Source: Chrysemys picta bellii (Eukaryota). Taken from it: a stretch of DNA of 64,000 bases. Shown here in pieces: positions 1 to 64,000 of the stretch; positions within the stretch are counted from its first letter, which is position 1; each line of letters starts with the position of its first letter. The position numbers and the translations under genes were made by a program. The notes below the pieces were generated by a model. That model saw only the letters and a list, made by a program, of their open reading frames with translations. It was not told where the DNA came from and searched no databases. Location: NCBI RefSeq assembly GCF_011386835.1, contig NC_088802.1, positions 3,038,001 through 3,102,000 on the forward strand. Direction: 5' to 3'.

Positions 1-3000
1 GGCCTGTCTCCACTAGATGAACCAGCTCTTTGGTACCAGGTAGTTTCCCCCCTGGGAAGTTACTTCTACACTAAATCACCGGCCAGTTTTTGGGGTGAGT
101 TAAACATGGGGGGGCTTTGGTCAGGTTGCCAGCTAGGGCTGTATAGACTGTCACACCCAAATGCTGATTCCTCTGGGAAAGCCTTGATCTTACCAAATCT
201 CCCCCGAGCGAGGCCGCACTTTGCTAGGACCTTTTTCCCAGATACCTTCTGAGGAGCTGCTGGCCCTCAACCAGTCCTTTTCTAGCCGTGTGTCTCCAGT
301 GCTTCTCTTCCAACTGGGAAGTCATCTTAGCTCCTGTTTAATATTTCTGAGGATACGGCAGAGTCTCATAAACTCAAGGACCATCCATGAATGTCACTGA
401 CGTGCTGTTTAGTCTCTCAAATCCTTCCAACGTCGTTCTTTGTATTTAGCATCACTAGTTGCGCACATAAACCCAAGCCAATCTGAACAATTTGTAAGAT
501 TTGGCTACCAAAATATATTATAGTCTAGATCCATGCTGCTAACATCCATCATTTAATCATACAGTGACTTTTTAAGAGTTGTTTTTCTTTTAAAGTTTGG
601 TCCCTCAGTTACTTTTGAGCCGTCGTTAATTTCATTCTCCCCCTTCATGTGTTAATTCATGCGCCTACTTTAGTCTAATGCTACTTCCCCCCTTGACAAA
701 CTTTTAAATGTTCATCTTACCCCCTGTAGTTTAGCATCAGCTCATTTATGTTGGTGGTGAAAGACCAAGTTAAAACACATCATCTGACCATTTCTTTCCC
801 GACGAATTAGAAAGATCTCCAAAAATATCACGCACAAGAATAAGGTAGAGATCATGCAGCTTCGGTGCTGGCTCTGTATATGATTAAAACCACTTCAAGC
901 CGGGGGTGCTGCACCCCCAGGACCCCTAGTTCTAGCACTTATCCGTTTTTTTAAAGGCTGTGTAGCTGACTGAAAATAGTTCTTAGCCCGAGATTCCTGG
1001 GCAGTGTCTGAAACCCAGACATTGGAGCACCAGCACATTGAACGTGACATGAATTAAAAGTGGTAGAACTGATTTTTTCCAGTGTCTACACTTAGCTAAA
1101 TGGAGAAAGCAAAGCACAACCAGGCTGCAGCATAGAAAACCTGGGATCGTTCCCTGCTGTGAAGAAACAAGCCGGCCCTGCCCTCCAGAAATCAGTGCCT
1201 AAAACAAAGCGTTTGGTTAAACTCTCTCTGGCTTTGAGAGGAAAGCTTGGGCCAGCAGGGGGCGCTGTAGGAGAGCATTTGGGGGCTTCAGGCTGGCTGT
1301 GCAGGGATGGAGATCGCAGGGCTGGGCTAGCAGGGGCTGCGGGTCGGGAGCCGGAGTGCAAGCAGGGTGTACGCGGTACCGGCAAGAGATGTTTAGGGAG
1401 TACGGGGTACCGGAAAGACTTGGGGCTAGGAAGGGCTTTTGTTCTTTATAAGGTTTTCACAGCACAATGCATGTGCTGACAAACTGAAAGGTTTTGTTTA
1501 AGTGTGTTAGCGTGTGTATTGTGTTGTTAAATCGGCCAGGCGTCCTCAAGAGGGAAGCGGTGTGTGCGCGTGCGGGGTGGAGGGACGGAAGGTGTTTAAA
1601 CAATGGTTGTGATTCTGTTTCTCCCCATTGGTCTGAATTATCCGTGACAGACTGGAAAATGTAGCCGACCTTCATTTTCTAGGGAATTTGTAGGAAGTTT
1701 AACAGCCCCGATTGTTTTCAGTGTTAATCAGTTAGCCTGGCTAAAGGTGCAGTCACACCCGAACAGCAAAAAATTAACCTGGCCTCTTAGGCTAAACGGA
1801 GTTAGGTCAGGCTCCATCTCTGTTGTTACATAACAGAGAACAAAACTCCAGGGGACATGGTGCTGGCACACAGAGGCGCCGACTCCCTGGGTGCTCTGGG
1901 GCTGGAGCACCCATGGGGAAAAATTAGTGGGTGCTCTGCACCCACTGGCAGCCAAGCTCCCCGCCCCGCCCCACCTCATTTCCTCCCCCAACAAGTGCAC
2001 CATGTACCCGCTCCTCCCAGCGCTTCCCGTCAGCAAACAGCTCCGGGAGGGTGGGGGGAGGAGCGTGAACATGGTGCCCTCAGGGGAGGAGGCAGGGCTG
2101 GGACGGTGATTTGGGGAAGGGACTGCAATGGGGGGGGCGGAGTTGGGGCGGGGACTTTGGGGAAGGGGTTGGAATGGGGGCGGGGCAGTGGTGGAGTCGG
2201 GGCGGGGCCAGGAGCAGAGGGGGGTCGAGCCCTCCCGGCGCCAGTAGAAGTCGGCACCTATGGTCTCAGGTATGTGGTGTGATTTTTCCGAATCTCTTTG
2301 GGGACGAGTCATGTCGGTGAAAAAGCTGCGACTTACGATTCTGCGGTTCCTTGCATGTATCGTCTTGGTATCTGAAGTGCTGAATATTAGCTCTGTTCGC
2401 TCCGTGTTTGCTGCTGTGGGGACGCCCGCGAGGTATGTAGCCAGCACGGGAAGGGACACGTCAAGGCGAATGGCCCGTTACGGATCACTCAGCTCACCGT
2501 GGAAAATGCCTGTCGACATTGAATGGGCGTTTTGTGGACGTTCTAACTAGATAGGTCGGGGTGATGGACGTGGACCTTGCCCGTGTGACTCCAAACACCG
2601 GGAGAACAGATTTCCCTTCGCTTGGCACTTGGCAGAAGCTAAAAGGCCTGGCCTGGAAAAATCTCCGTTTTGCGTCTTTCCTGCTCCAGCCTCTGGACTA
2701 TGAACATCTACAAACGGGAGCTTTCAAACCCCCTCCCCCTGCCCTGCCTCCGGCCGCGCTCACCGGCCCTGCTGGGAGGTGACTGTGTCTGCCGGGCTGA
2801 GCCGGTAGCGCAGCCAAGGCTGGTCCCGGGGCCGGGAATCGCTCCAGCCCCTCGGCAGTGCTGAGATCAGCCAGGCCAGGGCCTGCCCCGGACGGAGTCC
2901 CTCGAGATGCCCAGCCAAGCTCCCCGCACTGTCCCCTTCCTCCCCTCCGCCCCTGGCTGAGACCGGCCAGGCTGCTGCCCCACTCCCAGGTGGCTCAGCT

Positions 3001-3357
3001 CCGGAGGGACAGGGGGGGCCCCACAGGCGGTGGGAAGCAGAGACGGCCCGGAGCCGGAGGTGCACTGGGGTCCGGCCAGGGGGCTGAGAGGAGCAGGGGG
3101 TTGGCAGGAGGTGGGAGGAGCCAGACGGGTCTTGGGGAACAGGGCAAGCGGAGCAGCCCAGGGCCCCTTCTGAGCGTGGGCCCGGCCCCATGGCACCCTT
3201 GGAGCTGTTGTACACCCAGCACTGTGGCTGGTTTCTCCCTTGAAGGGACAAAGCTCAGATGGCTGCCGACTTTCTCCCCCGCGTCCGCAGCCTTTGATAC
3301 CTGTGGTGTAAGCAACAGAGCCCTGGCTTGAGTGGTTTTGTTCTTTCCTCTCCAGAT

Positions 3358-3552
3358 GCTCCCCAAGCCAGGTTCCCCGCTCCCCAAGCCAGGTTCCCCG
3401 CTCCCCAAGCCAGGTTCCCCACTCCCCAAACCAGGTTCCCCGCTCCCCAGACCAGGTTCCCCGCTCCCCAAGCCAGGTTCCCCACTCCCCAAGCCAGGTT
3501 CCCCACTCCCCAGACCAGGTTCCCCGCTCCCCAAGCCAGGTTCCCCACTCCC
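3358..3552. repeat. 21-bp minisatellite (gctccccaagccaggttcccc), about 9 copies
   Basis: Unit read directly from sequence; it produces the (GSGEPGL)n and (PKPGSPL)n ORFs in the track. Confidence 0.95.
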
Positions 3553-3689
3553 CGCCCCCTGAACTCCCCTGGAGGGCGCACAGCCCCCCCATGAGCCCAC
3601 CCCACCCCACCCCGGCAGCCCCTGCCCTGAGTCCACTCAGTGGCTTTGCCTGGCTTGGGCCACTGCAGCAGCTCAGCAGAGAGGAGCCG

Positions 3690-3960
3690 CCTTCTGGGGG
3701 CTCCTGCAGCAGATGCATGTGGGCAGAGGCCCCCGTGCACCCCCCCCCCCCCGGCTTTCCCCTCGCTGTGCTCGGGCTCTGCGGCTCCCGGGAGTGTGAG
3801 CTGCCGCTGCCCCTCCCGGAGCCAGCTCAGGGCCCTGCGCCCCAGTGGCTAACATGCCCGGGAGCCACAGAGCCCAAGCGTGGTGAGGGGGCAGCTGGGG
3901 GGCGCATGGGGGCCTCTGCCCGCATGCATCTGCTGCAGCCTGCAGGAGCCCCCCCAGGGG
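3690..3960. repeat. Imperfect inverted repeat, MITE-like
   Basis: The arm gcagcagatgcatgtgggcagaggccccc...gggctctgcggctcccggg (~3705-3795) recurs as its reverse complement at ~3855-3945. Confidence 0.6.
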
Positions 3961-4641
3961 GGTGCCAGGCCACAGCCTGGGCAGGAGGGGCAAGGGGCGC
4001 GGCTGCTTCTCACTAGCGGCGCTGCCGCCTTTGCAGGGCTCCTGCCCCCCTGCGCCAGCTCCTCCATGGCTGGGGCTCACCTCCCCTGCAAGCCGACACT
4101 CTGGCTCTCCGGTGCCTCCGGAAGGCGGCTCCTCCCTGCCGCGCCAGGGCACCGCTTTTTGGCGCCCCCAGGGCCATCCTTAGGATTTATGGGGCCCTAT
4201 GCAGTATTATTAAACTGGTGCCCCTATGCCCCACGGCAGCCTGGGCTTGCAGCCCGGCGGGGGCGGAGGGACAAGGCAGAAAGAATAAGAAGACGCCCGG
4301 CCCGCCTCACGGTGGTGGAGAGTCACAGTTCCCCGCAGAGACCCCTGTGCCCTCTCCCTCACGCAGAATGGACAGGCAGAAGGTACCTAATTAAAAGCAC
4401 TAAACTTGGGAATAAAAAGTGTCAGTCACGGGGTTTTTTGATATGCCCGGAAGTTTGTCAGACATTTATTTGCAAATACTTTGTAGTAAGGGTGAGTCAG
4501 CGTCCTGCTGAATACAACATGAAACATTATGGGATACATGTGCAGCTCATCTCTGGTTTACATTTTCTTAATCAGTATTTCTAGGCCGATTTTATACTTT
4601 AAATGTACTCTTCAGCCTTCGTAAAGTCACCATTCCAGATA

Positions 4642-4723
4642 TGCATCCGAAGAAGTGGGCTGTAGTCCACAAAAGCTTATGCTCTAATAAATCTGTTAGT
4701 CTCTAAGGTGCTACAAGTACTCC
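4642..4723 (+). mobile_element. Penelope-like retroelement terminal fragment
   Basis: tgcatccgaagaagtgggctgtagtccacaaaagcttatgctctaataaatctgttagtctctaaggtgctacaagtactcc matches, from recall, the very common turtle Penelope-type end; not searched. Confidence 0.65.
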
Positions 4724-5634
4724 CATTTCCGATTACTACATATTTAACTCACTGAAACAGACATCATTTTAAATTAATCAGTCACAGAGGTTTAGTGTGT
4801 TCAGAACAATGTTCACTGCTTTTAGAAAAAGGGAACACTCATTTACCGTGTGAGAGCTCCATAACAATACACGTGTTTATGAAATGTCACCAACTTTAAA
4901 AAATATGTTTTCAAAGATTTTAGGCATCACAGAGGATTTTATATCTTACTAAGGTACTGGTTTTGCTTAAAACTAGTTCATCAGATAGTCAGAAGTAAAG
5001 AAAGGGAAACTCTTTGTCCGGCTATCTGGAAGGAAAGGGCTGTTGCTTCCTTCAACTCGGGGCCGGGGGGGTGGAGTAGAGAGGGGGTGAAGGGAGAAAT
5101 GGATGGACAGAAAGGACAGGAAGACTTTGGGAGTACGTTTTTTTACTATAGTAATTAAAATGTGTATTTTAGGTAAGGGTGGTCTTTTGAAGAATTTATT
5201 TTAAAAAGCCATATGTCTGAAGATCCAAGCATTTAAGGCTAAAGATGATGGTGCATCTAAAAATCATGCAAGGATTTTTGAGAGAGGTGATTTTATAATC
5301 TTCACCGACTCGCTAATGAAATATTTTAAATCAAATGGTCCTGTAGACTGACATGTTCTGAGTAAATATGACAGTCATGCACAACTGTTTTTGTCAGTAC
5401 ATTCAGAAACTGACAGTGTATACCCGGGGGTTGGCAAATGCCTGTGAAATGCCTTCATTGCCCCTTGAATGGCTCGTTAACAATTTCAGTGTTGTGCTAA
5501 TAGGTCTGGCAGGCTGGAGACTTTTTCTCTTTTAACTACTAGATCCCCTTCCCAGGAAGACTCGGAGCCTGCAGGAAGGGTCCCATGAGTGCAGTACCAG
5601 CAAGAAATGATTTCTTCTTGCACCACTGGTCAGG

Positions 5635-5990
5635 AGTGAGGGGCACTGGCAGAGCTGGGGGGAGCCCAGGGCTGGGCTAGCAGGGCCTGCAAGTTGGGAG
5701 TGAGGGGCACTGGCAGAGCTGGGGAGGGGGGCAGGGCTGGGCTGGCAGGGGCTGCAAGTTGGGAGTGAGGGGAACCGGCAGAGCTGAGGGGGACCAGGGC
5801 TGGGCTAGCAGGGGCTGCAGGTCGGGAGTGAGGGGCACCAGCAGGGCTGGGGGGGTCAGGACTGGGCTAGCAGGGGCTGCAGGTCGGGAGTGAGGGGCAC
5901 CGGCAGAGCTGGGGGGGCAGGGCTGGGCTGGCAGGGGGCTGCAGGTCGGGAGTGAGGGGCACTGGCAGGGCTGGGGGTGAAGGGGGTGGA
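5635..5990. repeat. ~60-bp GC-rich minisatellite (gggagtgaggggcaccggcagagctgggggggcagggctgggctagcagggggctgcgggtc family)
   Basis: About 6 tandem units. The same family recurs at 10755-11480, 16820-17190, 37545-37710, 39385-39480, 43935-44130 and 45790-46000. Confidence 0.9.
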
Positions 5991-7306
5991 GGAGCCATTC
6001 TCTGGGGGTCGCTGACATGGGACAGGGGTGCACATTGGTTCCCCGAGTGGCAAGGACCAAACAGAATCTGAGGTCTTCATATATTTAGCCTCCAAGTGTC
6101 TGAATTCCACAGCCAGGACTCCTGGGTTCTCTCCCAGCTCTGGGAGGGAAGTGGGGGCTGGTGGGTTAGAGCAGGGGGGGCTGGGAGCCAGGACTCCTGG
6201 CTTCTATTTTTACCTGTGCAGCTGACTTACCTAGTGTCTTTAGTTAGTCCCCAGCCCCTCCATTTCCCCCCCCCCCCCGGTGTAATTCCCGTCTCCCTGG
6301 GAAGCTGATCCGGCCCCGGAGACTGCACCCCGCTCTGACCCATGAGGTTGGGGGGGGTCTCCCCACTTTGGGGGCAGGCGATGCCCCTTGGCCTGCAGTC
6401 TGGCTTCCTGCCTCCTTCCCCAGCGGGTGGGGGGAGCTGTTAGGCAATAATGTGCCTCCCCCCCCCCCCACCGGGGGGATTTCTGAACGGCCGCCCCACA
6501 CAACTTCCTCAGAACTTTCTCTCTGCAGCGTCTCTCTCCCGCAGCCGCCCGCCCCGGCTGGATTAGCGCCAAGGGTGTTGCCTCGCCCTGAGGGAAGTAG
6601 CATGTTTGGGGCTTTTATTCTCTTGAGTGGGAGGGGGTTTCCCGAATCCTTATCAAAACATTCCTCGCTCTCTGGAGGGAAGGGAGTTGCTGGGAAGCTA
6701 CTGGGGCTGGGATCCCTCTCGCCTGGATTTCTTGGCCTGCCAAAGAGAGTCTGCAGCCCACTCGTCTCCGCCTGTTCTGGAATCCGGGAAATCTGAGACG
6801 CCACAACACCTCGATTGTAGCTAAGCTAACCCCCCCCCCCCCCGAGGCCCCCAGTAAAGTTGTTCTAGGTGGTTCTTCATTCTGGAATCCCAGAACGAAG
6901 CCAACTCTGGCTGCTAACAGAATTGGAGGTAAGAGGTGTTCTAGAATGAGACACCTAGAACCCGGTCTGTCTGCCATCCAGAGTGAAGCCAATCCCATCT
7001 GCTAACCAAGTGGGTGATTCAGGTTCTCTAGAATGAGGGGACCCCTGGAACCTGAAACATCTGGATTCCAGAATCAAAGCCAGCTCCAGATGTTCCCAAC
7101 ATTTGAAGTGCAGGCGCTCGGGAATAAGGAGAACCCTCGAACCTGGTCTTTCTGGATACAGCAGGAAGCCAACCCCAAGCCTGAACAGAATTTTGGGCTT
7201 TAGAATGATGCAGCACCTAGAACCCAGACTTTCTAGAAGTAAGCAAGAAGGCAATCTTGAGCCACAGGGAACAATAAAAAATCTCATCTTTGGGTGGTCT
7301 GGGTGC

Positions 7307-8336
7307 TTGTAGTGAGGCGGAGTAGCCTCCCTTTGAGCTGGACAGCGAGGGACCACTGCATTCCCCCGGTAGGCAGAGCCGAATCCGGCCCAGCACTGGG
7401 AGTCCCAGGGTGGGACAGGAAGTATAAAACCAGAGCCCCAGAGCTCAGTTGGGACTGGACCACCAGAGGGAGCAGACATCTCTTCTAAGGAGCGGAGATA
7501 TTTGCAGGATCCTGGACTAGCACCTGAGTGAGTCATGCATGGACATGTGACTTGCCCAGGTGACTCCTAAACTCCATCTTGGAGCTGGACTTTGCATAGG
7601 AGTGAGGAGGGGGTTCTCCACCCACAAGAGAAAGTCTATTTAAACCCTGGGAGACCCCTCCATTTTGTCTTCAGCTGGCTAAAGAGGGAGCCTCCCCACC
7701 CCCCAGGATACTTGGAAAAAACTGGAACAAAGGGGTGTGAGTGATTGCTGGACCCAGGCTAAAAGGAGATTAGTCTGTAAAAGGGAGCATTCTAGAACTG
7801 GTGAGGATCTTATCTGTATTCAGCTTGATTAGACATAGATTTGCGCATTTTATTTTATTTTGCTTGGTGACTTACTTTGTTCTGTCTGTTACTACTTGGA
7901 ACCACTTAAATCCTACTGTCTGTATTTAATAAAATCACTTTTTACTTATTAATTAACCCAGAGTATGTGTTAATACCTAGGTGGGCAAACAGCTGTGCCT
8001 ATCTCTCTATCAGTGTTCTAGAGGGTGAACAATTGATGAGTTTACCCTGCATAAGCTTTATACAGGGTAAAATGGATTTATTTGGGTTTAGACCCCATTG
8101 GGAGTTGGGCATCTGAGTGTTAAAGACAGGAACACTTCTGTGAGCTGTTTTCAGGTAAACCTGCAGCTTTGGGGCAAGTAATTCAGACCCTGGGTCTGTG
8201 TTGGAGCAGACGGGCGTGTCTGGCTCGGCAAGACAGGGTGCTGGAGCCCCGAGCTGGCAGGGAAAGCAGGCGCAGAGGTAGTCTGGGCACATCGGGTGGC
8301 AGCTCCCAGGGGGTTTCTGTGATCCAACCCGTCACA
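7307..8336 (+). mobile_element. LTR-derived sequence, probably two joined LTR fragments
   Basis: Starts TGTAGTGAGG, has TATA-like motifs (agtataaaa ~7421, tatttaaa ~7637) and AATAAA at 7928, and ends ...gatccaacccgtcaCA at 8336 (TG...CA termini). No internal coding region. Confidence 0.7.
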
Positions 8337-10754
8337 CAGACTTCAATCCGGTTCTGCAGCCGGGGAGTGAGTCAGTGTGTTTCGGGAGGATCACCGGTGG
8401 TGAACCCATCTGCCATTATTAGGGGCTTGGGCTGGGACACAGTGGAATAGAGTGGGCCCGGGTCCCTCTACCCCCCCCAACCTCAACCCTGGGGTCACGG
8501 CTAAACCCCCTCTTTGTGTCCAGAAGGCCTGGGCTGCTTTGTGGGCTCACCCCAAGCCAGGCGGCTGTGGAGCCATAGACTGTGCTCCGACTGTTACTTG
8601 CTGTCTGCCTGTAGTGAGGTGAAGTGGCCTCCCTCCCTCGAGAGTGAGGAACCACTACAGAGCTCTAGGAACACCAGGAAACGGGCCTTTCTGGGATGCA
8701 GGAGGATCCAGAACACTTCTGTTCTACAGCCCAGAACCCCTGGTGACTTTGGGCAGCTGGCAGAGTTTCTGAGTGGTCTGACTGTGGCTGGGGTGGACCT
8801 GCCATGTTGCCGTTAGAGCATTATGTTTCCTAGAATGCAGGGAAACCAAAACGGGCTCCGGGGTTCATGGGGCATTTCTGGACTGGGGCAGTCTAGACCT
8901 CTGACTCCTCCGGGAAATCTAGGGTTCTGGAATCCAGAACCTTCATCTCTCCAGTGTCCTGGGTGTGGAGGCGGCAGGGATCTTTGGGTTCTGGAATTCA
9001 GTGCTTCTCGGTGGATCCCTGCCCTTCTCAGACATCAAAACACAACGTTCGAGAATTCAGAAAGCATTTTTTCCAGAAAATGTGGTGCTCTAGAACTCGG
9101 ACTCTCCAAGCCGCACCCTCTAGAACAACCAGCATTTTCTGGATTCCACATCCAGGATTCCTGGGTTCTATCCTGGCTCTAGGAGTGGAGTGGGATCTAG
9201 AGGATAGTCACTCTAGAACCCAGAACGTGCATCCTAGAGCTCTAGAAGCCATGCACCTTGGGGCAATGAGTTCTGGAGCCAAAAATTCCACATACCCCAG
9301 CTCTAGACACTCTAGAATCCCGGCCATTTGGTCAGCTGTGCACTAGAACAGATCATATTTAGCCCAGTCACTCAAGAAATCAGAATGTTCTGTTCCTGGA
9401 GGTCTAGAACACATTATGTTCATCTCCCCCGGGAACTCTAGAATAGCGTTTCTCACTGACCAGTCCATGCTCCCTGAGATCTCCCTGACACCATTTAGGA
9501 AGGCAGCAAGCAGGTCCCTGATATTAAAAAGGTTGAGAAATATTGCTCTAGAACTCAGAGCCTTCAGACATCCGATGTTCTAGAATGGAGAGGCCTTTTT
9601 TCCCCCCCAGGGCCCCATTGTGCTTTCTGGGAAATTCCATTATTTCTCCTTAACCCGACCCATTCCCTGGGTTTAGGGGAGAGCATGCATGCTCTAGAAC
9701 AGTGGGCGCTGTAGAACGCCACGTTCCAGAACCCAGAACGCATTGCAGCTTCATGCGGATGGGGCGGGAAGGAGCTGGGTCTACAAATAGTCGAAGAGGA
9801 AGGAGTGGGGCTGTTCGAGGCCGGATGCTAACCTTCTACTGCTGCTGCTTAACAGCGTGACTCCACTAACTGTTGGTTTAGAGGGCTGGGCTCTTGGTGG
9901 AGACAGATGAAGGGTCAGTAGATGCTGAGGGGACTGCTCAGAGCAGGGTAATTGCCTTCTACTGCTGCCGGCTGATGGAGTCGCTCCTCCAGCTCAAAGG
10001 TTAGGGCTGTTGGGGAGAGAGACCAGCTCGCTGCCCTGGATTTTGTCCCAGGAAGCGGCCGATCAGCCATGGCCGCATCGTTCCCAACACCGACCTACGG
10101 GTGCGGGGGTCTGCTGGAGAAGAAATGGCGATTGTCCTGCACTGGGAGGATGATGCCGAGCCCCGGAAGTCACAGCAGAGCTGGGCGGAGTCCCTCGGAG
10201 TCTCTCCCACCGGGAGCGGGGCCGCAGGGAGCTGTGCGTGATGGGCAGAGTTAAGGTGAGGTGAGGGTGAGTGTCCAAGGCCACATTGGCCCAGGGGGGA
10301 TGGAAAATGAGGCCCTGTCTGTCCATGCAATGAAGTGGGGGGCAGATCCTAGAGATCCTTCAGCCATAGGCATCGGGGAACAGGGAATGGGGCAGGGGTC
10401 TGTCCCCTCTAGGGGGCGCTGGCTCCCATCCGGCCCCAGGGCAGGGACTGGCTGGCTCAGGGGAGCGGGGAATGGGGCAGGGGCCTGTCCCCTCTAGGGG
10501 CACAAGTCCCTAACATACCTTGTATTACAACTGCTCCACAGATCCCCCCCACTTGCTGAGCCCTGCCTGGGTGTGTCTGGGGCTGAAGCTCAGCTGGGGG
10601 GGCGGAGGGGGATGACACAAGGGAAGTGACTATGACTGATGCGGAGCTGGTTTCGCCTGGCCGGGGGCTGTGGGGGAACCACAGGCAGCTCATCCCAGCC
10701 TGGGAAACCGGCCGCAGCCTGTCACATGCACGCGGGAGAGACGCCCAGCCCGGC

Positions 10755-11480
10755 CGGTGCCCCTCACTCCCGACCTGCAGCCCCCTGCCAGCCCAGCCCT
10801 GCCCCCCCCAGCTCTGCCGGTGCCCCTCACTCCCGACCCGCAACCCCTGCTAGCCCAGCCCTGCCCCCCAGCCCTGCCGGTGCCCCTCACTCCCGACCCG
10901 CAACCCCTGCTAGCCCAGCCCTGCCCCCGAGCTCTGCCGGTGCCCCTCACTCCCGACCCACAGCCCCCTGCGTACCCCCTCCCCCAGCTCCGCCGGTGCC
11001 CCTCACTCCCGACCCGCAGCCCCCTGCGTACCCCCTCCCCCAGCTCCGCCGGTGCCCCTCACTCCCAACCCGCAGCCCCCTGCGTACCCCCTCCCCCAGC
11101 TCCGCCAGTGCCCCTCACTCCCGACCCGCAGCCCCCTGCGTACCCCCTCCCCCAGCTCTGCCAGTGCCCCTCACTCCCAACCCGCAGCCCCTTGGTATCC
11201 CCCCAGCTCTGCCAGTGCCCCTCACTCCCGACCCACAGCCCCTGCTATCCCAGCCCTGTGCCCCCCAGCTCTGCCGGTGCCCCTCACTCCCGACCCGCAG
11301 CCCCCTGGTATCCCCCCAGTTCTGCCGGTGCCCCTCACTCCCGACCCGCAGCCCCTGCTAGCCCAGCCCTGCCCCCCCCAGCTCTACCGGTGCCCCTCAC
11401 TCCCGACCCGCAGCCCCTGCTAGCCCAGCCCTGCCCCGCAGCTCTGCCGGTGCCCCTCACTCCCGACCCGGAGCCCCCTG
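10755..11480. repeat. ~60-bp minisatellite array (cccctcactcccgacccgcagcccc...)
   Basis: More than 10 tandem units; source of the spurious (PLTPDPQP)n ORFs. Confidence 0.95.
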
Positions 11481-12479
11481 TGCAATGGGGGGGCCCCAGG
11501 CTCCCAGCCCCGCTCTGCCTCACTGGGGGTCTGGCTTCACCTGGGGCTTTGAGCACCCGGCCCCAAGCCTGGATCCCCGACTCTGAGACTGGATCCCCCC
11601 CAGTCCTGAGCCCAGCTCCTCTCCCCAAGCCAGCTCCCCCCCACGCCCCAGCCCCATCAGACCCCCGGCCTCAGGCACTGGGGGAGGCGTCTCCAGGATG
11701 GAGAGGCTCCGCCCCGCCCGCCATATTGTCATGGTGATGATGTCCCCGGTGTTGCCGTGGAGACGGCCGGCCACCCCCATGTTGTCGTCGTGGCAATGCT
11801 GCCAGGTGCCTTATCACCCGCATGGAGTTCCATGACCTAAGACCTCTGCGGACCTGCGACCTCGTGAGTGTCGCCATGGTGTCAACCTGGCTATGATGAG
11901 CACCATGCAATTGCCATAGTGATGACCTCATGCGACCCATAACCTCCTTGACCTAATGTAACCTGTGACCCCATTTGGCCTTTGAACTCTTTGGCTATGT
12001 GACCTCTGACCCCCTGGGGGTTGCCATGGCTGTGACCCCATGTGGCTGATCACCCCCTTGAGCTGACCTCCCATGACCTATGACCTCCTTGGCATTGCCA
12101 TGGTGCTGACACCGTGTGTCCCATGATGCCTTGTGTTTCATCAGGGCGGGGACCTCACCCACCTCCTGACCTCTCACACGGTGCCCATGATGATGTCATC
12201 ATGGCTGTGACCTCACGGGAGGGTCCGGCTCCTCCCACGTGTGACATCATGGCTTCGCCTCACCCACTGCCCACCTCCCCGCCCCCATGCTTCAGCCACT
12301 AGCCCCCAGGCCCCTCCAGGAGCTGGGGAGAGAACCCAGGAGTCCTGGCTCCCAGTTCCCCCCCCCCAACCACTAGACCTCCCCTCCTGGGTCTCTGATG
12401 TTGTGTCTGTTGTCAGTGTGGGTGTGTTTCTCTATTTGTTTACCTATTTATCCCTGTTTGTGTCTTTGTACCTTTAACT

Positions 12480-13030
12480 CTGTGTGTGTGCATGTGTGTG
12501 TAGCTGGGTTGTAGCTGGGGCATGTGTGTGTGTGGCTGGGGGTGTATGTGTGTGTGCATAGCTGGGGTGTAGCTGAGAGGTGTGTGTATGTGTAGCTGGG
12601 GGGGTATCTAGCTGTGTGTGTGTGTGTGTAGCTGGGTGGGTGGGTGTGGCTGGAAATGTATGTGTCTGTGTGTAGCTAGGGTGTTTGTGTGTGTGTGTAG
12701 CTGGGTAGTAGCTGGGATGGGTGTAGCTGCCGTGGGTGTATGTGTCTGTTTGTAGCTAGGGTGTTTGTGTGTAGCTGGTGTGTGTGTATCTGTGTAGGTG
12801 GGTGGGTGTGGCTGGGGTGTATGTTTCTGTGTGTAGCTAGGGTGTTTGTGTGTGTGTAGCTGGGCTGTAGCTGGTGTGTGTGTGTGTGTAGCTGGTGTGT
12901 GTGTGTGTGTAGCTAGGGTGTGTGTGTGTAGCTGGTGGGTTTAGTTGGCATTTAGACGGGTCGTGTGTGTGTGTAACTGGAGGGGTGTGGCTGGCTGGTG
13001 TGTGTGTAGCTGTGTTGTGTTTGTGTGTGT
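12480..13030. repeat. Degenerate (TG)n / tgtagctg simple repeat
   Basis: Seen directly. Similar tracts at 14600-15100, 17430-18180, 19280-19870, 57680-57760 and 58610-58930. Confidence 0.9.
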
Positions 13031-13196
13031 TTACACCTAGTCTCCTTGCATTCCCATCTCTCTCTGAGTCACTAACCGGCTGCTTATTTTTATACCCTTT
13101 GGCGATCATGTGTCCTGCCCCCCTCTGCAGCTGTCCCTGGCACCAAACCCCTGCCACACCCACCCCGTGTGTGTGTGTGTGTGTTTGTGCCAATGT

Positions 13197-13208
13197 GTAT
13201 ATATATAA
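13197..13208 (+). promoter_or_regulatory. TATA box of the Ly6 gene
   Basis: gtatatatataa lies ~85 bp upstream of the ATG at 13288, which has a good Kozak context (gacgaccATGg). Confidence 0.55.
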
Positions 13209-13287
13209 CGGCACAGATCACAACCAGACTGACTCTCCTCCGACCGCCCAGCCCAAGGACTGTCTGATCTTCCACCCCTCGACGACC

Positions 13288-15749
13288 ATGGGCAAAGTCC
13301 TCCTTCTGTGCCTGGCCGCGCTGAGCTTTGTCGGGATCGGTAAGCCCCAGCCCTACCCCACACAAATCCCCCCCCCAACTCCCTCTCCTCCCCTAGGAAA
13401 ATCTCCCCCTTCCCTCTGTCTTTGCCAGGTTCCCTTCCGAGCCCTGGGGGAGAATTTTGCCACTCAACAAACCAAATTGGGGGGGGGGGCAGGAAAGTGG
13501 CTCTGAACAGTGCAGTTTGGAAGTGGGGGGGGGCTCCTCCCCTTTGAGCCTGTGGTTCAACTCCCTCAGTGCCCCCCCCCCCCAGCCATGGGGCTCAGAG
13601 GGGCTCACGGGTTTTAGGGATTACACCTCCGCTCTCTGGCTGCAAATTGGCGAAGATTCACCCCACCGCTGCCACCAATCTGGAGCTGGGAGTAGCCCAT
13701 CCCCATGACTTTCCTGCTAGCTCCCAAGTCTGCCCACTTCCCAGCCCCCCTCGTCAGCAGATGGTCCCCCAAACTCATGGCTTTTCTTGAGGCCCCAGGA
13801 TATAGGCAGAACCCTCCCCCTACACGCACACTTGCATTTTCTGTGGGAAACTGCACCCCCTATTTTCTATTGCCCCCTAATTTTCCCCCCAGGTCGTGCC
13901 CCACCCAACAGACTCACCCGCAACCCTGATTAAACCTGCCTTTAAAAATTGTTCCACCCGCCCAGTTGTTGCACTCCCAGGAGAGGGACTTTAGTAGGAT
14001 GGGGGGGCAGGCTGGGAGCCAGGACTCCTGGGTTCTCTCCCTGGCTCTGGGAGCAGAGTGGGATCTAGTGGTTAGAGCAGCGGGGCTGGAAGCCACGACT
14101 CCGGGGTTCTTTCCCTGGCTCTGGGAGGGGCATGGGGTCTAGTGATTAGAGCGGGGGGGCTGGGAGCCTGGACTCCTGGGTTCTCTCCCCGGCTCTAGCA
14201 GTGGGTTGGGGTGTAGTGGTTAGACCGGGCAGGGAAGCCAGGACTCCTGGGTTCTTTTCCAGCAGACAATTCCCTTTCTTCAACCTACAGTTTGGAAATA
14301 GGGCGGGGGGGGGGGGCTGTTTTCCTGCTTCCTCACCAGTCCAGGGCACACACCAAGCTCTGCTCGGGTCGCCCACCCCTGCCATTTCCCCTCCAAGGGG
14401 GCAGCTGGGAGATCTCTTGTCCTCGGCCCGGGCTCAGGAGCTGGGGGGACCCAGAGCCCAGCGAGCAAGGGAATTTCTGTGCAGCGGACACACACCAGCA
14501 GGGACACACACCCGCCTGACACACGGGAAAGGCATTTGGATTTGGTTTGGCCTTGAGTCCAATTTTCCAGGCTTGGTTGTTTTTCCCGTGGTTTGAAATC
14601 TCGCTTGCCAAAACACACCCAGCTTTTCACGGGTGTGTTTTGTGTGCTGTTGTGTTGTGTGTGTGCCTGGCTTTGTGTTGTGTGTGCTGCACTGGTTCTT
14701 TGTGGCACGTCCCCATGGGTTTGTGTATGTGTCGTCGTGTTTGGCGTGCCTGTGTTTGTGCCTCATTTGTATTTGTGTGCTTTTGTGTTTTGTTTGTGCT
14801 GGTGGGGTTTTGTGGGCCCATGTTTGTATTATGTGGGTGTGTCCTTCTTGGCGTGTTTTTGCGGGTGTCTGTGGTTGGTTTACAGCTGTGTATTTTGTGT
14901 GTTTGTGTCATGTTTCGGATGGCTGTTGAGTGAACCTGTGTCGCTTCCAATGTGCACACACACCTCGCTTTGTAAGGCTAGCCCTGTGTTTGTGTGGTGT
15001 GCAGCATTGTGCTTGGGTATTGTCTGTGTCTATACAACTGTGTTGTTGTGCATCTCAGTGTTTTTGTGTAACTCCTGTGTGTTGGGTGAAAATAATTGGA
15101 GTACTCATATCAGGATGCGTGTGAATTCCAGAATTGAGCTGTTTTTACAGGGGCAGGGCTAAATATAAAACTGTTGTTATCTATCCCACCGCTGCCACCA
15201 ATGCTAGTAAATCTGATCATTGCACCCTCCCCAATAGCCCCAAAAGGAGATAGACTTGGTCTCATCCTTTCTCGCTCTGTTCCCAGGAGCAGCCCTGCAG
15301 TGCCTGAAATGCGACTTCACCGTATTTGGCATCCCCTGCCACACCACCACCGTCACCTGCAAGGACGACCAGCTCTGCGCTATCATCCGGGGCCGTGCAG
15401 GTAACACCCCTTCCTCCTCGCCAGCTCCCTCTTCCAGTTCCTCATCCTCTCTCCTCTTCCGTTTCTCTCGTGTCCCCTCGTTCTCTGGCCCTCTGCATTT
15501 CTCTCTGTCTCATTCCCTCTTTCTCGCTCTCTCCCCACAGCCGGCCACAAGCTGATCATGAAGAAGAACTGCGTTGACAAGGGGAAATGCCACACCAACG
15601 ACACCTCGTCCTTCGCGGGCATCACCTACAGCACCTCCTACGAGTGCTGCGAGGGCGAATTCTGCAACTCGGCCGCGGGCGCCGGGGCCCAGCTCTCCCT
15701 GGCCGCAGGGCTGGCCATGCTGGGGGCCTGGCTCGCCCGGGGCCTCTAA
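13288..15749 (+). CDS. Ly6/uPAR three-finger GPI-anchored protein (LY6G6 family by position), 124 aa
   Basis: Exons 13288-13339 (signal peptide MGKVLLLCLAALSFVGI), 15287-15400 and 15541-15749, with GT-AG introns in phases 1 and 1. Ten cysteines, LQCLKC start, CCEGEFCN end, then a hydrophobic GPI signal. Opposite strand to LY6G6F, as for mammalian LY6G6E, but exact orthology is not established. Confidence 0.93.
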
Positions 15750-18181
15750 TCCCTGCTCTAGAAGCCGGGAGAGAAGAGGAAATAATTTCTGTTGGGGGGC
15801 AAAAAAAATCCATCTGACCTTGCCTTTAAATAGCCCTGCCCCTTTTCTTCTTAAAGGGGCACTTGTTAGCCAGAGGTGAGACCCAATCTTTGGCCTTTTC
15901 TTGGTCGTCTTAAATCATTATAACCTGGGGACGAAGGGGAAAGACCCTCGGGGTCTGTCCGGAGAAGGAAAATATATCCCCCATTCTTTCGTGGTGGCCC
16001 CCTGAACTTTTTCACTCGTTCATTCTGTTTCTTTTTGTCAAGTCTCACTCTCGGTCTGATAAGCTACCCATTGCTGCAGTCTCCAGCCTCCAAACCCGCC
16101 CCAGCTGGCATGCTGCCATTTTTATGTAACCCCGCCCCCCCGCAAAAAAAATCCAAGGCGAGCAGCTGAATTTCCCACCTGTCCCTGCCGGCTCCCGATG
16201 ACACAGGACTGTCAATGAGGGAGCCGCAGCCTGTGGACAAATGTACCTTTAAGAATGGGGCGCTGCGGCACCGTCCCCTGCCTTGAGCCCCCTCGCTGCA
16301 GCTGCCAATGCCCCATTGGTGGCAGCGGTGGGATCTGCGGGGGCTGCAGCTGGGGTCAGATGCCCTGGCTCCAGCTGTCCAGGCCTCTGTATTCCTCCCT
16401 CTGCCTTCCCCCCCTCATGCTCACTGGCACTACAGACATCTGGTGCCAGATATTCACTGCCTTCCGCACCGGCCCCGCCGGCACCTGGGGGCAGCACTTC
16501 TGCTCGCCAGCCTTGCCCACACCTGGCCCCACATCTTCGCCTGGCTGCAGGGCTGGCATCGGGGCAATGATCACCTGGAGGGTGCTCGGGGGAGGACTCT
16601 GCTTTTCATCCCAATGCCGACAGAGGTTGGGCAGGGGCTAGAAGGGGCCAGGAGCGTTGTATTGCCCCCACACAACGGCACAGCAGCTTGGTGCTGCCCC
16701 CTGCTGGCGCGGGCAGGATCAGCGCCTCGGCTTCCTCTGCTCATGTTCTCCTGAAATGTGTCCAGAATAAATCTTGTCTCGGCTCCGATCGCCCAGCAGT
16801 TGTGACTTTCTTCCTCCCTCCCTCCCGACCCGCAGCCCCTGCTAGCCCAGCCCTGCCCCCCCCCAGCTCTGCCGGTGCCCCTCACTCCTGACCCGCAGCC
16901 CCTGCCAGCCCAGCCCTCCCCTCCCTCCCCCCAGCCCTGCCGGTGCCCCTCATTCCCGACCCGCAGTCCCTGCTAACCCAGCCCTGCCCCCCACAGCTCT
17001 GCCGGTGCCCCTCACTCCCGACCCGCAGCCCCTGCCAGTCCAGCCCTGCCCCCCCCCCCAGCTCTGCCGGTGCCCCTCACTCCCGACCCGCAGCCCCTGC
17101 CAGCCCAGCCCTGCCCCCCCAGCTCTACCGGTGCCCCTCACTCCCGACCCGCAGCCCCTGCTACCCCAGCCCTGGGCTCCCCCCATTCCCAGCTCTCTGA
17201 AATGCCCTGTGGGTTGGAGCTGAGACACACAAGGCCTGTGGCTGGGGCATGACTCAGAGCTCTGTTGTTGTGGTGTTCGCACTGGGCGTATGTGCGGGTG
17301 ATCAGAAATTCCCCGTGCTGCACACGGAGTTAGCGCCCAGAGCCGGGCGTGAGCAGACAGGCTGGGAGCTCGGCAGCAGGTGGGGCTGGGTGCTGGGGGG
17401 TGAGATTGTGGAGCCGGGCGCAGTGACGCAGTGTGCCTGTGTACCGGTGAATTTGTGCTGTGTGTGCTGTGAAATTGTGGACCAGGACACAGTGCGGTTG
17501 TGTTGTGTGTGGTGTGTATTTGTTCTCCTGAAACGCGTCCAGAATAAATCCTGTCTCGGCTCCGATCGCCAGCAGTTGTGACTTTGTTCCCAAACCGCAG
17601 CCCCCTGGCGGCGCGTGGGGGGCAGGGCACAGTGCAGGTGTGTGGGGGGGGGGTGCACAGGGTGTGCGTGCGGAGCAGGGCACGGTGCGGCTGTGTTGTG
17701 TGGCCGCGTCTGTCACAGGTGGGGCTGGGGTTTTGTGTGGGTGTCATTGGGTGTAGTAGTGTAAGTGTGTGTGTAATTGTGTTGTGTGTAGCTGGGTTTC
17801 TGTGTTGGTTTTGCTGCATAGTTATAGGTGTGGGGGGGTTGTTTTATTGTGTATATGTGCATTTCTGTGTGTGTTTGTGATTCTCTGTGTGTGTGACTAT
17901 GTTGTTGTGTGTAACTTTGTGTCTGTGTGATTGTGTTGTGTGTTTCTGTCTTGCTCTCGGTGTAGCTACTTTTCTGTATGTCTGTTTTATTGTGGGTGTA
18001 TGATTGTGTTATTGTGGGGGGTTCTCTGTCAGTGTGTGTGGTGTGTGATTGTGTTATTGTGGGGGGTTCTCTGTCAGTGTGTGTGGTGTGTGATTGTGTT
18101 ATTGGGGGGTTCTCTGTCAGTGTGTGTGATGTGTGATTGCGTTATTGGGAGAGCTGTGTGTGTGTGTGTGATTGTGATTGT

Positions 18182-19279
18182 GGCAGTTCTGTCCCCCAGG
18201 GATCTGTACTGGCCCCAGTCCTATTTAACATATTCATAAACGATCTGGAAAAAGGGGTAAACAGAGAGGCCAAAATTTGCAGACGATACAAAACCACTCA
18301 AGATAGTTCAGTCCCAGGCAGACTGCGAAGAGCTACAAAAGGATCTCACAAAACTGGGTGACTGGGCAACCAAATGGCAGATGAAATTCAGTGTTGATAA
18401 ATGCAAAGTAATGCACACTGGAAAACACAATCCCAACTAGACATATACAATGACGGGGTCTAAATGAGTTGTTCCCACTCAAGAAAGATCCTGGAGTCAC
18501 TGTGGAGAGTTCTCTGAACTCATCCACTCAATGCGCAGCGGGGTCAAAGAAGCAGAACAGCATGTTGGGAATCATCAAGAAAGGGAGAGCGAATAAGACA
18601 GAAAATATCATGTTGCCGCTATATAAACGCATGGGATGCCCACACCTTGAACACTGCGTGCAGATGTGGTCGCCCCAGCTCAACAAAGATCGATTGGAAT
18701 TGGAAAAGGTTCAGAAAAGGGCAACAAAACTGCTGAGGGGTGTGGAACGGCTGCCGTATGAGGAGAGATGAATGAGATTGGAACTTTACAGCTTGGAAAA
18801 CAGATGACTAAGGGGGATAAGCTAGAGGTTTATAAAATCATGCCTGGTGTGGAGAAAGTGAATAAGGAAGTGTTATTTACTTCTTCTCATCACACAAAAA
18901 CTAGGGGCCACCAAATGAAATGACTAGGCAGCAGGTTTAAAACAAACACAAGAAAGTATTTTTTCACGCAACACACTGTTAACCTGTGGAACTCCTTGTC
19001 AGAGGATGTTGTGGAGGCTAAGACTATAATGGGGTTCAAAAGGGAGCTAGATCAATTCCTGGAGGATAGGTCCATCAATGGCTATTAGCCAGGCTGGGCA
19101 GGGATGGTGGCCCCAGCCTCTGTTTGCCAGAAGCTGGGAATGGGTGACAGGGGCTGGATCACTTGATGATTCCCTGTTCTGTTCATTCCCTCTGGGGCAC
19201 CTGGCATTGGCCATTGTTGGTAGACAGGATACTGGGCTGGATAGACCATTGGTCTGACCCAGTCTGGCCGTTCTTATGT
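18182..19279 (+). mobile_element. CR1 LINE, 5'-truncated 3' fragment
   Basis: Degenerate RT motifs (VPQGSVLAPVLFNIFINDLEKGV...FADDTK; MLPLYK..PHLEHCVQMWSP) followed by a 3' UTR ending ttcttatgt. Confidence 0.93.
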
Positions 19280-19917
19280 CCTCTGTGTGTGTGTTTGTGT
19301 TATTGTGTGTGGGGGGGGTTATGTGTGTGTGTGTTTGTTTGATTGTGGGGGGTTCTCTGTGGTTGTGATTGTGTTATGAGTTTTGTGTGTGTGTGTGTCT
19401 GGTTTTCTGTGTGTGCGACTATGTTATTGTGTCTGTGTCTGTTCCTGTGCGTGTGTGTCTGTGAGGATTATGTTGTTGTGTGTGTGTGTGTGTGACTGTT
19501 ATTATGTCTGGTTTTCTGTGTGTGTGTGCATGGTTGTGTATGTGTGTGATTGTGTCTGACTCTTGTTCTGTGTGTATGTGCATGCGTGGTTGTGTGTGTG
19601 TGGATCTGTGTGATTGTGCCTGAGTCTAGGTCTGTGTGTGTCTGTGATTGTGATTGTGTTATTGTGTCTGATTTTCGGCGTGTGTGTGTGCATAGTTGTG
19701 CGTGTGTGTGTATGAGATTACGTCTGAGTCTGTGCGTGCGGTTGTGGTTGGGTGGCTGTGTGTGTGTGGTTTTGGTAGGGAGTGTGCGTGCATGTGGTTG
19801 TGTGCGTGCATTTGTGATCGCGTCTGCTTCTGTTTGTGCGGTTGTGGTTGGATGTATGTGGTTGTGTGTTCTCTCTCTCAGCCCCACACTCCCATCACAA
19901 ACTCTGCTCCATTCTCC

Positions 19918-19923
19918 TTTATT
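19918..19923 (-). terminator. AATAAA polyadenylation signal of LY6G6F
   Basis: tttatt on the + strand, ~250 bp past the predicted stop at 20175. Confidence 0.6.
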
Positions 19924-20174
19924 CTCCACTCCAAACCCCCCCAAACCGCCCAGTCCCCATCTGTCACCCCAGCCCCCATGGGGCGGGGAAGGCGGAGGGC
20001 CGGACGTCTGGGTTCCTCTTCCAGCTCTTCCCCTTGGAAAGCCCCTGGTGGCCTCAGGGAGCCTCCGACCCGCCCTGTGGGGGGCGCTGGGTGTTGACAC
20101 GCGGCTCGGCCCCGCCCGGACCCCGACACAGAGCTCGAGGGGCGGGGGTCGCTCCACAGGGGTTGACGGGGCCA

Positions 20175-23100
20175 TCATGGCTGGACAAGATCAGTGCCCC
20201 CTGCTGGGATGACAGGAGCCCACAGACACCCCTGAAACGGGGCTGGCTCAGGGGGTGGGGAATGGGGCAGGGGTCTGTCCCCTCTAGGGGGCGCTGGCTC
20301 CCATCCGGCCCCAGGGCAGGGACTGGCTGGCTCAGGGGGCGGGGAATGGGGCAGGGGCCTGTCCCCTCTAGGGGACACCGGCTCCCATCCTGCCCCAGGC
20401 CAGAGACTGGCTGGCTCAGGGGGGCGGGGAATGGGGCAAGGGTCTGTCCCCTCTAGGGGGCGCTGGCTCCCATCTGGCCCCAGGGCAGGGACTGGCTGGC
20501 TCAGGGGGGCGGGGAATGGGGTAGGGGCCTGTCCCCTCTAGGGGGCGCCGGCTCCCATCCCGCCCCAGGGCAGGGACTGGCTGGCTCAGGGGACAGGGAA
20601 TGGGGCAGGGGTCTGTCCCCTCTAGGGGGGGGCGGCTCCCATCCGGCCCCAGGGCAGGGACTGGCTGGCTCGGGGGGCGGGGAATGGGGCAGGGGCCTGT
20701 CCCCTCTAGGGGACACCGGCTCCCATCCTGCCCCAGGCCAGAGACTGGCTGGCTCAGGGGGGCGGGGAATGGGGCAGGGGTCTGTCCCCTCTAGGAGGCG
20801 CCGGCTCCCATCCGGCCCCAGGGCAGGGACTGGCTGGCTCAGGGGGGTGGGGAATGGGGCAGGGGCTTGTCCCCTCTAGGGGGCGCCAGCTCCCATCCGT
20901 CCCCTGGGCAGGGACTGGCTGGCTATGGGGGGCAGGGAATGGGGCACAGGGCCTGTCCCCCCCAGGGGGCGCCGGCTCCCCACCTGCGTGTCCCAGCCCA
21001 GCCCCACGTTCTCATACAGCTGCGCCTGGGATTTGGGTCCGGGAGGGTCTGGAATAAGAGACAGGAGAGAAACCGCATGAGAATTGATGGGAGCTCCTGG
21101 GGTTGGGGGGAGAGAAATCCCTTCTCCCCCAGGCCCTTGAATGAAGGCAGACACAGCCCTGCCCCCCACCCCACAATGGGGTAGGGGCGAAGGCTGGCTG
21201 CTGCCCCTAGCCCCAGCGGCCCCACAGATCCGTAGTGGGGCACCTACCTGGCTGGGTGTTGGCGGGAAGGTCGTCCAGGTGTGACCTGCAGAGAGAGAAT
21301 TGGGGAACGAGTGAGTGGGGGCCTCCCTACTGAGCTTCAGGGATGGGACCCAGGGGTCCTGGTGCCCAGCCCCCCCCCCTCTAATCACTGGACCCCACTC
21401 CCCTCCCAGAGCCGGGGCGAGAACTCAGGAGTCCTGGCTCCCAGCCCCCCCTGCTCTAACCACTAGCCCCCGCTCCCCTCCCAGAGCCGGAGAGAGAACC
21501 CAGGAGTCCTGGCTCCCAGCCCCCCCTGCTCTAACCACTAGCCCCCACTCCCCTCCCAGAGCCGGGGCGAGAACTCAGGAGTCCTGGCTCCCAGCCCCCC
21601 TGCTCTAACCACTAGCCCCCGCTCCCCTCCCAGAGCCGGAGAGAGAACCCAGGAGTCCTGGCTCCCAGCCCCCCTGCTCTAACCCATCAGACCCCACTCC
21701 CCGCTCCCCACCAGTACTTACCTCCGGTCCAGCTGCCCCCGCCTCCACAGCGCCGCCCCCAAGGCAAGGAGGAGCAGGAACTCCAGCGCTGCGCACACGG
21801 CCAGGGGGATCCAGGCGGAGCTACAGGCGGGTCCCCCCATGTTGGGGGCAGGGGGGTCCTTCCCTGCTCCCATCGCCCGGGAAAAACACAAGGGGTGAGT
21901 GAGGAACAGAACCCCGGAGTCCTGGCTCCCAGCCCCCCCTGCTCTAACCACGAGACCCCACTCCCCTCCCAAAGCTGGGGAGAAAACCCAGGAGTCCTGG
22001 CTCCCAGCCCCCCCGCTCTAACCTACCAGACCCCACTCCCCTCCCAGAGCCGGGGAGAGAACCCAGGAATCCTGGCTCCCAGCCCCCCCTGCTCTAACCT
22101 ACCAGACCCCACTCCCCTCCCAGAGCTGGGGAGAGAACCCAGGAATCCTGGCTCCCAGCCCCCCCTGCTCTAACCTACCAGACCCCACTCCCCTCCCAGA
22201 GCCGGGGAGAGAACCCAGGAATCCTGGCTCCCAGCCCCCCCTGCTCTAACCTACCAGACCCCACTCCCCTCCCAGAGCTGGGGAGAGAACCCAGGAGTCC
22301 TGGCTCCCAGCCCCCCCCTCCCCCACTCCCTACCCAGAGAACCCCAGTGTCCTGGCCCCATCCCTACCGGCGAGGTTGAAGGTGACCTGCAGGCCGTTCA
22401 CCTCACACTTGACCCGTTTTTTCTTCTTCCTGGCCCCCTGGTCGCTCGTGTTCCAGCAGGCCTGGAGCAGCGCCGCCCGCGAGCCCGAGAAGACGAGGTG
22501 CCGGCCCTGCCCGTCGCTGTCCTGCGCCCGCTGCCCGTCGACCCGCCATGTCACCGCCGGCAGCGCCTGCCGGTCCAAGATCGCGCAGGAGAACTGGTGG
22601 CAGGTCATGTTGGTGTGGCCGGTCGTCAGCGCCATCTGGGTCCCTGCAGGGACAGTTAGGCAATGGGGTGGGGAATGGGGCAGGGGCCTGTCCCCTCTCG
22701 GGGGTGCCGGCTCCCATCCAGCCCCAGGACGGGGACTGGCTGGCTCAGGGAGGTGGGAATGGGGCAGGGGCCTGTCCCCTCTCGGGGGTGCCGGCTCCCA
22801 TCCAGCCCCAGGACGGGGACTGGCTGGCTCAGGGGGGTGGGAATGGGGCAGGGGCCTGTCCCCTCTAGGGGGTGCCGGCTCCCATCCGGCCCCAGGACGG
22901 GGACTGGCTGGCTCAGGGGGGTGGGAATGGGGCACAGGGCCTATCCCCTCTAGGGGGCGCCAGCCGCGACCCACCTGTGACAACATTCAGGTGGTAGGTG
23001 TTGCGGGTGGCTCCCTGCACCGAACACCAGTAGGTCCCCGTGTCCCCGTCCTCGGCCCCCCGCAGGTACAGGGAGTGGTTGCGGAACACGGAGAGCCGCT

Positions 23101-23529
23101 CCCTGGCCTCCGTCTCCTTCTGGGCCTGACCCGCCGCGCCCCGGAATAATGGCACTGACGAGGACCCAGGAACACCAGCATTGTAGGACCACGTCACCTC
23201 TTCCGTGCCCGGGAGAGACTCGACCAGGCCGCAAGGGAGCTCCCGGTCCTGCCCCTTCTGGACGTAGGCATCTGCGGGGAGGGGGATTCACAGGGGTTAG
23301 ATTTCCTGTCACTGAGATGCCACTGACTCTGGGGTGGGGCAGCTATTTACACAGGGACCCCTCACCGGGCGCTGAGATGCAGCCACCTCTGGGGTGGGGC
23401 GGCTGTTTATACAGGGACCCCTCTCCCGGCCCTGTGATGCAGTCTGGGGTGGCCAATAAAAAGCAGGTTTTTACCTTCCTCTCTGGTGAGTTGCAGCTGG
23501 AGAAGGAGTAAGATCCAGATGGGGGTCAT
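20175..23529 (-). CDS. LY6G6F: Lymphocyte antigen 6 family member G6F (G6f): signal, IgV, IgC2, TM, YEN tail
   Basis: Exons 23529-23475, 23271-22975, 22643-22368, 21863-21722, 21285-21248, 21048-20984 and 20231-20175 (last one tentative); phases 1,1,1,2,1,0. Motifs RLSVFRNHSLYLRGAEDGDTGTYWCSV, VFSGSRAALLQAC and QLYENV parallel recalled human G6f (RLRLLGNYSLWLEGSKEEDAGRYWCAV, SFWGSEAALLLVC, QVYENI). Head-to-head with ABHD16A as in mammals. Confidence 0.88.
20240..20980. repeat. ~84-bp minisatellite (ggggaatggggcaggggcctgtcccctctagggggcgccggctcccatcc...)
   Basis: About 8-9 tandem units in LY6G6F intron 6. Same family at 22660-22960 (intron 2) and 10380-10500. Confidence 0.93.
21380..22330 (-). 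repeat. Tandem arrays of the ~72-bp tRNA/SINE-head-like unit in LY6G6F introns 3 and 4
   Basis: Reverse complement of ggtctagtggttagagcagggggctgggagccaggactcctgggttctctcccc repeated either side of the TM exon. Confidence 0.9.
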
Positions 23530-24927
23530 GATGCCCCGAATGCCGGGGTCCTTCTGTGGGGCACCACCTTGGCACTCTATCTCCAAGACCCAAGGAGGAA
23601 GAGACCGAAATAGAGCCGGACGTAGCTGTCTCCGGAGTGACTTGGGGGTTTGGTGGCCGGCTTATCAGGGACGTACAGCAGCAGCGTAGGAGTGGGAAGG
23701 GGGCGTGAGAGAGAGGGAAAGGGGAGTGGTGTGATCCACCCCAGAGATGGCTGCATCTCAGCGCCGGGGGAGAGAATCCCTGTATAAACAGCTGCCCCAC
23801 CCCAGAGACGGTCGCACGTCAGCGCGGCAAAACGTCCACCGTGAACCCTCTTTGGAGCTAGAAAATTGGTGTGACTTCAATATGGTGCCACCGATATGGC
23901 TGCCATGTTCCGGAGATTTCCGCCTGCCGACACCAAAATGGCCACCACATCCTGAACCCAAAGCTATTGAGTGGGCATGAGCCCAACAGAGCAACACCAA
24001 CATGGCCACCAGATCTCAAGAGACGCCAACCTGGCTTCGCTCCAATATGGTGACATCAACATGGCCGCCCACGTCCCCACCGAAGAGATGCTGAGTTGGC
24101 AGGAGACCCATAACGGCCAACGCATCCCAGAGAAACTAACTTGGCGTAACCCCAATATGGCGATACCAACATGGCCGACACATCCCAGAGATGCCATCTT
24201 GGCCTAACTCCAATACGATGGCTCCTAAAGGGCCAGCACCTCCCAGAGACGCCATCTTGGCATAGCTCCAGTGTGGCAATACCAAGATGGCCGCCACATC
24301 ATCGGCTCAGAGACGCCAAGTTGGCATGAGACCAATGGCCGACACATCCCAAAGACGCCATCTTGGTATAGCTCCAACATGGCGATACCAACATGGCCGC
24401 CGCATCCCCCAACTCAGAGCCGCCAAGTTGGCATGAGACCAATACAGCCGCTCTAAAATGGCCACTGTGTCCCCACCCCAGCGGCCAGTTGACGCCACCT
24501 CCAAAACGGCTGCCAGGCCCCCATCCAGTTGGCGTGACCCCTGCCCGCCATCCCCCTATGCTGGCACCAAAATGGCTGCCCAGAGTTGGTATTACTCCCA
24601 ACATGGCCGCTGCGTCCCCACCCTGGAGGTGCCAGGCTGGTGCGACCCAGGCCGTAGTCGTGGCAACACCCCCTTTCGTCCCCCACCACAGGACTAAATT
24701 TGAGGGGGAGAGGGAAGGGGGAAATGGACGCCTGTCCCTTTAAGAGCGGGGGGAGGGGGGACGAGAAAACGGCCGCTTGTCCCTTTAAGATCCGTCTCCC
24801 AGAGGGAAGCGTTCTGAAATCCCCTGGTTAAGTCTGTCCGCCGCGGGCTCCTGTAGAGAACCCGGAAGTGGAGTTAATCCCCCCGCCCCCCTCGTCCACC
24901 CGGCCCCCGGCTTTGGTCCGGGCCAAG
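23530..24927. promoter_or_regulatory. Divergent LY6G6F / ABHD16A promoter region
   Basis: GATA site (cttatca, 23661-23667) near the LY6G6F start; ETS/GABP site CCGGAAGTG at 24862-24870; two ccctttaag motifs; YY1 motif CAAGATGGCG overlapping the ABHD16A ATG; no TATA box evident. Confidence 0.7.
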
Positions 24928-27900
24928 ATGGCGAAGCTGCTGAGCTGTGTGCTGGGGCCGCGGCTGTACCGGGTCTATCGGGACCGGGGGCCGGCCAGGC
25001 CCTCCCGAGACGGGGATGAGGCAGCCGAGGGGGCCCAGGATGGTTCTTGGGTGAGTCCGCCTCCTCTCCCCGCGGGAGACAATGGTATCGCCCGGGCTCC
25101 CGTTATCTCTATGGGGGCCTGGGAAAGACCATGGCGGGGAAAGGGGGCAGCTCCCCATTGTCCATCATGGAATGTTCTGAGCCCCAGGATCTTGATATCC
25201 CCTCTGGGCGATACCATAATGGAACATGAGGGGGGGTTGGTCTTCTGGGCTGCTCCCCGTTATCCAGCATGGTATCCCCAGGGGATTGGTACCCCTCCCT
25301 TGGGAGAGACCATTGTAGCACAAGGAGCGGGGTGAGCTGAACCCCTTTCCTTTCCATTCTGCAATATGGTATTGACAGGCACCCCCTTTTGGGGGAGACC
25401 ATTGTAGGAAATTGGGGGGGTCACAAAGAGTTGGACCTTCCCCCCCATTATCCAATGGTATCGTCCAAACCCCGTGGCTATTGATACTCCCTTGGAAAAA
25501 CCATTGTAGGACATGGGGGGGTGCCACGCTCTTTCACTTGATATGGTAGCTGCTAGCCTTTGAGGTAATGATGTTTTCACCCACTCAGGAGAGACCACTC
25601 AGTAGGAAGATGGGTGTACAGGGCCTCTCCTAGGCTCTAGTGTATTGATATCCCAACAGGTCAGTCCACTGTGTATGGTACTTGAAGAAATCCAGTTCCC
25701 CCCATTATCCGGCATGGTATCTTCCAGACCTTAGGGTATTAATATCCACCTGGGACAGACTATTATAGGAAATGGGGGGAGGAGAGTACCAAGGGGGCAT
25801 CTTACCCCTTTCCGCTATCTGATATCTCCCAGCCCCCCAAACATAAATATCCCCCTTACCTTGACTCCCATTCTCACCCTGTTGCCATCCCCCAGCAGTT
25901 GGCGTGACTCCTGTGTGTGGCCTTGCTCAAAATGGCCACCATGATGCCATCCCCCAGAGGTGCCAGGTTGGCGTGACTCCCGTGTGATGTAAAAAAAAAT
26001 GGCTGCCATGGCCCCATCCCTGAGGCCCAAGTTGGCCTGACTGCAAAACGCTGTCACCAAAATGGCTGCTGTGTGTCCACCGCAGAGGCACGAGGTTGGC
26101 CCAGTTCCAGCATGGCGTCACCAAAATGGCTGACATACCCCCACCGTGCCAGGTTGGCGTTACTCCAAAATGGCTACTGCTGCTGCTTCCCCCTCCCTGA
26201 GCCGCCATGTTGGCGTGCCTCCAGTATGGCCGCCGCCTTGTCGCTCAGGAGGCATTGGGTTGGCATGACCCCCCCCCCCATGTGACCTCACCAAAATGGT
26301 CACCATGTCCTTCGATGGGTGGTCCAGGTTGGCGTGGTGTTGCTGCCTCTCTCGCCCCCATGGGTCCCACATTGACTGATTCCAGCCCTGTGGTACATGC
26401 CCCCTCTCCCAACCCGTAACACCCTGTTGGCTCCTTGGTGGCAGGATGGGGATCTGTCTGGGTTTTCCCCCATCTAACTTGGAGGCTTAACTCCCAGTTT
26501 CCCCCATGCCCTGCCGGTCACCCGAACCTCCAGGGGCTCAAAGGGACCCCCAGGGTGCTTGAAATGACGTGGGGTCTCTCCCACCAGGAGTCGTACTACC
26601 AGCCGCGGACGCTGGAGAAACATGCTGACAGCATCCTGGCCTTGGTGAGTCCCCCTGCGCCTTCGGGGCTGGGTCATTCAGTGGAACCCAGGCGTCCTGG
26701 CTCCCAGCCCCCGCGGTAACAACTAGACCCCACTCCCTGCACTCCCCACCCCCCCGGGTCCCTCTCACTCCTCCATAACCTGCCCCAGAGGGAAGCAATG
26801 ACTCACTTCGTGCAGCGAAAACATGTTTGTCTCTAATCCCGTCCCACGGGTCCTGGCTGGGTTAGATACTCCAGCCCTGCGGCTGCCTGCAGGCCCTGCC
26901 CTGAGGTGAGCCCCAACCCGCTCCCTGCAACAACTGGGATAGAACCCAGGAGTCCTGGCTCCCAGCCCCCCGCTCTAACCACTACACCCCACACCCCTGC
27001 TGGAGCTGGGATAGAGCCCAGGAGTTCTGGCTCACAGCCCCCCTGCTTTAACCACTACACCCCACATCCCTGCTGGAGCTGGGGATAGAACCCAGGTATC
27101 CTGGGGGTGGGTTTTGTTGGCTGTATCATCCTACCGACCCTCTCTTCTGTTCCTTGCAGGCGTCAGTGCTTTGGTCTATTTCCTATTACACTTCCCCCCT
27201 GGCTATGTTCTACTTGTACCGAAAAGGTAAGGGGTGCTGCGCTGCCAGGTGTGGGGCTGGCGGGGGTCAGCCAGGGGCACTCTCCCCGGCTGTCAGGGCT
27301 GGCCCCAGGGCAGTGCTAGGGGGTGCTGTGCTGCTGGGAACCGGGCTGGGGGTTTCAGCCGGGGGCGCTCTCCTCTGGCCCTTGCTCAATTCCCAATTGT
27401 GCCTGCCTTAAACATCCCACCCTGCAGTTATCTTCATAGCTGTGATTTCCCCTTCACTTCCTGTCCCAAATGGAGTTATGTCGTTGGGCTACTGCCAGAC
27501 CCCGCCCCATAGCTGGCTGCATCTCACGCCAAGTGAGCCATCTCAGTGCAGCGTTACATGCGGCTGTTCCCCAGCTGCCCCACCCCAGAGGTGGTTGCAT
27601 CTCAGTGCTGGGCAAGCCGTCCCTGTGCAGTGTTATGTGCAGTCATTCCCCAGCTGCATCACTCCAGGCTGATTTCCTCCCTGGGGGCCCAGCTTGGGTG
27701 CCCACTGAACCCTGGCTCTCAACCCCCCCGCAGGATACCTGACCCTGTCGAAGGTGGTTCCTTTCTCGCACTACGCTGGGACCATGCTGCTCCTTTTGGC
27801 CGGGGTCGCCTGCCTGAGAGGTGAGGAGTGGGGGCTGGTGGTTAGAGTGGGGGGGAGGGGGCTGGGAGCCAGGACTCCTGGGTTCTCTCCCTGGCTCTGA

Positions 27901-30900
27901 GAGGGGAGTGGGGTCTAGTGGGTTAGAGCAGGTGGGGGCTGTAGCCTGGACTCCTGAGTTCTCTCCCCGGCTGTGGGAGGGGAGTGGGGGCTAGCAGTTA
28001 GATCGCGGGGTCTGGGAGCCAGGATTCCTGGATATGCCAGACGTCTCTAATTCCGTGTCTCTGTTGCAGGCATCGGGCGCTGGACCAACCCCCAGTACAT
28101 CCAGTTCATCACCATCCTGGAAGATAGCCACCGCCTCGGCACCCCAGAAATCAAGGTGAAGGGGGTGGGGGGGGGACCCCGACCTCTCCCTCTCCCTACG
28201 ACCGGGGGAAAACAATGCAGCCCTCCTCCCATAGTCTCCCATGATGCTCAGGGGCCAGCCCTGCCTATATCTCCCACGATGCCTTGCTGCCCCTTCCCCC
28301 GGTGCCGTTTCCCATCTCCCATGGTGCCTGTGGCTTCCCTCGGTGCCAGCCCGTTTCCCAGGATGCTGGTGGCCCAGCCCCTCAGCGTTGTGCCTCCCAT
28401 GGTGCTCGGTTCCCCTCCCTTGCCACACTGGGGTTGAACTCACCTGCCGGAGCAGCCCCCGGCCAGCAGGGGATGCCGACATGCTGCTCACTCTGCCATG
28501 GGGGTGGGGGGCTGGAATGACCCATTCTAGCCGGGGGGGGAGGGGAGGGGCGGGGAGTCTCCACACACCCCTCCGTCGCTCTCTCTAGGTTCGTCTCACC
28601 CTCCTTCCTTTCCCTCTCTCTCTCTCTCTCTCTCTCTCCGTGCTGCAGAAGAAACTCGCCAGCTACAACTTCGACTTCAGGAGCTGGCCCGTGGACTTCC
28701 GCTGGGACGAGGTCACTAGCCGGTGGGTGCAGAGAGAGAGCCCAGGAGTCCTGGCTCCCATCCTCCCCGCTCTAACCACTATCCCCCACTCCCCTCCCAG
28801 AGCCGGGAGAGAACCCAGGCGTCCTGGCTCCCGGCCCCCGCTGTAAGCCCCTTGTTTGCTGCCCTGCAGGTCAGACTCCCGGGGCGTCTCGCTGATGCAG
28901 CCGGAGCCCAAACATCGGAGCGCGGCCAACGGCTTCCTCCATGCCATCAAGAAGCTGCCCTGCCAGATCGCCAGGTAAGCTCTGCCCCCTGGCACTCAGG
29001 GGAGGGGCTTAGCTGGATTCTGGGTTCCCATTGGCTGGAAGGAGGGGTGCAGAATGCTTGGAGGGGTTCCTAGAAGCCGGGGAGACCCAAAGCATTATGG
29101 GAGTCATGGCGTCAGCACCAGGGCATCATGGGAGATGTGGGAGGGCAGAGAGGACTCCTTGGTGCTGATTGGCCAGACGGGATGGGAGGAACTGGAACAT
29201 TAGGAGCATCTCCTGGATGCTGATTGGTCAGCCAGTGGAGGGGGAGGTGGCTTTGGAATGTTGATGGAGGGGTCCTGTCTGCTGATTGGCCACAGGGATA
29301 GGAGGGCACGGGGGTTCTGGAATGCTGAGAGGGAAGGATGCTGATTGGCGGAGGGCTGGTGAGTGGGGCTTGGAATGCTGAGGGGATCCTGGCTACTGAT
29401 TGGCTAGGGGTCCAACCCCGCGGCTTCTGGCTGGGGGAGGGGGTGGAATCCTGCCTTCTGATTGGCTGGAGTGCCTCTTGCTGCCTATTGGCTGAGGGTA
29501 AGTGGGACATGGGACCTGTGGATCCCAGATGCTGATTGGCTGGGGAGGGACAATCATGTGATTTTCATCCCTGACCATAAATGGATCTCCTGGATGGTGG
29601 GGGGCAGATCTCATGGATGTGGGGGGGAGGGAGGCAGGGTGGATTGTCTTCCAAGGGAGGGGCAGGGGAACAGCGCCATCCCCACCTACCGCCTCCCTCT
29701 GCCCCCCCAGCTACATCGTGGCGCACACGTTCGGGCGCAGGATGCTGTATCCCGGCTCCGTCTACCTGCTGCAGAAAGCCGTCATGCCCATGCTGCTGCA
29801 GGGCCAGGCCCGCCTGGTGGAGGAGGTGAGTCCAGGAGGTACAGGATGCGGCTGGGGAGAGAACCCAGGAGTCCTGGCTCCCAGCCTCCCCCCCCCCCCC
29901 CCCCGCTCTAACCCACTAGGCCCCACTCACTTCCCCAAGCTGGGGAGAGAACCCAGGAGTCCTGGCTCCCAGCCCCCCCCACCCCCAGCCCCCCCGCTCT
30001 AACCCACTAGGCCCCACTCCCCTCCCCAAGCTGAGGAGAGAACCCAGGAGTCCTGGGTTTCCTGTTTAACCCCGCACCAATCTCTCCCCCGGCGGCCCAG
30101 TACAATGGGAAACGAGCCAAGCTGTTAGCCTGCGATGGCAACGAGATTGACACGATGTTTGTGGACCGTCGGGAAAGCTCCGAGCCCCACGGCAAGAAAC
30201 TGGTGAGCATTTCTCCACTTGGCGGCAGGGGCTCGGTCCAGCCGGGACGTGGGTCGCGCTGACGGGGTGGGGGTCTGGATCCGGAAAGCAGGGACTCTGG
30301 GGGGACAAATCCACGGCCCAGGCACTCCCCATGACGAAGGGGCGAACCCCGTCCTGGTAGCGGGGCGGATCGAGCGGGAGGTGGCGCAGTGCCGGGCAGA
30401 TGGCTGATGGTATAAAGTGCCAATAATTCATAACGAAAGAGCCGATCACAGGGCAATCGGGGCCCCGTGGGCTGGAGGCAGCGCCAGCCGCTTGGCGCCG
30501 GCCAGTGAGGATTGGGGGGCCCCCACTTGGCACTGGCCAGGGGCGTTCGGGGGCCTCTCCCTCAGTGTAACGGTTTCCTGCCTCCCGGACGACAGTGTCC
30601 GTAGCAGCTCTGTTCCCAGCGCTGCCTCCTCGGTGCGTAAGGACACAATGCCCAGCTGGGGTCCAAATTTGACCAGGCTGAGCCACCTCACCCACCCCAA
30701 GGGAGGGGCCCGGCTTCGCGCTGCGCTCATAATGCCCCCTCCTGCCAACCAGGAGGGTGGGGGAACAACTTGAAAACAGTCCCCTGGCCAAGGACAGGAC
30801 TCCCTGCGCTGGCCTGAAATGGAACTGAAGCCACGGAGTATTTTAATACATAGGGGCAACTTCCTCCCCACCAAAATGCAGCTGACTCTGGGGCGGAGCG

Positions 30901-33900
30901 GCTGGAGAACAGCCGCATGGCGATGCTGCAGCAACTTACGATGGGTCCTGGGGGGGGGGGGGGGGAGATCCTGTATCTGATTTTAGGGAGGCCGAATGGA
31001 TGTGCCCAAGTTGGGGTTCAGCCGGGACCCTCATTGTCCCCTCTGTGTCCCCCACCCACCCCCAGGTGATCTGCTGCGAAGGCAACGCTGGATTCTATGA
31101 GGTCGGCTGCCTGCCCACCCCCCTGGATGGTATGATCCAGCATCACTGGGGATCTTCCCCCCTTTCCACTTGGGTAGGATCCGATCCCTTTGGCAGGAGT
31201 GGGGCACAGCTCTGCTTGGACCAATCAACTTCTATGCATCGGGGTGGGGGGGAGGCACTGCTTTTGGACCAAGCTACCTGCTCTGGATGGGGGTGGAGAC
31301 TGGGGTGGGGGGGTGTCTCCCTTTGGATTAGCCCATTCCTGTGCTTTGGGATAGAGGGTTGGCTTTTGGACTCATCCATTTTTTTGTATGTGGGGCGACA
31401 GGTTAGGGCAGCCCCATTTGGGCCAATCCACTTTTCCTTGGGATGGTCCTAGTTGGACTAACCCATATCACTGTGCAGGATGGGGGTGCAGGAATCAGGT
31501 AACCTTTCTTTGGCCCAATCCATTTCTCTGCGTGGGATAGGGGTTCATTGGGAAGGATCCATTTCTATTTGGGGAGGGGGTTGGGGCTGCCACCCTTCTG
31601 TCTGCCCTAGGGCACTCCAGTTTGGGGGGCACAGGTTGTCCTAAACTGCAGGATACCAGGGGGTGAGTTGTGCCCCCCCATACTCAGCAGTGGAACTGCC
31701 CATCAGCTCCCCACACTTTGTTGCAACCGATGATCTCTCTGGCATCTGCCCAGTGGGTTCTGTCCATGCTGCGCTTGGCCCCACGTTAACCCCCTCCCTG
31801 CTTCTCCCTCCCAGCCGGCTACTCGGTGCTCGGATGGAACCACCCCGGCTTCGCTGGCAGCACGGTGAGTCTGGGGGTCCCCAGAGCTGGGGAGAGAACC
31901 CAGGAGTCCTGGCTCCCAGCCCCACCCCGTTCTAACCACCTGACCCCACTCCCCTCCCAGAGCTGGGGAGAGAACCCAGGAGTCCGGTCTCCCAACCCCC
32001 CCGCTCTCCCCCGCAGGGCGTCCCCCTGCCGCAGAACGAGGCCAACGCCATGGACGTGGTGATGCAATACGCCATCCACCGCCTGGGCTTCCCGCCCGAG
32101 GACATTGTGCTGTACGCTTGGTCCATCGGGGGCTTTACAGGTACCGGGGGGGCCGGGGAGGGGGGGGAGGAACCATGGGGCTGGGTTGGGGAGGGAGGGA
32201 CCATATACGAGGGGAGAGTCAGAAGTGGGGACACATCCAAGCCCTGCTCCAGGCGGGTGTCTGTGTTTGAGCGTATGGGGGGGGGGGGGGCTGATCTAGC
32301 CCCCACCCACCCTGCTGACATCCTCTCTCCTGCAGCCACATGGGCGGCGATGTCGTACCCGGACATCAGCGCCCTGGTGCTGGATGCCTCCTTCGACGAC
32401 CTGGTACCCCTGGCGCTCAAGGTCATGCCAGAGAGCTGCAGTAAGTGACCCCCCCCCCCCCCCCCCTTCTGCCCACATGGTTCAGCCCTTCCCCCTCCTC
32501 ACACCGCCCACGTGGTTTGGCCCCTTGCCTCAAACACATGGACTAGTCTGAGAATCCAGCGGCCTATCCCATCTCATAAGTCTCCCACTTTCCGATCCCC
32601 CAGCAGGTCATATGACCCCACCCAGCCACTCAGAATTCCCCTCTGAGCCGTGACATTCTGGAGTGTCCCATGTGTGGCGGCGGTAGGGGTGGGCAAACCC
32701 AATTGGCTGCGAAAACGGAGGAAGCTTTCATTATCAGGTGGCAGGCGGGGGTTAGCGTCCTCTCCCTGAGAGGTTCCATTAGCCATTTGTGCGGGGGATT
32801 AATTTCCTCCCCTTGTGGAAAATGGGTCAGTCCACTGTGAATACAACCGTCCCTGTTGCAACCAGTGTTCTGTCCTGCACCTGCAGCGAGACATTGACCG
32901 GGCTGGGTTGCCAGAGATCAGCTCCCAGCCTCTGGCTGCATCTATCGCTCGTTAGTGCCGAGCCGCTTTTAACCTAACGATCGTTGTTTACGGTCTAGAG
33001 GCAACCTACAGTCACTGTTGCAACTGATGTTCTGTATCACACCTGCCTGGTGGCACGATGTGGGGCTAGATTGCTCTGATCTCTCCAGCAGGTAGGGTGG
33101 CCTAGTGGATAGAGCGTTGTACTCTGGGACCTGGGGTTTCTTTCCGGCTCTCGCTGGCCTGCTGGGTGATGTCACCATTCTGTGACTCTGTTTCCCTATC
33201 TGTAAAATGGAGCTGATGGGACTGGCCTCCTTCATAAAGCTCTTTGAGATCCTGGAAATGCACTGTGTGAGACCTCCTGGTCTGTATCGCCCTGCCGCAA
33301 GTTAGCTAGCGCTTGTACCGTATCGCCGTTGCAACCGATGTTCTATATGGCACCTGTCTGGAGGCAGATCAGTGCCAGTCAGCTGGATCGATTTGATCTC
33401 TTACTCTTCGGAACCCTGTCGCAGCTCACGTTCGGTGCCCCACCGCAGCTGTTTAGGTCCCTCTGAGCTCTCTTCACACCTTGGAAACTGAGGCAGAAGG
33501 GACCATGGTGGTCATCTGGTCTGGCCTCCTGCGTAACCCGGCCTGGAGAACGCTGCTGAATTAATTCCTGGTTGAAGTTTTAGAGGGAAATGTTCTTGGC
33601 TGAATCTAGCTAAAAAATTAAAATTAAAAAATTAAACACTGTTGCAACTAATGTTCTATGTGGCACCTATCTGGAAGCGGAGTCTGGCCATAGCTGGGTA
33701 GATAGGTTTCCGAGGAACGAGCAGGATTGAAGCTATTTATTAAGCATGGTGTTGACGAAACACCCCCGGGTGTTTCGGAAACCCCCCTGGGTGTTTCTGC
33801 AGCTAGGTCATACTTGACTCTCCACGATTTTGTTTTTGAGTTCTAATTCCTCTGAAACCTGCATGTCCTAGGAGGGCTGGTCACCAGGACGGTGAGGCAA

Positions 33901-36173
33901 TACCTGAACTTGAACAACGGCGAGCAGCTTTGCAGGTAAAAAGGGAAACTGAGGCGCGGACGGCTGGGGGAAGTTGAGACCTGACGAATGTCGGGTTCGC
34001 AGGGTGGCGCTCTGCAGGCGTTCGGCTCAGAAAAACCCAGCCCCGGACAACGGGGTGTGGTTGTGAACCTCCATCTGAAGCCAAATCTCTGGACCCAGCC
34101 CTGCTCAACTCCGGGCCTTACTGATAACCTGTGGAACTGCCTGCCACATTATTTCATGCATATTCGTGGCTAAATCCTTTCTTCCCCAATCCCTCCAAAC
34201 TCTTGTCCTCGTATCCTGTGGCAGCTGGCTCCATAGCCCAATAATGAAGTCTAAGTCTCTCCCTCTATCCTGGCCTCTGGTATCAAGTGGCAGGTTGATC
34301 AGGACAATATCATGGGGTGGGGAGTTCCGCAGGTTAACGGTATCCCTTCTTGAACCTAGCCACAATCTTGGCCCTCAGGATTAAGCCTCGGGACTACTTG
34401 CCACTGGTGAAATATCTCATCTTGGACGGGTGGAGGACGGGGGGTTGTTAATTCACTATCTCACCCACCCCACCCGGTCATGTGGCCTCGCTTAGCGGTT
34501 TATTTCTATTTCTTTGTTTCCCAAGATACCAGGGGCCAGTGTTGCTGGTCAGAAGAACGAAGGATGAAATTATCACCACCACGTGAGTAAAAGTCGGGGA
34601 GGGATGTGGGGGTCTAGTGGTTAGAGTGGGAGGAGACGGCGGCGGGAGCCAGGACTCCTGGGTTCCATCCCCAGCACAGGGAGGGAAGTGGGGTCTAGTG
34701 GGTTTGGGGAAGTGGATTCTGCAGTTCTAGTGTGCCATATAAAGAATTCAGAGAACCGTCAAACTCATGTCAGTGAAGAGTCTGGAAAATACCCTTAACT
34801 CTGCCCCCCTGTTGGTGTGCCTTAGGGTCCCAGAAGATATCATGTCAAACAGGGGGAATGACCTGCTGCTGAAACTCCTCCAGCACCGGTGAGTTGGGGG
34901 AGCCCAGGGCTGGGACCGCAGGGGGAGTGAGGGACACCACCGGAGCACTGCGTGTCTAACCCCCCCTCCCCCCGTTCCAGGTACCCCAAGGTGATGGCCG
35001 AGGAGGGGGCGCGAGTCGTTCGGGAATGGCTAGAAGCTTCCAGCGCCGTGGAGGAAGGTAAATGCTCTAACCACCAGCCCCCACTCCCCTCCTAGAGCTG
35101 GGGAGAGAACCCAGGCGTCCAGCCCCGCTCTAACCGGCCCCCTCCCCGCAGCCTCGGTGTACAGCTCCTATGAGGTGGACGAGGACTGGTGCCTGTCGGT
35201 GCTGAGCTCCTACCAGGCCGAGCGCGGCGGCCACTTCCCCTGGAGCGTAGGTGAGTGTGGGGCGGCAGCGAGGGCGGCCAATGGGATGCCGGGGCCGCAG
35301 CTCGGACCAATCAGCTCGGCATGGGCGGGAGGATCGCTGGGCTGAGAACCGGCCAGCGCAGGTGCTGGGGATCAGCCCGTGGGGGGGTTTCCACCCAGGG
35401 GGTGGCTGGGAGGCGAGGGGGGGTTTGGAGGGGAATCGGGCGGGGGGGTTGGTCTCTTCCTGACTTTTGACCTTTCGCCTTCCCCACAGGGGAGGACATG
35501 ACGCCCGAGGGGCGACGGCAGCTGGCCCTGTTCCTGGTGAGTGGACCCCGATAGCCCCTCCCTCCCAGCGGTGGGGGTGAGCGTGAGGCCAGGAGCCAGG
35601 ACGCCTGGGTTCTATCCCCGGCTCCGGGAGGGGAGTGGGGGTTAGTGCTTAGAGCAGGGGGGGGGGCTTGGAGCCAGGACGCCTGGGTTCTCTCCTGGCT
35701 CTGGGAAAGGAGTGGGGGTTAGTGGTTAGAGCAGAGGGGGGGCTTGGAGCCAGGATGCCTGGGTTCTCTCCTGGCTCTGGGAAGGGAGTGGGGGTTAGTG
35801 GTTAGAGCAGAGGGGGGGGGCTTGGAGCCAGGACGCCTGGGTTCTATCCCCGGCTCCGGGAGGGGAGTGGGGGTTAGTGGTTAGAGCGGGGGGGGGGGGG
35901 GGGCTTGGAGCCAGGACGCCTGGGTCCTCTTCTGGCTCTGGGAAGGGAGTGGGGGTTAGTGGTTAGAGCAGAGGGGGGGCTTGGAGCCAGGACGCCTCGG
36001 TTCTCTCCCCGGCTAGTGGCTACAGCAGGGGCTGGAGCATCCCTCCCTGCCCCCCATCACTGATTCCCTCCCTCTTCTCTGCCCTACAGGCCCGGAAGCA
36101 CCTGCGGAACTTCGAGGCAACACACTGCACCCCACTGCCCCCCCCAGCCTTCCGTTTGCCCTGGCACTTGTAG
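24928..36173 (+). CDS. ABHD16A: ABHD16A (BAT5) phosphatidylserine lipase, 549 aa, 20 exons
   Basis: Exons 24928-25050, 26588-26644, 27160-27226, 27734-27820, 28070-28155, 28649-28722, 28870-28974, 29711-29825, 30101-30202, 31066-31129, 31815-31864, 32017-32140, 32336-32440, 33872-33935, 34526-34582, 34826-34888, 34981-35057, 35152-35250, 35490-35536, 36090-36173. All GT-AG with compatible phases, 1650 nt open. MAKLLSCVLGPRLY start, nucleophile motif YAWSIGGF, end EATHCTPLPP..PWHL. Confidence 0.98.
33091..33272 (+). mobile_element. MIR/CORE-type SINE in ABHD16A intron 13
   Basis: tRNA-like head (ggtggcctagtggatagagc) and CORE-like ctgtttccctatctgtaaaatgg...cttcataaagctctttgagatc. Confidence 0.7.
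35580..36012 (+). repeat. Tandem array (~6-7 units) of the tRNA/SINE-head-like ~72-bp unit, ABHD16A intron 19
   Basis: ggagccaggacgcctgggttctctcctggctctgggaagggagtgggggttagtggttagagcag repeated in tandem. Confidence 0.92.
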
Positions 36174-37317
36174 CCGGGGAGCCCCCCCCCCCCCCCGTCA
36201 TGCCCATCGATTGCACTGACACACACACACCCCGTTGGTCTGTTTTATATGGAGCCGGGTGCCCCCCTCCCTGCTGTGTGTGAGCCCCCCCGCCCGCCGC
36301 ACGCTGTAAATCCGCCCCCAGCCCCAAACCTGGGGGGCCCCCCGAGCTGGAGAAATTAACAGTAAAGAAGGTATTTTTTGTACTTCGAGTCTGTCTGTCT
36401 GCGGCGATGCAGCCAGCTCTGGGGGGCAGCCCCCCATGCCTGGATCCACAGCCCGGCCGCCAGGGGGCCCTGACACACAGTGGCTCCACTTTCCTCCAGC
36501 AGGGGGCAGCCCCTCGTTCCTAGGCCTGCCGGGGTGGCCTCTCTGGCGCCCTGATGTGGGCGGAGACGGGGCGAGGTGGGTGCCTAACGTTCATGCTGGC
36601 AGCCGCTTCAAAGCGGCCCTGCGGGGGCCTGGGGAACTCCCAGCTACTGGATGTGGGGCCAGATTGTCTCCCAGGGCGGCTGGCTGCAACGTGTCCCATC
36701 GGGCCTCTTCTCCCCTATGGGTTCTGAGCCCCCTTCGCCAGGGGTCACCCCTTCGCCAGGGGTCACCCACCCTCGTTAGCCTGCGGTACTCTCTCTCTCA
36801 CACGCCAAGGCCTTAATTAACCTGTAGGCCCCTGAGCGCCAGGCTCTGATCAAACCAGGACGGGGGAGGCGCTCCTGTGACCAGTCGTTAACCTGGGGAA
36901 CTCGCTGCCACTAGCTGCAGCCTGTAATTAGAACCCTGCCAACATCTCCTTTCCAATTATAACAAGCTCTGCGCTGGTCTCCTGAGCCAGGTGGGGGCCT
37001 CGTTCGCCTGGGGAACTCCCTGCCACACAAGGACTGGTTCCCGGGGCAGCTCTCTCACGCTCGATTTCACCTGGGGAATTCTCTGCCCCATGATTCCCTG
37101 CCCTCTGTCAACAGGGCAGGAGCGGCTGGGGCAGTGGGGGGGCATTTCAGCCTGTGGGGGGGCAGCTCAGTGAGAGGCCAGCGGTGGCCGCCCAGTTCGC
37201 AGGCATGAACAGCACTGGAGCGGCCATCATTAGCTTTCAGAGTGAACGCTGTGTGGCGAAGGGAGCCGGCAGCGGCTGGTTCACGCTCCCGGCAGACCCG
37301 GGCGCGGCTGGGCTGGG

Positions 37318-37362
37318 GGAAGTCTGAGCTGCTGTGATAAGGGCCCCGGCCCCTGACTCAGC
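37318..37362 (+). promoter_or_regulatory. ETS + GATA + NF-E2/AP-1 composite upstream of gene A
   Basis: GGAAGT 37318-37323, TGATAA 37335-37340, TGACTCAGC 37354-37362; identical spacing upstream of gene B. Confidence 0.6.
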
Positions 37363-37485
37363 CCCGGAGTCGCCAACCATGACGGCTCCCCACGTCCGCG
37401 CCCTCCACCGCCCCACCCCCACCCCCCCCCGTCGGTTCTGCCCCGGAGTGAGACGCGGACCCTGGCGGGGAGACGCCCTGAACCG

Positions 37486-39745
37486 ATGGGCTTGGCCGTC
37501 TGGGTCCTGCTGACCCTGCTGGCACCTGGCCCGCTGCGGGGTGAGGGGCATTGGCAAGGCTGGGGGGGGGCGGGGAGTGAGGGCCACCGGCAGAACTGGG
37601 GGAGCGGGGCTGGGCTGGCAGGGGCTGTGGGGCAGGAGTGAGGGCCACCAGCAGAGTTGGGGGGGCCAGGGCTGGGCTAGCAGGGGGCTGCGGGTCTGGA
37701 GTAAGGGGCACTGCCATCCCTCTTTTTCCCCCCCTCCCAGGTTCCCCCCCACGGCTGGAGGTGCGGGAGGCCGGGGGTCAGATCCTGCTGCTCTGTGGGG
37801 CCCAGGGCCCCCGGCTGCGCTGGGTCTGGTCCCCCCGATACCCCAAATGCGCCAGCGACCCCGGAGACCAGCTCGAAATCGCCCAGCTGCCCCCCGGGCC
37901 GGAGCCCCCCCTGGACCAGTTCAGGGGGCGCCTGGATCCCCACCCCTCCAGCCTGGGGGCCCTGCTGCTCCGGGACCTGGTCATGAGCGACTCGGGGACC
38001 TTCACGTGCCACGGGGAGTCTGGGGCCGAGCCCCCCATCCAGCTGGAGGTGACAGGAGGTGAGGCCAGACCCCCCTGCCAGCACTGGGGTCACCAGGCGC
38101 TCCCCAGCCAGGGCCCCACCCTGCTCCCCACAGCGTCCCCTGCTGACCCCCATCTGCCCCCCCAGGCTGTCGGAACAACCTCACCGTCTCCTCCAACCAG
38201 ATGTCCCCTTCAGCCCTGACCCTCCGCTGCCAGCGCTGCCCCCTGCTGGCTGGCTCGGCCCAGTTCCGCTGGTTCCTCAACTCCCAGCCCATGGGCAACC
38301 GGGGCTGGGCTACCAAGAGCCAGCTGGGGGCTACCGTGAGGCTGGACCCGTCCCGGCGCGGGGCCTGGGGGCGCTGGGAATGTCACCTCCATGGCACCTC
38401 CTCTGGGGGCTTTGAGTTCTGCCTGGAGCCCCCCCTCGAGGCAGGAGGCGCAGGTAAGATAGTGCCGCACATCCTGCACCCCCCCACACCTGCCCCACGG
38501 TGCCCCCTGCTGGCCCTGACCCTACCTCTGTTCCAGGCCCCAGCTCTGAGTGTTGGATGTGGGTCACGGCACCAATGGCGGTTCTGGGTCTGATCGGCGC
38601 AGGGCTGGGCGCTTGGCACCTGTGGAGACGGAGACGGGGCAGGTGAGTTGGGGACCCGGAGTCCGGGGAGCGGCACCCCCAGCAGGGGATGGAGAGGGAA
38701 GAGAGAGAGAGGGACCCAGGAGTCCGGGGAGCAGAGCCCCAGCCCAGGGTGGAGTGGAAGAGGGAGAGACCCAGGAGCTTGGGGAGTGGTAGCCCCACAG
38801 GGTGGGAGAAGGGACCCAGGAGTCCAGGGATGGGGAGAAACCTGTTTTCATCATGTATCTTTGCCGTTTTCTTCCTTCAGTAACCAACGGAATCAAAACA
38901 GACGAGAGAACGAAACAGGTGAGAGAGAGAAATAAAAACAACCCCCAGCCGCAGGCCTGTTACCCTGGTATCCCACCGTTCCCACCACAGGTCAGAGCCA
39001 TGGGGCCCAGCTACCCCGGTATCCCACCGCTCCCACCATAGGTCAGAGCCATGGGCCCAGCTACCCTGGTATCCCGCCTCCCCAGCTGAGTGCAGAGTGG
39101 ATCCAAGATTTCCTGCCTGAGTAACCAGGTCCGTAACCTTCCCAGCCATGTTCAGTCTGTAAAAATCCACTGGTGGGTAGTTCCACAGGTCAACCGGCTC
39201 CTTGGTTACATTTTCCCCCACACACACACTATCCCATCCCTGCTTTCCTCTTGATTTTCTCCTTCTCTCCATCCTGTGCCAAGGAGCCCCTGGGCCCCGT
39301 TTATCCCCCTTGGAAGAGCTGCAGCTTGGAGCCAAATCGACCGAAAAACATCTTGTGCCCCAGGGTTGGGAAAGAAAAGTGAGAGAGTGAGGGGCACCAG
39401 CAGAGCTGGGGGGAGCCCAGGGCTGGGCGAGCAGGGGCTGTGGGTCAGGAGTGAGGGGCACCGGCAGAGCTGGGGGGCAGGGGGTAGCAAGGGGAAATCT
39501 TTGTAACTTATTGCCCCTTCTCTCCCCAGGTCCCAGGCCCCCTGCTTTATGCTGAAGTCCAGCACCCACTGGTGGCTCGAGCCCCAGCCCCTCCCCCCAC
39601 ACGGCACCACGGTCTATGCCACTATTGTCTGATGCCCCGGTTCCGCTTCCCCCTCCTGTCCACCCCCTTCATGAGTTGCATTAACACCCTGGCTCCCATC
39701 CCAGGTGATGGGAAATTCAGCTGGAAGATGCAAGAAATCTGTTAG
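37486..39745 (+). CDS. Gene A: G6b-like inhibitory receptor (signal, IgV, IgC2, TM, ITIM); last exon frameshifted relative to gene B
   Basis: Exons 37486-37540, 37741-38058, 38166-38453, 38537-38642, 38881-38918, 39284-39378 and 39530-onward. V motifs RWVWSPRYPKC, FRGRL, DSGTFTC; ITIM LLYAEV. One extra C in a poly-C run (~39592-39598) moves TVYATIV-stop (39630-39632) out of frame and the stop to 39743-39745. Confidence 0.85.
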
Positions 39746-40508
39746 AATCTTGTGGTGGGGAGTTCCACAGGTTAACGGATTGTGGCATTAAAATCTGCCC
39801 TTGAAACCCTCGTGTTTGTGATGTGTCACCTTTGTCCTCAAGACCCCACCCTTTGGGCCTGGCTCTGGGGGGTGGGGTTCAGGCAGACGCGGCGCCACTT
39901 CATTTCCTGCCCCAAACGTCTGTGAAGAGCCACCCAGCTGCCCTGCCCCGGAGTTAGCTGCATCTCAGCACTGGCCAAGGGCTCCCTGTATAACCAGCCC
40001 CCGGCGCCCCACTCCAGAGGTGGCTGCATCTCCGCTCCTGGCGAGGGACAGCTGAGAATGAGGAGAATTCACGCTGAGCCACCCGCCTCCATGGGTGGGA
40101 TTTGAACCCGCGACCCCCAGCTTTGCGCCCTGCCGGTTAAGTTATCCTACGCCTGCAGCACCAGGACCAACCACTAGGTGGGGAAAAAACTACGCAAGTG
40201 GGTAAAGCCAGGAGCTAATCGGGTGTTGGGGGCTGGGAGCCAGGACACCTGGGTTCTAACCCCAGCTCGGAGAGGGACGTGGGGCCCAGGGGCTCGAGCA
40301 GGGGGGATGGGAGCCAGGACTCCTGGGTTCTATTTGCAGCAGGGGGCGGCTACTGCCCAGGAGCCCGTGTGATATCCTGTGCTTTGCTAGCAGCAGCTTC
40401 CTCTTCGCTGTAGCCCTGTGAGCAACGCCCCTGCCCAGAGGCAGACGCACCCTGCCCCCGGAACCCCCTCTCCCTGCCCCACGGCTCCCACCCCTCCCCG
40501 GCTCCACC

Positions 40509-41253
40509 ATGTGCCCCCCTCTCCTGCCTCTGGCCCTCGCCCTCCTCACAGCGGTGCCCCCGGGCGCTCAACAAGGTAAGGAGCCGACCGGGCCGTGAGG
40601 CTGGGAACTCGCACTCGGTGGGTGGGGGCTCGGACGGGGCAGCGGGGGGCTCAGCAGGGGGTGCTCTCCCCTGGTCCCAGTGCGCTCAATAAGGAACCCA
40701 ACTCCCAGGGTCCCAGGAGAATCCCAGAGCCAGTGAGCCCATTCCTGTCGCCCTACAAATCTTCCCCCTGCGGCTCCAGCTGGATGCACCCTTCCCCTTC
40801 ACTTCCTGTCTCAAACTTGTGTTCATCTGTTACCCACCCCAGAGGTGGCTGCATCTCCGTGCCAGGCGAGGGGTCCCCGTCACTCTTGTCCCCTCGTAGG
40901 CAGGAACCACTCGGCTCTGGAGTTTGCAGGCCCAGAGGTGACGGCAGAAGCCGGCTCGACTGTGAGTCTGTCCTGCAGCCGGCCAAGACTGACCTGGCAG
41001 TGGATCCCACGGTACTCAGTCTGTGCTGGTGTCAGCGGTGGGATACAGACGATCTACACGGTGACAGTGGCTGGGGCCAGGTACAGCCTGTGGGAGAGAT
41101 TTAACAGGCGGCTGCGTCTCCTACTGGATCAGGGAACCTGAACCTTCATCCTCCAACTGAGAACCCTCCACATGAACGACTCAGGGGCTCTCTTCTGTCC
41201 CTGCCCCAGCCCCAGCCAGAACGCCACGCCGATCTCCGTGACCATCACGCCCG
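40509..41253 (+). pseudogene. C1: truncated G6b-like gene (leader and V exon only)
   Basis: Leader 40509-40575 (MCPPLLPLALALLTAVPPGAQQ). V exon 40930-41253 has an in-frame TGA at 41139-41141. It is followed directly by the duplication junction, so no C2 or TM exons. Confidence 0.88.
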
Positions 41254-41406
41254 GTAACAGCACTGCCGGGGGGCTGGGAACCAGGACAACTGGGTTCTCT
41301 CCCTGTCTCGGGGAAGGGACTGAGGGGGTCTAGTGGCTACAGCAGGGGCTGGAGCGTCTCTCCCTGCCCCCCATCACTGATTCCCTCCCTCTTCTCTGCC
41401 CCCCAA

Positions 41407-41490
41407 ACCCGGAAGCTCCTGCGGCACTTCGAGGCGACAGACTGCACCCCACTGCCCCCCCCAGCCTTCCGTTTGCCCTGGCACTTGTAG
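41407..41490 (+). pseudogene. ABHD16A: Duplicated ABHD16A exon 20 (non-functional copy)
   Basis: RKLLRHFEATDCTPLPPPAFRLPWHL-stop. The splice acceptor ctacAG is changed to ccccaa. A copy of the 3' UTR follows. Confidence 0.93.
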
Positions 41491-42316
41491 CCGGGTGGCC
41501 CCCCGTCATGCCCATCGATTGCACTGACACCCTCACCTCCCCCCCGTCGGTCTGTTTTATATGGAGCCGGGTGCCCCCCTCCCTGCTGTGTGTGAGCCCC
41601 CCCACCCGCCGCACGCTGTAAATCCGCCCCCAGCCCCAAACCTGGGGGGCCCCCCGAGCTGGAGAAATTAACAGTAAAGAAGGTATTTTTTGTACTTCGG
41701 GTCTGTCTGCGGCGATGCAGCCAGCTCTGGGGGGCAGCCCCCCATGCCTGGATCCAGAGCCCGGCCGCCAGGGGGCCCTGACACACAGTGGCTCCACTTT
41801 TCTCCAGCAGGGGGCAGCCCCTCGTTCCCAGGCCTGCCGGGGTGGCCTCTCTGGCGCCCTGGTGTGGGCGGAGACGGGGCGAGGTGGGTGCCTAACGTTC
41901 ATGCTGGCAGCCGCTTCAAAGCAGCCCTGCGGGGGCCTGGGGAACTCCCAGCTACTGGTTGTGGGGCCAGATTGTCTCCCAGGGCGGCTGGCTGCAACGT
42001 GTCCCATGGGGCCTCTTCTCCCCTATGGGTTCTGAGCCCCCTTCGCCAGGGGTCACCCACTTATGCCCCTTGGCCCCTCGTTAGCCTGCGGGACTCTCTC
42101 CTACGCGCCAAGTGTTAATTAACCTGTAGGCCCCTCAGCACCAGGCTCTGATCAAACCAGGACGGGGGGGCTCTCCTGTGACCGGTCCTTAACCTGGGGA
42201 ACTCACTGCCACTAGCCGCAGCCCGTAATTAGAACCCCGCCAATGTCTCCTCTCCAATTAAAACGAGCTCTGCGCTAGGCGGGGGCCTTGTTCACCTGGG
42301 GAACTCCCTGCCACAC

Positions 42317-43459
42317 TGTGATGTTATGAGTGTCATATGCTTCTCAGCTCTCTATGAGCTGGTACGTGAAAACATTATCTATTATCTGTCCTTATCAGTT
42401 TAATATCTCATTGGAAGGTGACAGGGCCAGAAGGAGTTAATTAACTCCCAGACTGACCTGACCCATGGTGAACTGTAGAAACTGGTTAGGAAGATCTGTA
42501 AATGAATAACGATGCCGGCTGCATTTCAGAGCTCTAGAGATCTCAAGGGCAGGTGTTTGCTCAGGTCTTGGGATGTCAGCAAACAAGTCTTGTCTATTGC
42601 TAGAGCTTAAATTCAAAGATCAAAAAGGAAGATTGACATTTATGATGATACTTGAGTGAAGTAGTATTATTGTCTCTAGGTCTCTTTGAAGGTTGTGGTA
42701 ACCTGGATCTGAACTGTTTAATGGATAAATGACCCTGTGCTAATTGCCAGGATGTTGGGGAGAAGGAGTGTTAGGCCTATTGTTTTCTCAGGCCGAAAGG
42801 CTGCTGGAAATGTATAAAAACCCTGGGACATGATCCTTCTTCATCTCAGATCTGCTTTGGGTTTCAAGAGGGGAAACCCTGAGCCACACGGATTGAGATC
42901 CCCAGTCACTGACTGGAGTCACCCTGAATATGAACATTGGACTATAACCTCTGGACTATTTCTAAAAGGACTTTTGGCCACTACAAGCTCATCTCTGCTG
43001 TGTCTGAACCTCAAGAATTGAATTCAAGTCTGTCTGTATATTGATCTTTTAACCAACGCTCTCTCTCGCTTTTCTTTTTTAATAAATTTTAGTTTAGTTA
43101 ATAAGAATTGGCTGTAGTGTGTATTTTGGGTAAGATCTAAGTTATCATTGGACCTGGGTATGTGGCTGATCCTTTGGGATTGGAAGAACCTTTTCGTTTC
43201 TACGATGAGATCAGATTTTCAGTAATCATCATCATATCTGACAGGTGTGTCTGGACGGAGGCCTGAGGCCGGGCTCTTTAAGGGAACTGCGTTGTTTGGA
43301 CGTCTGAGTAACCAGTGAGGTACTACAGAAGCTGTTTTGGGCTGGTTGGTAAATCTAAGTATTGGAATAACCACCAGCTTCTGGGGTTTGTCTGCCTCGT
43401 TTTGTTTGCAGTTCACCCGAATTGAGTGACCTCGGCTGGCTCGCACAGGCACCGTCACA
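42317..43459 (+). mobile_element. Solo LTR (Gypsy-type family)
   Basis: TGTGATG...accgtcaCA termini, TATA-like gtataaaaa, AATAAA ~43081. Inserted in gccacac|aagga, which is empty in copy 1 (37021-37032); ACAC-type target duplication extended by (CA)n. Confidence 0.92.
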
Positions 43460-43735
43460 CACACACACACACAAGGACGGGTTCCCAGAGGCAGCTATCA
43501 GAACTCTCTGCCCCATGAGTCCCTGCCCTTCATCAACAGGGCAGCAACGGCTGGGGCAGTGGGGGGCATTTCAGCTCCTGGGGGGCAGCTCAGTGGGAGG
43601 CCAGCGGTGGCTGCTGTGGTGGAGTTCGCAGGCACAAACAGCAGTGGAGCGGCCGTCGTTAGGTTTCAGAGTGAACGCTGTGTGGCGAAGGGAGCTGGCA
43701 GCAGCTGGCTCAGCTCCCGGCAGACTGGGGCCGGG

Positions 43736-43780
43736 GGAAGTCTGGGCTGGCATGATAAGGGCCCTGGCCCGTGACTCAGC
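43736..43780 (+). promoter_or_regulatory. ETS + GATA + NF-E2/AP-1 composite upstream of gene B
   Basis: GGAAGT 43736-43741, TGATAA 43753-43758, GTGACTCAGC 43771-43780. Confidence 0.6.
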
Positions 43781-43879
43781 CCCGGAGGTGCCAACAATGA
43801 CGGCTCCCCCCATCCGTCCCCCCATCGGTTCCTACCCTGGAGTGAGACGCGGACCCTGGCGGGGAGACGCCTTGAACCG

Positions 43880-46142
43880 ATGGGCTCGGCCGTCTGGGTC
43901 CTGCTGGCCCTGCTGGCGCCCGGCCCGCTGTGGGGTGAGGGGCACTGGCAGAGCTCGGGGGGGTGGGGCTGGGCTGGCAGGGGCTGCGGGTCGGGAGTGA
44001 GGGGCACCGGCAGAGCTGGGGGCAGGGGGGGACTAGTGAGGCTGCGGGTCAGGAGTGAGGGGCACTGGCAGAGCTGGGGGCGGGGCAGGGCTGGGCTACC
44101 AGGGGCTACGGGTCGGGAGTGAGGGGCACAGCTAACACTCTCCCCCTCCCAGGTTCCCCCCCATGGCTGGAGGTGCGGGGGGCCAGGGGTCAGATCCTGC
44201 TGCCCTGTGGGGCCCGGGGTCCCCGGCTGCGCTGGGTCTGGTCCCCCCGATACCCCAAATGTGCCGGTGACCCCGGAGACCAGCTCGAAATCGCCCGTCT
44301 GCCCCCTGGGCCGGAGCCCCCCCTGGACCAGTTCAGGGGGCGCCTGGATCCCCACCCCTCCAGCCTGGGGGCCCTGCTGCTCCGGGACCTGGTCATGAGC
44401 GACTCGGGGACCTTCACGTGCCACGGGGAGTCTGGGGCCGAACCCCCCATCCAGCTGGAGGTGACAGGAGGTGAGGCCAGACCCCCCTGCCAGCACTGGG
44501 GTCACCAGGCGCTCCCCAGCCAGGGCCCCACCCTGCTCCCCACAGCGTCCCCTGCTGACCCCCCATCTGCCCCCCCAGGCTGTCGGAACAACCTCACCGT
44601 CTCCTCCAACCGGACGTCCCCCTCAGCCCTGACCCTCCGCTGCCAGCGCTGCCCCCTGCTGGCTGGCTCGGCCTCCTTCCGCTGGTTCCTCAACTCCCAG
44701 CCCCTGGGCAACCCAGGCTGGGCTACCAAGAGCCAGCTGGGGGCTACCGTGAGGCTGGACCCGTCCCGGCGCGGGGCCTGGGGGCGCTGGGAATGTCACC
44801 TCATTGGCACCTCCTCTCGGGGCTTTGAGTTCTGCCTGGAGCCCCCCCTCGGGGCAGGGGGAGCAGGTAAGATAGTGCTGCATGTCCTGCACCCCCCCAC
44901 ACCTGCCCCACGGTGTCCTCTGCTGGCCCTGACCCTACCTCTGTTCCAGGCCCCAGCTCTGAGTGGGGGATCTGGGTTGTGGCGGCGGTTCTGGGTCTGA
45001 TCGGCGCAGGGCTGGGCGCTTGGCATCTCTGGAGGTGGAGACGGATATGGGGCAGGTGAGTTGGGGACCCGGAGTCCGGGGAGCGGCACCCCCAGCAGGG
45101 GATGGAGAGGGAAGAGAGAGAGGGGGACCCAGGAGTCCAGGGAGCAGAGCCCCAGCCCAGGGTGGAGTGGAAGAGGGAGAGACCCAGGAGCCTGGGGAGT
45201 GGTAGCCCCACAGGGTGGGAGAAGGGACCCAGGAGTCCGGGGATGGGAGTGGGGAGAAACGTGTTTTCATCGTGTATCTTTCCCATTTTCTTCCTTCAGG
45301 AACCGACGGAATCAAAACAGAAAAGAGAACAAAACAGGTGAGAGAGAGAAATAAAAACAACCCCCAGCCGCAGGCCCGTTACCCCCGTATCCCACTGCTC
45401 CCACCATAGGTCAGAGACATGGACCCAGGTATCCCACCGCTCCCACCATAGGTCCGAGCCCTGGGCCCAGCTATCCCGGTATCCCGCCTCCCCAGCTGAA
45501 TGCAGAGCGGATCAAAGATCTCCTTCCTGAGTAGCCGGGTCCATAACCTTCCCAGCCATGTTCAGTCTGTAAGAATCCAGTGGTGGGTAGTTCCAGAGGT
45601 CAACCGGCTCCTTGGTTAGATTTCCCCCCCCCCCCCCGCACTATCCCATCCTTCTTCCCTCTTGATTTTCTCCTTCTCTCCATCCTGTGCCAAGGAGCCC
45701 CGGGGCACCGTTTATGCCCCTTGGAAGAGCCATGGCTTGGAGCCAAATCGACCGAAAGACGCCTTGTGCCCCAGAGTCGGGAAAGAAAAGTGAGCGGGGG
45801 CAGGGCTGGGCTGGCAGGGGCTGTGGGTCAGGAGTGAGGGGCACCGGCAGAGCTGGGCAGCGGGAGGCATGGCTGGGCTGGCAGGGGCTGTGGGTTGGGA
45901 GTGAGGGGCACCAGCAGAGCTGGGGGGGCAGGGCGGGGCAAGCAGTGGCTGTGGGGCGGGAGTGAGGGGCACCAGCAGAGCTGGGGGGCAGAAGGTCGCA
46001 GGGGGAAATCTCTGTAACTTCTTACCCCTTCTCTCCCCAGGTCCCAGGCACCCTGCTTTATGCTGAAGTCCAGCACCCACTGGTGGCTCGAGCCCCAGCT
46101 CCTCCCCCACACGGTGCCACGGTCTATGCCACTATTGTCTGA
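43880..46142 (+). CDS. MPIG6B: Gene B: intact G6b-like inhibitory receptor, 333 aa (signal, IgV, IgC2, TM, ITIM LLYAEV, C-terminal ITSM TVYATIV)
   Basis: Exons 43880-43934, 44153-44470, 44579-44866, 44950-45055, 45300-45337, 45695-45789 and 46041-46142; phases 1,1,1,2,1,0; 1002 nt open. RWVWSPRYPKC, FRGRL, DSGTFTCHG, LLYAEV and TVYATIV parallel recalled human G6b-B (RWVWAPSFPAC, FVGRL, DSGTFFCKG, LLYADL, TIYAVV). The symbol is a family-level assignment; one-to-one orthology is unproven. Confidence 0.88.
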
Positions 46143-46997
46143 CCCCCCACCCGCCCTGGCTCCGCTCCCCTCTCCTCTCCACCCCCTTCATGAGTTGCAT
46201 TCACACCCCTGGCTCCCAGGTGATGGGAAATTCAGCTGGAAGATGCTGGAAATCTCTGTTAAAATCCTGTGGTGGGGAGTTCCGCAGGTTAACAGATTGT
46301 GGCATTAAAATCTGCCTTTGAACCCCTCGTGTCTGTGGTGTGTCTCCTTTGTCCTCAAGACCCCACCCTTTGGGCCTGGCCCCGGGGGGTGGGGTTCAGG
46401 CAGACTCAGCTCCCCTTCAGTTCCTGCCCCAAACGTCTGTGCAGAGCTGCCCCGCCCCAGAGTGAACTGCACTGGCCAAGGGATCCCTGTATAACCAGCC
46501 CCCCTCGCCCCGCCCCAGAGGCGGCTACATCTCCACTCCAGCTGAGGGACATCTGACCATGAGGAGAGTTCAGGCCGAGCGCACCCACCTCCGTGGGCAG
46601 GATTTGAACCTGCGACCCCCAGCTTTGCACCCTGCCTGTTAACAATTATCCTGTAGCACCAGGACAAACCACTAGGTGGGGAAAACTGAGCAAGTGGGTA
46701 AAGCCAGGAGCTAATCGGGTGTTGGGAGCCAGGACACCCGGGTTCTAACCCCAGCTCGGAGACGGACGTGGGGCCCAGGGGCTCAAGCAGGGGGGATGGG
46801 AGCCAGGACTCCTGGGTTCTATTCGCAGCAGAGGGCGGCTACTGAACAAGAGGCCGTGTGATATCCTGTGCTTTGCTGGCAGCAGCTTCCTCTTCGCTGT
46901 AGCCCTGTGAACAACGCCCCTGCCCAGAGGCAGACGCACCCTGTGCCCGGAGACCCCTCTCCCTGCCCCAGGGATCCCACCCCTCCCCGGCTCCACC

Positions 46998-48847
46998 ATG
47001 CGCCCCCCTCTCCTGCCTCTGGCCCTCGCCCTCCTCACAGCGGTGCCCCCGGAGGCTCAACAAGGTAAGGAGCCGACCGTGCCGTGGGGCTGGGAACTCG
47101 CACTCGGTGGGTGGGGGCTCGGCCGGGGCAGCGGGGGGCTCAGCGGGGGGCACTCTCCCCTGGCCCCAGTGCGCTCAATAAGGAACCCAGGAAAATCCCA
47201 GAGCCGGTGAGCCCATTCCTGTCACCCTAAAAATCTCCCCTTGCGGCTTCAGCTGGATGCACCCTTCCCCTTCACTTCCTGTCCCAAACTTGTGTTCCGC
47301 TGTTACCCACCCCAGAGGTGGCTGCATCTCCGTGCCAGGCGAGGGGTCCCCGTCACTCTTGTCCCCTTGTAGGCAGGAACCACTTGGCTCTGGAGTTTGC
47401 AGGCCCAGAGGTGACGAAAGAAGCCGGCTCGACTGTGAGTCTGTCCTGCAACCTGACGGGGCCGAGGCTGAGCTGGCGGTGGGTCCCGCGCTACACAGTC
47501 TGCGCTGGTGTGAGCGGTGGGATAAAGACAATTTAAACAGTGACGGCGGCTGGGGCACACGACACTCCGGAGGGGAGGTTTAAGAAGCGGCTGCATCTCC
47601 TAACCAGTCGGAGAACCCAAACCTCCGTCCTCCAACTGCAACCCCTCCACATGAACGACTCGGGGGTCTTCTTCTGTGTCAGCCCCAGCCAGAACGCCCC
47701 GCCGATCTCCATGACCATCACGCCCAGTAACAGCACTGCCGGGGGGCTGGGAGCCAGAACACCTGGGTTCTCTCCCCAGCTCTGGGAGGGGAGTGGGGGC
47801 TAGTGGTTAGAGCAGGGATCTGGGAGCCAGGACACCTGGGTTCTCTCCTAGCTCTGGAAGGAGGGGAGCAGCAAGCAGCCAGCAGGGGGCGGGTCGTTAA
47901 CTGGATCCATCACGTTTGGCTCTGCCCCCACAGGCTGCCCGGCCAGGGTGTCCATCGCCACGGTCCCCAAGGAGCCGGTCGTGGAGGGAGCGTCTGTGTC
48001 CCTCTCCTGTACCCACTGTGGGGAGCAGGGACCCACATCACCCCCAGCAGGAGGCCCCACGTGGCAGCTCAATGGGGAAACGCTACCAAACTCCACAGCC
48101 CCTCGGATCCTGAGGTCCAACGTGACGATAGAGGGTTTCTCCAGCTCGTTGGAAGGTCTGTGGAGCTGCCACCTGCCTGGGGATCCCCTCCAGTCTGGGA
48201 GCTACTGCCTGGAGCGCGAGCCGGGGGCGCACGGGACCCAGCAGAGCACCAGCCCCACCCCCACCAGTCCAGGTGCATATTCAGCCCCCGTATCCCTGTC
48301 ACAGTCAATGCAGCCACCTCTGGGGCGGGGCAGCTGGGTACCAGCCGCACAGAACAGCGACACCCCAGGGTTGGGGTGGGGAGCGAAGGGGGAGCCTGGA
48401 TGCGATGGGGGGAGGTCGGCTGGGAACCCTGAGTTTGGCTTAGACCTGGGCGCTGGAGTCCACAGCATACCTGTGGGGGAAAACGTACCAAGGGGTTCCT
48501 GTGCTGGCAGCCCCGTGTCCCACCCCAGAGGTGGCTGCATCTCAGCGCCGGGCGAGTGGTCCCTGTATAATCAGCCCCGTGTCCCGCCCCAGAGGTGGCT
48601 GCATCTCAGCGCCCGGCGAGTGGTCCCTGTATAAACAGCCCCGTGTCCCACCCCAGAGGTGACTGCATCTCAGCTCCGGGTTTGTGGCCGCTCCAAGCTA
48701 CTGTCTCCGGTCGCAGGCTCCGGGATGACGGTGCTGGCTGTGCGCTGTGGCCTCGCCTTCCTCTTCTTCAGTGTCACCCTCGGGGCCGTCGGCTACGTGC
48801 ACTGGAAAACCCGGGCCCGGGCGGCCAGCAGGTACTCGCCCCTTTAA
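46998..48847 (+). pseudogene. C2: activating-type G6b-like gene with a nonsense codon in the V exon
   Basis: Exons 46998-47064, 47403-47726 (TAA at 47534-47536 where paralogues have TAC), 47934-48272 and 48717-onward (TM MTVLAVRCGLAFLFFSVTLGAVGYVHW). The expected final acceptor near 49030 is replaced by Gypsy sequence. Confidence 0.85.
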
Positions 48848-49038
48848 CGCCAGCGCCCCATGGTGGGATCCCCCTGCCCTGCTCCCTAGGGCACAGAGCC
48901 AACCCTGACTTCCTGGGCACAGCGCTCCCTGCTGCCCCCGTCCCGCTCCCTGCAGCCCAGCGCCCCCTAGTGCCACCATTTCTCTGCCGTGTAACTCACT
49001 TGACGGCCGTATCCTCCTTCCCTGTCCTTGGCTCCCGT

Positions 49039-49255
49039 AACGCTCCCATTGAGAAGGAACGTTGTGCCATTGTCCGGGCTGTCAAGCAGCTTAAACCCTA
49101 TTTGTACAACAAGAAATTCACCGTGGTGAGCGATCATGGCCCCGCTGCACAAGGCCAAGGGGACCAACTCCAGGCTGCTGGTATGAAATGGACACAATCC
49201 ACATAACGGGGGAGGAGAATATTGTAGCTGATGCGTTGTCCCAGATGGGGAGTCC
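49039..49255 (+). mobile_element. Gypsy pol RNase H remnant
   Basis: PIEKERCAIVRAVKQLKPYLYNKKFTVVSDH, then frameshifted ...GEENIVADALSQ; typical Ty3/Gypsy RNase H motifs. Lies just before a G-rich PPT-like tract and an LTR. Confidence 0.85.
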
Positions 49256-49314
49256 TTGGGACGCACTTAGCGATGTTTGTGCCACCCCTTCCTGCACCAA
49301 TTGTGCGTTGGGGG

Positions 49315-50399
49315 TGTGACGTTCTGAGTGTGGTATAATATCTCATTGGAAGGTGACAGGGCCAGAACGAGTTAATTACCTCCCAGTCTGACCTCACCCA
49401 GGGCCGAACTTTAGAGACTGGTTAGGAAGATCTGTAAACGAACAGAGCTTTGAAATGCAGCCGGCATTGTTAGAGATCTCAAGGGGAGATGTTTGCTCAG
49501 GTCTTGGGATGTCAGCAAACAAGTCTTGTCTATTGCTAGAGCTTTAATTCAAAGACCAAAAAAGAAATATTAACATTTATGAAGACACTGGAGTGAAATA
49601 GTATTATTGTCTCTATGTCTGTTTGAAGGTTGTGGTAACCTGGATCTGAACTGTTTAATGGGTAAATTACCCTGTGCTAATTGCCAGGATGTTTGGGAGA
49701 AGGAGAATTAAGCCTATTGTTTTCTCAGGCCAAGCGGCTGCTGGAAATGTATAAAAACCCTGGGACACGATCCTGCTTCATCTCAGATCTGCTTTGGGTT
49801 TCAAGAGGGGGAAACCTTAAGCCACAAGGATTGAGATCCCCAGACACTGACTGGAGCCACCCTGAATATGGACATTGGACTATAACCTCGGGACTATTTC
49901 TAAAAGGACTTTTGGCCACTACAAGCTCATCTCTGCTGTGGCTGAACCTCAAGAATTGAATTCAAGTCTGTCTGTATATTGATCTTTTAACCAACACTCT
50001 CTCGCTTTTCTTTTGTAATAAATTTTAGCTTAGTTAATAAGAATTGACTATAACGTGTATTTTGGGTAAGATCTAAGTTATAATTGAACCTGGGTGTGTG
50101 GCTGACCCTTTGGGGGTTGGAAGAACCTTTTCTTTTATATGATGAGAGAAGATTTTCAGTAATCATCATCATATCTGACGTGTGTGTCTGGACGGAGGTC
50201 TGAGGCCGGGCACTTTAAGGGAACTGCGTTGTTTGGACGTCTGAGTAACCAGGGAGGTTCTATAGAAGCTGTTCTGGTTTGGTTGGTAAATCTAAGTATT
50301 GGAAGATCCACCAGCGTTTGGGGTTTGTCTGCCCCGGTCTGTTTGCAGTTCACCCTGATTGAGTGACCTCAGCTGGCTCCCACGGGCAGCACCGTCACA
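49315..50399 (+). mobile_element. LTR, same family as 42317-43459 (3' LTR of a deleted element)
   Basis: TGTGACG...accgtcaCA termini, with long near-identical blocks shared with 42317-43459. Confidence 0.92.
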
Positions 50400-51710
50400 A
50401 CTACACATAATGTAGGACCTACATTATTGTTCCCCACTGGCAGGAGTAGAGAATGACGGGTTCCCGTGAGCAGGGGCCACGCTGAAAACAGCCCCTGCCC
50501 CTGTTGTTGCTGGGGGAAGGTGAACCTTAGTGCACCACCCATCTTTGTTTACCCCGTGGTTTGTTTACAAGACATAACGTAGGCCCTATACTAAGGTTCT
50601 GACAGGGCAGGATTTAAGAAAATCCCTCCCCTTTCTCCTCCCCTTTGGAGAAGTCTTAAAGTGTTTTGCACAACCTCTGCCTGTCTTTGTTTATACTTTG
50701 GTTTCTTTACGATACTTAATGTAGGACCTACCCTATTTGTCTCAGGAGGCAGTATGAGAGAGGGACCAGTTCCCATGTGCCTTGTCCCCACTGGAACCAA
50801 CCCTATCCCCCCTCCTGCTATTTGGTGACAAAATCCATCCAAAAAAGCTACTTGGTTTGATGCTTTGATTTGTTTATGATACAAAATGTAGGACCTACAA
50901 TATTGCTCTTGGCGGTAGTAATGGAAGAGCCCCCACCTACTGCCCTCTGGAGAAGCAGAAAATATCCATTCAGGGCCATTATGTTTACACTTTGGTTTCT
51001 ATACAATACACAGGGTAGGACCTACAATATTATTCTCAGCAGTCAGGAACGGGGGGCGGACTGGTTGCCATGAGCAGGCTCCCCATTCACCTGCCATTGT
51101 ATTCCACCACTTGGACCAGCAAAAAAAAGGATTCTGTTTGTTTACCGTTTATTTTGTTTACAATACATCATATAAGACCTACAATGTTAGCCTCAGTGGA
51201 GTATAATGGAAGGTAACCAGCACCGTTCTGGAAATCATAGAATCATAGAATATCAGGGTTGGAAGGGACCTCAGGAGGTCATCTAGTCCAACCCCCAATC
51301 CCCCCATCTTCTGTTATCAGGGGAAAGTATTCACAACTCAGACAAATTTTGCTTATGTTTTGATTTACATAATACATAATGTAGGACCTACAATATTGTT
51401 TGTGGATTGTGACTGATTCCCATCAGCAACAGTTTCCTCTGCAATATACCCTCCCGCCCCTCTCCTTCTGTTGCTTCAAGCCACAGAGTATTTCCTTCCT
51501 GCCCAACACCCACTTTATTGACACCTTGCTTTGTTTACGATACATAATGTAGGACCTATGACATATATCTAGGGGGCAGGAATGGAGGCGGTGGACCCGC
51601 CCCCTTTCAGTTGACATTTGAAGTAGCAGGAAACTTCATAGCTGGCCGTGCCCCACTTGGCCTGGGCTTGTTTACAGTACATAATATAGGACCTACAATA
51701 TTGTCAACAC
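50400..51710. repeat. Degenerate array of a palindromic core (tgtttac..acataaTGTAGGACCTACAatatt), about 9 copies
   Basis: Cores near 50413, 50579, 50720, 50887, 51015, 51173, 51379, 51547 and 51686; the array starts again at ~63817. Confidence 0.85.
51233..51296 (-). mobile_element. CR1 3'-end fragment
   Basis: aatcatagaatcatagaatatcagggttggaagggacctcaggaggtcatctagtccaaccccc is the reverse complement of a CR1 (ttctatga)n terminus. Confidence 0.8.
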
Positions 51711-51850
51711 AGTTCTCCGCCCCCCTCCATGACCAGAGAATTAACTGCAGAGACAGACGGGTGTCACAGGGATTCTCCGAGGGAAGGAGGCGTCTTTCCC
51801 CAACGTGGGGCCTGGCCCTGCCCCAGAGGCACCTGCGCTTGCCAGCCCCG

Positions 51851-54800
51851 TCAGCCGTGGCCGGTGGCCAGTTCAGAGTAGATGGTGGCCGGGCCAGTTT
51901 CTGCCCTGACCCCGGCCCCACGGGGTGCCTGGAAGTGCAGGGTGGAGTATTGGATCCCCTCCGGGCCCTGCAGAGATCGGGGCAGGACAGAGTGGGCGTT
52001 AGGGTGGCATTACCGCCTGGGGGCACTGCCAGGGGAGAGTCCCCTTCTGCCCCCTGCCCACTCCCCACAGCCCAGCGCCCCCTGCTGCCCCCGTCCTGCT
52101 CCCCACAGCCCAGCGCCCCCTGCTGCCCCCGTCCTGCTCCCCGCAGCCCGGCGCCCCCTGCTGCCCGCATCCCCACAGCCCAGCATCCCCTGCTGCCCCC
52201 GTCCCGCTCCTCACAGCCAGGGCTGGATTAACCTTTCGTGGGCCTGGCGCCAAACATATTTCCGGGCCCCCAGGCAGGCAGTGGAGCCTGGCACAGGGAG
52301 GTCAGTCCCCGGAGTGAGGGGCAATGGGGCATGGAAGGGGCAGCCCCGCTCTGCCCAATGCGAGGGCGCTGGTTACAAACCCGTGCCCAACCCTGTGCTG
52401 CCAGCGTGACCCTTCCCCTCGGGGGGGGCACCATGCCACACCACACAGCCCCCCCACCCCAACACCCCCCAACTTCCTATGGCCAGAGCCCCCCCAGTCC
52501 CCTCCACACAAATGCCCAGCGCCCTGCACAACACCCCCCTGCCCACAGCCCCACAACTGCCCAGCACCCCCCACAGAACCCCCACTCCCTAGCGCCCAAC
52601 ACACAGAGATCTTCCCCGCCCCCTCACAGCCCAGGACCCTCCCCCCCGCAGGAAACCCCTTCCCCTAAGCCCTGCTGGGAGGTGACTGTGTCTGCCGGGC
52701 TGAGCCGGGAGCGCAGCCAGGGCTGGTCCCGGGGCCGGGAATCGCTCCAGCCCCTCGGCAGTGCTGAGCTCAGCCAGGCCAGGGCCTGCCCCGGACGGAG
52801 TCCCTCAAGATGCCCAGCCAAGCTCCCCGCACTGTCCCCTTCCTCCCCCCGCCCCCGGCTGAGACCGGCCAGGCTGCTGCCCCACTCCCAGGCGGCTCAG
52901 CTCCAGGGGGACAGGGGGGGCCCACAGGTGGTGGGAAGCAGAGACGGCCCGGAGCCGGAGGTGCACTGGGGTCCGGCCAGGGGACCGAGAGGAGCAGGGG
53001 GTGGGGCCGAGGGGAGTAAATGGTGGGCGGGGGGAGCCAGACGGGTCTTGGGGAACAGGGCAAGCGGAGCAGCCCAGGGCCCCTTCTGAGCATGGGCCCG
53101 GCTCCATGGCGCCCTTGGAGCTGTTGTAAACCCAGCACTGCCCCCGGCCCTGCCCCCCGCTGCTGCCCCCCGCCCCCCACGGCCCAGCACCCCCTGCTAC
53201 TCCCCCGCTGCCTCCAGCCCCGCCCCCTGCAGCCCAGCCCCCCTTGCTGCCCACAGCCCAGTGCCCCCTGCTGCCCCGTCCCGCTCCCTACGGCCCAGTG
53301 CCCCCTGCTGCCCCGTCCCGCTCCCCACAGCCCAGTGCCCCCTGCTGCCCCCGTCCCGCTCCCTACGGCCCAGTGCCCCCTGCTGCCCCTGCCCCACCCC
53401 CCATGGCCCAGCACCCCCTGCTGCCCCCCGCCCCGGTCCCCTCAGCCCAACGCCCCCTGCTGCCCCGCCCCCCACAGCCCAGTGCCCCCTGCTGCCCCCC
53501 GCCCCGTCCCCACAGCCCAGCGCCCCCTGCTGCCCCCGGCCCTGCCCCCTGCAGCCCAGCCCCCCCTGCTGCTCCCGCCCCCAGCCCCACAGCCCAGTGC
53601 CCCCTGCTGCCCCCGCCCCGAGTGCCAGGGGCGTTACCTCGCCAGCAGGCAGGGGGTCAGCCAACGGGGGCTTCTGCTCGGCTCCGCCAGCCTCCATGGG
53701 GCCGGGCTGCTCAGCTGGGAAGGGGGAGAGACAGCGACGGGTTACAGATGCCAGCCGTGTGGCCCCCCAGCCCGGCCCCCCTGCCCCGGCCCCAGCCCCT
53801 GGCCCCAGAGCTCACCCCATTGCTCCCACTTTCCGTCCATCTTCGTCGCCGGGAGGGTCGCGCTGGGGATACACAGGGACAATTAGACCATTTCCCATGG
53901 CAGAGAAACCCCTGGGCTAGGCCCGGCCCCTATGGAATAACCCCCTATAGCGGCCGGCCGGCCTCACCCCATCCTGTACTCCCCTCATACAATACCCTGC
54001 CCTATAGACTCCAGGCTGGACCCACTGCCTCGGGCACATTTCAGGGCACAGCTCCTATAGACTAATCCTCCCTCTGCCCCTTAGCCCATCATCCCTATAG
54101 GACTGGCCCTATAGCACAACCAGTCTATACCACCTGTCTGTCTGTGCCTCCGCCTATACCCCTCCCCTATAGAATATCTCCCCACTGGCCCCATAGACTA
54201 TTGCCTTTATAGCTCCACCAACCCTATAGAAGACCTCCCTTATATCCCCACTGACCCTATAGGCTCTCACCTATATGTACCTTGTACCTGCCCCATAGAA
54301 TAAATCCCTTCTATAGCCCATATACCTATTCCCTATTGTGACGTTTATAGAAATATTTACCCCTGTAGCCTCATTAGCTCTTATGGGACCCCCCCAATTC
54401 CCTCCCCATCCTGTTCCCACCCCCCCAATTCCCTCCCCATCCTGTTCCCACCCCCCCATGGAATGTCCCCCTATAGCCGCCCCATTCCACCGCCGCCCCC
54501 TATGGACTGACTCTGCCTACATCCCTGCCCCCTAACACCGCCCCACACCCCACTGCTCCCCCCCGTACCTGGCATCCCTCAGCCGGCGCCTCCTGCAGCA
54601 AATTACAGCAACGGCGCCCACGAGGACCAGGGCCAGAGCAGCCCCCGCGCAGCCCCCGACCAGAGGCAGGAGGGCGCCTGGGGTGCCGGTGTCTGGGGGG
54701 AAAAATGGGGGCTAGGATCACTCACCCGGCGCTGAGATGCGACTGCCTCTGGGGTGGGGCGCGGGGGCTGTTCATAGAGGGATCCCTCATCCGGCGCTGT

Positions 54801-57394
54801 GATGCAGCACCTCTGGGGTGGGGCACGGGGGCTGTTCATAAAGGGATCCCTCGCCCGGCGCTGAGATGCGTCTGCCTCTGGGGTGGGGCGCGGGGGCTGG
54901 TTATACAGGGATCTCTCGTCCGGCCCTGAGAGGCGGCTGTCTCTGGGGTGGGGGGCGGGGGCTGGTTATACAGGGATCCCTCGTCCGGCGCTGAGAGGCG
55001 GCTGTCTCTGGGGTGGGGCGCGGGAGCTGGTTATACAGGGATCCCTCGTCTGGCGCTGAGATGCGGCACCTCTTGGTGGGAGCTGGGGAACAGCCGCAGA
55101 GAACACCTGCGTCCAGTGCCCTTCAGTGCCCCTTTTCCACCCCTCTCGGCCGGTCGCCTGCAGCCCCAGCTGAGCTGGACTCGGGCGGAGAAGCGAGGGG
55201 GGCGCAGGGCAGGGGGAGATCCACACACCTGGACTGGTGGGGATGGGGCCGGGTGGGGGGCTCTCCTGGGTCCCGTGCCCCCCCGGGTCACGCTCCAGGC
55301 AGTAGTCCCCAGACCGGGGGGGATCCCCAGGCAGGCGGCAGCTCCACAGACCTTCCAACGAGCTGGAGAAACCCTCTATCGTCACCTTGGACCTCAGGAT
55401 CCGAAGGGCTGTGGAGTCTGGTGGCGGCTTCCCATTAAGTAGCCACGTGGGGCCCCCTGCTGGGGGTGACGTGGGTCCCTGCGCCCCACAGGGGGTACAG
55501 GAGAGGGACACAGACGCTCCCTCCCCGACCGGCTCCTTGGGGACCGCGGCGATGGACGCCCCGGCCGGGCAGCCTGTGGGGGCAGAGCCAAACGTGATGG
55601 AGCCACTGAAAGGGCACCCCCTGCTGGCGGCTTCCCCCCCCCCCACCCGGCTGGGCTAGAACCCATCAAAATCCTAAACCACTCCCCACAGCTGGGGAGA
55701 GAACCCAGGCGTCCTGGCTCCCAGCCCCCCCCCTGCTCTAACCACTAGACCCCACTCCCCTGCTAGAGCCAGAAGAGAACCCAAGAGTCCTGGCTCCCAG
55801 CCCCAGTAGAGCTGTTACCGGGCGTGATGGTCACGGAGATCGGCGTGGCGTTCTGCCTGGGGCTGGCACAGAAGAAGACCCCCGAGTCGTTCATGTGGAG
55901 GGTTTGAAGTTCGAAAACGGAGGTTTGGGTTCCCTGATCCGTTAGGAGATGCAGCCACTTCATAAATCTCTCCAGCAGGCTGTTCCCTGCCCCACCCGCC
56001 ATCGCTGTGTAGATCGTCTGTATCCCACTGCTGACACCAGCGCAGACCGGGTAGCGCGGGATCCACCGCCAGCTCAGGCTCGGCCCCGTCAGGTTGCAGG
56101 GAAGTTTCACAGTCGAGCCGGCTTCTGCCGTCACCACTGGACCTGCAAACACCAGAGCGGATGGGTCCTGCCCGACTGGAGAGCCAGGGTCCCCTTACCC
56201 GGCGCTGAGATGCAGCCACCTCTGGGGTGGGGCCCGTATACAGGGATCCCCCGTGACCGTAGAGAACCCCTCCTTGCTAACGAGCAAAGGGGTCGCTGTT
56301 CGGCACCGGTAACCCCTGACAAAGCCCCCGCACGCAGCCCCTGGCCCTGGCAGTATTTCTCCACAGCGGGTTGGGTGAGGCCTCTCATAACGGCTCCCGG
56401 CTGCGGCCCTGCGTCTGAGCGCCGAACGGGGGCTGGGTCCCAGGCCGCGACGACGGACGAGCTTTGCCCGCCTGGCTCCAGACTCCTGGTCAGCCCCTGG
56501 AGGGCAAAGCCAGCTCAGTGCCGGGGGGCGGAGGGGCCAAACCAGAGTCAAGCCGGGATCTGGGGCCTGTTGCTTTGCAGTGTGGACGCAGTTCCGTGGA
56601 CTCGTGAGGCAGGGGAGACTTACAGTCGCCTTTCCCCGCCCCCACTCTCCCCGGGGACCGCACCGGGGACCCGGGCGGCTGGGCTGAGGCCCATGTACCA
56701 GAGCCAGGGTCAGGGTTACAGATGAGTGTGGACGCCCCAGCCCTTGGCTGGCTAGCTCCGGCCAGACCTGGAGTCTGAGGCCCCGCTTCACACCCGGGGT
56801 TGAGCCCACCCCGGTGTAACCGCTCCGAGACGGGTCACTCTTGGGGGTCAGAGGCAGATGTGGGCCTGGGGGGGGCCGCGATGGGCTGCGGAGCCGAACC
56901 AAAGGAACTCGGGGTTCGCTGGGCCCTTGGGGGCAGTGAGCCGGGGATGTTTGGGGAGCCAGTGACCCAGGTGGGAGGTCGCCTTGCGCTCTTCCCCCCC
57001 CAACCCCTCTGCAAGCCAGGCCAGGACTGGCCGTGCGCCGGGGAGGTGGCCGACCAGCCGGCGGTGTCAGGGAATTAGCACTGGCAAGTCTGGGGGACCC
57101 TGAGAAACCTCCCGCAGGGCTGAGATGCAGCCACCTCTGGGGTGGGGCAGCTGGTTATACAGGGATCCCTTTCCTGGGGCTGAGATGCAGCCACCTCTGG
57201 GGCAGGGCGGCTCGTTATACAGGGACCCCTAGGCACTGGGACAAGCCCTGAGCCTCCCGCCCCATTCGCTGCAGGCCTCCAGGCCGAGCCCAGCCCCGGC
57301 CCCACCACGGCCCCGTTTGCTCCTTACCTGCCTGAGCCCCTGGGGGCACTGCTGCCAGGAGGGCGAGGGCCAGGGGCAGGAGCTGGGGGTGCAT
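51851..57394 (-). CDS. C3: intact inhibitory receptor with C-type ectodomain, 366 aa (signal, IgV, IgC2, uncharged TM, ITIM IQYSTL, ITSM-like TIYSEL)
   Basis: Exons 57394-57328, 56142-55819, 55573-55229, 54692-54569, 53862-53816, 53714-53638 and 51967-51851; phases 1,1,1,2,1,0; 1101 nt open. TM ALLPLVGGCAGAALALVLVGAVAVICC-RRRR. Minus-strand AATAAA at 51514-51519. Confidence 0.85.
53150..53625. repeat. GC-rich minisatellite (cccctgctgcccccgtcccgctccccacagcccagcgc family)
   Basis: Tandem units in C3 intron 6; also at 52060-52210. Confidence 0.9.
54720..55075. repeat. ~62-bp minisatellite (ggcgctgagatgcagccacctctggggtggggc..ttatacagggatccctc)
   Basis: About 6 units. Same family at 23330-23450, 27500-27660, 39950-40030, 48490-48680, 57110-57230, 61070-61170 and 62000-62120. 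Confidence 0.9.
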
Positions 57395-57769
57395 GGTGGA
57401 GCTGAGGTGGGGGTGATCCGGTGAGAGGGGCCTCTGGGGATATCTGTCTCTGGGGAGGGGCCTTGCTCCCAGGCGCGGAGGGGAAGAGGAAGGAGGTTGT
57501 GAAGAAATCAGGAAACCCACAGAGCTCGGGCAGCAGGTAACCCTTTCGCTCCAGTGCTGGGCTGGGGGCAGCAGGGGGTGTCTCCCCTGCCCCACTGCCC
57601 CAGGGCTCTGTTATGGGGCCAGTGCTGTTTGTTTATCCCTCCCCCACACTGATCCATTCACTGTGGGGCTGTGTGTGAGGAATGCACCCGACACACATAC
57701 ACACAATTACACAGCTGGCAGGGACCCACACACAATCACACACACACACACACACAGCCAGCAGGGACA

Positions 57770-58608
57770 CACAAGAATGGCCATATTGGGTCAGGCCAAA
57801 GGTCCATCCAGCCCAGTATCCTGGCTTCCCACAGTGGCCAATGCCAGGGGCCCCAGAGAGAATGAACACAACAGATAATCATCAAGTGATCCATCCCCTG
57901 TTGCCCATTCCCAGCTTCTGGCAAACAGAGGCCAGGGCCACCATCCCTGCCCAGCCTGGCTACTAGCCATTGATGGACCTGTCCACCATGACCTTATCTA
58001 GCTCTTTTTTTAACCCTATTACAGTCTTGGCCTTCACAACATCCTCTGGCAAGGAGTTCCCCAGGTTGACTGTTCACTGTGTGAAGAAATACTTCCTATG
58101 TTTTGTGTTAAACCTGCTGCCTAGTCATTTCATTGGGTGACCCCTTGTTCTTGTGTTACGAGAAGGAGTAAATAACACTTCCTTATTCACTTTCTCCACA
58201 CCAGTCATGATTTTATAGACCTCGATCATATCCCACCTTAGTTGCCTCTTTTCCAAGCTGAAAAGTTTCCATTTTATTAATCTCTTCTCATACGGCAGCC
58301 GTTCCATACCCCCTCAGCACTTTTGTTGCCCTTTTCTGAACCTTTTCCAATTCCAATCGATCTTTTTGAGACGGGGCGACCACATCTGCACGCAGTGTTC
58401 AAGGTGTGGGCGTCCCATGGGTTTATATAGCGGCAACATGATATTTTCTGTCCTAGTCTCTCTCCCCTTCTTGATGATTCCCAACATGCTGTTCTGCTTC
58501 TTTGACCCCGCTGCGCTTTGAGTGGATGAGTTCAGAGAACTCTCCACAGTGACTCCAGGATCTTTCTTGCGTGGGAACAGCTCATTTAGTCATTGTATAT
58601 GTCTAGTT
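57770..58608 (-). mobile_element. CR1 LINE 3' fragment
   Basis: Reverse-strand ORF pieces MLGIIKKG..ENIMLPLYK..PHLEHCVQMWSP and LPYEKRL..LFSLEKRQLRWDMIEVYKIMTG; closely related to 18182-19279. Confidence 0.92.
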
Positions 58609-58675
58609 ACACACACATGCGGACACTCAATTACACACACACACACAGCTGGCAGATACACACACAATTAGATAC

Positions 58676-58710
<35 letters not shown>

Positions 58711-59042
58711 TCCAGCAGAGAGACACATGCTGAGCAACCAGGGACACACACCATTGCGCACACACACACTTACACAGCAGTCGCACACACACATAGAGCA
58801 GACAGGGACACACAATTACACACACATACAATTACACAGCAGACACAGAGCAGACAGGGACACACAATTACACACACGTACAATTACACAGCAGACACAC
58901 ACAGAGCAGGCAGGGACTGAGACACACACACAGAGCCAGCAGGGGAGGATTTTGATGGGGGGCTATAGCCCAGCGCAGGGGGGAACAGCCAGCAGGGGCC
59001 GGGCCATTAACTGGATCCATCACATTTGGCTCTGCCCCACAG

Positions 59043-60510
59043 GCTGCCCGGCCGGGGCGTCCATCGCCGCGGGTCCCAAGGAGCCAGTCGAGGAGGGAGT
59101 GTCTGTGTCCCTCTCCTGCACCCCCTGTGGGCCGCAGGGAACCACCTCATCCCCAGCAGGGGGCGCCACGTGGCAGCTCAATGGGGAAATGCTACCAAAC
59201 TCCACAGCCCCTCGGATCCTGAGGTCCAACACGGTGACGATAGAGGGTTTTTCCAGCCGTCTGGAGGGTCTGTGGAGCTGCCGCCTGCCTGGGGATCCCC
59301 CCTGGTCTGGGGGCTACTGCCTGGAGCACGATCTGGTGTGACAGTGCTGCCCGTGGGAGCCAGCTGAGGTCACTCAATCAGGGTGAACTGCAAACAGACC
59401 GGGGCAGAGAAATCCCAAATGCTGGTGGATCTTCCAATACTTAGATTTCCCAAACAGCCCAAAACAGCTTCTACAGTACCTCCCTGGTTACTCAGACGTC
59501 CAAACAACGCAGTTCCCTTAAAGTGCCCAGCCTCAGGCTCCGTCCAGACACACGTCAGATACGATGATGGTTACTGAAAATCTGATCTCATCAGATACAA
59601 GAAAAGGTTCTTCCAACCCCCAAAGGATCAGCCACACACCCAGGTCCAATGATAACTTAGATCTTACCCAAAATACACGTTATAGCCAATTCTTATTAAC
59701 TAAGCTAAAATTAATTAGAAAAGAAAAGAGAGAGAGTGTTGGTTAAAAGATCAATATACAGACAGACTTGAATTCAATTCTTGAGGTTCAGACACAGCAG
59801 AGATGAGCTTGTAGTAGCCAAAAGTCCTTTTAGAAATAGTCCAGAGGTTATAGTCCAATGTCCATGTTCAGGGCGGCTCCAGTCAGTGACTGGGGATCTC
59901 AATCCTTGTGGCTCAGGGTTTCCCCTCTTGAAACCCAAAGCAGATCTGAGATGAAGCAGGATCATGTCCCAGGGTTTTTATACATTTCCATCAGCCGCTC
60001 AGCCTGAGAAAACACTAGGCTCAACTTTCCTTCTTCCCAACATCCTGGCAATTAGCACAGGGTAATTTATCCATTAAGCAGTTCAGATCCAGGTTACCAC
60101 AACCTTCAAAGAGACATAGAGACAATAATACTACTTCACTCAAGTATTATCATAAATGTCAATCTTCCTTTTTGATCTTTGAATTAAAGATGCCACAGGG
60201 GAGGTCGGCTGGGAACCCTGAGTTTGGATTAGACCTGGGCGCTAGAGTCCACAACATACCTGTGGGGGAAAACGTACCAAGGAGTCCCTGTGCTGGTAGC
60301 CCCGTGTCCCGCCCCAGAGGTGGCTGCATCTCAGCTCCGGGTTCGTGGCCGCCCAAGCTTCTGTCTCCAGTCACAGGCTCCGCGCCCGGCAGCGGCTGGG
60401 GGGTGACGGTGCTGGCTGCGCGCTGTTCCTCAGCGCCACCCTCAGAGCCGTCGGCTACCTGCACTGGAAAACCCGGGCCCGGCAGGCCAGCAGGTACCCG
60501 CCCCTTTAAC
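59043..60510 (+). pseudogene. C4: activating-type G6b-like remnant (C2 exon and TM exon only)
   Basis: C2 exon from 59043 is cut at 59337 by an antisense LTR. The TM exon from 60377 has an out-of-frame deletion right after ...GCG CGC TGT. No leader or V exon upstream. Confidence 0.85.
59337..60190 (-). mobile_element. Truncated LTR, same family as 42317 and 49315, antisense
   Basis: tgtgacagtgctgcccgtgggagcc is the reverse complement of the LTR 3' end. Homology stops near 60190, where C-gene intron 3 sequence resumes. Confidence 0.9.
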
Positions 60511-60869
60511 ACCAGTGCCCCCTGCGGGGCTCCCCCTGCCCTGCTCCCTGGGGCAATGGGGCCAGCCCCGACTGCCAGGGGAGAGTCCCCTGCTGCCTCC
60601 CCCCGCTCCCTGCAACCCAGTGCCCCCTGCGGGGCTCCCCCTGCCCTGTTTCCTGAGGCACACAGCCAGCACTGACTGCCTGGGCACAGCCCCCCCTACC
60701 CCCCCCCAGTGCCGGAGCGAAAGGGTTACCTGCTGCCCGAGCTCTGTGGGTTTCCTGATTTCTTCACAACCTCCTTCCCCTTCCCCTCAGGGGCTGGGAG
60801 CAAGGCCCCTCCCCAGAGACAGATGCCCCCAGAGGCCCTTCTCACCGGATCACCTCCACCAGCTCCACC

Positions 60870-63688
60870 ATGCGCCCCCAGCTCCTGCCCCTGGCCCTCG
60901 CCCTCCTGGCAGCAGTGCCCCCGAGGGCTCAGGCAGGTAAGGAGCAAACCCAGCCGTGGGCCTGGCCTCTCGCCAAGTGAGGCTGGGGATGGGCTCGGCC
61001 GGGAGGCCTGCAGCAAACAGGGCGGGAGGCTCAGGGCTTGTCCCAGTGCCTGGGGGTCCCTGTCTAACCAGCCGCCCCGCCCCAGAGGTGGCTGCATCTC
61101 TGCACCGGGGGAGGGCTCCCTGTATAACCAGCTGCCTCACCCCAGAGGTGGCTGCATCTCAGCCCCAGGGGAGGTTTCTCAGGGTCCCCCAGACTTGCCA
61201 GTGCTAATTCCCCTGACACCGCCGGCTGGTTGGCCACCTCCCCAGGGCACGGCCAGGCCTGGCCTGGCTTGGAGAGGGGCTGGGGGCTCGGGGGAGGGAG
61301 TGGAGGGCAGCCTGACCCACCGGGCGTAACATGTCTCGGAGCGGCTGAGCCGGGATGGGTTCACACTCGGGCGTGAAGCGGGGCCCACACTCTGGGCAGG
61401 ACCGCGCTGCAGCGGAAGCCGGGGGCTACATTCGCCCGGGGCTGGGGTGTCCACACTGGTTTGTAACCCCCACCCAGACTCCGGTGTCTCAACGATGTCT
61501 GGCCACCCGTGTCCCAGACACCCCGGCCGCACCTGCCAGGGGGGTGGGAAGGCGACTGGCGCCCCTCCCTCCCCCGCCCACGCGTGTCACTAGCCCGGTG
61601 GGGCTGCGTCCACACTGCAAAGCAACGTGCCCCGGATCCTGGCTTGACTCTGGCCACTCTGTCCCCAGGACTCTGGTGTCGGGCGATTCGGGTGTAGCCG
61701 GAGCCTCGGTGGCACAGTCAGGGCTGCTGCACGCTGGGCCCAGCACAAGACAGCCCGAGCGATGGGAGCCGGCTCCTGGGGGCCGTGTGCCGTGATGCCC
61801 GTGGGCGGCTTGTCCTGCCTGCAGCCTGGCGCGCTCCTCAGGGACAGACGCAGGGCCAAAGCCGGGAACTGTTGTTAGCTGCCTCGTCCAGCCCACTGCG
61901 GATAAATACTGCCAAGGCCAGGGGCTGCGTGCGGGGGCTTTGTCAGGGGTTATGGGTATCGAACGGCGACCCCTTTGCTCGTTAGCAAGGAGGGGCTTAG
62001 GGTCACAGGGGGATCCCTGTATGAATGTGCCCCATCCCAGAGCTAGCTGCATCTCAACACAGAGCAAGGGGATCCCTATATAATCAGCCACCCCTCCCCA
62101 GAAGTGGCTGCATCTCAGTGCCGGGTAAGGGGTCCCCGTCTCTCCAGTGCTCTGTTGGGCAGGACCCATCAGGCTCTGGTGTTTGCAGGCCCAGAGGTGA
62201 CGGCAGAAGCCGGGTCGACTGTGAAACTTCCCTGCAACCTGACGGGGCCGAGGCTGAGCTGGCAGTGGATCCCGCGCTACCCGGTCTGCGCTGGTGTCAG
62301 CGGTGGGATACAGACGATCTACACAGTGATGGCAGCTGGGGCACACAGCACTCCGGAGGGGAGATTTCAGAAGCGGCTGCGTCACCTAATGGCTCAGGGA
62401 AACCGAACCTCCGTCCTCGAAGTCCAAACCCTCCACATGAGCGACTCGGGGACCTTCTTCTGTGCCAGCCCCAGTCAGAACGCCTCGCCGATCTCCGTGA
62501 CCATCATGCCCGGTAACAACCCTGCCCGGGGGCTGGGAGCCAGGACTCCTGGTTCTCTCCCCGGCTCTGGAAGAGGTTCATTTTGATGGGGGGCTATAGC
62601 CCAGCGCGAGGGGAAGCGGAAAGCAGCCAGCAGGGGGCGGGTTGTTAACTGGATCCATCACTTTTGGCTCTGCCCCCACAGGCTGCCTGGCCGGGGCGTC
62701 CATCAAAGGGGTCCCCAAGGAGCTGGTCATGGAGGGAGCGTCTGTGACCCTTTTCTGTACCCCCTGTGGGGCGCAGGGACCCACGTCACCCCCAGCAGAG
62801 GGCACCACGTGGCAGCTCAATGGGAAGCTGATATCGAACTCTCCAGCCCTTCGGATCCTGAGGGCCAACAAAATGACGATAGAGAATTTCTCCAGCCGGT
62901 TCGAGGGTCTGTGGAGCTGCCGCCTGCCTGGGCATCCCCCCCGGTCTGGGGACTACTGCCTGGAGCGCGACCAGAGTGGGCACAGGACCCAGCAGAGCAC
63001 CAGCCCCACCAGTCCAAGTTTGTATTCAGCCCCCGTGTCCCTGTCAGTCAATGCGGCCACCTCTGGGGTGGGGAAGCTGGATACCAGCCTCACAGAATGG
63101 CGACACCCCAGGGTTGGGGTGGGGAGCGAAGGGGGAACCTGGATGCGATGGGGGGAGGTCGGCTGGGAACCCTGAGTTTGGATTAGACCTGGGCGCTGGC
63201 GTCCATAACATACCTGTGGGGGAAAACGTACCACGGGGTCCCTGTGCTGGCAGCCCCGTGTCCCGCCCCAGAGGTGGCTGCATCTCAGCTCCGGGTTTGT
63301 GGCTGTTACAAACTTCTTTCTCACGTCGCAGGCTCCCCGCCCGACAGCGGCTGGGGGGTGACGGTGCTGGCCGTGCGCTGTGGCCTCGCCTTCCTCTTCC
63401 TCAGCGCCAGCCTCGGGACCATCTACTATGTGCACTGGAAAACCCGGGCCCGGCCGCCCAGCAGGTACCCGCCCCTTTAACGCCAGCGCCCCCTGGGGGC
63501 TCCCCCTGCCCTGCTCCCTGGGGCAATGGGGCAGCCCCGACTGCCAGGGGACAGCGCCCCCTGCTGCCCCCGCCTGCACAGCACCCCCTAGCGCCACCTT
63601 GTGGGTCAGCTACCACATTTCTCTGCTGTGTGGCTCACACAATGTCTCTCTCCCTCCTTTCCTGTCTTGCAGGCGCCAGCGGGACTGA
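60870..63688 (+). CDS. C5: intact activating-type G6b-like receptor, ~291 aa (signal, IgV, IgC2, Arg-containing TM, short tail)
   Basis: Exons 60870-60936, 62189-62512, 62682-63017, 63332-63464 and 63673-63688 (tail ...RPPSRRQRD-stop), or read-through to TAA at 63478-63480 (...RPPSRYPPL). TM VTVLAVRCGLAFLFLSASLGTIYYVHW. The exon 3 donor is weak (CAA|gtttgt). Confidence 0.82.
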
Positions 63689-64000
63689 GGCCTTCGCTTC
63701 CCCGGCACCGCGTCCACACTGCACTCACCCCCCATCCCCTTCCACTCGCCTGAGAAGCCAGAAACTCCCTTCTGGGCCCCCATCCAGTCTGGTCACCGGC
63801 CATGTATTTACTGCACATAATGTAGGACCTACGTTATTATTCCCCCCGACTGGAGTATAGAATGACCGGTTCCCGCGCTCAGGGTCCCCGCTGGGAACGG
63901 CCCCAGCCCCTGCTGTTGCCTGGGGACGGTGAACGTTGTATGTGCAACCCGCATACACTTTGTGTACAGCTTGGCTTGTTTACAATACATATGGTAGGCC

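Follow-up and report, generated by a model that had tools for sequence, protein, structure and literature searches.

Gene content of the locus

The analyzed window comprises 64,000 nt of the forward strand of the painted turtle Chrysemys picta bellii (GCF_011386835.1, NC_088802.1, positions 3,038,001-3,102,000); feature coordinates are window positions. Seven V+Ig2 immunoglobulin genes or remnants of such genes lie between positions 37486 and 63688, beside ABHD16A. Genes A, B, C3 and C5 are apparently intact, A with a frameshift in its tail, and pseudogenes or fragments make up the rest (C1, C2 and C4). The sequence W-x-W-x-PRY-x-x-C was found in six V exons, at 37821, 40995, 44233, 47474 and 62260 on the forward strand and at 56042 on the reverse strand. 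It is accompanied by DSG-x-F-x-C in the same frame in five of these six exons; that of C1 lies beyond an in-frame stop. The seventh unit, C4, has an Ig2 exon and no V exon. An earlier note on this DNA had described seven related units with a common V signature in an MHC class III setting, and both statements were borne out. The neighbours are a Ly6 gene and a G6F-like gene at 15-23 kb, the latter at about 21-23.3 kb, and ABHD16A (BAT5; 24925-36170, + strand), the flanking class III marker gene. The exon translations of ABHD16A run from MAKLLSCVLGPRLYRVYRDR to ...THCTPLPPPAFRLPWHL and stop; its true end, ...FEATHCTPLPPPAFRLPWHL and stop, lies at 36170, and gene A starts 1.3 kb downstream of it.

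Gene A (37486-39632, +) is a G6b-type gene consisting of a leader exon (37486-37540), V exon (37741-38058), Ig2 exon (38166-38453), transmembrane (TM) exon (38537-38642), cytoplasmic exon (39283-39381) and last exon (39530-39632). Gene B (43880-46142, +), likewise G6b-type and intact, is composed of leader (43880-43934), V (44153-44470), Ig2 (44579-44866), TM (about 44949-45055), cytoplasmic (about 45694-45798) and last exon (46041-46142), all identical to NCBI LOC112061172 isoform X4 (P0001). Both TMs are uncharged. The last exon of B reads LLYAEV...TVYATIV in frame up to the stop codon. In A one extra C in a C-run (+1) places the two motifs in different frames, as had been noted before. Since the Malaclemys orthologue of A (P0002) follows the same shifted reading frame, this frameshift is probably real.

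C3 (51851-57394, - strand) is an intact C-type gene of the inhibitory kind and is identical to NCBI protein P0041 (366 aa, "Rv2082-like"). Its exons are the leader (57394-57328), V (about 56146-55817), Ig2 (about 55613-55230), TM (54696-54571), two cytoplasmic exons (53864-53817 and 53715-53638) and the last exon (51967-51851). The TM GGCAGAALALVLVGAVAVICC is uncharged, and the last exon encodes an ITIM and an ITSM (IQYSTL and TIYSEL) that differ in sequence from those of A and B. C5 (60870-63688, +), an intact C gene of the activating type, encodes 291 aa in five exons: 60870-60936, 62189-62512 (V), 62682-63017 (Ig2), 63332-63464 (TM) and 63673-63688, which ends ...RRQRD and stop. All four introns are GT-AG. 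The TM GVTVLAVRCGLAFLFLSASLG contains an arginine, and the tail KTRARPPSRRQRD is 13 aa long and free of motifs. These TMs and tails of C3 and C5 correspond to the first description of the locus.

The remaining three copies are damaged. Of C1 (40509-41255, +) only the leader (40509-40575) and the V exon (about 40926-41255) are left; the V exon is interrupted by an in-frame stop (41139-41141), and the gene is truncated at a duplication boundary near 41330. C2 (46998-48847, +; leader 46998-47064) is a pseudogene of the arginine-TM (Arg-TM), activating type. Its V exon contains an in-frame stop (TI-stop-TV) at 47534-47536, its Ig2 exon is intact, and its TM exon (...MTVLAVRCGLAFLFF...HWKTRARAASR) ends at 48832. 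A terminal exon encoding RQRD was sought for C2 and not found; a retroelement RNaseH-like ORF follows the TM exon. C2 and C5 have VLAVRCGLAFLF TMs and short tails with neither ITIM nor ITSM. C4 (59042-60506, +) consists of an Ig2 exon (59042-59332), interrupted by an 860-bp repeat (59336-60189), and a frame-broken copy of the Arg-TM exon (about 60300-60506); it has no leader and no V exon. The earlier note had recognized the disrupted Arg-TM exon of C4 and the TM arginine of C2 correctly. It had overlooked the in-frame V-exon stops of C1 and C2.

The C3 and C5 genes

C3 and C5 are arranged head to head, 3.5 kb apart, and show 84-89% nucleotide identity, introns included. Their ectodomains are 75% identical over 214-217 aa and carry opposite signalling ends. 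This is, at the sequence level, the signature of paired receptors that had been proposed for the cluster. With its uncharged TM, ITIM and ITSM the C3 type should be inhibitory. The C5 type presents a near-identical ectodomain on an Arg TM with a 13-aa tail, which suggests signalling through an ITAM adaptor. Because the arginine lies in the outer third of the TM, this adaptor would most likely be of the FcR-gamma type, a prediction made solely from the position of one residue. Phosphatase coupling, adaptor coupling, a common ligand and the expressing cell type are what we infer for these receptors.

Contigs assembled from presumed RNA runs join C5 position 62511/2 to 62681/2 (GT..AG) and link the Ig2 exon to 63329-32. 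These joints are seen in single low-depth contigs from runs guessed to be RNA, none of which is recorded as RNA; one contig comes from another organism code with at least 93% likeness and could represent an orthologue or a paralogue. The contigs of the presumed RNA runs extend to the end of the V exon of C5 with 0-1 mismatches; the depth in the first intron is zero. Conservation of the Arg-TM module extends to Chelonia, Natator, Lepidochelys, Mauremys (72% identity) and Pelodiscus. The annotations of at least six other turtles, among them Pelodiscus with two copies, include intact Arg-TM genes with the same R-C/W-G-L...LFL core. Pairwise dN/dS among C-type exons ranges from 0.64 to 1.75 (1.05-1.75 among C2, C3 and C5), and comparison of the Arg-TM exon with a Mauremys copy gave Sd 1 and Nd 10; purifying selection is thus not apparent in samples of this small size.

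The C5-type genes might not be activating at all, being either decaying by-products of duplication or decoys and soluble ligand binders without ITAM coupling. Of the window's three Arg-TM copies, C2 and C4 are dead, dN/dS values lie at or above 1, and an isoform of Mauremys reevesii skips the TM exon (P0022 versus P0032). In addition, the exact C5 protein model was not found in the protein database, where the best match is 86% identical. However, the 291-aa ORF of C5 is intact with canonical splice sites, the splice-joint contigs extend to the Arg-TM exon, and intact genes of this type recur in at least six other turtles. We consider a non-activating C5 unlikely and regard an activating function as the better reading.

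Family membership and age of the two lineages

In mammals G6b-B is an inhibitory receptor of megakaryocytes and platelets and an important brake on the production and activation of platelets. The turtle V domains were compared with the Pfam family G6B (PF15096, gathering threshold 24.3 bits). Scores of 32.8 bits for A, 41.5 bits for C5 and 33.4 bits for C3 (P0041) were obtained, all above the cut-off, and the C1 remnant scored 21.2 bits, below it. The best sequence match in the PDB was human G6b-B (6r0x_E), with E-values of 4.7e-9 for A and 2.2e-10 for C5; the next matches had E-values above 1e-6. Thus both types belong to the G6b family, as had been claimed, and resemble mammalian MPIG6B in domain family, in closest structure and in their class III position near ABHD16A and LY6G6. 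The turtle proteins differ from mammalian MPIG6B by an additional Ig domain that contains extra cysteines, and there are two gene copies. The single-Ig ectodomain of the mammalian form was not encountered among the turtle, squamate, amphibian and fish members, all of which are V+Ig2. AlphaFold folded the A-type ectodomain into two Ig domains (pLDDT 91.5, pTM 0.85), a model that Foldseek matched to V+C2 receptors, e.g. CEACAM1, LAG3 D1-D2 and CAR. Heparan sulfate is contacted in human G6b-B by Arg60, Lys109 and Lys58 (PMC6742478). These residues are not conserved in either turtle type in alignments of A and C5 to the human protein; the aligned residues are P-G-D-Q and C-H in A, and G-G-I-Q and C-A in C5. 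Similarity to the V domain of G6F was also looked for and not found: the G6F-like V exon of the window showed no significant BLASTP similarity to A, B, C2, C3 or C5 (E 0.04 or worse).

The C-terminal tail of human G6b reads LLYADL...TIYAVVV up to the stop (PMC3501490). The same order, ITIM then ITSM, is present at the C-terminus of B, and A has both motifs with the +1 frameshift between them. Against human G6b, the V profile of clade 1, to which A and B belong, scored 56.2 bits and that of clade 2, containing the C type, 46.0 bits. Squamate proteins named MPIG6B by NCBI also fall in the same group as A and B. Judged by this tail, the 10-bit profile difference and the NCBI naming, A and B appear as the turtle counterpart of MPIG6B, and strictly speaking only they would be G6b. 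Like human G6b-B, they presumably recruit SHP-1/SHP-2 after phosphorylation by Src kinases.

The tree of 48 ectodomains, none of them mammalian, contains two old clades (support 90/90 and 98/85*). Clade 1 comprises the A/B type, squamate "G6b" and one amphibian gene; clade 2 comprises the C type together with squamate, alligator, amphibian (salamander) and coelacanth genes. In AU tests a single clade of activating ectodomains was rejected (p-AU 6.5e-8), and the tree places activating ectodomains beside the inhibitory gene of their own lineage. Within each lineage the two C types would owe the similarity of their ectodomains to gene conversion or to repeated exchange of exons.

The earlier note had regarded the cluster as expanded from G6b in a reptile, and an origin of all its members, the C type included, by MPIG6B expansion within turtles or reptiles would agree with the common V signature, the PF15096 matches, the grouping beside ABHD16A and the recent age of some copies. 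This origin is nevertheless very improbable: A/B and C are only 27-31% identical, both clades reach beyond reptiles, turtle-only and reptile-only monophyly were rejected (p-AU 3.6e-5 and 0.0045, respectively), and the two lineages are already neighbours in Rhineura. On sequence evidence, the C type is best classed as an ancient G6b paralogue that mammals lack, not as an offshoot of G6b within reptiles.

The order ABHD16A, G6b, C-activating (+), C-inhibitory (-) was also found in Pelodiscus, where ABHD16A upstream of G6b was identified by its ABHD16_N and Abhydrolase_1 Pfam matches, and order and orientation are the same in Mauremys. This basic unit probably predates the split between softshell and other cryptodire turtles. 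The gene structures, family membership, phylogeny, synteny and Arg-TM module conservation demonstrated here are in our judgement best explained by two old, tandemly linked G6b-family lineages, the second of which is quite probably a paired receptor set in turtles.

In the painted turtle the unit carries a 5.3-kb segmental duplication (36013-41347 versus 41330-47817). The second copy starts with a duplicated last ABHD16A exon and its flank (41330-42276, +; 92% identical to 36013-36975), and the A/B and C1/C2 duplication units are 87-92% identical. A tandem duplication of this segment and an inverted duplication would have enlarged the Chrysemys unit and left three dead copies. That alleles or collapsed repeats were laid side by side by the assembly is extremely improbable, even though the region is GC-rich and dense in repeats and minisatellites and the best DNA runs contain just about half of the sampled words of C5: the copies, which the earlier note had allowed might be alleles, differ by 11-20% in nucleotides, occur in both orientations and differ in their TM and tail exons, the gene order is the same in the independent Pelodiscus and Mauremys assemblies, and Malaclemys has both A-type and B-type proteins (P0002, P0003).

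Relation to known receptor systems

The C genes were compared with the paired Ig families KIR, LILR/PIR, SIRP, Siglec-5/14, CD300, chicken CHIR and CEACAM1/3. Like these, they are clustered and have near-identical ectodomains homogenized within a lineage; one member carries ITIM and ITSM, the other a charged TM and a short tail, and pseudogenes and copy-number changes are frequent. In contrast to these families, the scaffold is the V+Ig2 form of G6b, the genes lie in the MHC class III region and not in an LRC-like region, and the inhibitory lineage can be traced to the coelacanth and probably to ray-finned fishes. No new principle is involved, paired receptors being a well-known pattern. A class III-encoded family would join the list of paired receptors.

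To our knowledge, G6b-B has hitherto been studied as a lone, single-domain, mammal-only gene. The two-domain members point to an ancestral G6b form with two Ig domains and an old neighbouring paralogue, present from coelacanth to reptiles and lost by mammals, which, unlike turtles, have neither a C-type paralogue nor an activating counterpart. In turtles this paralogue would have been an inhibitory/activating pair since before the divergence of softshell and hard-shelled species. Concrete genes are thereby available for comparative haematology and immunology of nucleated thrombocytes or leukocytes.

In its two Ig domains, outer-TM arginine and short tail, C5 resembles GPVI/FcR-gamma, OSCAR, Fc-alpha-RI and LILRA as they are known from established work, although it has no sequence relationship to GPVI and the other Arg-TM receptors. 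GPVI is reportedly absent from non-mammals. The idea that C5-type proteins are FcR-gamma-coupled activating receptors of reptile thrombocytes, standing in for GPVI with C3 and G6b as inhibitory partners, is speculative and rather doubtful. If it were true, the G6b locus would be an ancestral activation/inhibition module of haemostatic cells of which mammals retained only the one-domain inhibitory half. LY6G6F (G6f) and the teleost G6f-like ITAM collagen receptor are Ig receptors of platelets or thrombocytes from the same class III neighbourhood; unlike the turtle proteins, G6f-like has four Ig domains and an ITAM of its own (PMC3528668).

A published description of a turtle G6b-family paired cluster was not found in our literature searches, in agreement with the earlier note, whose author knew of none. 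Predicted proteins for B, C3 and many orthologues are already available from NCBI. The names assigned to such proteins automatically in databases (Rv2082-like, pknG, CEACAM1, CAR homolog, MOG) mislead the user and could be revised.

Receptor genes and their family

A six-frame scan of the window revealed the motif W-x-W-x-PRY-x-x-C in six V exons. The second V motif, DSG-x-F-x-C, follows in the same frame in five of these, and its copy in C1 lies past an in-frame stop. The seventh unit, C4 (59042..60506, +), possesses an Ig2 exon and no V exon. The two G6b-type genes A (37486..39632, +) and B (43880..46142, +) consist of leader, V, Ig2, uncharged TM and cytoplasmic exons and a last exon with LLYAEV...TVYATIV before the stop codon. 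In its exons B matches NCBI LOC112061172 isoform X4 (P0001, Chrysemys picta bellii) exactly. In A an extra C in a C-run places LLYAEV and TVYATIV one frame apart. The reading frame of the Malaclemys orthologue of A (P0002) shows the same shift, so the frameshift is probably real rather than an assembly slip.

The C-type gene C3 (51851..57394, −) matches the 366-aa Chrysemys protein P0041 exactly and comprises 7 exons with an uncharged TM and the tail motifs IQYSTL and TIYSEL. C5 (60870..63688, +) has an intact 291-aa ORF in 5 exons with 4 GT-AG introns; the TM reads GVTVLAVRCGLAFLFLSASLG and the tail, up to the stop codon, KTRARPPSRRQRD. The remaining C-type units are pseudogenes or fragments. 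C2 (46998..48847, +) carries the same Arg-TM exon as C5 and an in-frame stop in its V exon at 47534-47536. Its terminal exon was not found; at the expected site of the RQRD exon, directly 3' of the TM exon, lies a retroelement RNaseH/RT-like ORF (about 48980-49300, +; ...EKERCAIVRAVKQLKPYLYNKKFTVVSDH...). The V exon of C1 (40509..41255, +) contains an in-frame stop at 41139-41141. In C4 an 860-bp repeat truncates the Ig2 exon, and the TM exon copy is frame-broken. Thus the architecture, TMs and tails described in the earlier note were confirmed, and the in-frame stops of C1 and C2 had been overlooked there.

With 32.8 bits (A) and 41.5 bits (C5), both V types exceeded the 24.3-bit cut-off of the Pfam G6B model. 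The best PDB match was human G6b-B (6r0x), with E values of 4.7e-9 for A and 2.2e-10 for C5. The proposed assignment to the G6b family is thereby borne out. An origin from CD300, pIgR or Siglec is disfavoured because this specific model and the G6b-B structure rank top. An origin from G6F was rejected, the neighbouring G6F-like V exon having no significant similarity to the cluster ectodomains. The second domain of the A type was not recognised by Pfam. A model of the A-type ectodomain exhibited a confident two-domain fold (pLDDT 91.5, pTM 0.85) in which the second domain is predicted to be Ig. Foldseek matches of this model were V+C2 receptors with low TM-scores (0.3-0.4), because the inter-domain angle differs; they back only a reading as two tandem Ig domains.

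Phylogeny of the two receptor types

Word-indexed protein searches, whether run with single queries or a 13-sequence alignment, gave turtle matches only. An exhaustive profile search revealed two-Ig relatives with ITIM and ITSM tails far outside turtles. According to cluster look-ups these stem from lizards, snakes, an amphisbaenian, alligator, salamanders, a caecilian, coelacanth, bichirs, sturgeons, paddlefish, gar and bowfin, and distantly from lamprey. The databases already carry predicted proteins of the family under differing automatic names; those given by NCBI are inconsistent (Rv2082-like, pknG, CEACAM1, CAR homolog, cadherin-related 5, MOG).

A maximum-likelihood tree was calculated from 48 non-mammalian ectodomains. 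Clade 1 (support 90/90) unites turtle A and B with squamate proteins named MPIG6B by NCBI and one amphibian gene. Clade 2 (98/85*) comprises the turtle C type together with genes of squamates and alligator, the second amphibian gene and both coelacanth genes. The AU test rejected a single clade of all turtle genes (lnL lower by 79.6, p 3.6e-5) as well as one of all reptile genes (lnL lower by 26.7, p 0.0045). In Rhineura the clade 1 and clade 2 genes are adjacent, tail to tail, 3.4 kb apart, and in two salamanders they bear consecutive accession numbers. From the two clades, the AU rejections and the adjacency in Rhineura it follows that the C type is an old tandem paralogue of G6b and not, as the earlier note had it, an expansion from G6b within reptiles. 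In the Rhineura floridana locus (L001 10001-34097) the clade 2 gene adjoins a gene labelled "G6b".

The clade profiles were scored against 6r0x as a stand-in for mammalian G6b in the tree, and the clade 1 profile scored 10 bits above that of clade 2. The human G6b tail, DLDQEPSLLYADLDHLALSRPRRLSTADPADASTIYAVVV (PMC3501490), resembles the tails of A and B. Together with the NCBI naming, tail and profile score favour clade 1 as the MPIG6B lineage.

Literature searches on G6b/MPIG6B (turtle, reptile, zebrafish, Xenopus and thrombocyte scope) yielded no description of non-mammalian G6b paralogues or activating G6b-like receptors, in agreement with the earlier note. A 2005 survey of the zebrafish MHC gives C6orf25 as not found. 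The teleost G6f-like ITAM receptor and the turtle receptors are of different families. Paired Ig receptors are a known pattern, here on a scaffold not previously linked to it, and the chief gain is an evolutionary re-reading of G6b.

Predicted inhibitory and activating forms in turtles

The ectodomains of C3 and C5 have 75% of residues in common and their signalling ends are opposite. The proposed pairing of ITIM and Arg-TM members recurs in other turtles. Chelonia, Natator, Lepidochelys, Mauremys (two species) and Pelodiscus have annotated activating forms, and inhibitory ones are annotated for Chelonia, Natator, Caretta, Pangshura, Gopherus, Mauremys mutica and Pelodiscus. Among hard-shelled turtles the identity of the Arg-TM module is 72%, and in Pelodiscus the module can be recognised as LALRCSL..LFL.AS.GA. 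The gene order in Pelodiscus (L003 1-17100) is ABHD16A, G6b (+), two Arg-TM C-activating genes (+) and one ITIM C-inhibitory gene (−); in Mauremys a C-activating gene (+) is followed by a C-inhibitory gene (−). Since both orders match that of Chrysemys, the activating/inhibitory unit is older than the divergence of the softshells.

Activating and inhibitory ectodomains are nearest relatives within a lineage (Pelodiscus 100/96, Chelonia 100/91), and a single clade of activating ectodomains was rejected (p 6.5e-8). Unlike the ectodomains, the Arg-TM exon is shared among turtles. Other paired receptors show the same pattern of concerted evolution. Coelacanth possesses one inhibitory gene and one Lys-TM short-tail gene; homology of the latter's TM to the turtle Arg-TM could not be shown at 22% identity. 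Pairwise dN/dS spanned 0.64-1.75 for the C-type exons and 1.05-1.75 among C2, C3 and C5; the C3 and C5 V exons gave 1.64 (Sd 6.5, Nd 31.5). These single-exon counts are too small and noisy to tell diversifying selection from relaxed constraint.

Transcription was followed for C5 only, with contigs from four runs guessed to be RNA, none being recorded as such. The first C5 intron had zero depth in all four. Contigs reached the 3' end of the V exon with 0-1 mismatches, one joined V to Ig2 over a GT..AG intron, one joined Ig2 to the Arg-TM exon, and others covered the TM exon. The contigs are short and mostly repeat, and few pieces and two joints concern C5. This evidence for C5 transcription is suggestive but thin; the contigs come partly from another organism code and give no level or tissue readout.

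Beyond the gene structures, motifs, conservation and synteny observed here, a mechanism can be proposed by analogy. As in known ITIM/ITSM receptors, B and C3 would recruit SHP-1/2. C5 would pair with an ITAM adaptor like other charged-TM receptors, and the position of its Arg near the outer leaflet would favour an adaptor of the FcR-gamma type. Both C types may see the same ligand. Human G6b-B contacts heparan sulfate through Arg60, Lys109 and Lys58 (PMC6742478); in alignments to human G6b-B these residues are conserved in neither turtle type.

Genomic neighbourhood, duplications and repeats

Upstream of the receptor cluster lie ABHD16A (about 24.9-36.17 kb, +; C-terminus ...THCTPLPPPAFRLPWHL at the stop codon), a G6F-like two-Ig gene (21000-23300, −) whose V exon is 23287-22916, and a gene with a Ly6/uPAR domain and a GPI-type C-terminus (15238-15746, +). 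The setting is that of the MHC class III G6 neighbourhood, where the cluster had already been placed. Unlike in human, ABHD16A stands between G6F and G6b.

Self-comparison of the window revealed a tandem segmental duplication of 36013-41347 and 41330-47817 with 87-92% identity, which runs from within the last ABHD16A exon to shortly past the C-type V exon. Consequently, A plus C1 duplicates B plus the 5' portion of C2, leaving C1 truncated. The start point also explains an orphan last ABHD16A exon with its 3' flank between C1 and B (41330-42276), a copy of 36013-36975 with 92% identity. C3 and C5 form an inverted duplicate, head to head (84-89%), on either side of the C4 fragment. Three further C-type proteins of Chrysemys picta bellii (P0042, P0020, P0033) are not encoded in the window; thus the cluster probably extends past position 64000.

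Three copies of the interspersed repeat of about 860 bp, 92-93% alike, lie in the window (42606-43460 and 49542-50399, +; 59336-60189, −), the third of which truncates the C4 Ig2 exon. Fragments resembling a CR1-LINE ORF2 tail (...IMLPLYK.MG.PHLEHCVQMWSP...) lie at 58314-58547 (−) and 18454-18768 (+). Over 57.7-58.5 kb the presumed RNA runs reached very high depth, which fits an expressed repeat. GC-rich tandem blocks occur at 10.6-11.7, 16.8-17.2, 20.2-21.0, 22.6-23.0 and 52.0-53.7 kb and in the first introns of A and B. Several of their frames are open (...GAPAELGG.GWAGRGCGSGVRGTGRAGG... and ...PALPVPLTPDPQPLLAQP...), and one block accounts for about 1.7 kb of the intron of C3 that separates its cytoplasmic exons from its last exon.

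What the first reader, a model, noticed from the sequence alone, without database searches (positions are those of the whole stretch)
51851..63688. C3 (inhibitory) and C5 (activating) are head-to-head inverted duplicates sharing promoter, leader and ectodomain but not signalling exons
Seen: ~55800-57560 (-) mirrors ~60700-62520 (+), including the promoter block ggttacc..ctgcccgagctctgtgggtttcctgatttcttcacaacctcc, the 67-nt leader, intron 1 and the 324-nt V exon (about 81 of 108 aa identical by hand). The C2 exons are also homologous, but the TM and tail exons are unrelated. Established: inverted neighbours with shared ectodomains and opposite signalling (e.g. SIGLEC11/SIGLEC16) are kept alike by gene conversion. 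Inference: a co-expressed pair binding the same or overlapping ligands with opposite outputs.
Basis: partly seen in the sequence, partly recalled or inferred. Interest (0 to 1): 0.85.

Follow-up and report, generated by a model that had tools for sequence, protein, structure and literature searches.

The report
Turtle G6b-like inhibitory/activating receptor neighbours
Two neighbouring painted-turtle genes facing away from each other encode look-alike cell-surface receptors, one with an "off" tail and one with an "on" anchor; they belong to an undescribed turtle-wide family related to the platelet receptor G6b, but this pair has been drifting apart rather than being kept alike.

Summary
Arms 55223-57581 (-) and 60686-63023 (+) are homologous (82-96% identity), from a 51-nt promoter block identical in both, through the 67-nt leader, intron 1 and the 324-nt V exon to the C2 exon. 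Homology stops at the C2 exon donor.

- **C3** is NCBI's 366-aa "uncharacterized protein" of Chrysemys picta bellii. It has a G6b-type V domain, a C2 domain, an uncharged TM and an ITIM plus ITSM tail.
- **C5** is not annotated. It has an intact 291-codon, five-exon reading frame with an arginine in the TM and a 16-residue tail. Public RNA-derived contigs show its V-to-C2 and C2-to-TM splices.

Across turtles, ectodomains group by species and not by signalling type (AU test p = 6e-75), so inhibitory and activating genes do exchange their 5' parts.

In Chrysemys the C3/C5 pair shows no recent homogenisation:
- 75.6% amino-acid identity, dS 0.09, dN 0.157;
- the putative binding loop is only 50% identical;
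- C5 is as close or closer to a second inhibitory gene, C6, just beyond the window.

The head-to-head layout is the junction of two tail-to-tail units, not a pair-specific inverted duplication. This is a new member of a known kind of system.

The parts
57492..57542 (-). C3 copy of the 51-nt conserved promoter block, 98-148 nt upstream of the ATG
   Evidence: It is identical to the C5 copy. Its 31-nt core is also exact upstream of the Gopherus inhibitory gene.
57328..57394 (-). C3 exon 1: ATG plus 67-nt signal-peptide leader
   Evidence: The spliced model reproduces NCBI protein P0001 exactly.
55819..56142 (-). C3 exon 2: V-set Ig domain of G6b type, 324 nt
   Evidence: Pfam PF15096 G6B scores 36.2 bits against a cut-off of 24.3. 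Model.
55229..55573 (-). C3 exon 3: second (C2-type) Ig domain plus stalk, 345 nt
   Evidence: The AF2 model shows a second beta-sandwich at residues 136-223 with pLDDT about 90.
54569..54692 (-). C3 exon 4: uncharged transmembrane segment, followed by RRRR
   Evidence: AF2 predicts a helix at residues 254-285.
53816..53862 (-). C3 exon 5, cytoplasmic
53638..53714 (-). C3 exon 6, cytoplasmic
51851..51967 (-). C3 exon 7: ITIM IQYSTL (residue 333), ITSM TIYSEL (residue 356) and the stop codon
60724..60774 (+). C5 copy of the 51-nt promoter block
   Evidence: An RNA-type contig starts at 60807, downstream of the block.
60870..60936 (+). C5 exon 1: 67-nt leader
62189..62512 (+). C5 exon 2: G6b-type V domain, 324 nt
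   Evidence: Pfam G6B scores 42.5 bits. The best solved structure is 6r0x, G6b-B, at E = 1.6e-10. Contigs cover the exon only, at 62190-62510.
62682..63017 (+). C5 exon 3: C2 domain plus stalk, 336 nt, with a weak donor AA|GTTTGT
   Evidence: The joint 62511->62681 (GT..AG) and a contig joining 63017 to 63339-63465 are.
63332..63464 (+). C5 exon 4: TM with Arg258 (VTVLAVRCGLAF...)
   Evidence: The exon is present in a spliced contig.
63673..63688 (+). C5 exon 5: last five codons (RRQRD) and the stop
   Evidence: The same ...RPQRD end occurs in activating proteins of Mauremys, Chelonia, Natator and Lepidochelys.
59043..59334 (+). C4 pseudogene fragment: a C2 exon cut off by an interspersed repeat (59337-60189)
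60376..60494 (+). C4 pseudogene fragment: an activating-type TM exon with a 16-nt deletion that shifts the frame

Best explanation
C3 and C5 are two members of a turtle-wide multigene family of G6b-related type I receptors. Each has a signal peptide, a G6b-type V domain and a C2 domain. The family comes in two signalling forms.

C3 is the inhibitory form. It has an uncharged TM and a tail with an ITIM and an ITSM 23 residues apart. By analogy with mammalian G6b-B, I infer that this tail recruits SHP-1/SHP-2 after tyrosine phosphorylation.

C5 is the activating form. It has an arginine in the outer third of its TM and a 16-residue tail without motifs. I infer that it signals through an ITAM adaptor such as FcR-gamma or DAP12.

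Both genes carry the same conserved core promoter, and both are found in the same RNA-type runs.

The 5' module, from promoter to C2 exon, is exchanged between inhibitory and activating genes over evolutionary time. This is concerted evolution restricted to the ligand-binding part. The TM and tail modules stay type-specific.

In the Chrysemys lineage the last exchange is old (dS about 0.09). Since then the ectodomains of C3, C5 and C6 have diverged with dN above dS.

The head-to-head position of C3 and C5 is the seam between two tail-to-tail activating/inhibitory units.
For: - **C3 model.** The C3 gene model equals NCBI protein P0001 exactly, and its motifs are present.
- **C5 model.** C5 has an intact 291-codon frame over five exons with AG/GT borders.
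- **C5 transcription.** Spliced contigs show V->C2 and C2->TM. Coverage is exon-only and intron depth is zero.
- **Shared samples.** Runs X1, X2 and X8 hold words of both genes.
- **G6b relationship.** The Pfam G6B domain scores above its cut-off and the best PDB match is G6b-B.
- **Both forms are old.** Both tail types occur in Emydidae, Geoemydidae, Cheloniidae and Trionychidae.
- **Concerted evolution.** The ectodomain tree follows species, not type. Monophyly of the activating type is rejected at p = 5.8e-75.
- **Dating.** dS within Chrysemys is 0.087-0.100, against 0.125-0.18 to Mauremys and Gopherus.
- **Promoter.** The promoter block is identical in C3 and C5, and its core is exact in Gopherus.
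- **Locus order.** The order C6 | C5 | C4psi | C3 is shown by L002. Tail-to-tail units are seen in Gopherus and Mauremys.
Against: - **Annotation.** C5 is not called as a gene in the current annotation.
- **Weak splice site.** Its C2 donor is weak.
- **Relaxed constraint is possible.** C5's ectodomain sits on the longest terminal branch among the Chrysemys rows and has omega above 1, which also fits relaxed constraint.
- **Neighbouring copies decay.** Three activating-type copies in the window (C1, C2g, C4) and the Gopherus copy are pseudogenes.
- **Read evidence is limited.** The runs are coded, guessed to be RNA and kept as contigs, so expression level, tissue and cell type are unknown. The two spliced contigs come from 'organism A' and differ from the window by 2-5%.
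- **Not tested.** C3's tail exons were not checked with reads here. No adaptor binding or ligand was tested.
Confidence: 0.75

Rival explanations
1. C3 and C5 are a dedicated pair made by an inverted duplication. Ongoing gene conversion keeps their ectodomains alike, so they bind the same or overlapping ligands with opposite outputs.
For: - The genes are head-to-head with 2.3-kb homologous arms.
- The 51-nt promoter block is identical.
- There is a small cluster of sites shared only by C3 and C5 at 62127-62342, and a run of 11 concordant variable sites at 61175-61227, with p = 0.013 before correction for six pairs.
- Strong within-species homogenisation is seen in sea turtles and softshells.
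- SIGLEC11/16 gives a precedent: head-to-head genes about 9 kb apart (PMC5701461).
Against: - Ectodomain identity is only 75.6% in protein. That is as low as between turtle families, and compares with 93-94% within Chelonia, Natator and Pelodiscus.
- dN 0.157 exceeds dS 0.092.
- V residues 44-75 are 50% identical between C3 and C5, against 69% between C5 and C6.
- Informative sites support (C5,C6) 30 times, (C3,C6) 21 times and (C3,C5) 16 times.
- The rest of intron 1 is 86% identical between C5 and C6, against 71% between C3 and C5. The C2 exon is 92% identical between C3 and C6, against 87% between C3 and C5.
- The promoter is just as conserved against Mauremys (88-90%), so it reflects constraint and not conversion.
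Confidence: 0.12
2. C5 is a transcribed gene on its way to becoming a pseudogene, or it mainly yields a soluble product. In that case the locus has only inhibitory function in Chrysemys.
For: - C5 is not annotated.
- Its donor is weak, with A at -1 and T at +3, where C3 and C2g have G at both.
- It has a long branch and omega of about 1.6 on its own lineage.
- Sister activating copies C1, C2g, C4 and the Gopherus copy are dead.
- Contig depth in organism B is low.
- A Mauremys reevesii isoform that skips the TM exon is annotated (P0008).
Against: - There is no stop or frameshift in 876 nt.
- The only indels against C3 in 660 exon nt are 3 and 12 nt, both in frame. By contrast, there are 5 indels in about 525 nt of promoter and intron.
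- All Ig cysteines and tryptophans and the TM arginine are kept.
- The weak donor is used exactly as predicted, and the TM exon is present in the contig.
- C3 and C6 have similar terminal omega values (1.1 and 1.7), so omega above 1 is not peculiar to C5.
Confidence: 0.13

Closest known systems
SIGLEC11 / SIGLEC16 (primates)
   Same: These are head-to-head neighbours. A block of a few kilobases holding the 5' region and the V and C2 exons is shared, while the TM and tail exons differ. One gene has ITIMs and the other has a charged TM that needs an adaptor. Gene conversion is documented (PMC5701461).
   Different: The Ig family is different: sialic-acid lectins there, a G6b-type V domain here. 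In humans the shared block is described as extremely similar because of recent conversion. Here it is 87-88% identical in exons with dN above dS. Here the neighbours are also part of a repeated array, and C5 is as close to C6 as it is to C3.
Mammalian G6b-B (MPIG6B), the megakaryocyte and platelet inhibitory receptor
   Same: The V domain belongs to the same Pfam family (PF15096), and the best solved structure is 6r0x. C3 has an ITIM followed by an ITSM. The genomic neighbourhood holds G6b-type genes, and in Gopherus it holds ABHD16A.
   Different: The turtle proteins have a second Ig domain. They form a multigene family with separate activating genes. The window also holds other G6b-type genes (37486-39634 and 43999-46143). 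Their relatives carry LLYAEV/TVYATI tails, which from my memory of human G6b-B (LLYADL/TIYAVV) are closer to the mammalian protein. C3 and C5 are therefore paralogues of MPIG6B, not its orthologues.
'Merohomogenization' of paired opposing receptors (KLRC, KLRI, KLRB, Ly49, PIR)
   Same: Concerted evolution after speciation is restricted to the ligand-binding part, while the opposite signalling parts are conserved (PMC3210942). This is the pattern seen across turtles.
   Different: The fold and gene family are different. In Chrysemys the process looks lapsed or old.
FcR-gamma-coupled Ig receptors such as GPVI, OSCAR and LILRA (from my own knowledge)
   Same: They have an arginine in the outer part of the TM and a short tail.
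   Different: No sequence homology of the TM exon to these receptors was shown here. Adaptor pairing was not tested.
Fish G6f-like, an ITAM-bearing collagen receptor of thrombocytes
   Same: It is an Ig receptor named after the MHC-encoded G6f gene and it acts on thrombocytes (PMC3528668; only its title and the start of its abstract were read).
   Different: It carries its own ITAM and belongs to a different Ig lineage.

Membership tests
Paired activating/inhibitory immunoreceptors | The inhibitory partner has an ITIM in a long cytoplasmic tail | tested here: met
   C3 has IQYSTL at residue 333 and TIYSEL at residue 356.
Paired activating/inhibitory immunoreceptors | The activating partner has a basic residue in the TM and a short tail without motifs | tested here: met
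   C5 has Arg258 in VTVLAVRCGLAF and a 16-residue tail. The arginine is conserved in all activating forms.
Paired activating/inhibitory immunoreceptors | Neighbouring genes encode closely related ectodomains | tested here: met
   The ATGs are 3.5 kb apart. Identity is 88% in DNA and 75.6% in protein, which is low for a pair.
Paired activating/inhibitory immunoreceptors | Ectodomains are homogenised between the two types (family level) | tested here: met
   The tree follows species. The signalling-type label needs 6 changes on it. The AU test gives p = 5.8e-75.
Paired activating/inhibitory immunoreceptors | Recent homogenisation between C3 and C5 in particular | tested here: not met
   There is no long tract, C5 is as close or closer to C6, and omega is above 1.
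Paired activating/inhibitory immunoreceptors | Co-expression in the same cells | tested here: inconclusive
   The same runs hold words of both genes, and C5 is spliced. Cell type is unknown.
Paired activating/inhibitory immunoreceptors | A shared ligand, and pairing of the activating form with an adaptor | not testable with these tools
   This needs binding and co-precipitation experiments.
G6b (MPIG6B) family | A G6b-type V-set domain | tested here: met
   PF15096 scores 36.2 bits (C3) and 42.5 bits (C5) against a cut-off of 24.3. PDB 6r0x matches at E = 1.6e-10.
G6b (MPIG6B) family | A tandem ITIM plus ITSM in the tail | tested here: met
   C3 only.
G6b (MPIG6B) family | An ectodomain with a single Ig domain, as in mammals | tested here: not met
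   There are two Ig domains.
G6b (MPIG6B) family | Orthology with MPIG6B, by position and closest sequence | tested here: inconclusive
   Other G6b-type genes lie at 37.5-39.6 kb and 44.0-46.1 kb of the window. ABHD16A is next to the block in Gopherus. C3 and C5 look like paralogues of MPIG6B.

The most novel reading that the evidence does not exclude
Turtles carry a previously undescribed paired-receptor system derived from the platelet inhibitory receptor G6b. It consists of two-domain inhibitory genes (ITIM plus ITSM) and separate activating genes with an arginine in the TM. Their ligand-binding halves are homogenised within species: 93-94% identity in sea turtles and softshells. In the painted turtle they are instead diverging under positive selection. 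This would be the first activating counterpart of G6b, and a natural series running from tightly homogenised pairs to escaped pairs.
Probability: 0.5. Interest if true: 0.6.

Novelty: new member of a known kind. Interest (0 to 1): 0.5.

Why it matters
G6b-B is studied in mammals as a lone inhibitory receptor of platelets and megakaryocytes. A reptile family in which G6b-type receptors come as inhibitory and activating genes extends the paired-receptor principle to another Ig lineage, in what appears to be the MHC class III neighbourhood.

The family also offers a clean comparison. In some turtle species the binding halves are kept almost identical, while in the painted turtle they have come apart. 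That makes it possible to ask what drives homogenisation as against divergence of such pairs.

There is a practical result too. C5 is an expressed gene with an intact frame that is missing from the current annotation. Some activating forms are also named "inhibitory receptor G6b" in databases.

Tried and rejected
- **Exact-protein look-ups.** Look-ups for P0016, P0002 and P0008 found no locus, so the sea-turtle and M. reevesii loci could not be compared at the DNA level.
- **Fold search.** The AF2 model of C3 searched against the PDB gave only generic two-Ig-domain matches such as LAG3 D1-D2, CAR, CD4 and antibody fragments. That confirms the architecture but gives no specific relative.
- **Representative search.** It collapses the turtle paralogues, so it was useful only for distant relatives.
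- **Conversion-tract test.** A GENECONV-like longest-run permutation test gave only a marginal signal for C3-C5 (p = 0.013 uncorrected), and other pairs scored similarly.
- **Paper searches.** Four searches (G6b + turtle; MPIG6B + reptile; G6b + MHC class III; G6b-B + thrombocytes + chicken) found nothing on this family.
- **Failed script.** A fuzzy-match script on the loci timed out. It was replaced by the DNA search.
- **Rejected: one shared bidirectional promoter.** The two promoter copies lie 3.2 kb apart, with a pseudogene fragment and two interspersed repeats between them.
- **Rejected: a single inverted-duplication event.** The 5' module is shared by all family members, including C6 and the Mauremys gene.


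Full report

Yes. A repeat search on 50000-64000 finds a series of collinear inverted arms:

| Arm in C3 | Arm in C5 | Identity |
|---|---|---|
| 55801-56158 | 62173-62530 | 88% |
| 57070-57305 | 60977-61212 | 91% |
| 57406-57567 | 60699-60860 | 92% |
| 57305-57404 | 60860-60959 | 94% |
| 55387-55610 | 62645-62868 | 87% |

BLASTN joins these into 55223-57581 (-) against 60686-63023 (+), with E-values from 0 to 1e-142.

The alignment of the 5' ends shows an ATG, a 67-nt leader and a GTAAGG donor in both copies. No third copy exists in the window within 8 mismatches.

Identity between C3 and C5 by segment:

| Segment | Identity |
|---|---|
| Promoter and 5'UTR | 90% |
| Leader | 95.5% |
| First ~350 nt of intron 1 | ~91% |
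| V exon (324 nt in both) | 88.3% |
| C2 exon | 87% |
| 300 nt after the C2 exon | ~50% (unrelated) |
| Upstream of about -190 | ~50% (unrelated) |

At protein level the V domains share 80 of 107 residues.

**2. What are the two genes?**

The window is Chrysemys picta bellii.

*C3.* A homology search with the C3 C2 exon returns a 366-aa NCBI protein, P0001, named "uncharacterized protein Rv2082-like", at 100% identity. A seven-exon model on the minus strand reproduces that protein exactly:

| Exon | Coordinates |
|---|---|
| 1 | 57394-57328 |
| 2 | 56142-55819 |
| 3 | 55573-55229 |
| 4 | 54692-54569 |
| 5 | 53862-53816 |
| 6 | 53714-53638 |
| 7 | 51967-51851 |

The protein has a signal peptide and a V domain whose best Pfam family is G6B (PF15096, 36.2 bits against a cut-off of 24.3). 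It then has a second Ig domain, an uncharged TM followed by RRRR, and a tail with IQYSTL at residue 333 and TIYSEL at residue 356. These are an ITIM and an ITSM 23 residues apart. An AlphaFold model built on 29 relatives shows two confident beta-sandwiches, a TM helix at 254-285 and a disordered tail.

*C5.* C5 gives a five-exon model with AG/GT borders and an intact 291-codon frame:

| Exon | Coordinates |
|---|---|
| 1 | 60870-60936 |
| 2 | 62189-62512 |
| 3 | 62682-63017 |
| 4 | 63332-63464 |
| 5 | 63673-63688 |

Its V domain also matches G6B (42.5 bits), and its best solved relative is G6b-B, 6r0x (E = 1.6e-10). Its TM reads VTVLAVRCGLAFLFLSASLG..., with Arg258 in the outer third. The cytoplasmic tail is 16 residues and ends in RRQRD.

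No database protein is identical to C5. No gene is called at its place in the current assembly's annotation (L002). C5 is therefore unannotated. Its C2-exon donor is weak (AA|GTTTGT), where C3 and the paralogue C2g have AG|GTG.

**3. Is C5 expressed?**

I laid contigs of four public runs on 57689-63688. These runs are guessed to be RNA.
- Run X1 has a contig with a joint 62511->62681 (GT..AG). That is exactly intron 2.
- Run X2 has a 381-nt contig joining 62922-63017 to 63339-63465. That is the C2 exon spliced at the weak donor to the TM exon.
- Run X3 comes from the organism whose DNA runs hold 71-76% of the C5 words. Three of its contigs cover 62190-62510, with 0-1 differences each. That is the V exon and nothing beyond it.
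- Depth over most of intron 1 (61489-62088) is zero in all four runs.

So C5 is transcribed and spliced as modelled, apparently at a low level.

The same runs hold sampled words of both genes:

| Run | Share of C5 words | Share of C3 words |
|---|---|---|
| X1 | 0.29 | 0.16 |
| X2 | 0.22 | 0.28 |
| X8 | 0.09 | 0.34 |

That is co-occurrence in samples, not proof of co-expression in cells. C3's tail exons therefore rest on the NCBI model and on the same architecture in nine or more turtle species.

**4. The wider locus**

The window holds more family members.
- C1 (V exon 40930-41253) and C2g (leader 46998, V exon 47403-47726, C2 exon 47934-48272, activating TM near 48700-48830) each have an in-frame stop in the V exon.
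- C4 lies between C3 and C5. It is a C2 exon cut off at 59334 by an interspersed repeat, plus a TM exon with a 16-nt deletion.
- Two G6b-type genes of another subtype lie at 37486-39634 and 43999-46143.

A locus fetched for protein P0003 is the same assembly. It shows what lies beyond the window's end: a second inhibitory gene, here called C6 (375 aa), at about 65.2-71.2 kb in window coordinates on the minus strand. A TRAF-like MATH gene follows it.

The order is therefore C2g(+) C3(-) | C4psi(+) C5(+) C6(-). This is two tail-to-tail activating/inhibitory units.

The 3' flank of C5 (63810-64000) repeats the 3' flank of C3 (50400-50585), which agrees with that reading.

Other turtles show similar units:
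- Gopherus evgoodei has one such unit. The inhibitory gene is intact and the activating copy is frameshifted. The unit lies next to a G6B-like gene and ABHD16A.
- Mauremys mutica has an orphan activating TM exon, then an activating gene, then an inhibitory gene in convergent orientation.

The head-to-head position of C3 and C5 is thus the seam between repeated units. It is not the product of a private inverted duplication.

**5. Gene conversion: yes for the family, not visibly for this pair**

*Family level.* Both tail types occur in emydids, geoemydids, sea turtles and softshells, so the two signalling modules are old.

A maximum-likelihood tree of the V plus C2 region of 20 turtle proteins nevertheless groups sequences by species or lineage:
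- Natator inhibitory with Natator activating (96/94);
- Chelonia inhibitory with Chelonia activating (96/93);
- Caretta inhibitory with Lepidochelys activating (95/88);
- Pelodiscus inhibitory with the Pelodiscus activating form (98/90);
- one geoemydid clade holding both types.

The signalling-type label needs six changes on this tree, no fewer than shuffled labels need. Forcing the activating forms together costs 360 log-likelihood units (AU p = 5.8e-75).

Within-species identity between the inhibitory and activating ectodomains:

| Species or pair | Identity |
|---|---|
| Chelonia | 93.8% |
| Pelodiscus | 93.3% |
| Natator | 92.9% |
| M. mutica | 88.0% |
| M. reevesii | 78.9% |
| Chrysemys C3-C5 | 75.6% |
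| Chrysemys C6-C5 | 75.7% |

The Chelonia and Natator values are higher than same-type identity between Chelonia and Natator (89-90.5%).

This is the pattern Fossum and co-workers named merohomogenization (PMC3210942).

*This pair.* In Chrysemys the signal is weak and not specific to C3-C5.
- **Synonymous divergence.** dS among C3, C5 and C6 is 0.087-0.100, against 0.125-0.18 to Mauremys or Gopherus. The three ectodomains coalesce somewhat after the split from those lineages, but long ago.
- **C5 versus C6.** Over the whole 5' module C5 is as close or closer to C6 than to C3. The promoter is 0.904 against 0.883. The rest of intron 1 is 0.861 against 0.706. The V exon is 0.889 against 0.883. 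The C2 exon is 0.881 against 0.868.
- **C3's C2 exon.** It is closest to C6 (0.920) and to the pseudogene C2g (about 0.90).
- **Informative sites.** With the Mauremys gene as outgroup, sites support (C5,C6) 30 times, (C3,C6) 21 times and (C3,C5) 16 times. This is a mosaic, with one small (C3,C5) cluster at 62127-62342.
- **Promoter.** It is about as conserved between Chrysemys and Mauremys (88-90%) as between the Chrysemys copies. Its 31-nt core is exact upstream of the Gopherus inhibitory gene. The shared promoter therefore reflects constraint, and probably common regulation, not recent conversion.

**6. Selection on the ectodomains**
- **Overall rates.** For C3 against C5 over V plus C2, dS is 0.092 and dN is 0.157, giving omega of about 1.7. 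A Fisher test on near-identical counts gave p = 0.077.
- **Terminal branches.** Singleton substitutions give a nonsynonymous-to-synonymous ratio of 16:5 for C3, 19:4 for C5 and 15:3 for C6, against a neutral expectation of about 2.9:1.
- **Where C3 changed.** Nine of C3's 16 private replacements fall in codons 49-60, the C'-C'' part of the V domain. Across residues 44-75, C3 and C5 are only 50% identical, while C5 and C6 are 69% identical.
- **Reading frame.** It is clearly protected. There are no stops, and the only indels between C3 and C5 in 660 exon nt are 3 and 12 nt. Some 525 nt of promoter and intron carry five indels.
- **Structural core.** All Ig cysteines and tryptophans are kept.

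The most economical reading is diversifying change at the binding face of functional genes. That argues against C3 and C5 seeing the same ligand. Relaxed constraint on C5 cannot be excluded.

**7. Mechanism, with its basis**
- **Shown here:** the gene structures, the motifs, the TM arginine, the splicing of C5, and the family-level concerted evolution.
- **Inferred for C3** from established knowledge of ITIM/ITSM receptors and of G6b-B: after ligand engagement C3 is tyrosine-phosphorylated and recruits SHP-1/SHP-2 to damp ITAM signalling.
- **Inferred for C5:** it pairs through Arg258 with an acidic residue of an ITAM adaptor and activates. From my own knowledge, an arginine placed high in the TM favours FcR-gamma.
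- **Inferred from the conserved promoter and the shared runs:** the two genes are expressed in the same tissues.
- **Not testable here:** adaptor, ligand and cell type.

**8. Novelty**

Four searches of the paper library found nothing on G6b-type paired receptors in turtles or other reptiles. The kind of system is textbook, and the family appears undescribed.

Databases call the members "uncharacterized". One activating form of Pelodiscus is called "inhibitory receptor G6b".

Distant relatives found by the exhaustive search include squamate inhibitory forms with IQYSTL-type tails. They also include a coelacanth protein with a lysine in its TM and a 15-residue tail. The two-form design may therefore be older than turtles.

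**Verdict.** This is a new member of a known kind, of moderate interest.

Noticed in passing
window 40930-41253 and 47403-47726: The V exons of the two other C-type copies (C1 and C2g) each carry an in-frame stop codon. C1 has no C2 exon nearby. Both look like pseudogenes, and their promoter and intron 1 differ from those of C3, C5 and C6.
   Followed up: partly
window 59043-59334 and 60376-60494; L001 9133-9240: A gene fragment (C4) lies between C3 and C5. It is a C2 exon cut off by an interspersed repeat, plus an activating TM exon with a 16-nt deletion. Mauremys mutica also has an orphan activating TM exon just upstream of its activating gene, so this arrangement may predate the split of emydids and geoemydids.
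   Followed up: partly
L003 18790-20035 (Gopherus evgoodei): The activating copy lying tail-to-tail with the Gopherus inhibitory gene is frameshifted in both its V and C2 exons. It still shares the species-specific start of the C2 domain with its inhibitory neighbour.
   Followed up: partly
window 63673-63860: Skipping the 133-nt TM exon of C5 would shift the frame into an open stretch of about 60 codons starting ASGTEAFASP. Mauremys reevesii has an annotated isoform (P0008) with the homologous tail. This suggests a soluble isoform, as I recall for human G6b splice forms.
   Followed up: no
window 55960-56000 (C3 V exon, codons 49-60): C3's motif SLLERFMKWL differs from the TPEGRF-type motif of C5, C6 and most turtles. 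It resembles the softshell sequences (SLLERFKNWL) and the pseudogene C1 (SLWERF). It may be an old alternative loop moved by conversion from another paralogue.
   Followed up: no
window 37486-39634 and 43999-46143: Two further G6b-type genes of a different subtype lie in a duplicated block. Their relatives have tails with LLYAEV/TVYATI, closer to mammalian G6b-B as I remember it. They may be the true MPIG6B orthologues, duplicated.
   Followed up: no
window 52041-52218 and 53138-53620: GC-rich tandem repeats (73% GC) that read as proline-rich open frames on both strands lie inside the last long intron of C3. They may explain the odd database name 'Rv2082-like'.
   Followed up: no
window 57070-57240, 61050-61190, 54715-55080, 48510-48680: A repeat unit of about 65 nt (core GGCTGCATCTCAG ... 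CCCTGTATAACCAGC) is scattered through the introns of all family members. It attracts high contig depth in RNA-type runs, so it is a genome-wide repeat.
   Followed up: no
proteins P0025 and P0039: A Pelodiscus protein named 'megakaryocyte and platelet inhibitory receptor G6b isoform X1' has an activating-type TM (ALALRCSLVG) and no ITIM. A coelacanth relative has a lysine in its TM and a 15-residue tail.
   Followed up: no

Follow-up and report, generated by a model that had tools for sequence, protein, structure and literature searches.

The window analyzed (64,000 nt of Chrysemys picta bellii contig NC_088802.1, positions 3,038,001 to 3,102,000) contains a cluster of immunoglobulin (Ig) domain genes that adjoins the 3' part of ABHD16A (Table 1). 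This arrangement, which shows synteny of the MHC class III type and corresponds to the genomic neighborhood of G6b, is the same in Natator (flatback) and Pelodiscus (softshell). The region of Natator matching ABHD16A holds a called gene with the ABHD16_N and Abhydrolase_1 domains; a Pfam scan of the ten longest open reading frames (ORFs) between 1 and 31 kb of the window gave no match. The cluster comprises two genes with a G6b-B-like tail (B1 and B2) and five of a second, C type (C1 to C5). Three of the four C-type or Arg-type copies besides C5 (C1, C2, and C4) are read as pseudogenes, with C4 lacking both the signal-peptide and the IgV exons. A preliminary description of this DNA had presented C2, alongside C5, as an example of a transmembrane (TM) segment bearing an arginine. 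The quoted TM peptides are found in both genes, and C2 does retain the Arg-TM exon, but the gene is broken: the IgV exon is interrupted in frame by TAA at 47534-47536, where C5 has TAC, and a last exon could not be aligned, on which grounds C2 is probably a pseudogene.

Table 1. Genes, exons, and other features of the cluster (positions refer to the window)
Feature	Position	Strand	Remarks
ABHD16A, 3' part	30650..35771	+	Conserved neighbor; 85% DNA identity to Natator L001:18-5314
B1	37486..39632	+	Duplicate of B2; 1-bp insertion between ITIM and ITSM
C1	40509..41252	+	Pseudogene fragment; consists of signal-peptide and IgV exons, the latter with a stop
B2	43880..46142	+	Intact G6b-B-like inhibitory gene; two Ig domains; uncharged TM at 44964-45032; tail with LLYAEV and TVYATIV-stop
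C2	46998..48832	+	Arg-TM copy; TM exon at 48725-48832 reads MTVLAVRCGLAFLFFSVTLGAVGYVHWKTRARAASR
C3	51851..57394	-	Inhibitory twin; signal peptide at 57394, IgV at 56140-55820, Ig2 at 55574-55263
C3 TM exon	54684-54595	-	Uncharged
C3 last exon		-	IQYSTL (51938-51955), TIYSEL; stop at 51851-51853
C4	59045..60494	+	5'-truncated copy; Ig2 exon and TM exon (60385-60494) with 16-bp deletion and frameshift
C5 exon 1	60870..60936	+	Start codon and signal peptide MRPQLLPLALALLAAVPPRAQA; GT donor; RNA contigs X1 and X3 at 60807-60937
C5 exon 2	62189..62512	+	G6b-type IgV; joint 62512/62682 spliced in RNA contigs
C5 exon 3	62682..63017	+	Second Ig domain and Ser/Pro/Thr-rich stalk; weak Ig_2/Ig_3 matches; collinear with turtle orthologues
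C5 exon 4	63332..63464	+	TM exon with Arg; AG acceptor, GT donor, phase 1; translates to SPPDSGWGVTVLAVRCGLAFLFLSASLGTIYYVHWKTRARPPS(R)
C5 TM Arg codon	63376-63378	+	CGC; residue 7 in 25-residue hydrophobic stretch
C5 exon 5	63673..63688	+	16 bases; (R)RQRD, then TGA stop at 63686-63688

The C5 gene is intact, with five exons that are joined at GT..AG junctions throughout and encode a product of 291 aa. This consists of a signal peptide, a G6b-type IgV domain, a second Ig domain, a Ser/Pro-rich stalk, a TM segment, and a basic cytoplasmic tail of 15 residues, and it is collinear with the product of Chelonia mydas LOC119567550 (291 aa). The TM exon reads ...GWGVTVLAVRCGLAFLFLSASLGTIYYVHWKTRARPPSR, and the stop codon follows 8 residues past the basic KTRAR, in keeping with the early stop given in the preliminary description. 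The tail (HWKTRARPPSRRQRD) is devoid of Tyr, and those of the orthologues are 15 to 20 residues long. RNA contigs cover the TM exon at 63339-63451 and 63342-63446, a further one of 390 nt connects exon 3 to it, and the 3' untranslated region reaches at least 63908. The joints 62512/62682, ~63017/63332, and 63464/63673 are present in contigs from four runs, whose type is recorded as "RNA?", a guess. Given these GT..AG joins of the TM exon to the second Ig domain and the last exon in RNA-derived contigs, together with its conservation in annotated turtle proteins, the C5 TM exon is no accidental ORF. In Mauremys, an annotated isoform (X2) omits the TM exon; its product would be secreted.

Mammalian G6b-B is an ITIM/ITSM receptor and an essential inhibitor in the platelet lineage. 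With 43 bits against the Pfam G6B profile (PF15096; gathering threshold, 24.3), the IgV domain of C5 falls within this family, and of the PDB entries human G6b (6r0x; E value, 1.6e-10) matches it best. The cytoplasmic ITIM and ITSM of G6b-B are absent from C5; B2 has them, and another form is seen in C3. Moreover, the C5 lineage is an old two-Ig group found in turtles, alligator, squamates, axolotl, and coelacanth, which forms a clade separate from B1 and B2. The earlier designation of C5 as a G6b paralogue should accordingly be made more precise, as its lineage stands apart from the G6b-B-like genes. The locus shows a G6b family that was broader outside mammals: ITIM forms of the old two-Ig lineage range from coelacanth to reptiles, and turtles have a conserved Arg-anchored, tail-less twin. 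Full-text literature searches found no activating counterpart of G6b, and nothing relevant was found in the literature on G6b in turtles or reptiles or on a G6b paired receptor.

Comparison of ten turtle TM sequences (Chelonia, Natator, Lepidochelys, Eretmochelys, Caretta, Mauremys, Chelonoidis, Pelodiscus, and C5 and C2 of the window) revealed the Arg to be one of three invariant positions. Its codon is CGC in 6/6 DNA copies (C5, C2, and C4 of the window, one from Natator, and two from Pelodiscus), a CpG-containing and hypermutable codon that has been held across the deepest cryptodiran split. The core of the Arg-TM exon is 16/17 identical, and most orthologues preserve the five or six hydrophobic residues that precede the Arg. 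At least six further turtle species have annotated, intact Arg-type genes in conserved synteny, and both the Arg-TM exon and the pair of an Arg-type and an ITIM-type gene are conserved beside ABHD16A across cryptodiran turtles. A database search with the TM/tail region of C5 alone retrieved turtles only, so that it identified no relative of this exon elsewhere. Around the alligator gene, flanks of 10 kb on each side showed a single ITIM-type gene and lacked an Arg-TM exon; this one comparison, with alligator, suggests that the Arg type may be turtle specific.

Pairwise dN/dS for the Ig exons and the TM exon is about 1 to 2, and no purifying selection was seen on the short TM exon; values of about 1 or above fit the fast evolution of immune receptors and also relaxed constraint. 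The argument from conservation consequently rests on the invariant Arg with its CGC codon and on the 16/17 identical core. The same ratios, the pseudogenization of C1, C2, and C4, and the recombinant-like makeup of C5, the 5' part of which resembles C3 and the 3' part C2 and C4, would also accord with C5 being a decaying or functionless recent recombinant of a birth-and-death cluster, with the Arg-TM segment as a relic. We regard this as very improbable in view of the intact 291-codon frame and canonical splice sites, the spliced transcripts, and the intact, syntenic Arg-type genes of the other turtles.

All of the best 19- to 21-residue hydrophobic windows of C5 include the Arg, at position 4 to 7, and windows beginning after it have a worse Hessa sum (6.4 versus 2.4). 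In the AlphaFold2 model of the Chelonia orthologue, a single helix spans residues 253 to 281 with Arg258 as its sixth residue. Both predictions put the Arg inside the TM helix, at the level of its outer third. A Foldseek search with the model against the PDB returned only generic two-Ig matches (antibody fragments and LAG3 D1-D2), which are uninformative. With 19 residues between it and the inner boundary, the Arg sits close to where the bilayer core ends on the outer side and so could snorkel to the membrane interface. This latter behavior would be compatible with a nonsignaling decoy, in which a tail-less or TM-skipped, secreted C5 competes with the inhibitory twin and an interfacial Arg engages no adaptor; the TM-lacking isoform of Mauremys and a TM-exon dN/dS that is not below 1 point the same way. 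Such a decoy is unlikely, in our estimate, given that it would have no need of an Arg, that the hypermutable codon of this residue was retained across the deepest cryptodiran split, that the hydrophobic flank ahead of it is mostly kept and the Arg is modeled within the helix, and that the exon-skipping joint 63017/63673 was not seen in the RNA contigs of C5, although contigs can miss rare forms.

We found the ITIM-bearing relative of C5 in the same cluster: C3, encoded on the opposite strand, is 75% identical to C5 in the IgV domain and 78% in the second Ig domain, and its tail carries an ITIM (IQYSTL) and an ITSM-like motif (TIYSEL). The gene order ABHD16A, G6b-B type, Arg type (+), and ITIM type (-) recurs in Natator and Pelodiscus. 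The ectodomains of the Natator twins, at 94% and 91% identity, suggest that gene conversion has acted between the two genes. A second pair in the family is formed in coelacanth by LOC106703915, with a TM Lys and a tail of 20 aa, and its ITIM-bearing sister LOC102353469. As judged from their sequences, C5 and C3 have the layout of classic paired receptors. In profile comparisons addressing the origin of the C5-type TM exon, the B-type TM reached 34% probability (P = 4e-4) and the C3-type TM 3.6% (P = 0.012), both of which are weak; the slight preference for the B type speaks weakly against an origin of the presumed activating TM exon by point mutation of the C3-type one.

A basic residue within the predicted TM helix, a short tail without Tyr, and an ITIM-bearing relative in the same cluster are the features of the activating member of such a pair. 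On the basis of these observations, the reading that we favor, and hold to be moderately probable, is that C5 is a type I membrane glycoprotein forming the adaptor-coupled activating half of a pair of which C3 is the inhibitory half. As a general rule, a TM Arg or Lys pairs with an Asp of an adaptor (PMC5371597, PMC2413239). By this precedent, the buried Arg of C5 would pair with the TM aspartate of a disulfide-linked dimer of an ITAM adaptor, for which FcR-gamma or CD3-zeta would be favored because the residue is an Arg and lies in the outer third, with DAP12 also possible. Binding of a ligand to C5 might then trigger Src/Syk signaling, and engagement of the same or a similar ligand by C3 would recruit SHP phosphatases. 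If C5 does couple to an ITAM adaptor, the pair would offer a natural system for studying the ligand pressure, be it from heparan sulfate or a pathogen mimic, that lies behind paired evolution at this locus, and for understanding how, in reptiles, ITAM and ITIM signals are kept in balance by nucleated thrombocytes or leukocytes that do not have the receptor set of mammals.

The preliminary description had gone further, proposing that C5 couples to FcR-gamma through a TM segment like those of GPVI, LILRA, FcalphaRI, and NKp46 and serves thrombocytes as an activating receptor in the manner of GPVI. The outer-third Arg and the short tail of C5 agree with this, as does its local V-R-C beside the V-R-I-C of the GPVI TM. 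Also in line with it, mammalian G6b-B is a megakaryocyte/platelet receptor opposing GPVI (PMC6742478; reference 13 in PMC3528668), and the teleost G6f-like protein is an MHC-linked ITAM receptor for collagen on fish thrombocytes, proposed to substitute for GPVI (PMC3528668). However, GPVI, LILRA2, FcalphaRI, NKp46, OSCAR, and PIR-A have a single homologous TM subtype set by an NxxR motif (PMC2413239, PMC6557307), together with one or more acidic residues at the inner end and an N-terminal DYT motif (PMC6557307), none of which is present in C5: here the Arg is reached through V-L-A-V-R, with Leu at -3 (Leu or Gly in the orthologues), V-H-W-K forms the inner end, and SPPDSGWG flanks the segment N-terminally. 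Alignment of the C5 TM with a presumed GPVI TM sequence gave a score of 19, a value reached by 42% of shuffles. A GPVI-like TM for C5 was rejected for want of NxxR and for this chance-level alignment. Since the C5 lineage is also other than that of the G6b-B-like B1 and B2, we consider the thrombocyte receptor with a GPVI-type anchor distinctly unlikely. What stands of the earlier proposal is the set of hallmarks of an ITAM-coupled activating receptor (the TM Arg, the Tyr-less 15-aa tail, the ITIM twin C3, conservation, and transcription), and what falls is the specificity for FcR-gamma: lacking the NxxR signature, the C5 TM does not specifically indicate this adaptor, which is a possible partner that is not singled out, CD3-zeta or DAP12 being equally possible. 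C5 would accordingly represent a clean case of a predicted Arg-TM activating module that arose outside the conserved NxxR type.

A different possible affinity of the TM segment is to NKp30 (NCR3), an MHC class III IgV receptor in which the TM Arg pairs with CD3-zeta/FcR-gamma (PMC5371597). A presumed TM sequence of human NKp30 gave the best local alignment with that of C5, with Arg on Arg, two gaps, and a score of 47 reached by 0/2000 shuffles; an NKp30-like TM for C5 is nevertheless to be taken as a lead only. Building on it, C5 might be conceived as the activating twin of a G6b-family inhibitor with a TM exon sharing ancestry with that of NKp30, acting on thrombocytes in opposition to G6b-type inhibition, a composite proposal that we judge quite improbable. 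Were it true, the G6b checkpoint of the platelet lineage would have been paired ancestrally, with mammals keeping only the inhibitory half.

The KIR2DL/KIR2DS, Siglec-11/16, and CEACAM pairs are classical paired receptors homogenized by gene conversion. The turtle twins resemble pairs of the KIR2DL/KIR2DS type in being adjacent, putatively inhibitory and activating genes with rapid birth and death accompanied by pseudogenes and in having ectodomains that are alike within a species (91 to 94% in Natator) and diverge between species, but they differ in Ig family and locus. Mammalian G6b-B (MPIG6B) shares with C5 the G6B-family IgV domain, reflected in the top structural match, and the neighborhood of ABHD16A, whereas C5 has a second Ig domain and a TM Arg and no ITIM/ITSM. 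With GPVI and the other NxxR-TM receptors, C5 has in common the outer-TM Arg, the short tail, and, presumably, dependence on an ITAM adaptor; however, their Ig domains belong to another family and their genes to another locus, and from its sequence C5 would be, at most, a functional analogue of these receptors and not a member of the group. NKp30 is like C5 in that both are IgV receptors of MHC class III with an Arg in the TM segment, a likeness that does not imply kinship of the ectodomains. Finally, the teleost G6f-like protein (PMC3528668) is also encoded in this MHC class III neighborhood and, like C5 in the favored reading, is an activating Ig receptor of nonmammals, but it possesses its own cytoplasmic ITAM in place of coupling through a TM charge and belongs to the G6f rather than the G6b family.

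C5, a G6b-family gene, combines an arginine in the transmembrane (TM) segment with a short tail lacking tyrosine, and its five exons, separated exclusively by GT..AG introns, form an open frame of 291 codons (see the table). The arginine-bearing TM peptide reported in the preliminary description was confirmed in the sequence; its arginine is encoded by CGC at 63376-63378, and the last exon supplies RQRD and TGA. The TM exon specifies SPPDSGWGVTVLAVRCGLAFLFLSASLGTIYYVHWKTRARPPS and the first two bases of a further arginine codon, which is completed by the last exon. The peptide quoted there for C2, a broken copy, was likewise found, at 48725-48832. Annotated proteins from other turtles, such as that of Chelonia mydas LOC119567550, also 291 aa long, are collinear with the C5 product; the C5 IgV exon scores 43 bits against Pfam G6B (cutoff, 24.3) and has human G6b (6r0x) as its best solved relative.

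Comparison of the region 60700-63950 with Logan contigs from four runs (four studies, two organism labels) recovered the spliced joints 62512/62682, ~63017/63332, and 63464/63673, the second inside one 390-nt contig bridging the Ig2 and TM exons. Further contigs cover the signal-peptide, IgV, and TM exons and the 3'UTR as far as 63908. Although the run type is recorded as RNA by guess only, joints without introns at canonical sites indicate a processed transcript. No joint skipping the TM exon was seen in the contigs examined. In Mauremys reevesii, isoform X2 of LOC120392490 (P0004) is annotated without the Arg-TM exon and with its last exon in a different frame; this annotated sequence predicts a secreted form.

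Features of the G6b-family cluster (window coordinates)
Feature	Position	Strand	Remarks
ABHD16A, 3' part	30650-35771	+	85% DNA identity to flatback turtle locus
B1, G6b-B-like	37486-39632		Two Ig domains, uncharged TM; 1-bp insertion between its two tail motifs
C1, broken C-type copy	40509-41252		Stop within IgV exon
B2, G6b-B-like	43880-46142		Two Ig domains, uncharged TM; ends LLYAEV...TVYATIV-stop
C2, broken C-type copy	46998-48832		TAC to TAA in IgV exon; no alignable last exon
C3, inhibitory twin	57394-51851	-	Uncharged TM LLPLVGGCAGAALALVLVGAVAVICC; IQYSTL and TIYSEL in last exon
C4, broken C-type copy	59045-60494		No 5' exons; 16-bp deletion in TM exon
C5 exon 1, signal peptide	60870-60936	+	Gene model
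C5 exon 2, IgV	62189-62512	+	Gene model; Pfam G6B
C5 exon 3, second Ig domain and Ser/Pro/Thr stalk	62682-63017	+	Gene model
C5 exon 4, TM	63332-63464	+	AG acceptor, GT donor
C5 exon 5, last	63673-63688	+	RQRD and TGA

Several predictions place the arginine within the membrane. It is the 7th of the 25 residues of the hydrophobic stretch V-T-V-L-A-V-R-C-G-L-A-F-L-F-L-S-A-S-L-G-T-I-Y-Y-V. With approximate hydropathy values, it lies at position 4-7 of every top-scoring window of 19-21 residues in C5, C2, and the orthologues, and windows starting past it score clearly lower. An AlphaFold2 model of the Chelonia orthologue, built from a 16-sequence alignment, has two confident Ig domains and a single helix (253-281), of which Arg258 is the sixth residue. 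Since 19 residues separate the C5 arginine from the inner H-W-K boundary, it would lie in the outer third, near the interface, to which it may snorkel.

C5 is the only intact Arg-type (TM-arginine) gene in the window. Its ectodomain shares 75% (IgV) and 78% (Ig2) identity with the C3 ectodomain; given this similarity, together with the uncharged TM and tail motifs of the latter, the two form a textbook pair of activating-type and inhibitory receptors. The identification of C5 as the putative activating twin is well supported by architecture, conservation, and expression. Elsewhere in the cluster, a tandem duplication of ~6.4 kb (37486-41352 and 43880-47868) gave rise to B1/C1 and B2/C2, each a G6b-B-like gene with the 5' portion of a C-type one. 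The B1 insertion sits in a C-run between the ITIM and ITSM, at about 39580, and may be a homopolymer error. A ~75-bp repeat, highly abundant in RNA contigs, occurs as tandem arrays and single intronic copies at numerous places, among them 21340-22330, 35590-36015, and 62528-62576. Another minisatellite (~56-60 bp, GC-rich) is present at 5630-5990, 10740-11480, and 16815-17185.

The Arg-TM module is found in annotated proteins of Chelonia, Natator, Lepidochelys, Eretmochelys, Caretta, Mauremys, Chelonoidis, and Pelodiscus, the last with ALALRCSLVGLFLAASVGALCYAHRQ followed by a short tail. Across ten aligned TM sequences, only the arginine, one glycine, and one histidine are invariant, and the arginine codon is CGC in all six readable DNA copies. 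CGC is a hypermutable CpG codon. The Natator (flatback; L001) and Pelodiscus (softshell; L002) loci share the order ABHD16A, G6b-B type, Arg type (+), and ITIM type (-), the last having a cytoplasmic ITIM. At the alligator locus, with its single ITIM gene, no Arg-TM exon was found within 10 kb on either side. Database labels for these genes are "uncharacterized" or "G6b-like," and literature searches found no paper on an activating or Arg-TM G6b-family member. Caretta caretta XP_048674226 (P0014), annotated as "basic proline-rich protein-like," reads its Ig exons out of frame and ends with the Arg-TM exon in frame, and is thus a misannotated orthologue. The softshell locus has two near-identical Arg-TM exons (L002:8660-8818 and L002:11915-12034), and its annotated 412-aa "G6b isoform X1" and chimeric 390-aa model (P0007) suggest local duplication or misjoined gene models.

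A maximum-likelihood tree built on IgV and Ig2 (33 rows, 206 columns) unites all C-type ectodomains of turtles in one clade (support, 100/99), outside which lie, in order, alligator, squamates, axolotl, and coelacanth, nearly all of these rows being ITIM forms; a clade of their own (100/100) contains the G6b-B-like genes. Among the turtles, the tree does not split Arg from ITIM types: for instance, the Arg-type gene of Mauremys clusters with an ITIM gene of Pangshura (99/97). The ectodomains of the Natator twins (Arg type, L001:10410-11401; ITIM type, L001:17057-16173) are 94% (IgV) and 91% (Ig2) identical to each other versus only ~70-79% to the window's genes, a pattern that points to concerted evolution between twins. 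Since these turtles all have the TM exon, the history is read most simply as an old duplication with subsequent, repeated ectodomain gene conversion. C5 itself looks like a recombinant between the twins: in the signal-peptide exon it shares 95.5% identity with C3 versus 83.6% with C2, and it has a long intron 1, as in C3, whereas its 3' part, including the TM exon and 3'UTR, is C2/C4-like. The C3-like stretch of C5 (60700-62100), which also takes in the promoter region, matches C3 (57571-56187, minus strand) rather than C2. For the Ig exons, dN/dS in pairwise comparisons is ~0.9-2, except for the Natator IgV pair (0.51); such rapid evolution is usual in immune receptors and falls short of proving selection. 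The coelacanth (Latimeria chalumnae) has an independent pair, with a TM lysine and short tail in LOC106703915 (P0023) and an ITIM/ITSM in its sister LOC102353469 (P0024).

The preliminary description had likened C5 to GPVI and other FcR-gamma-coupled receptors. A single homologous TM subtype is common to GPVI, LILRA2, PIR-A, NKp46, OSCAR, and FcalphaRI; its hallmarks are NxxR, a DYT motif, and acidic inner-end residues, and it mediates FcR-gamma association. Numerous divergent TMs bind FcR-gamma as well (PMC2413239, PMC6557307). In contrast, C5 has leucine at -3, an H-W-K inner end, and no DYT motif, which places it outside this subtype; the motif evidence does not support a GPVI/FcR-gamma/thrombocyte reading of C5, which is speculative. 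Among the TM alignments, that with the window's own B2 is above chance (score, 45), with valine opposite the C5 arginine, and the profile comparison is weak. The alignments with the other receptors serve as leads rather than tests: GPVI aligns at chance level, NKp46 above chance (score, 36), and NKp30 best, arginine on arginine, with a score of 47 reached by none of 2,000 shuffles. The arginine of NKp30 and NKp46 serves CD3-zeta/FcR-gamma, and the lysine of NKp44 serves DAP12 (PMC5371597).
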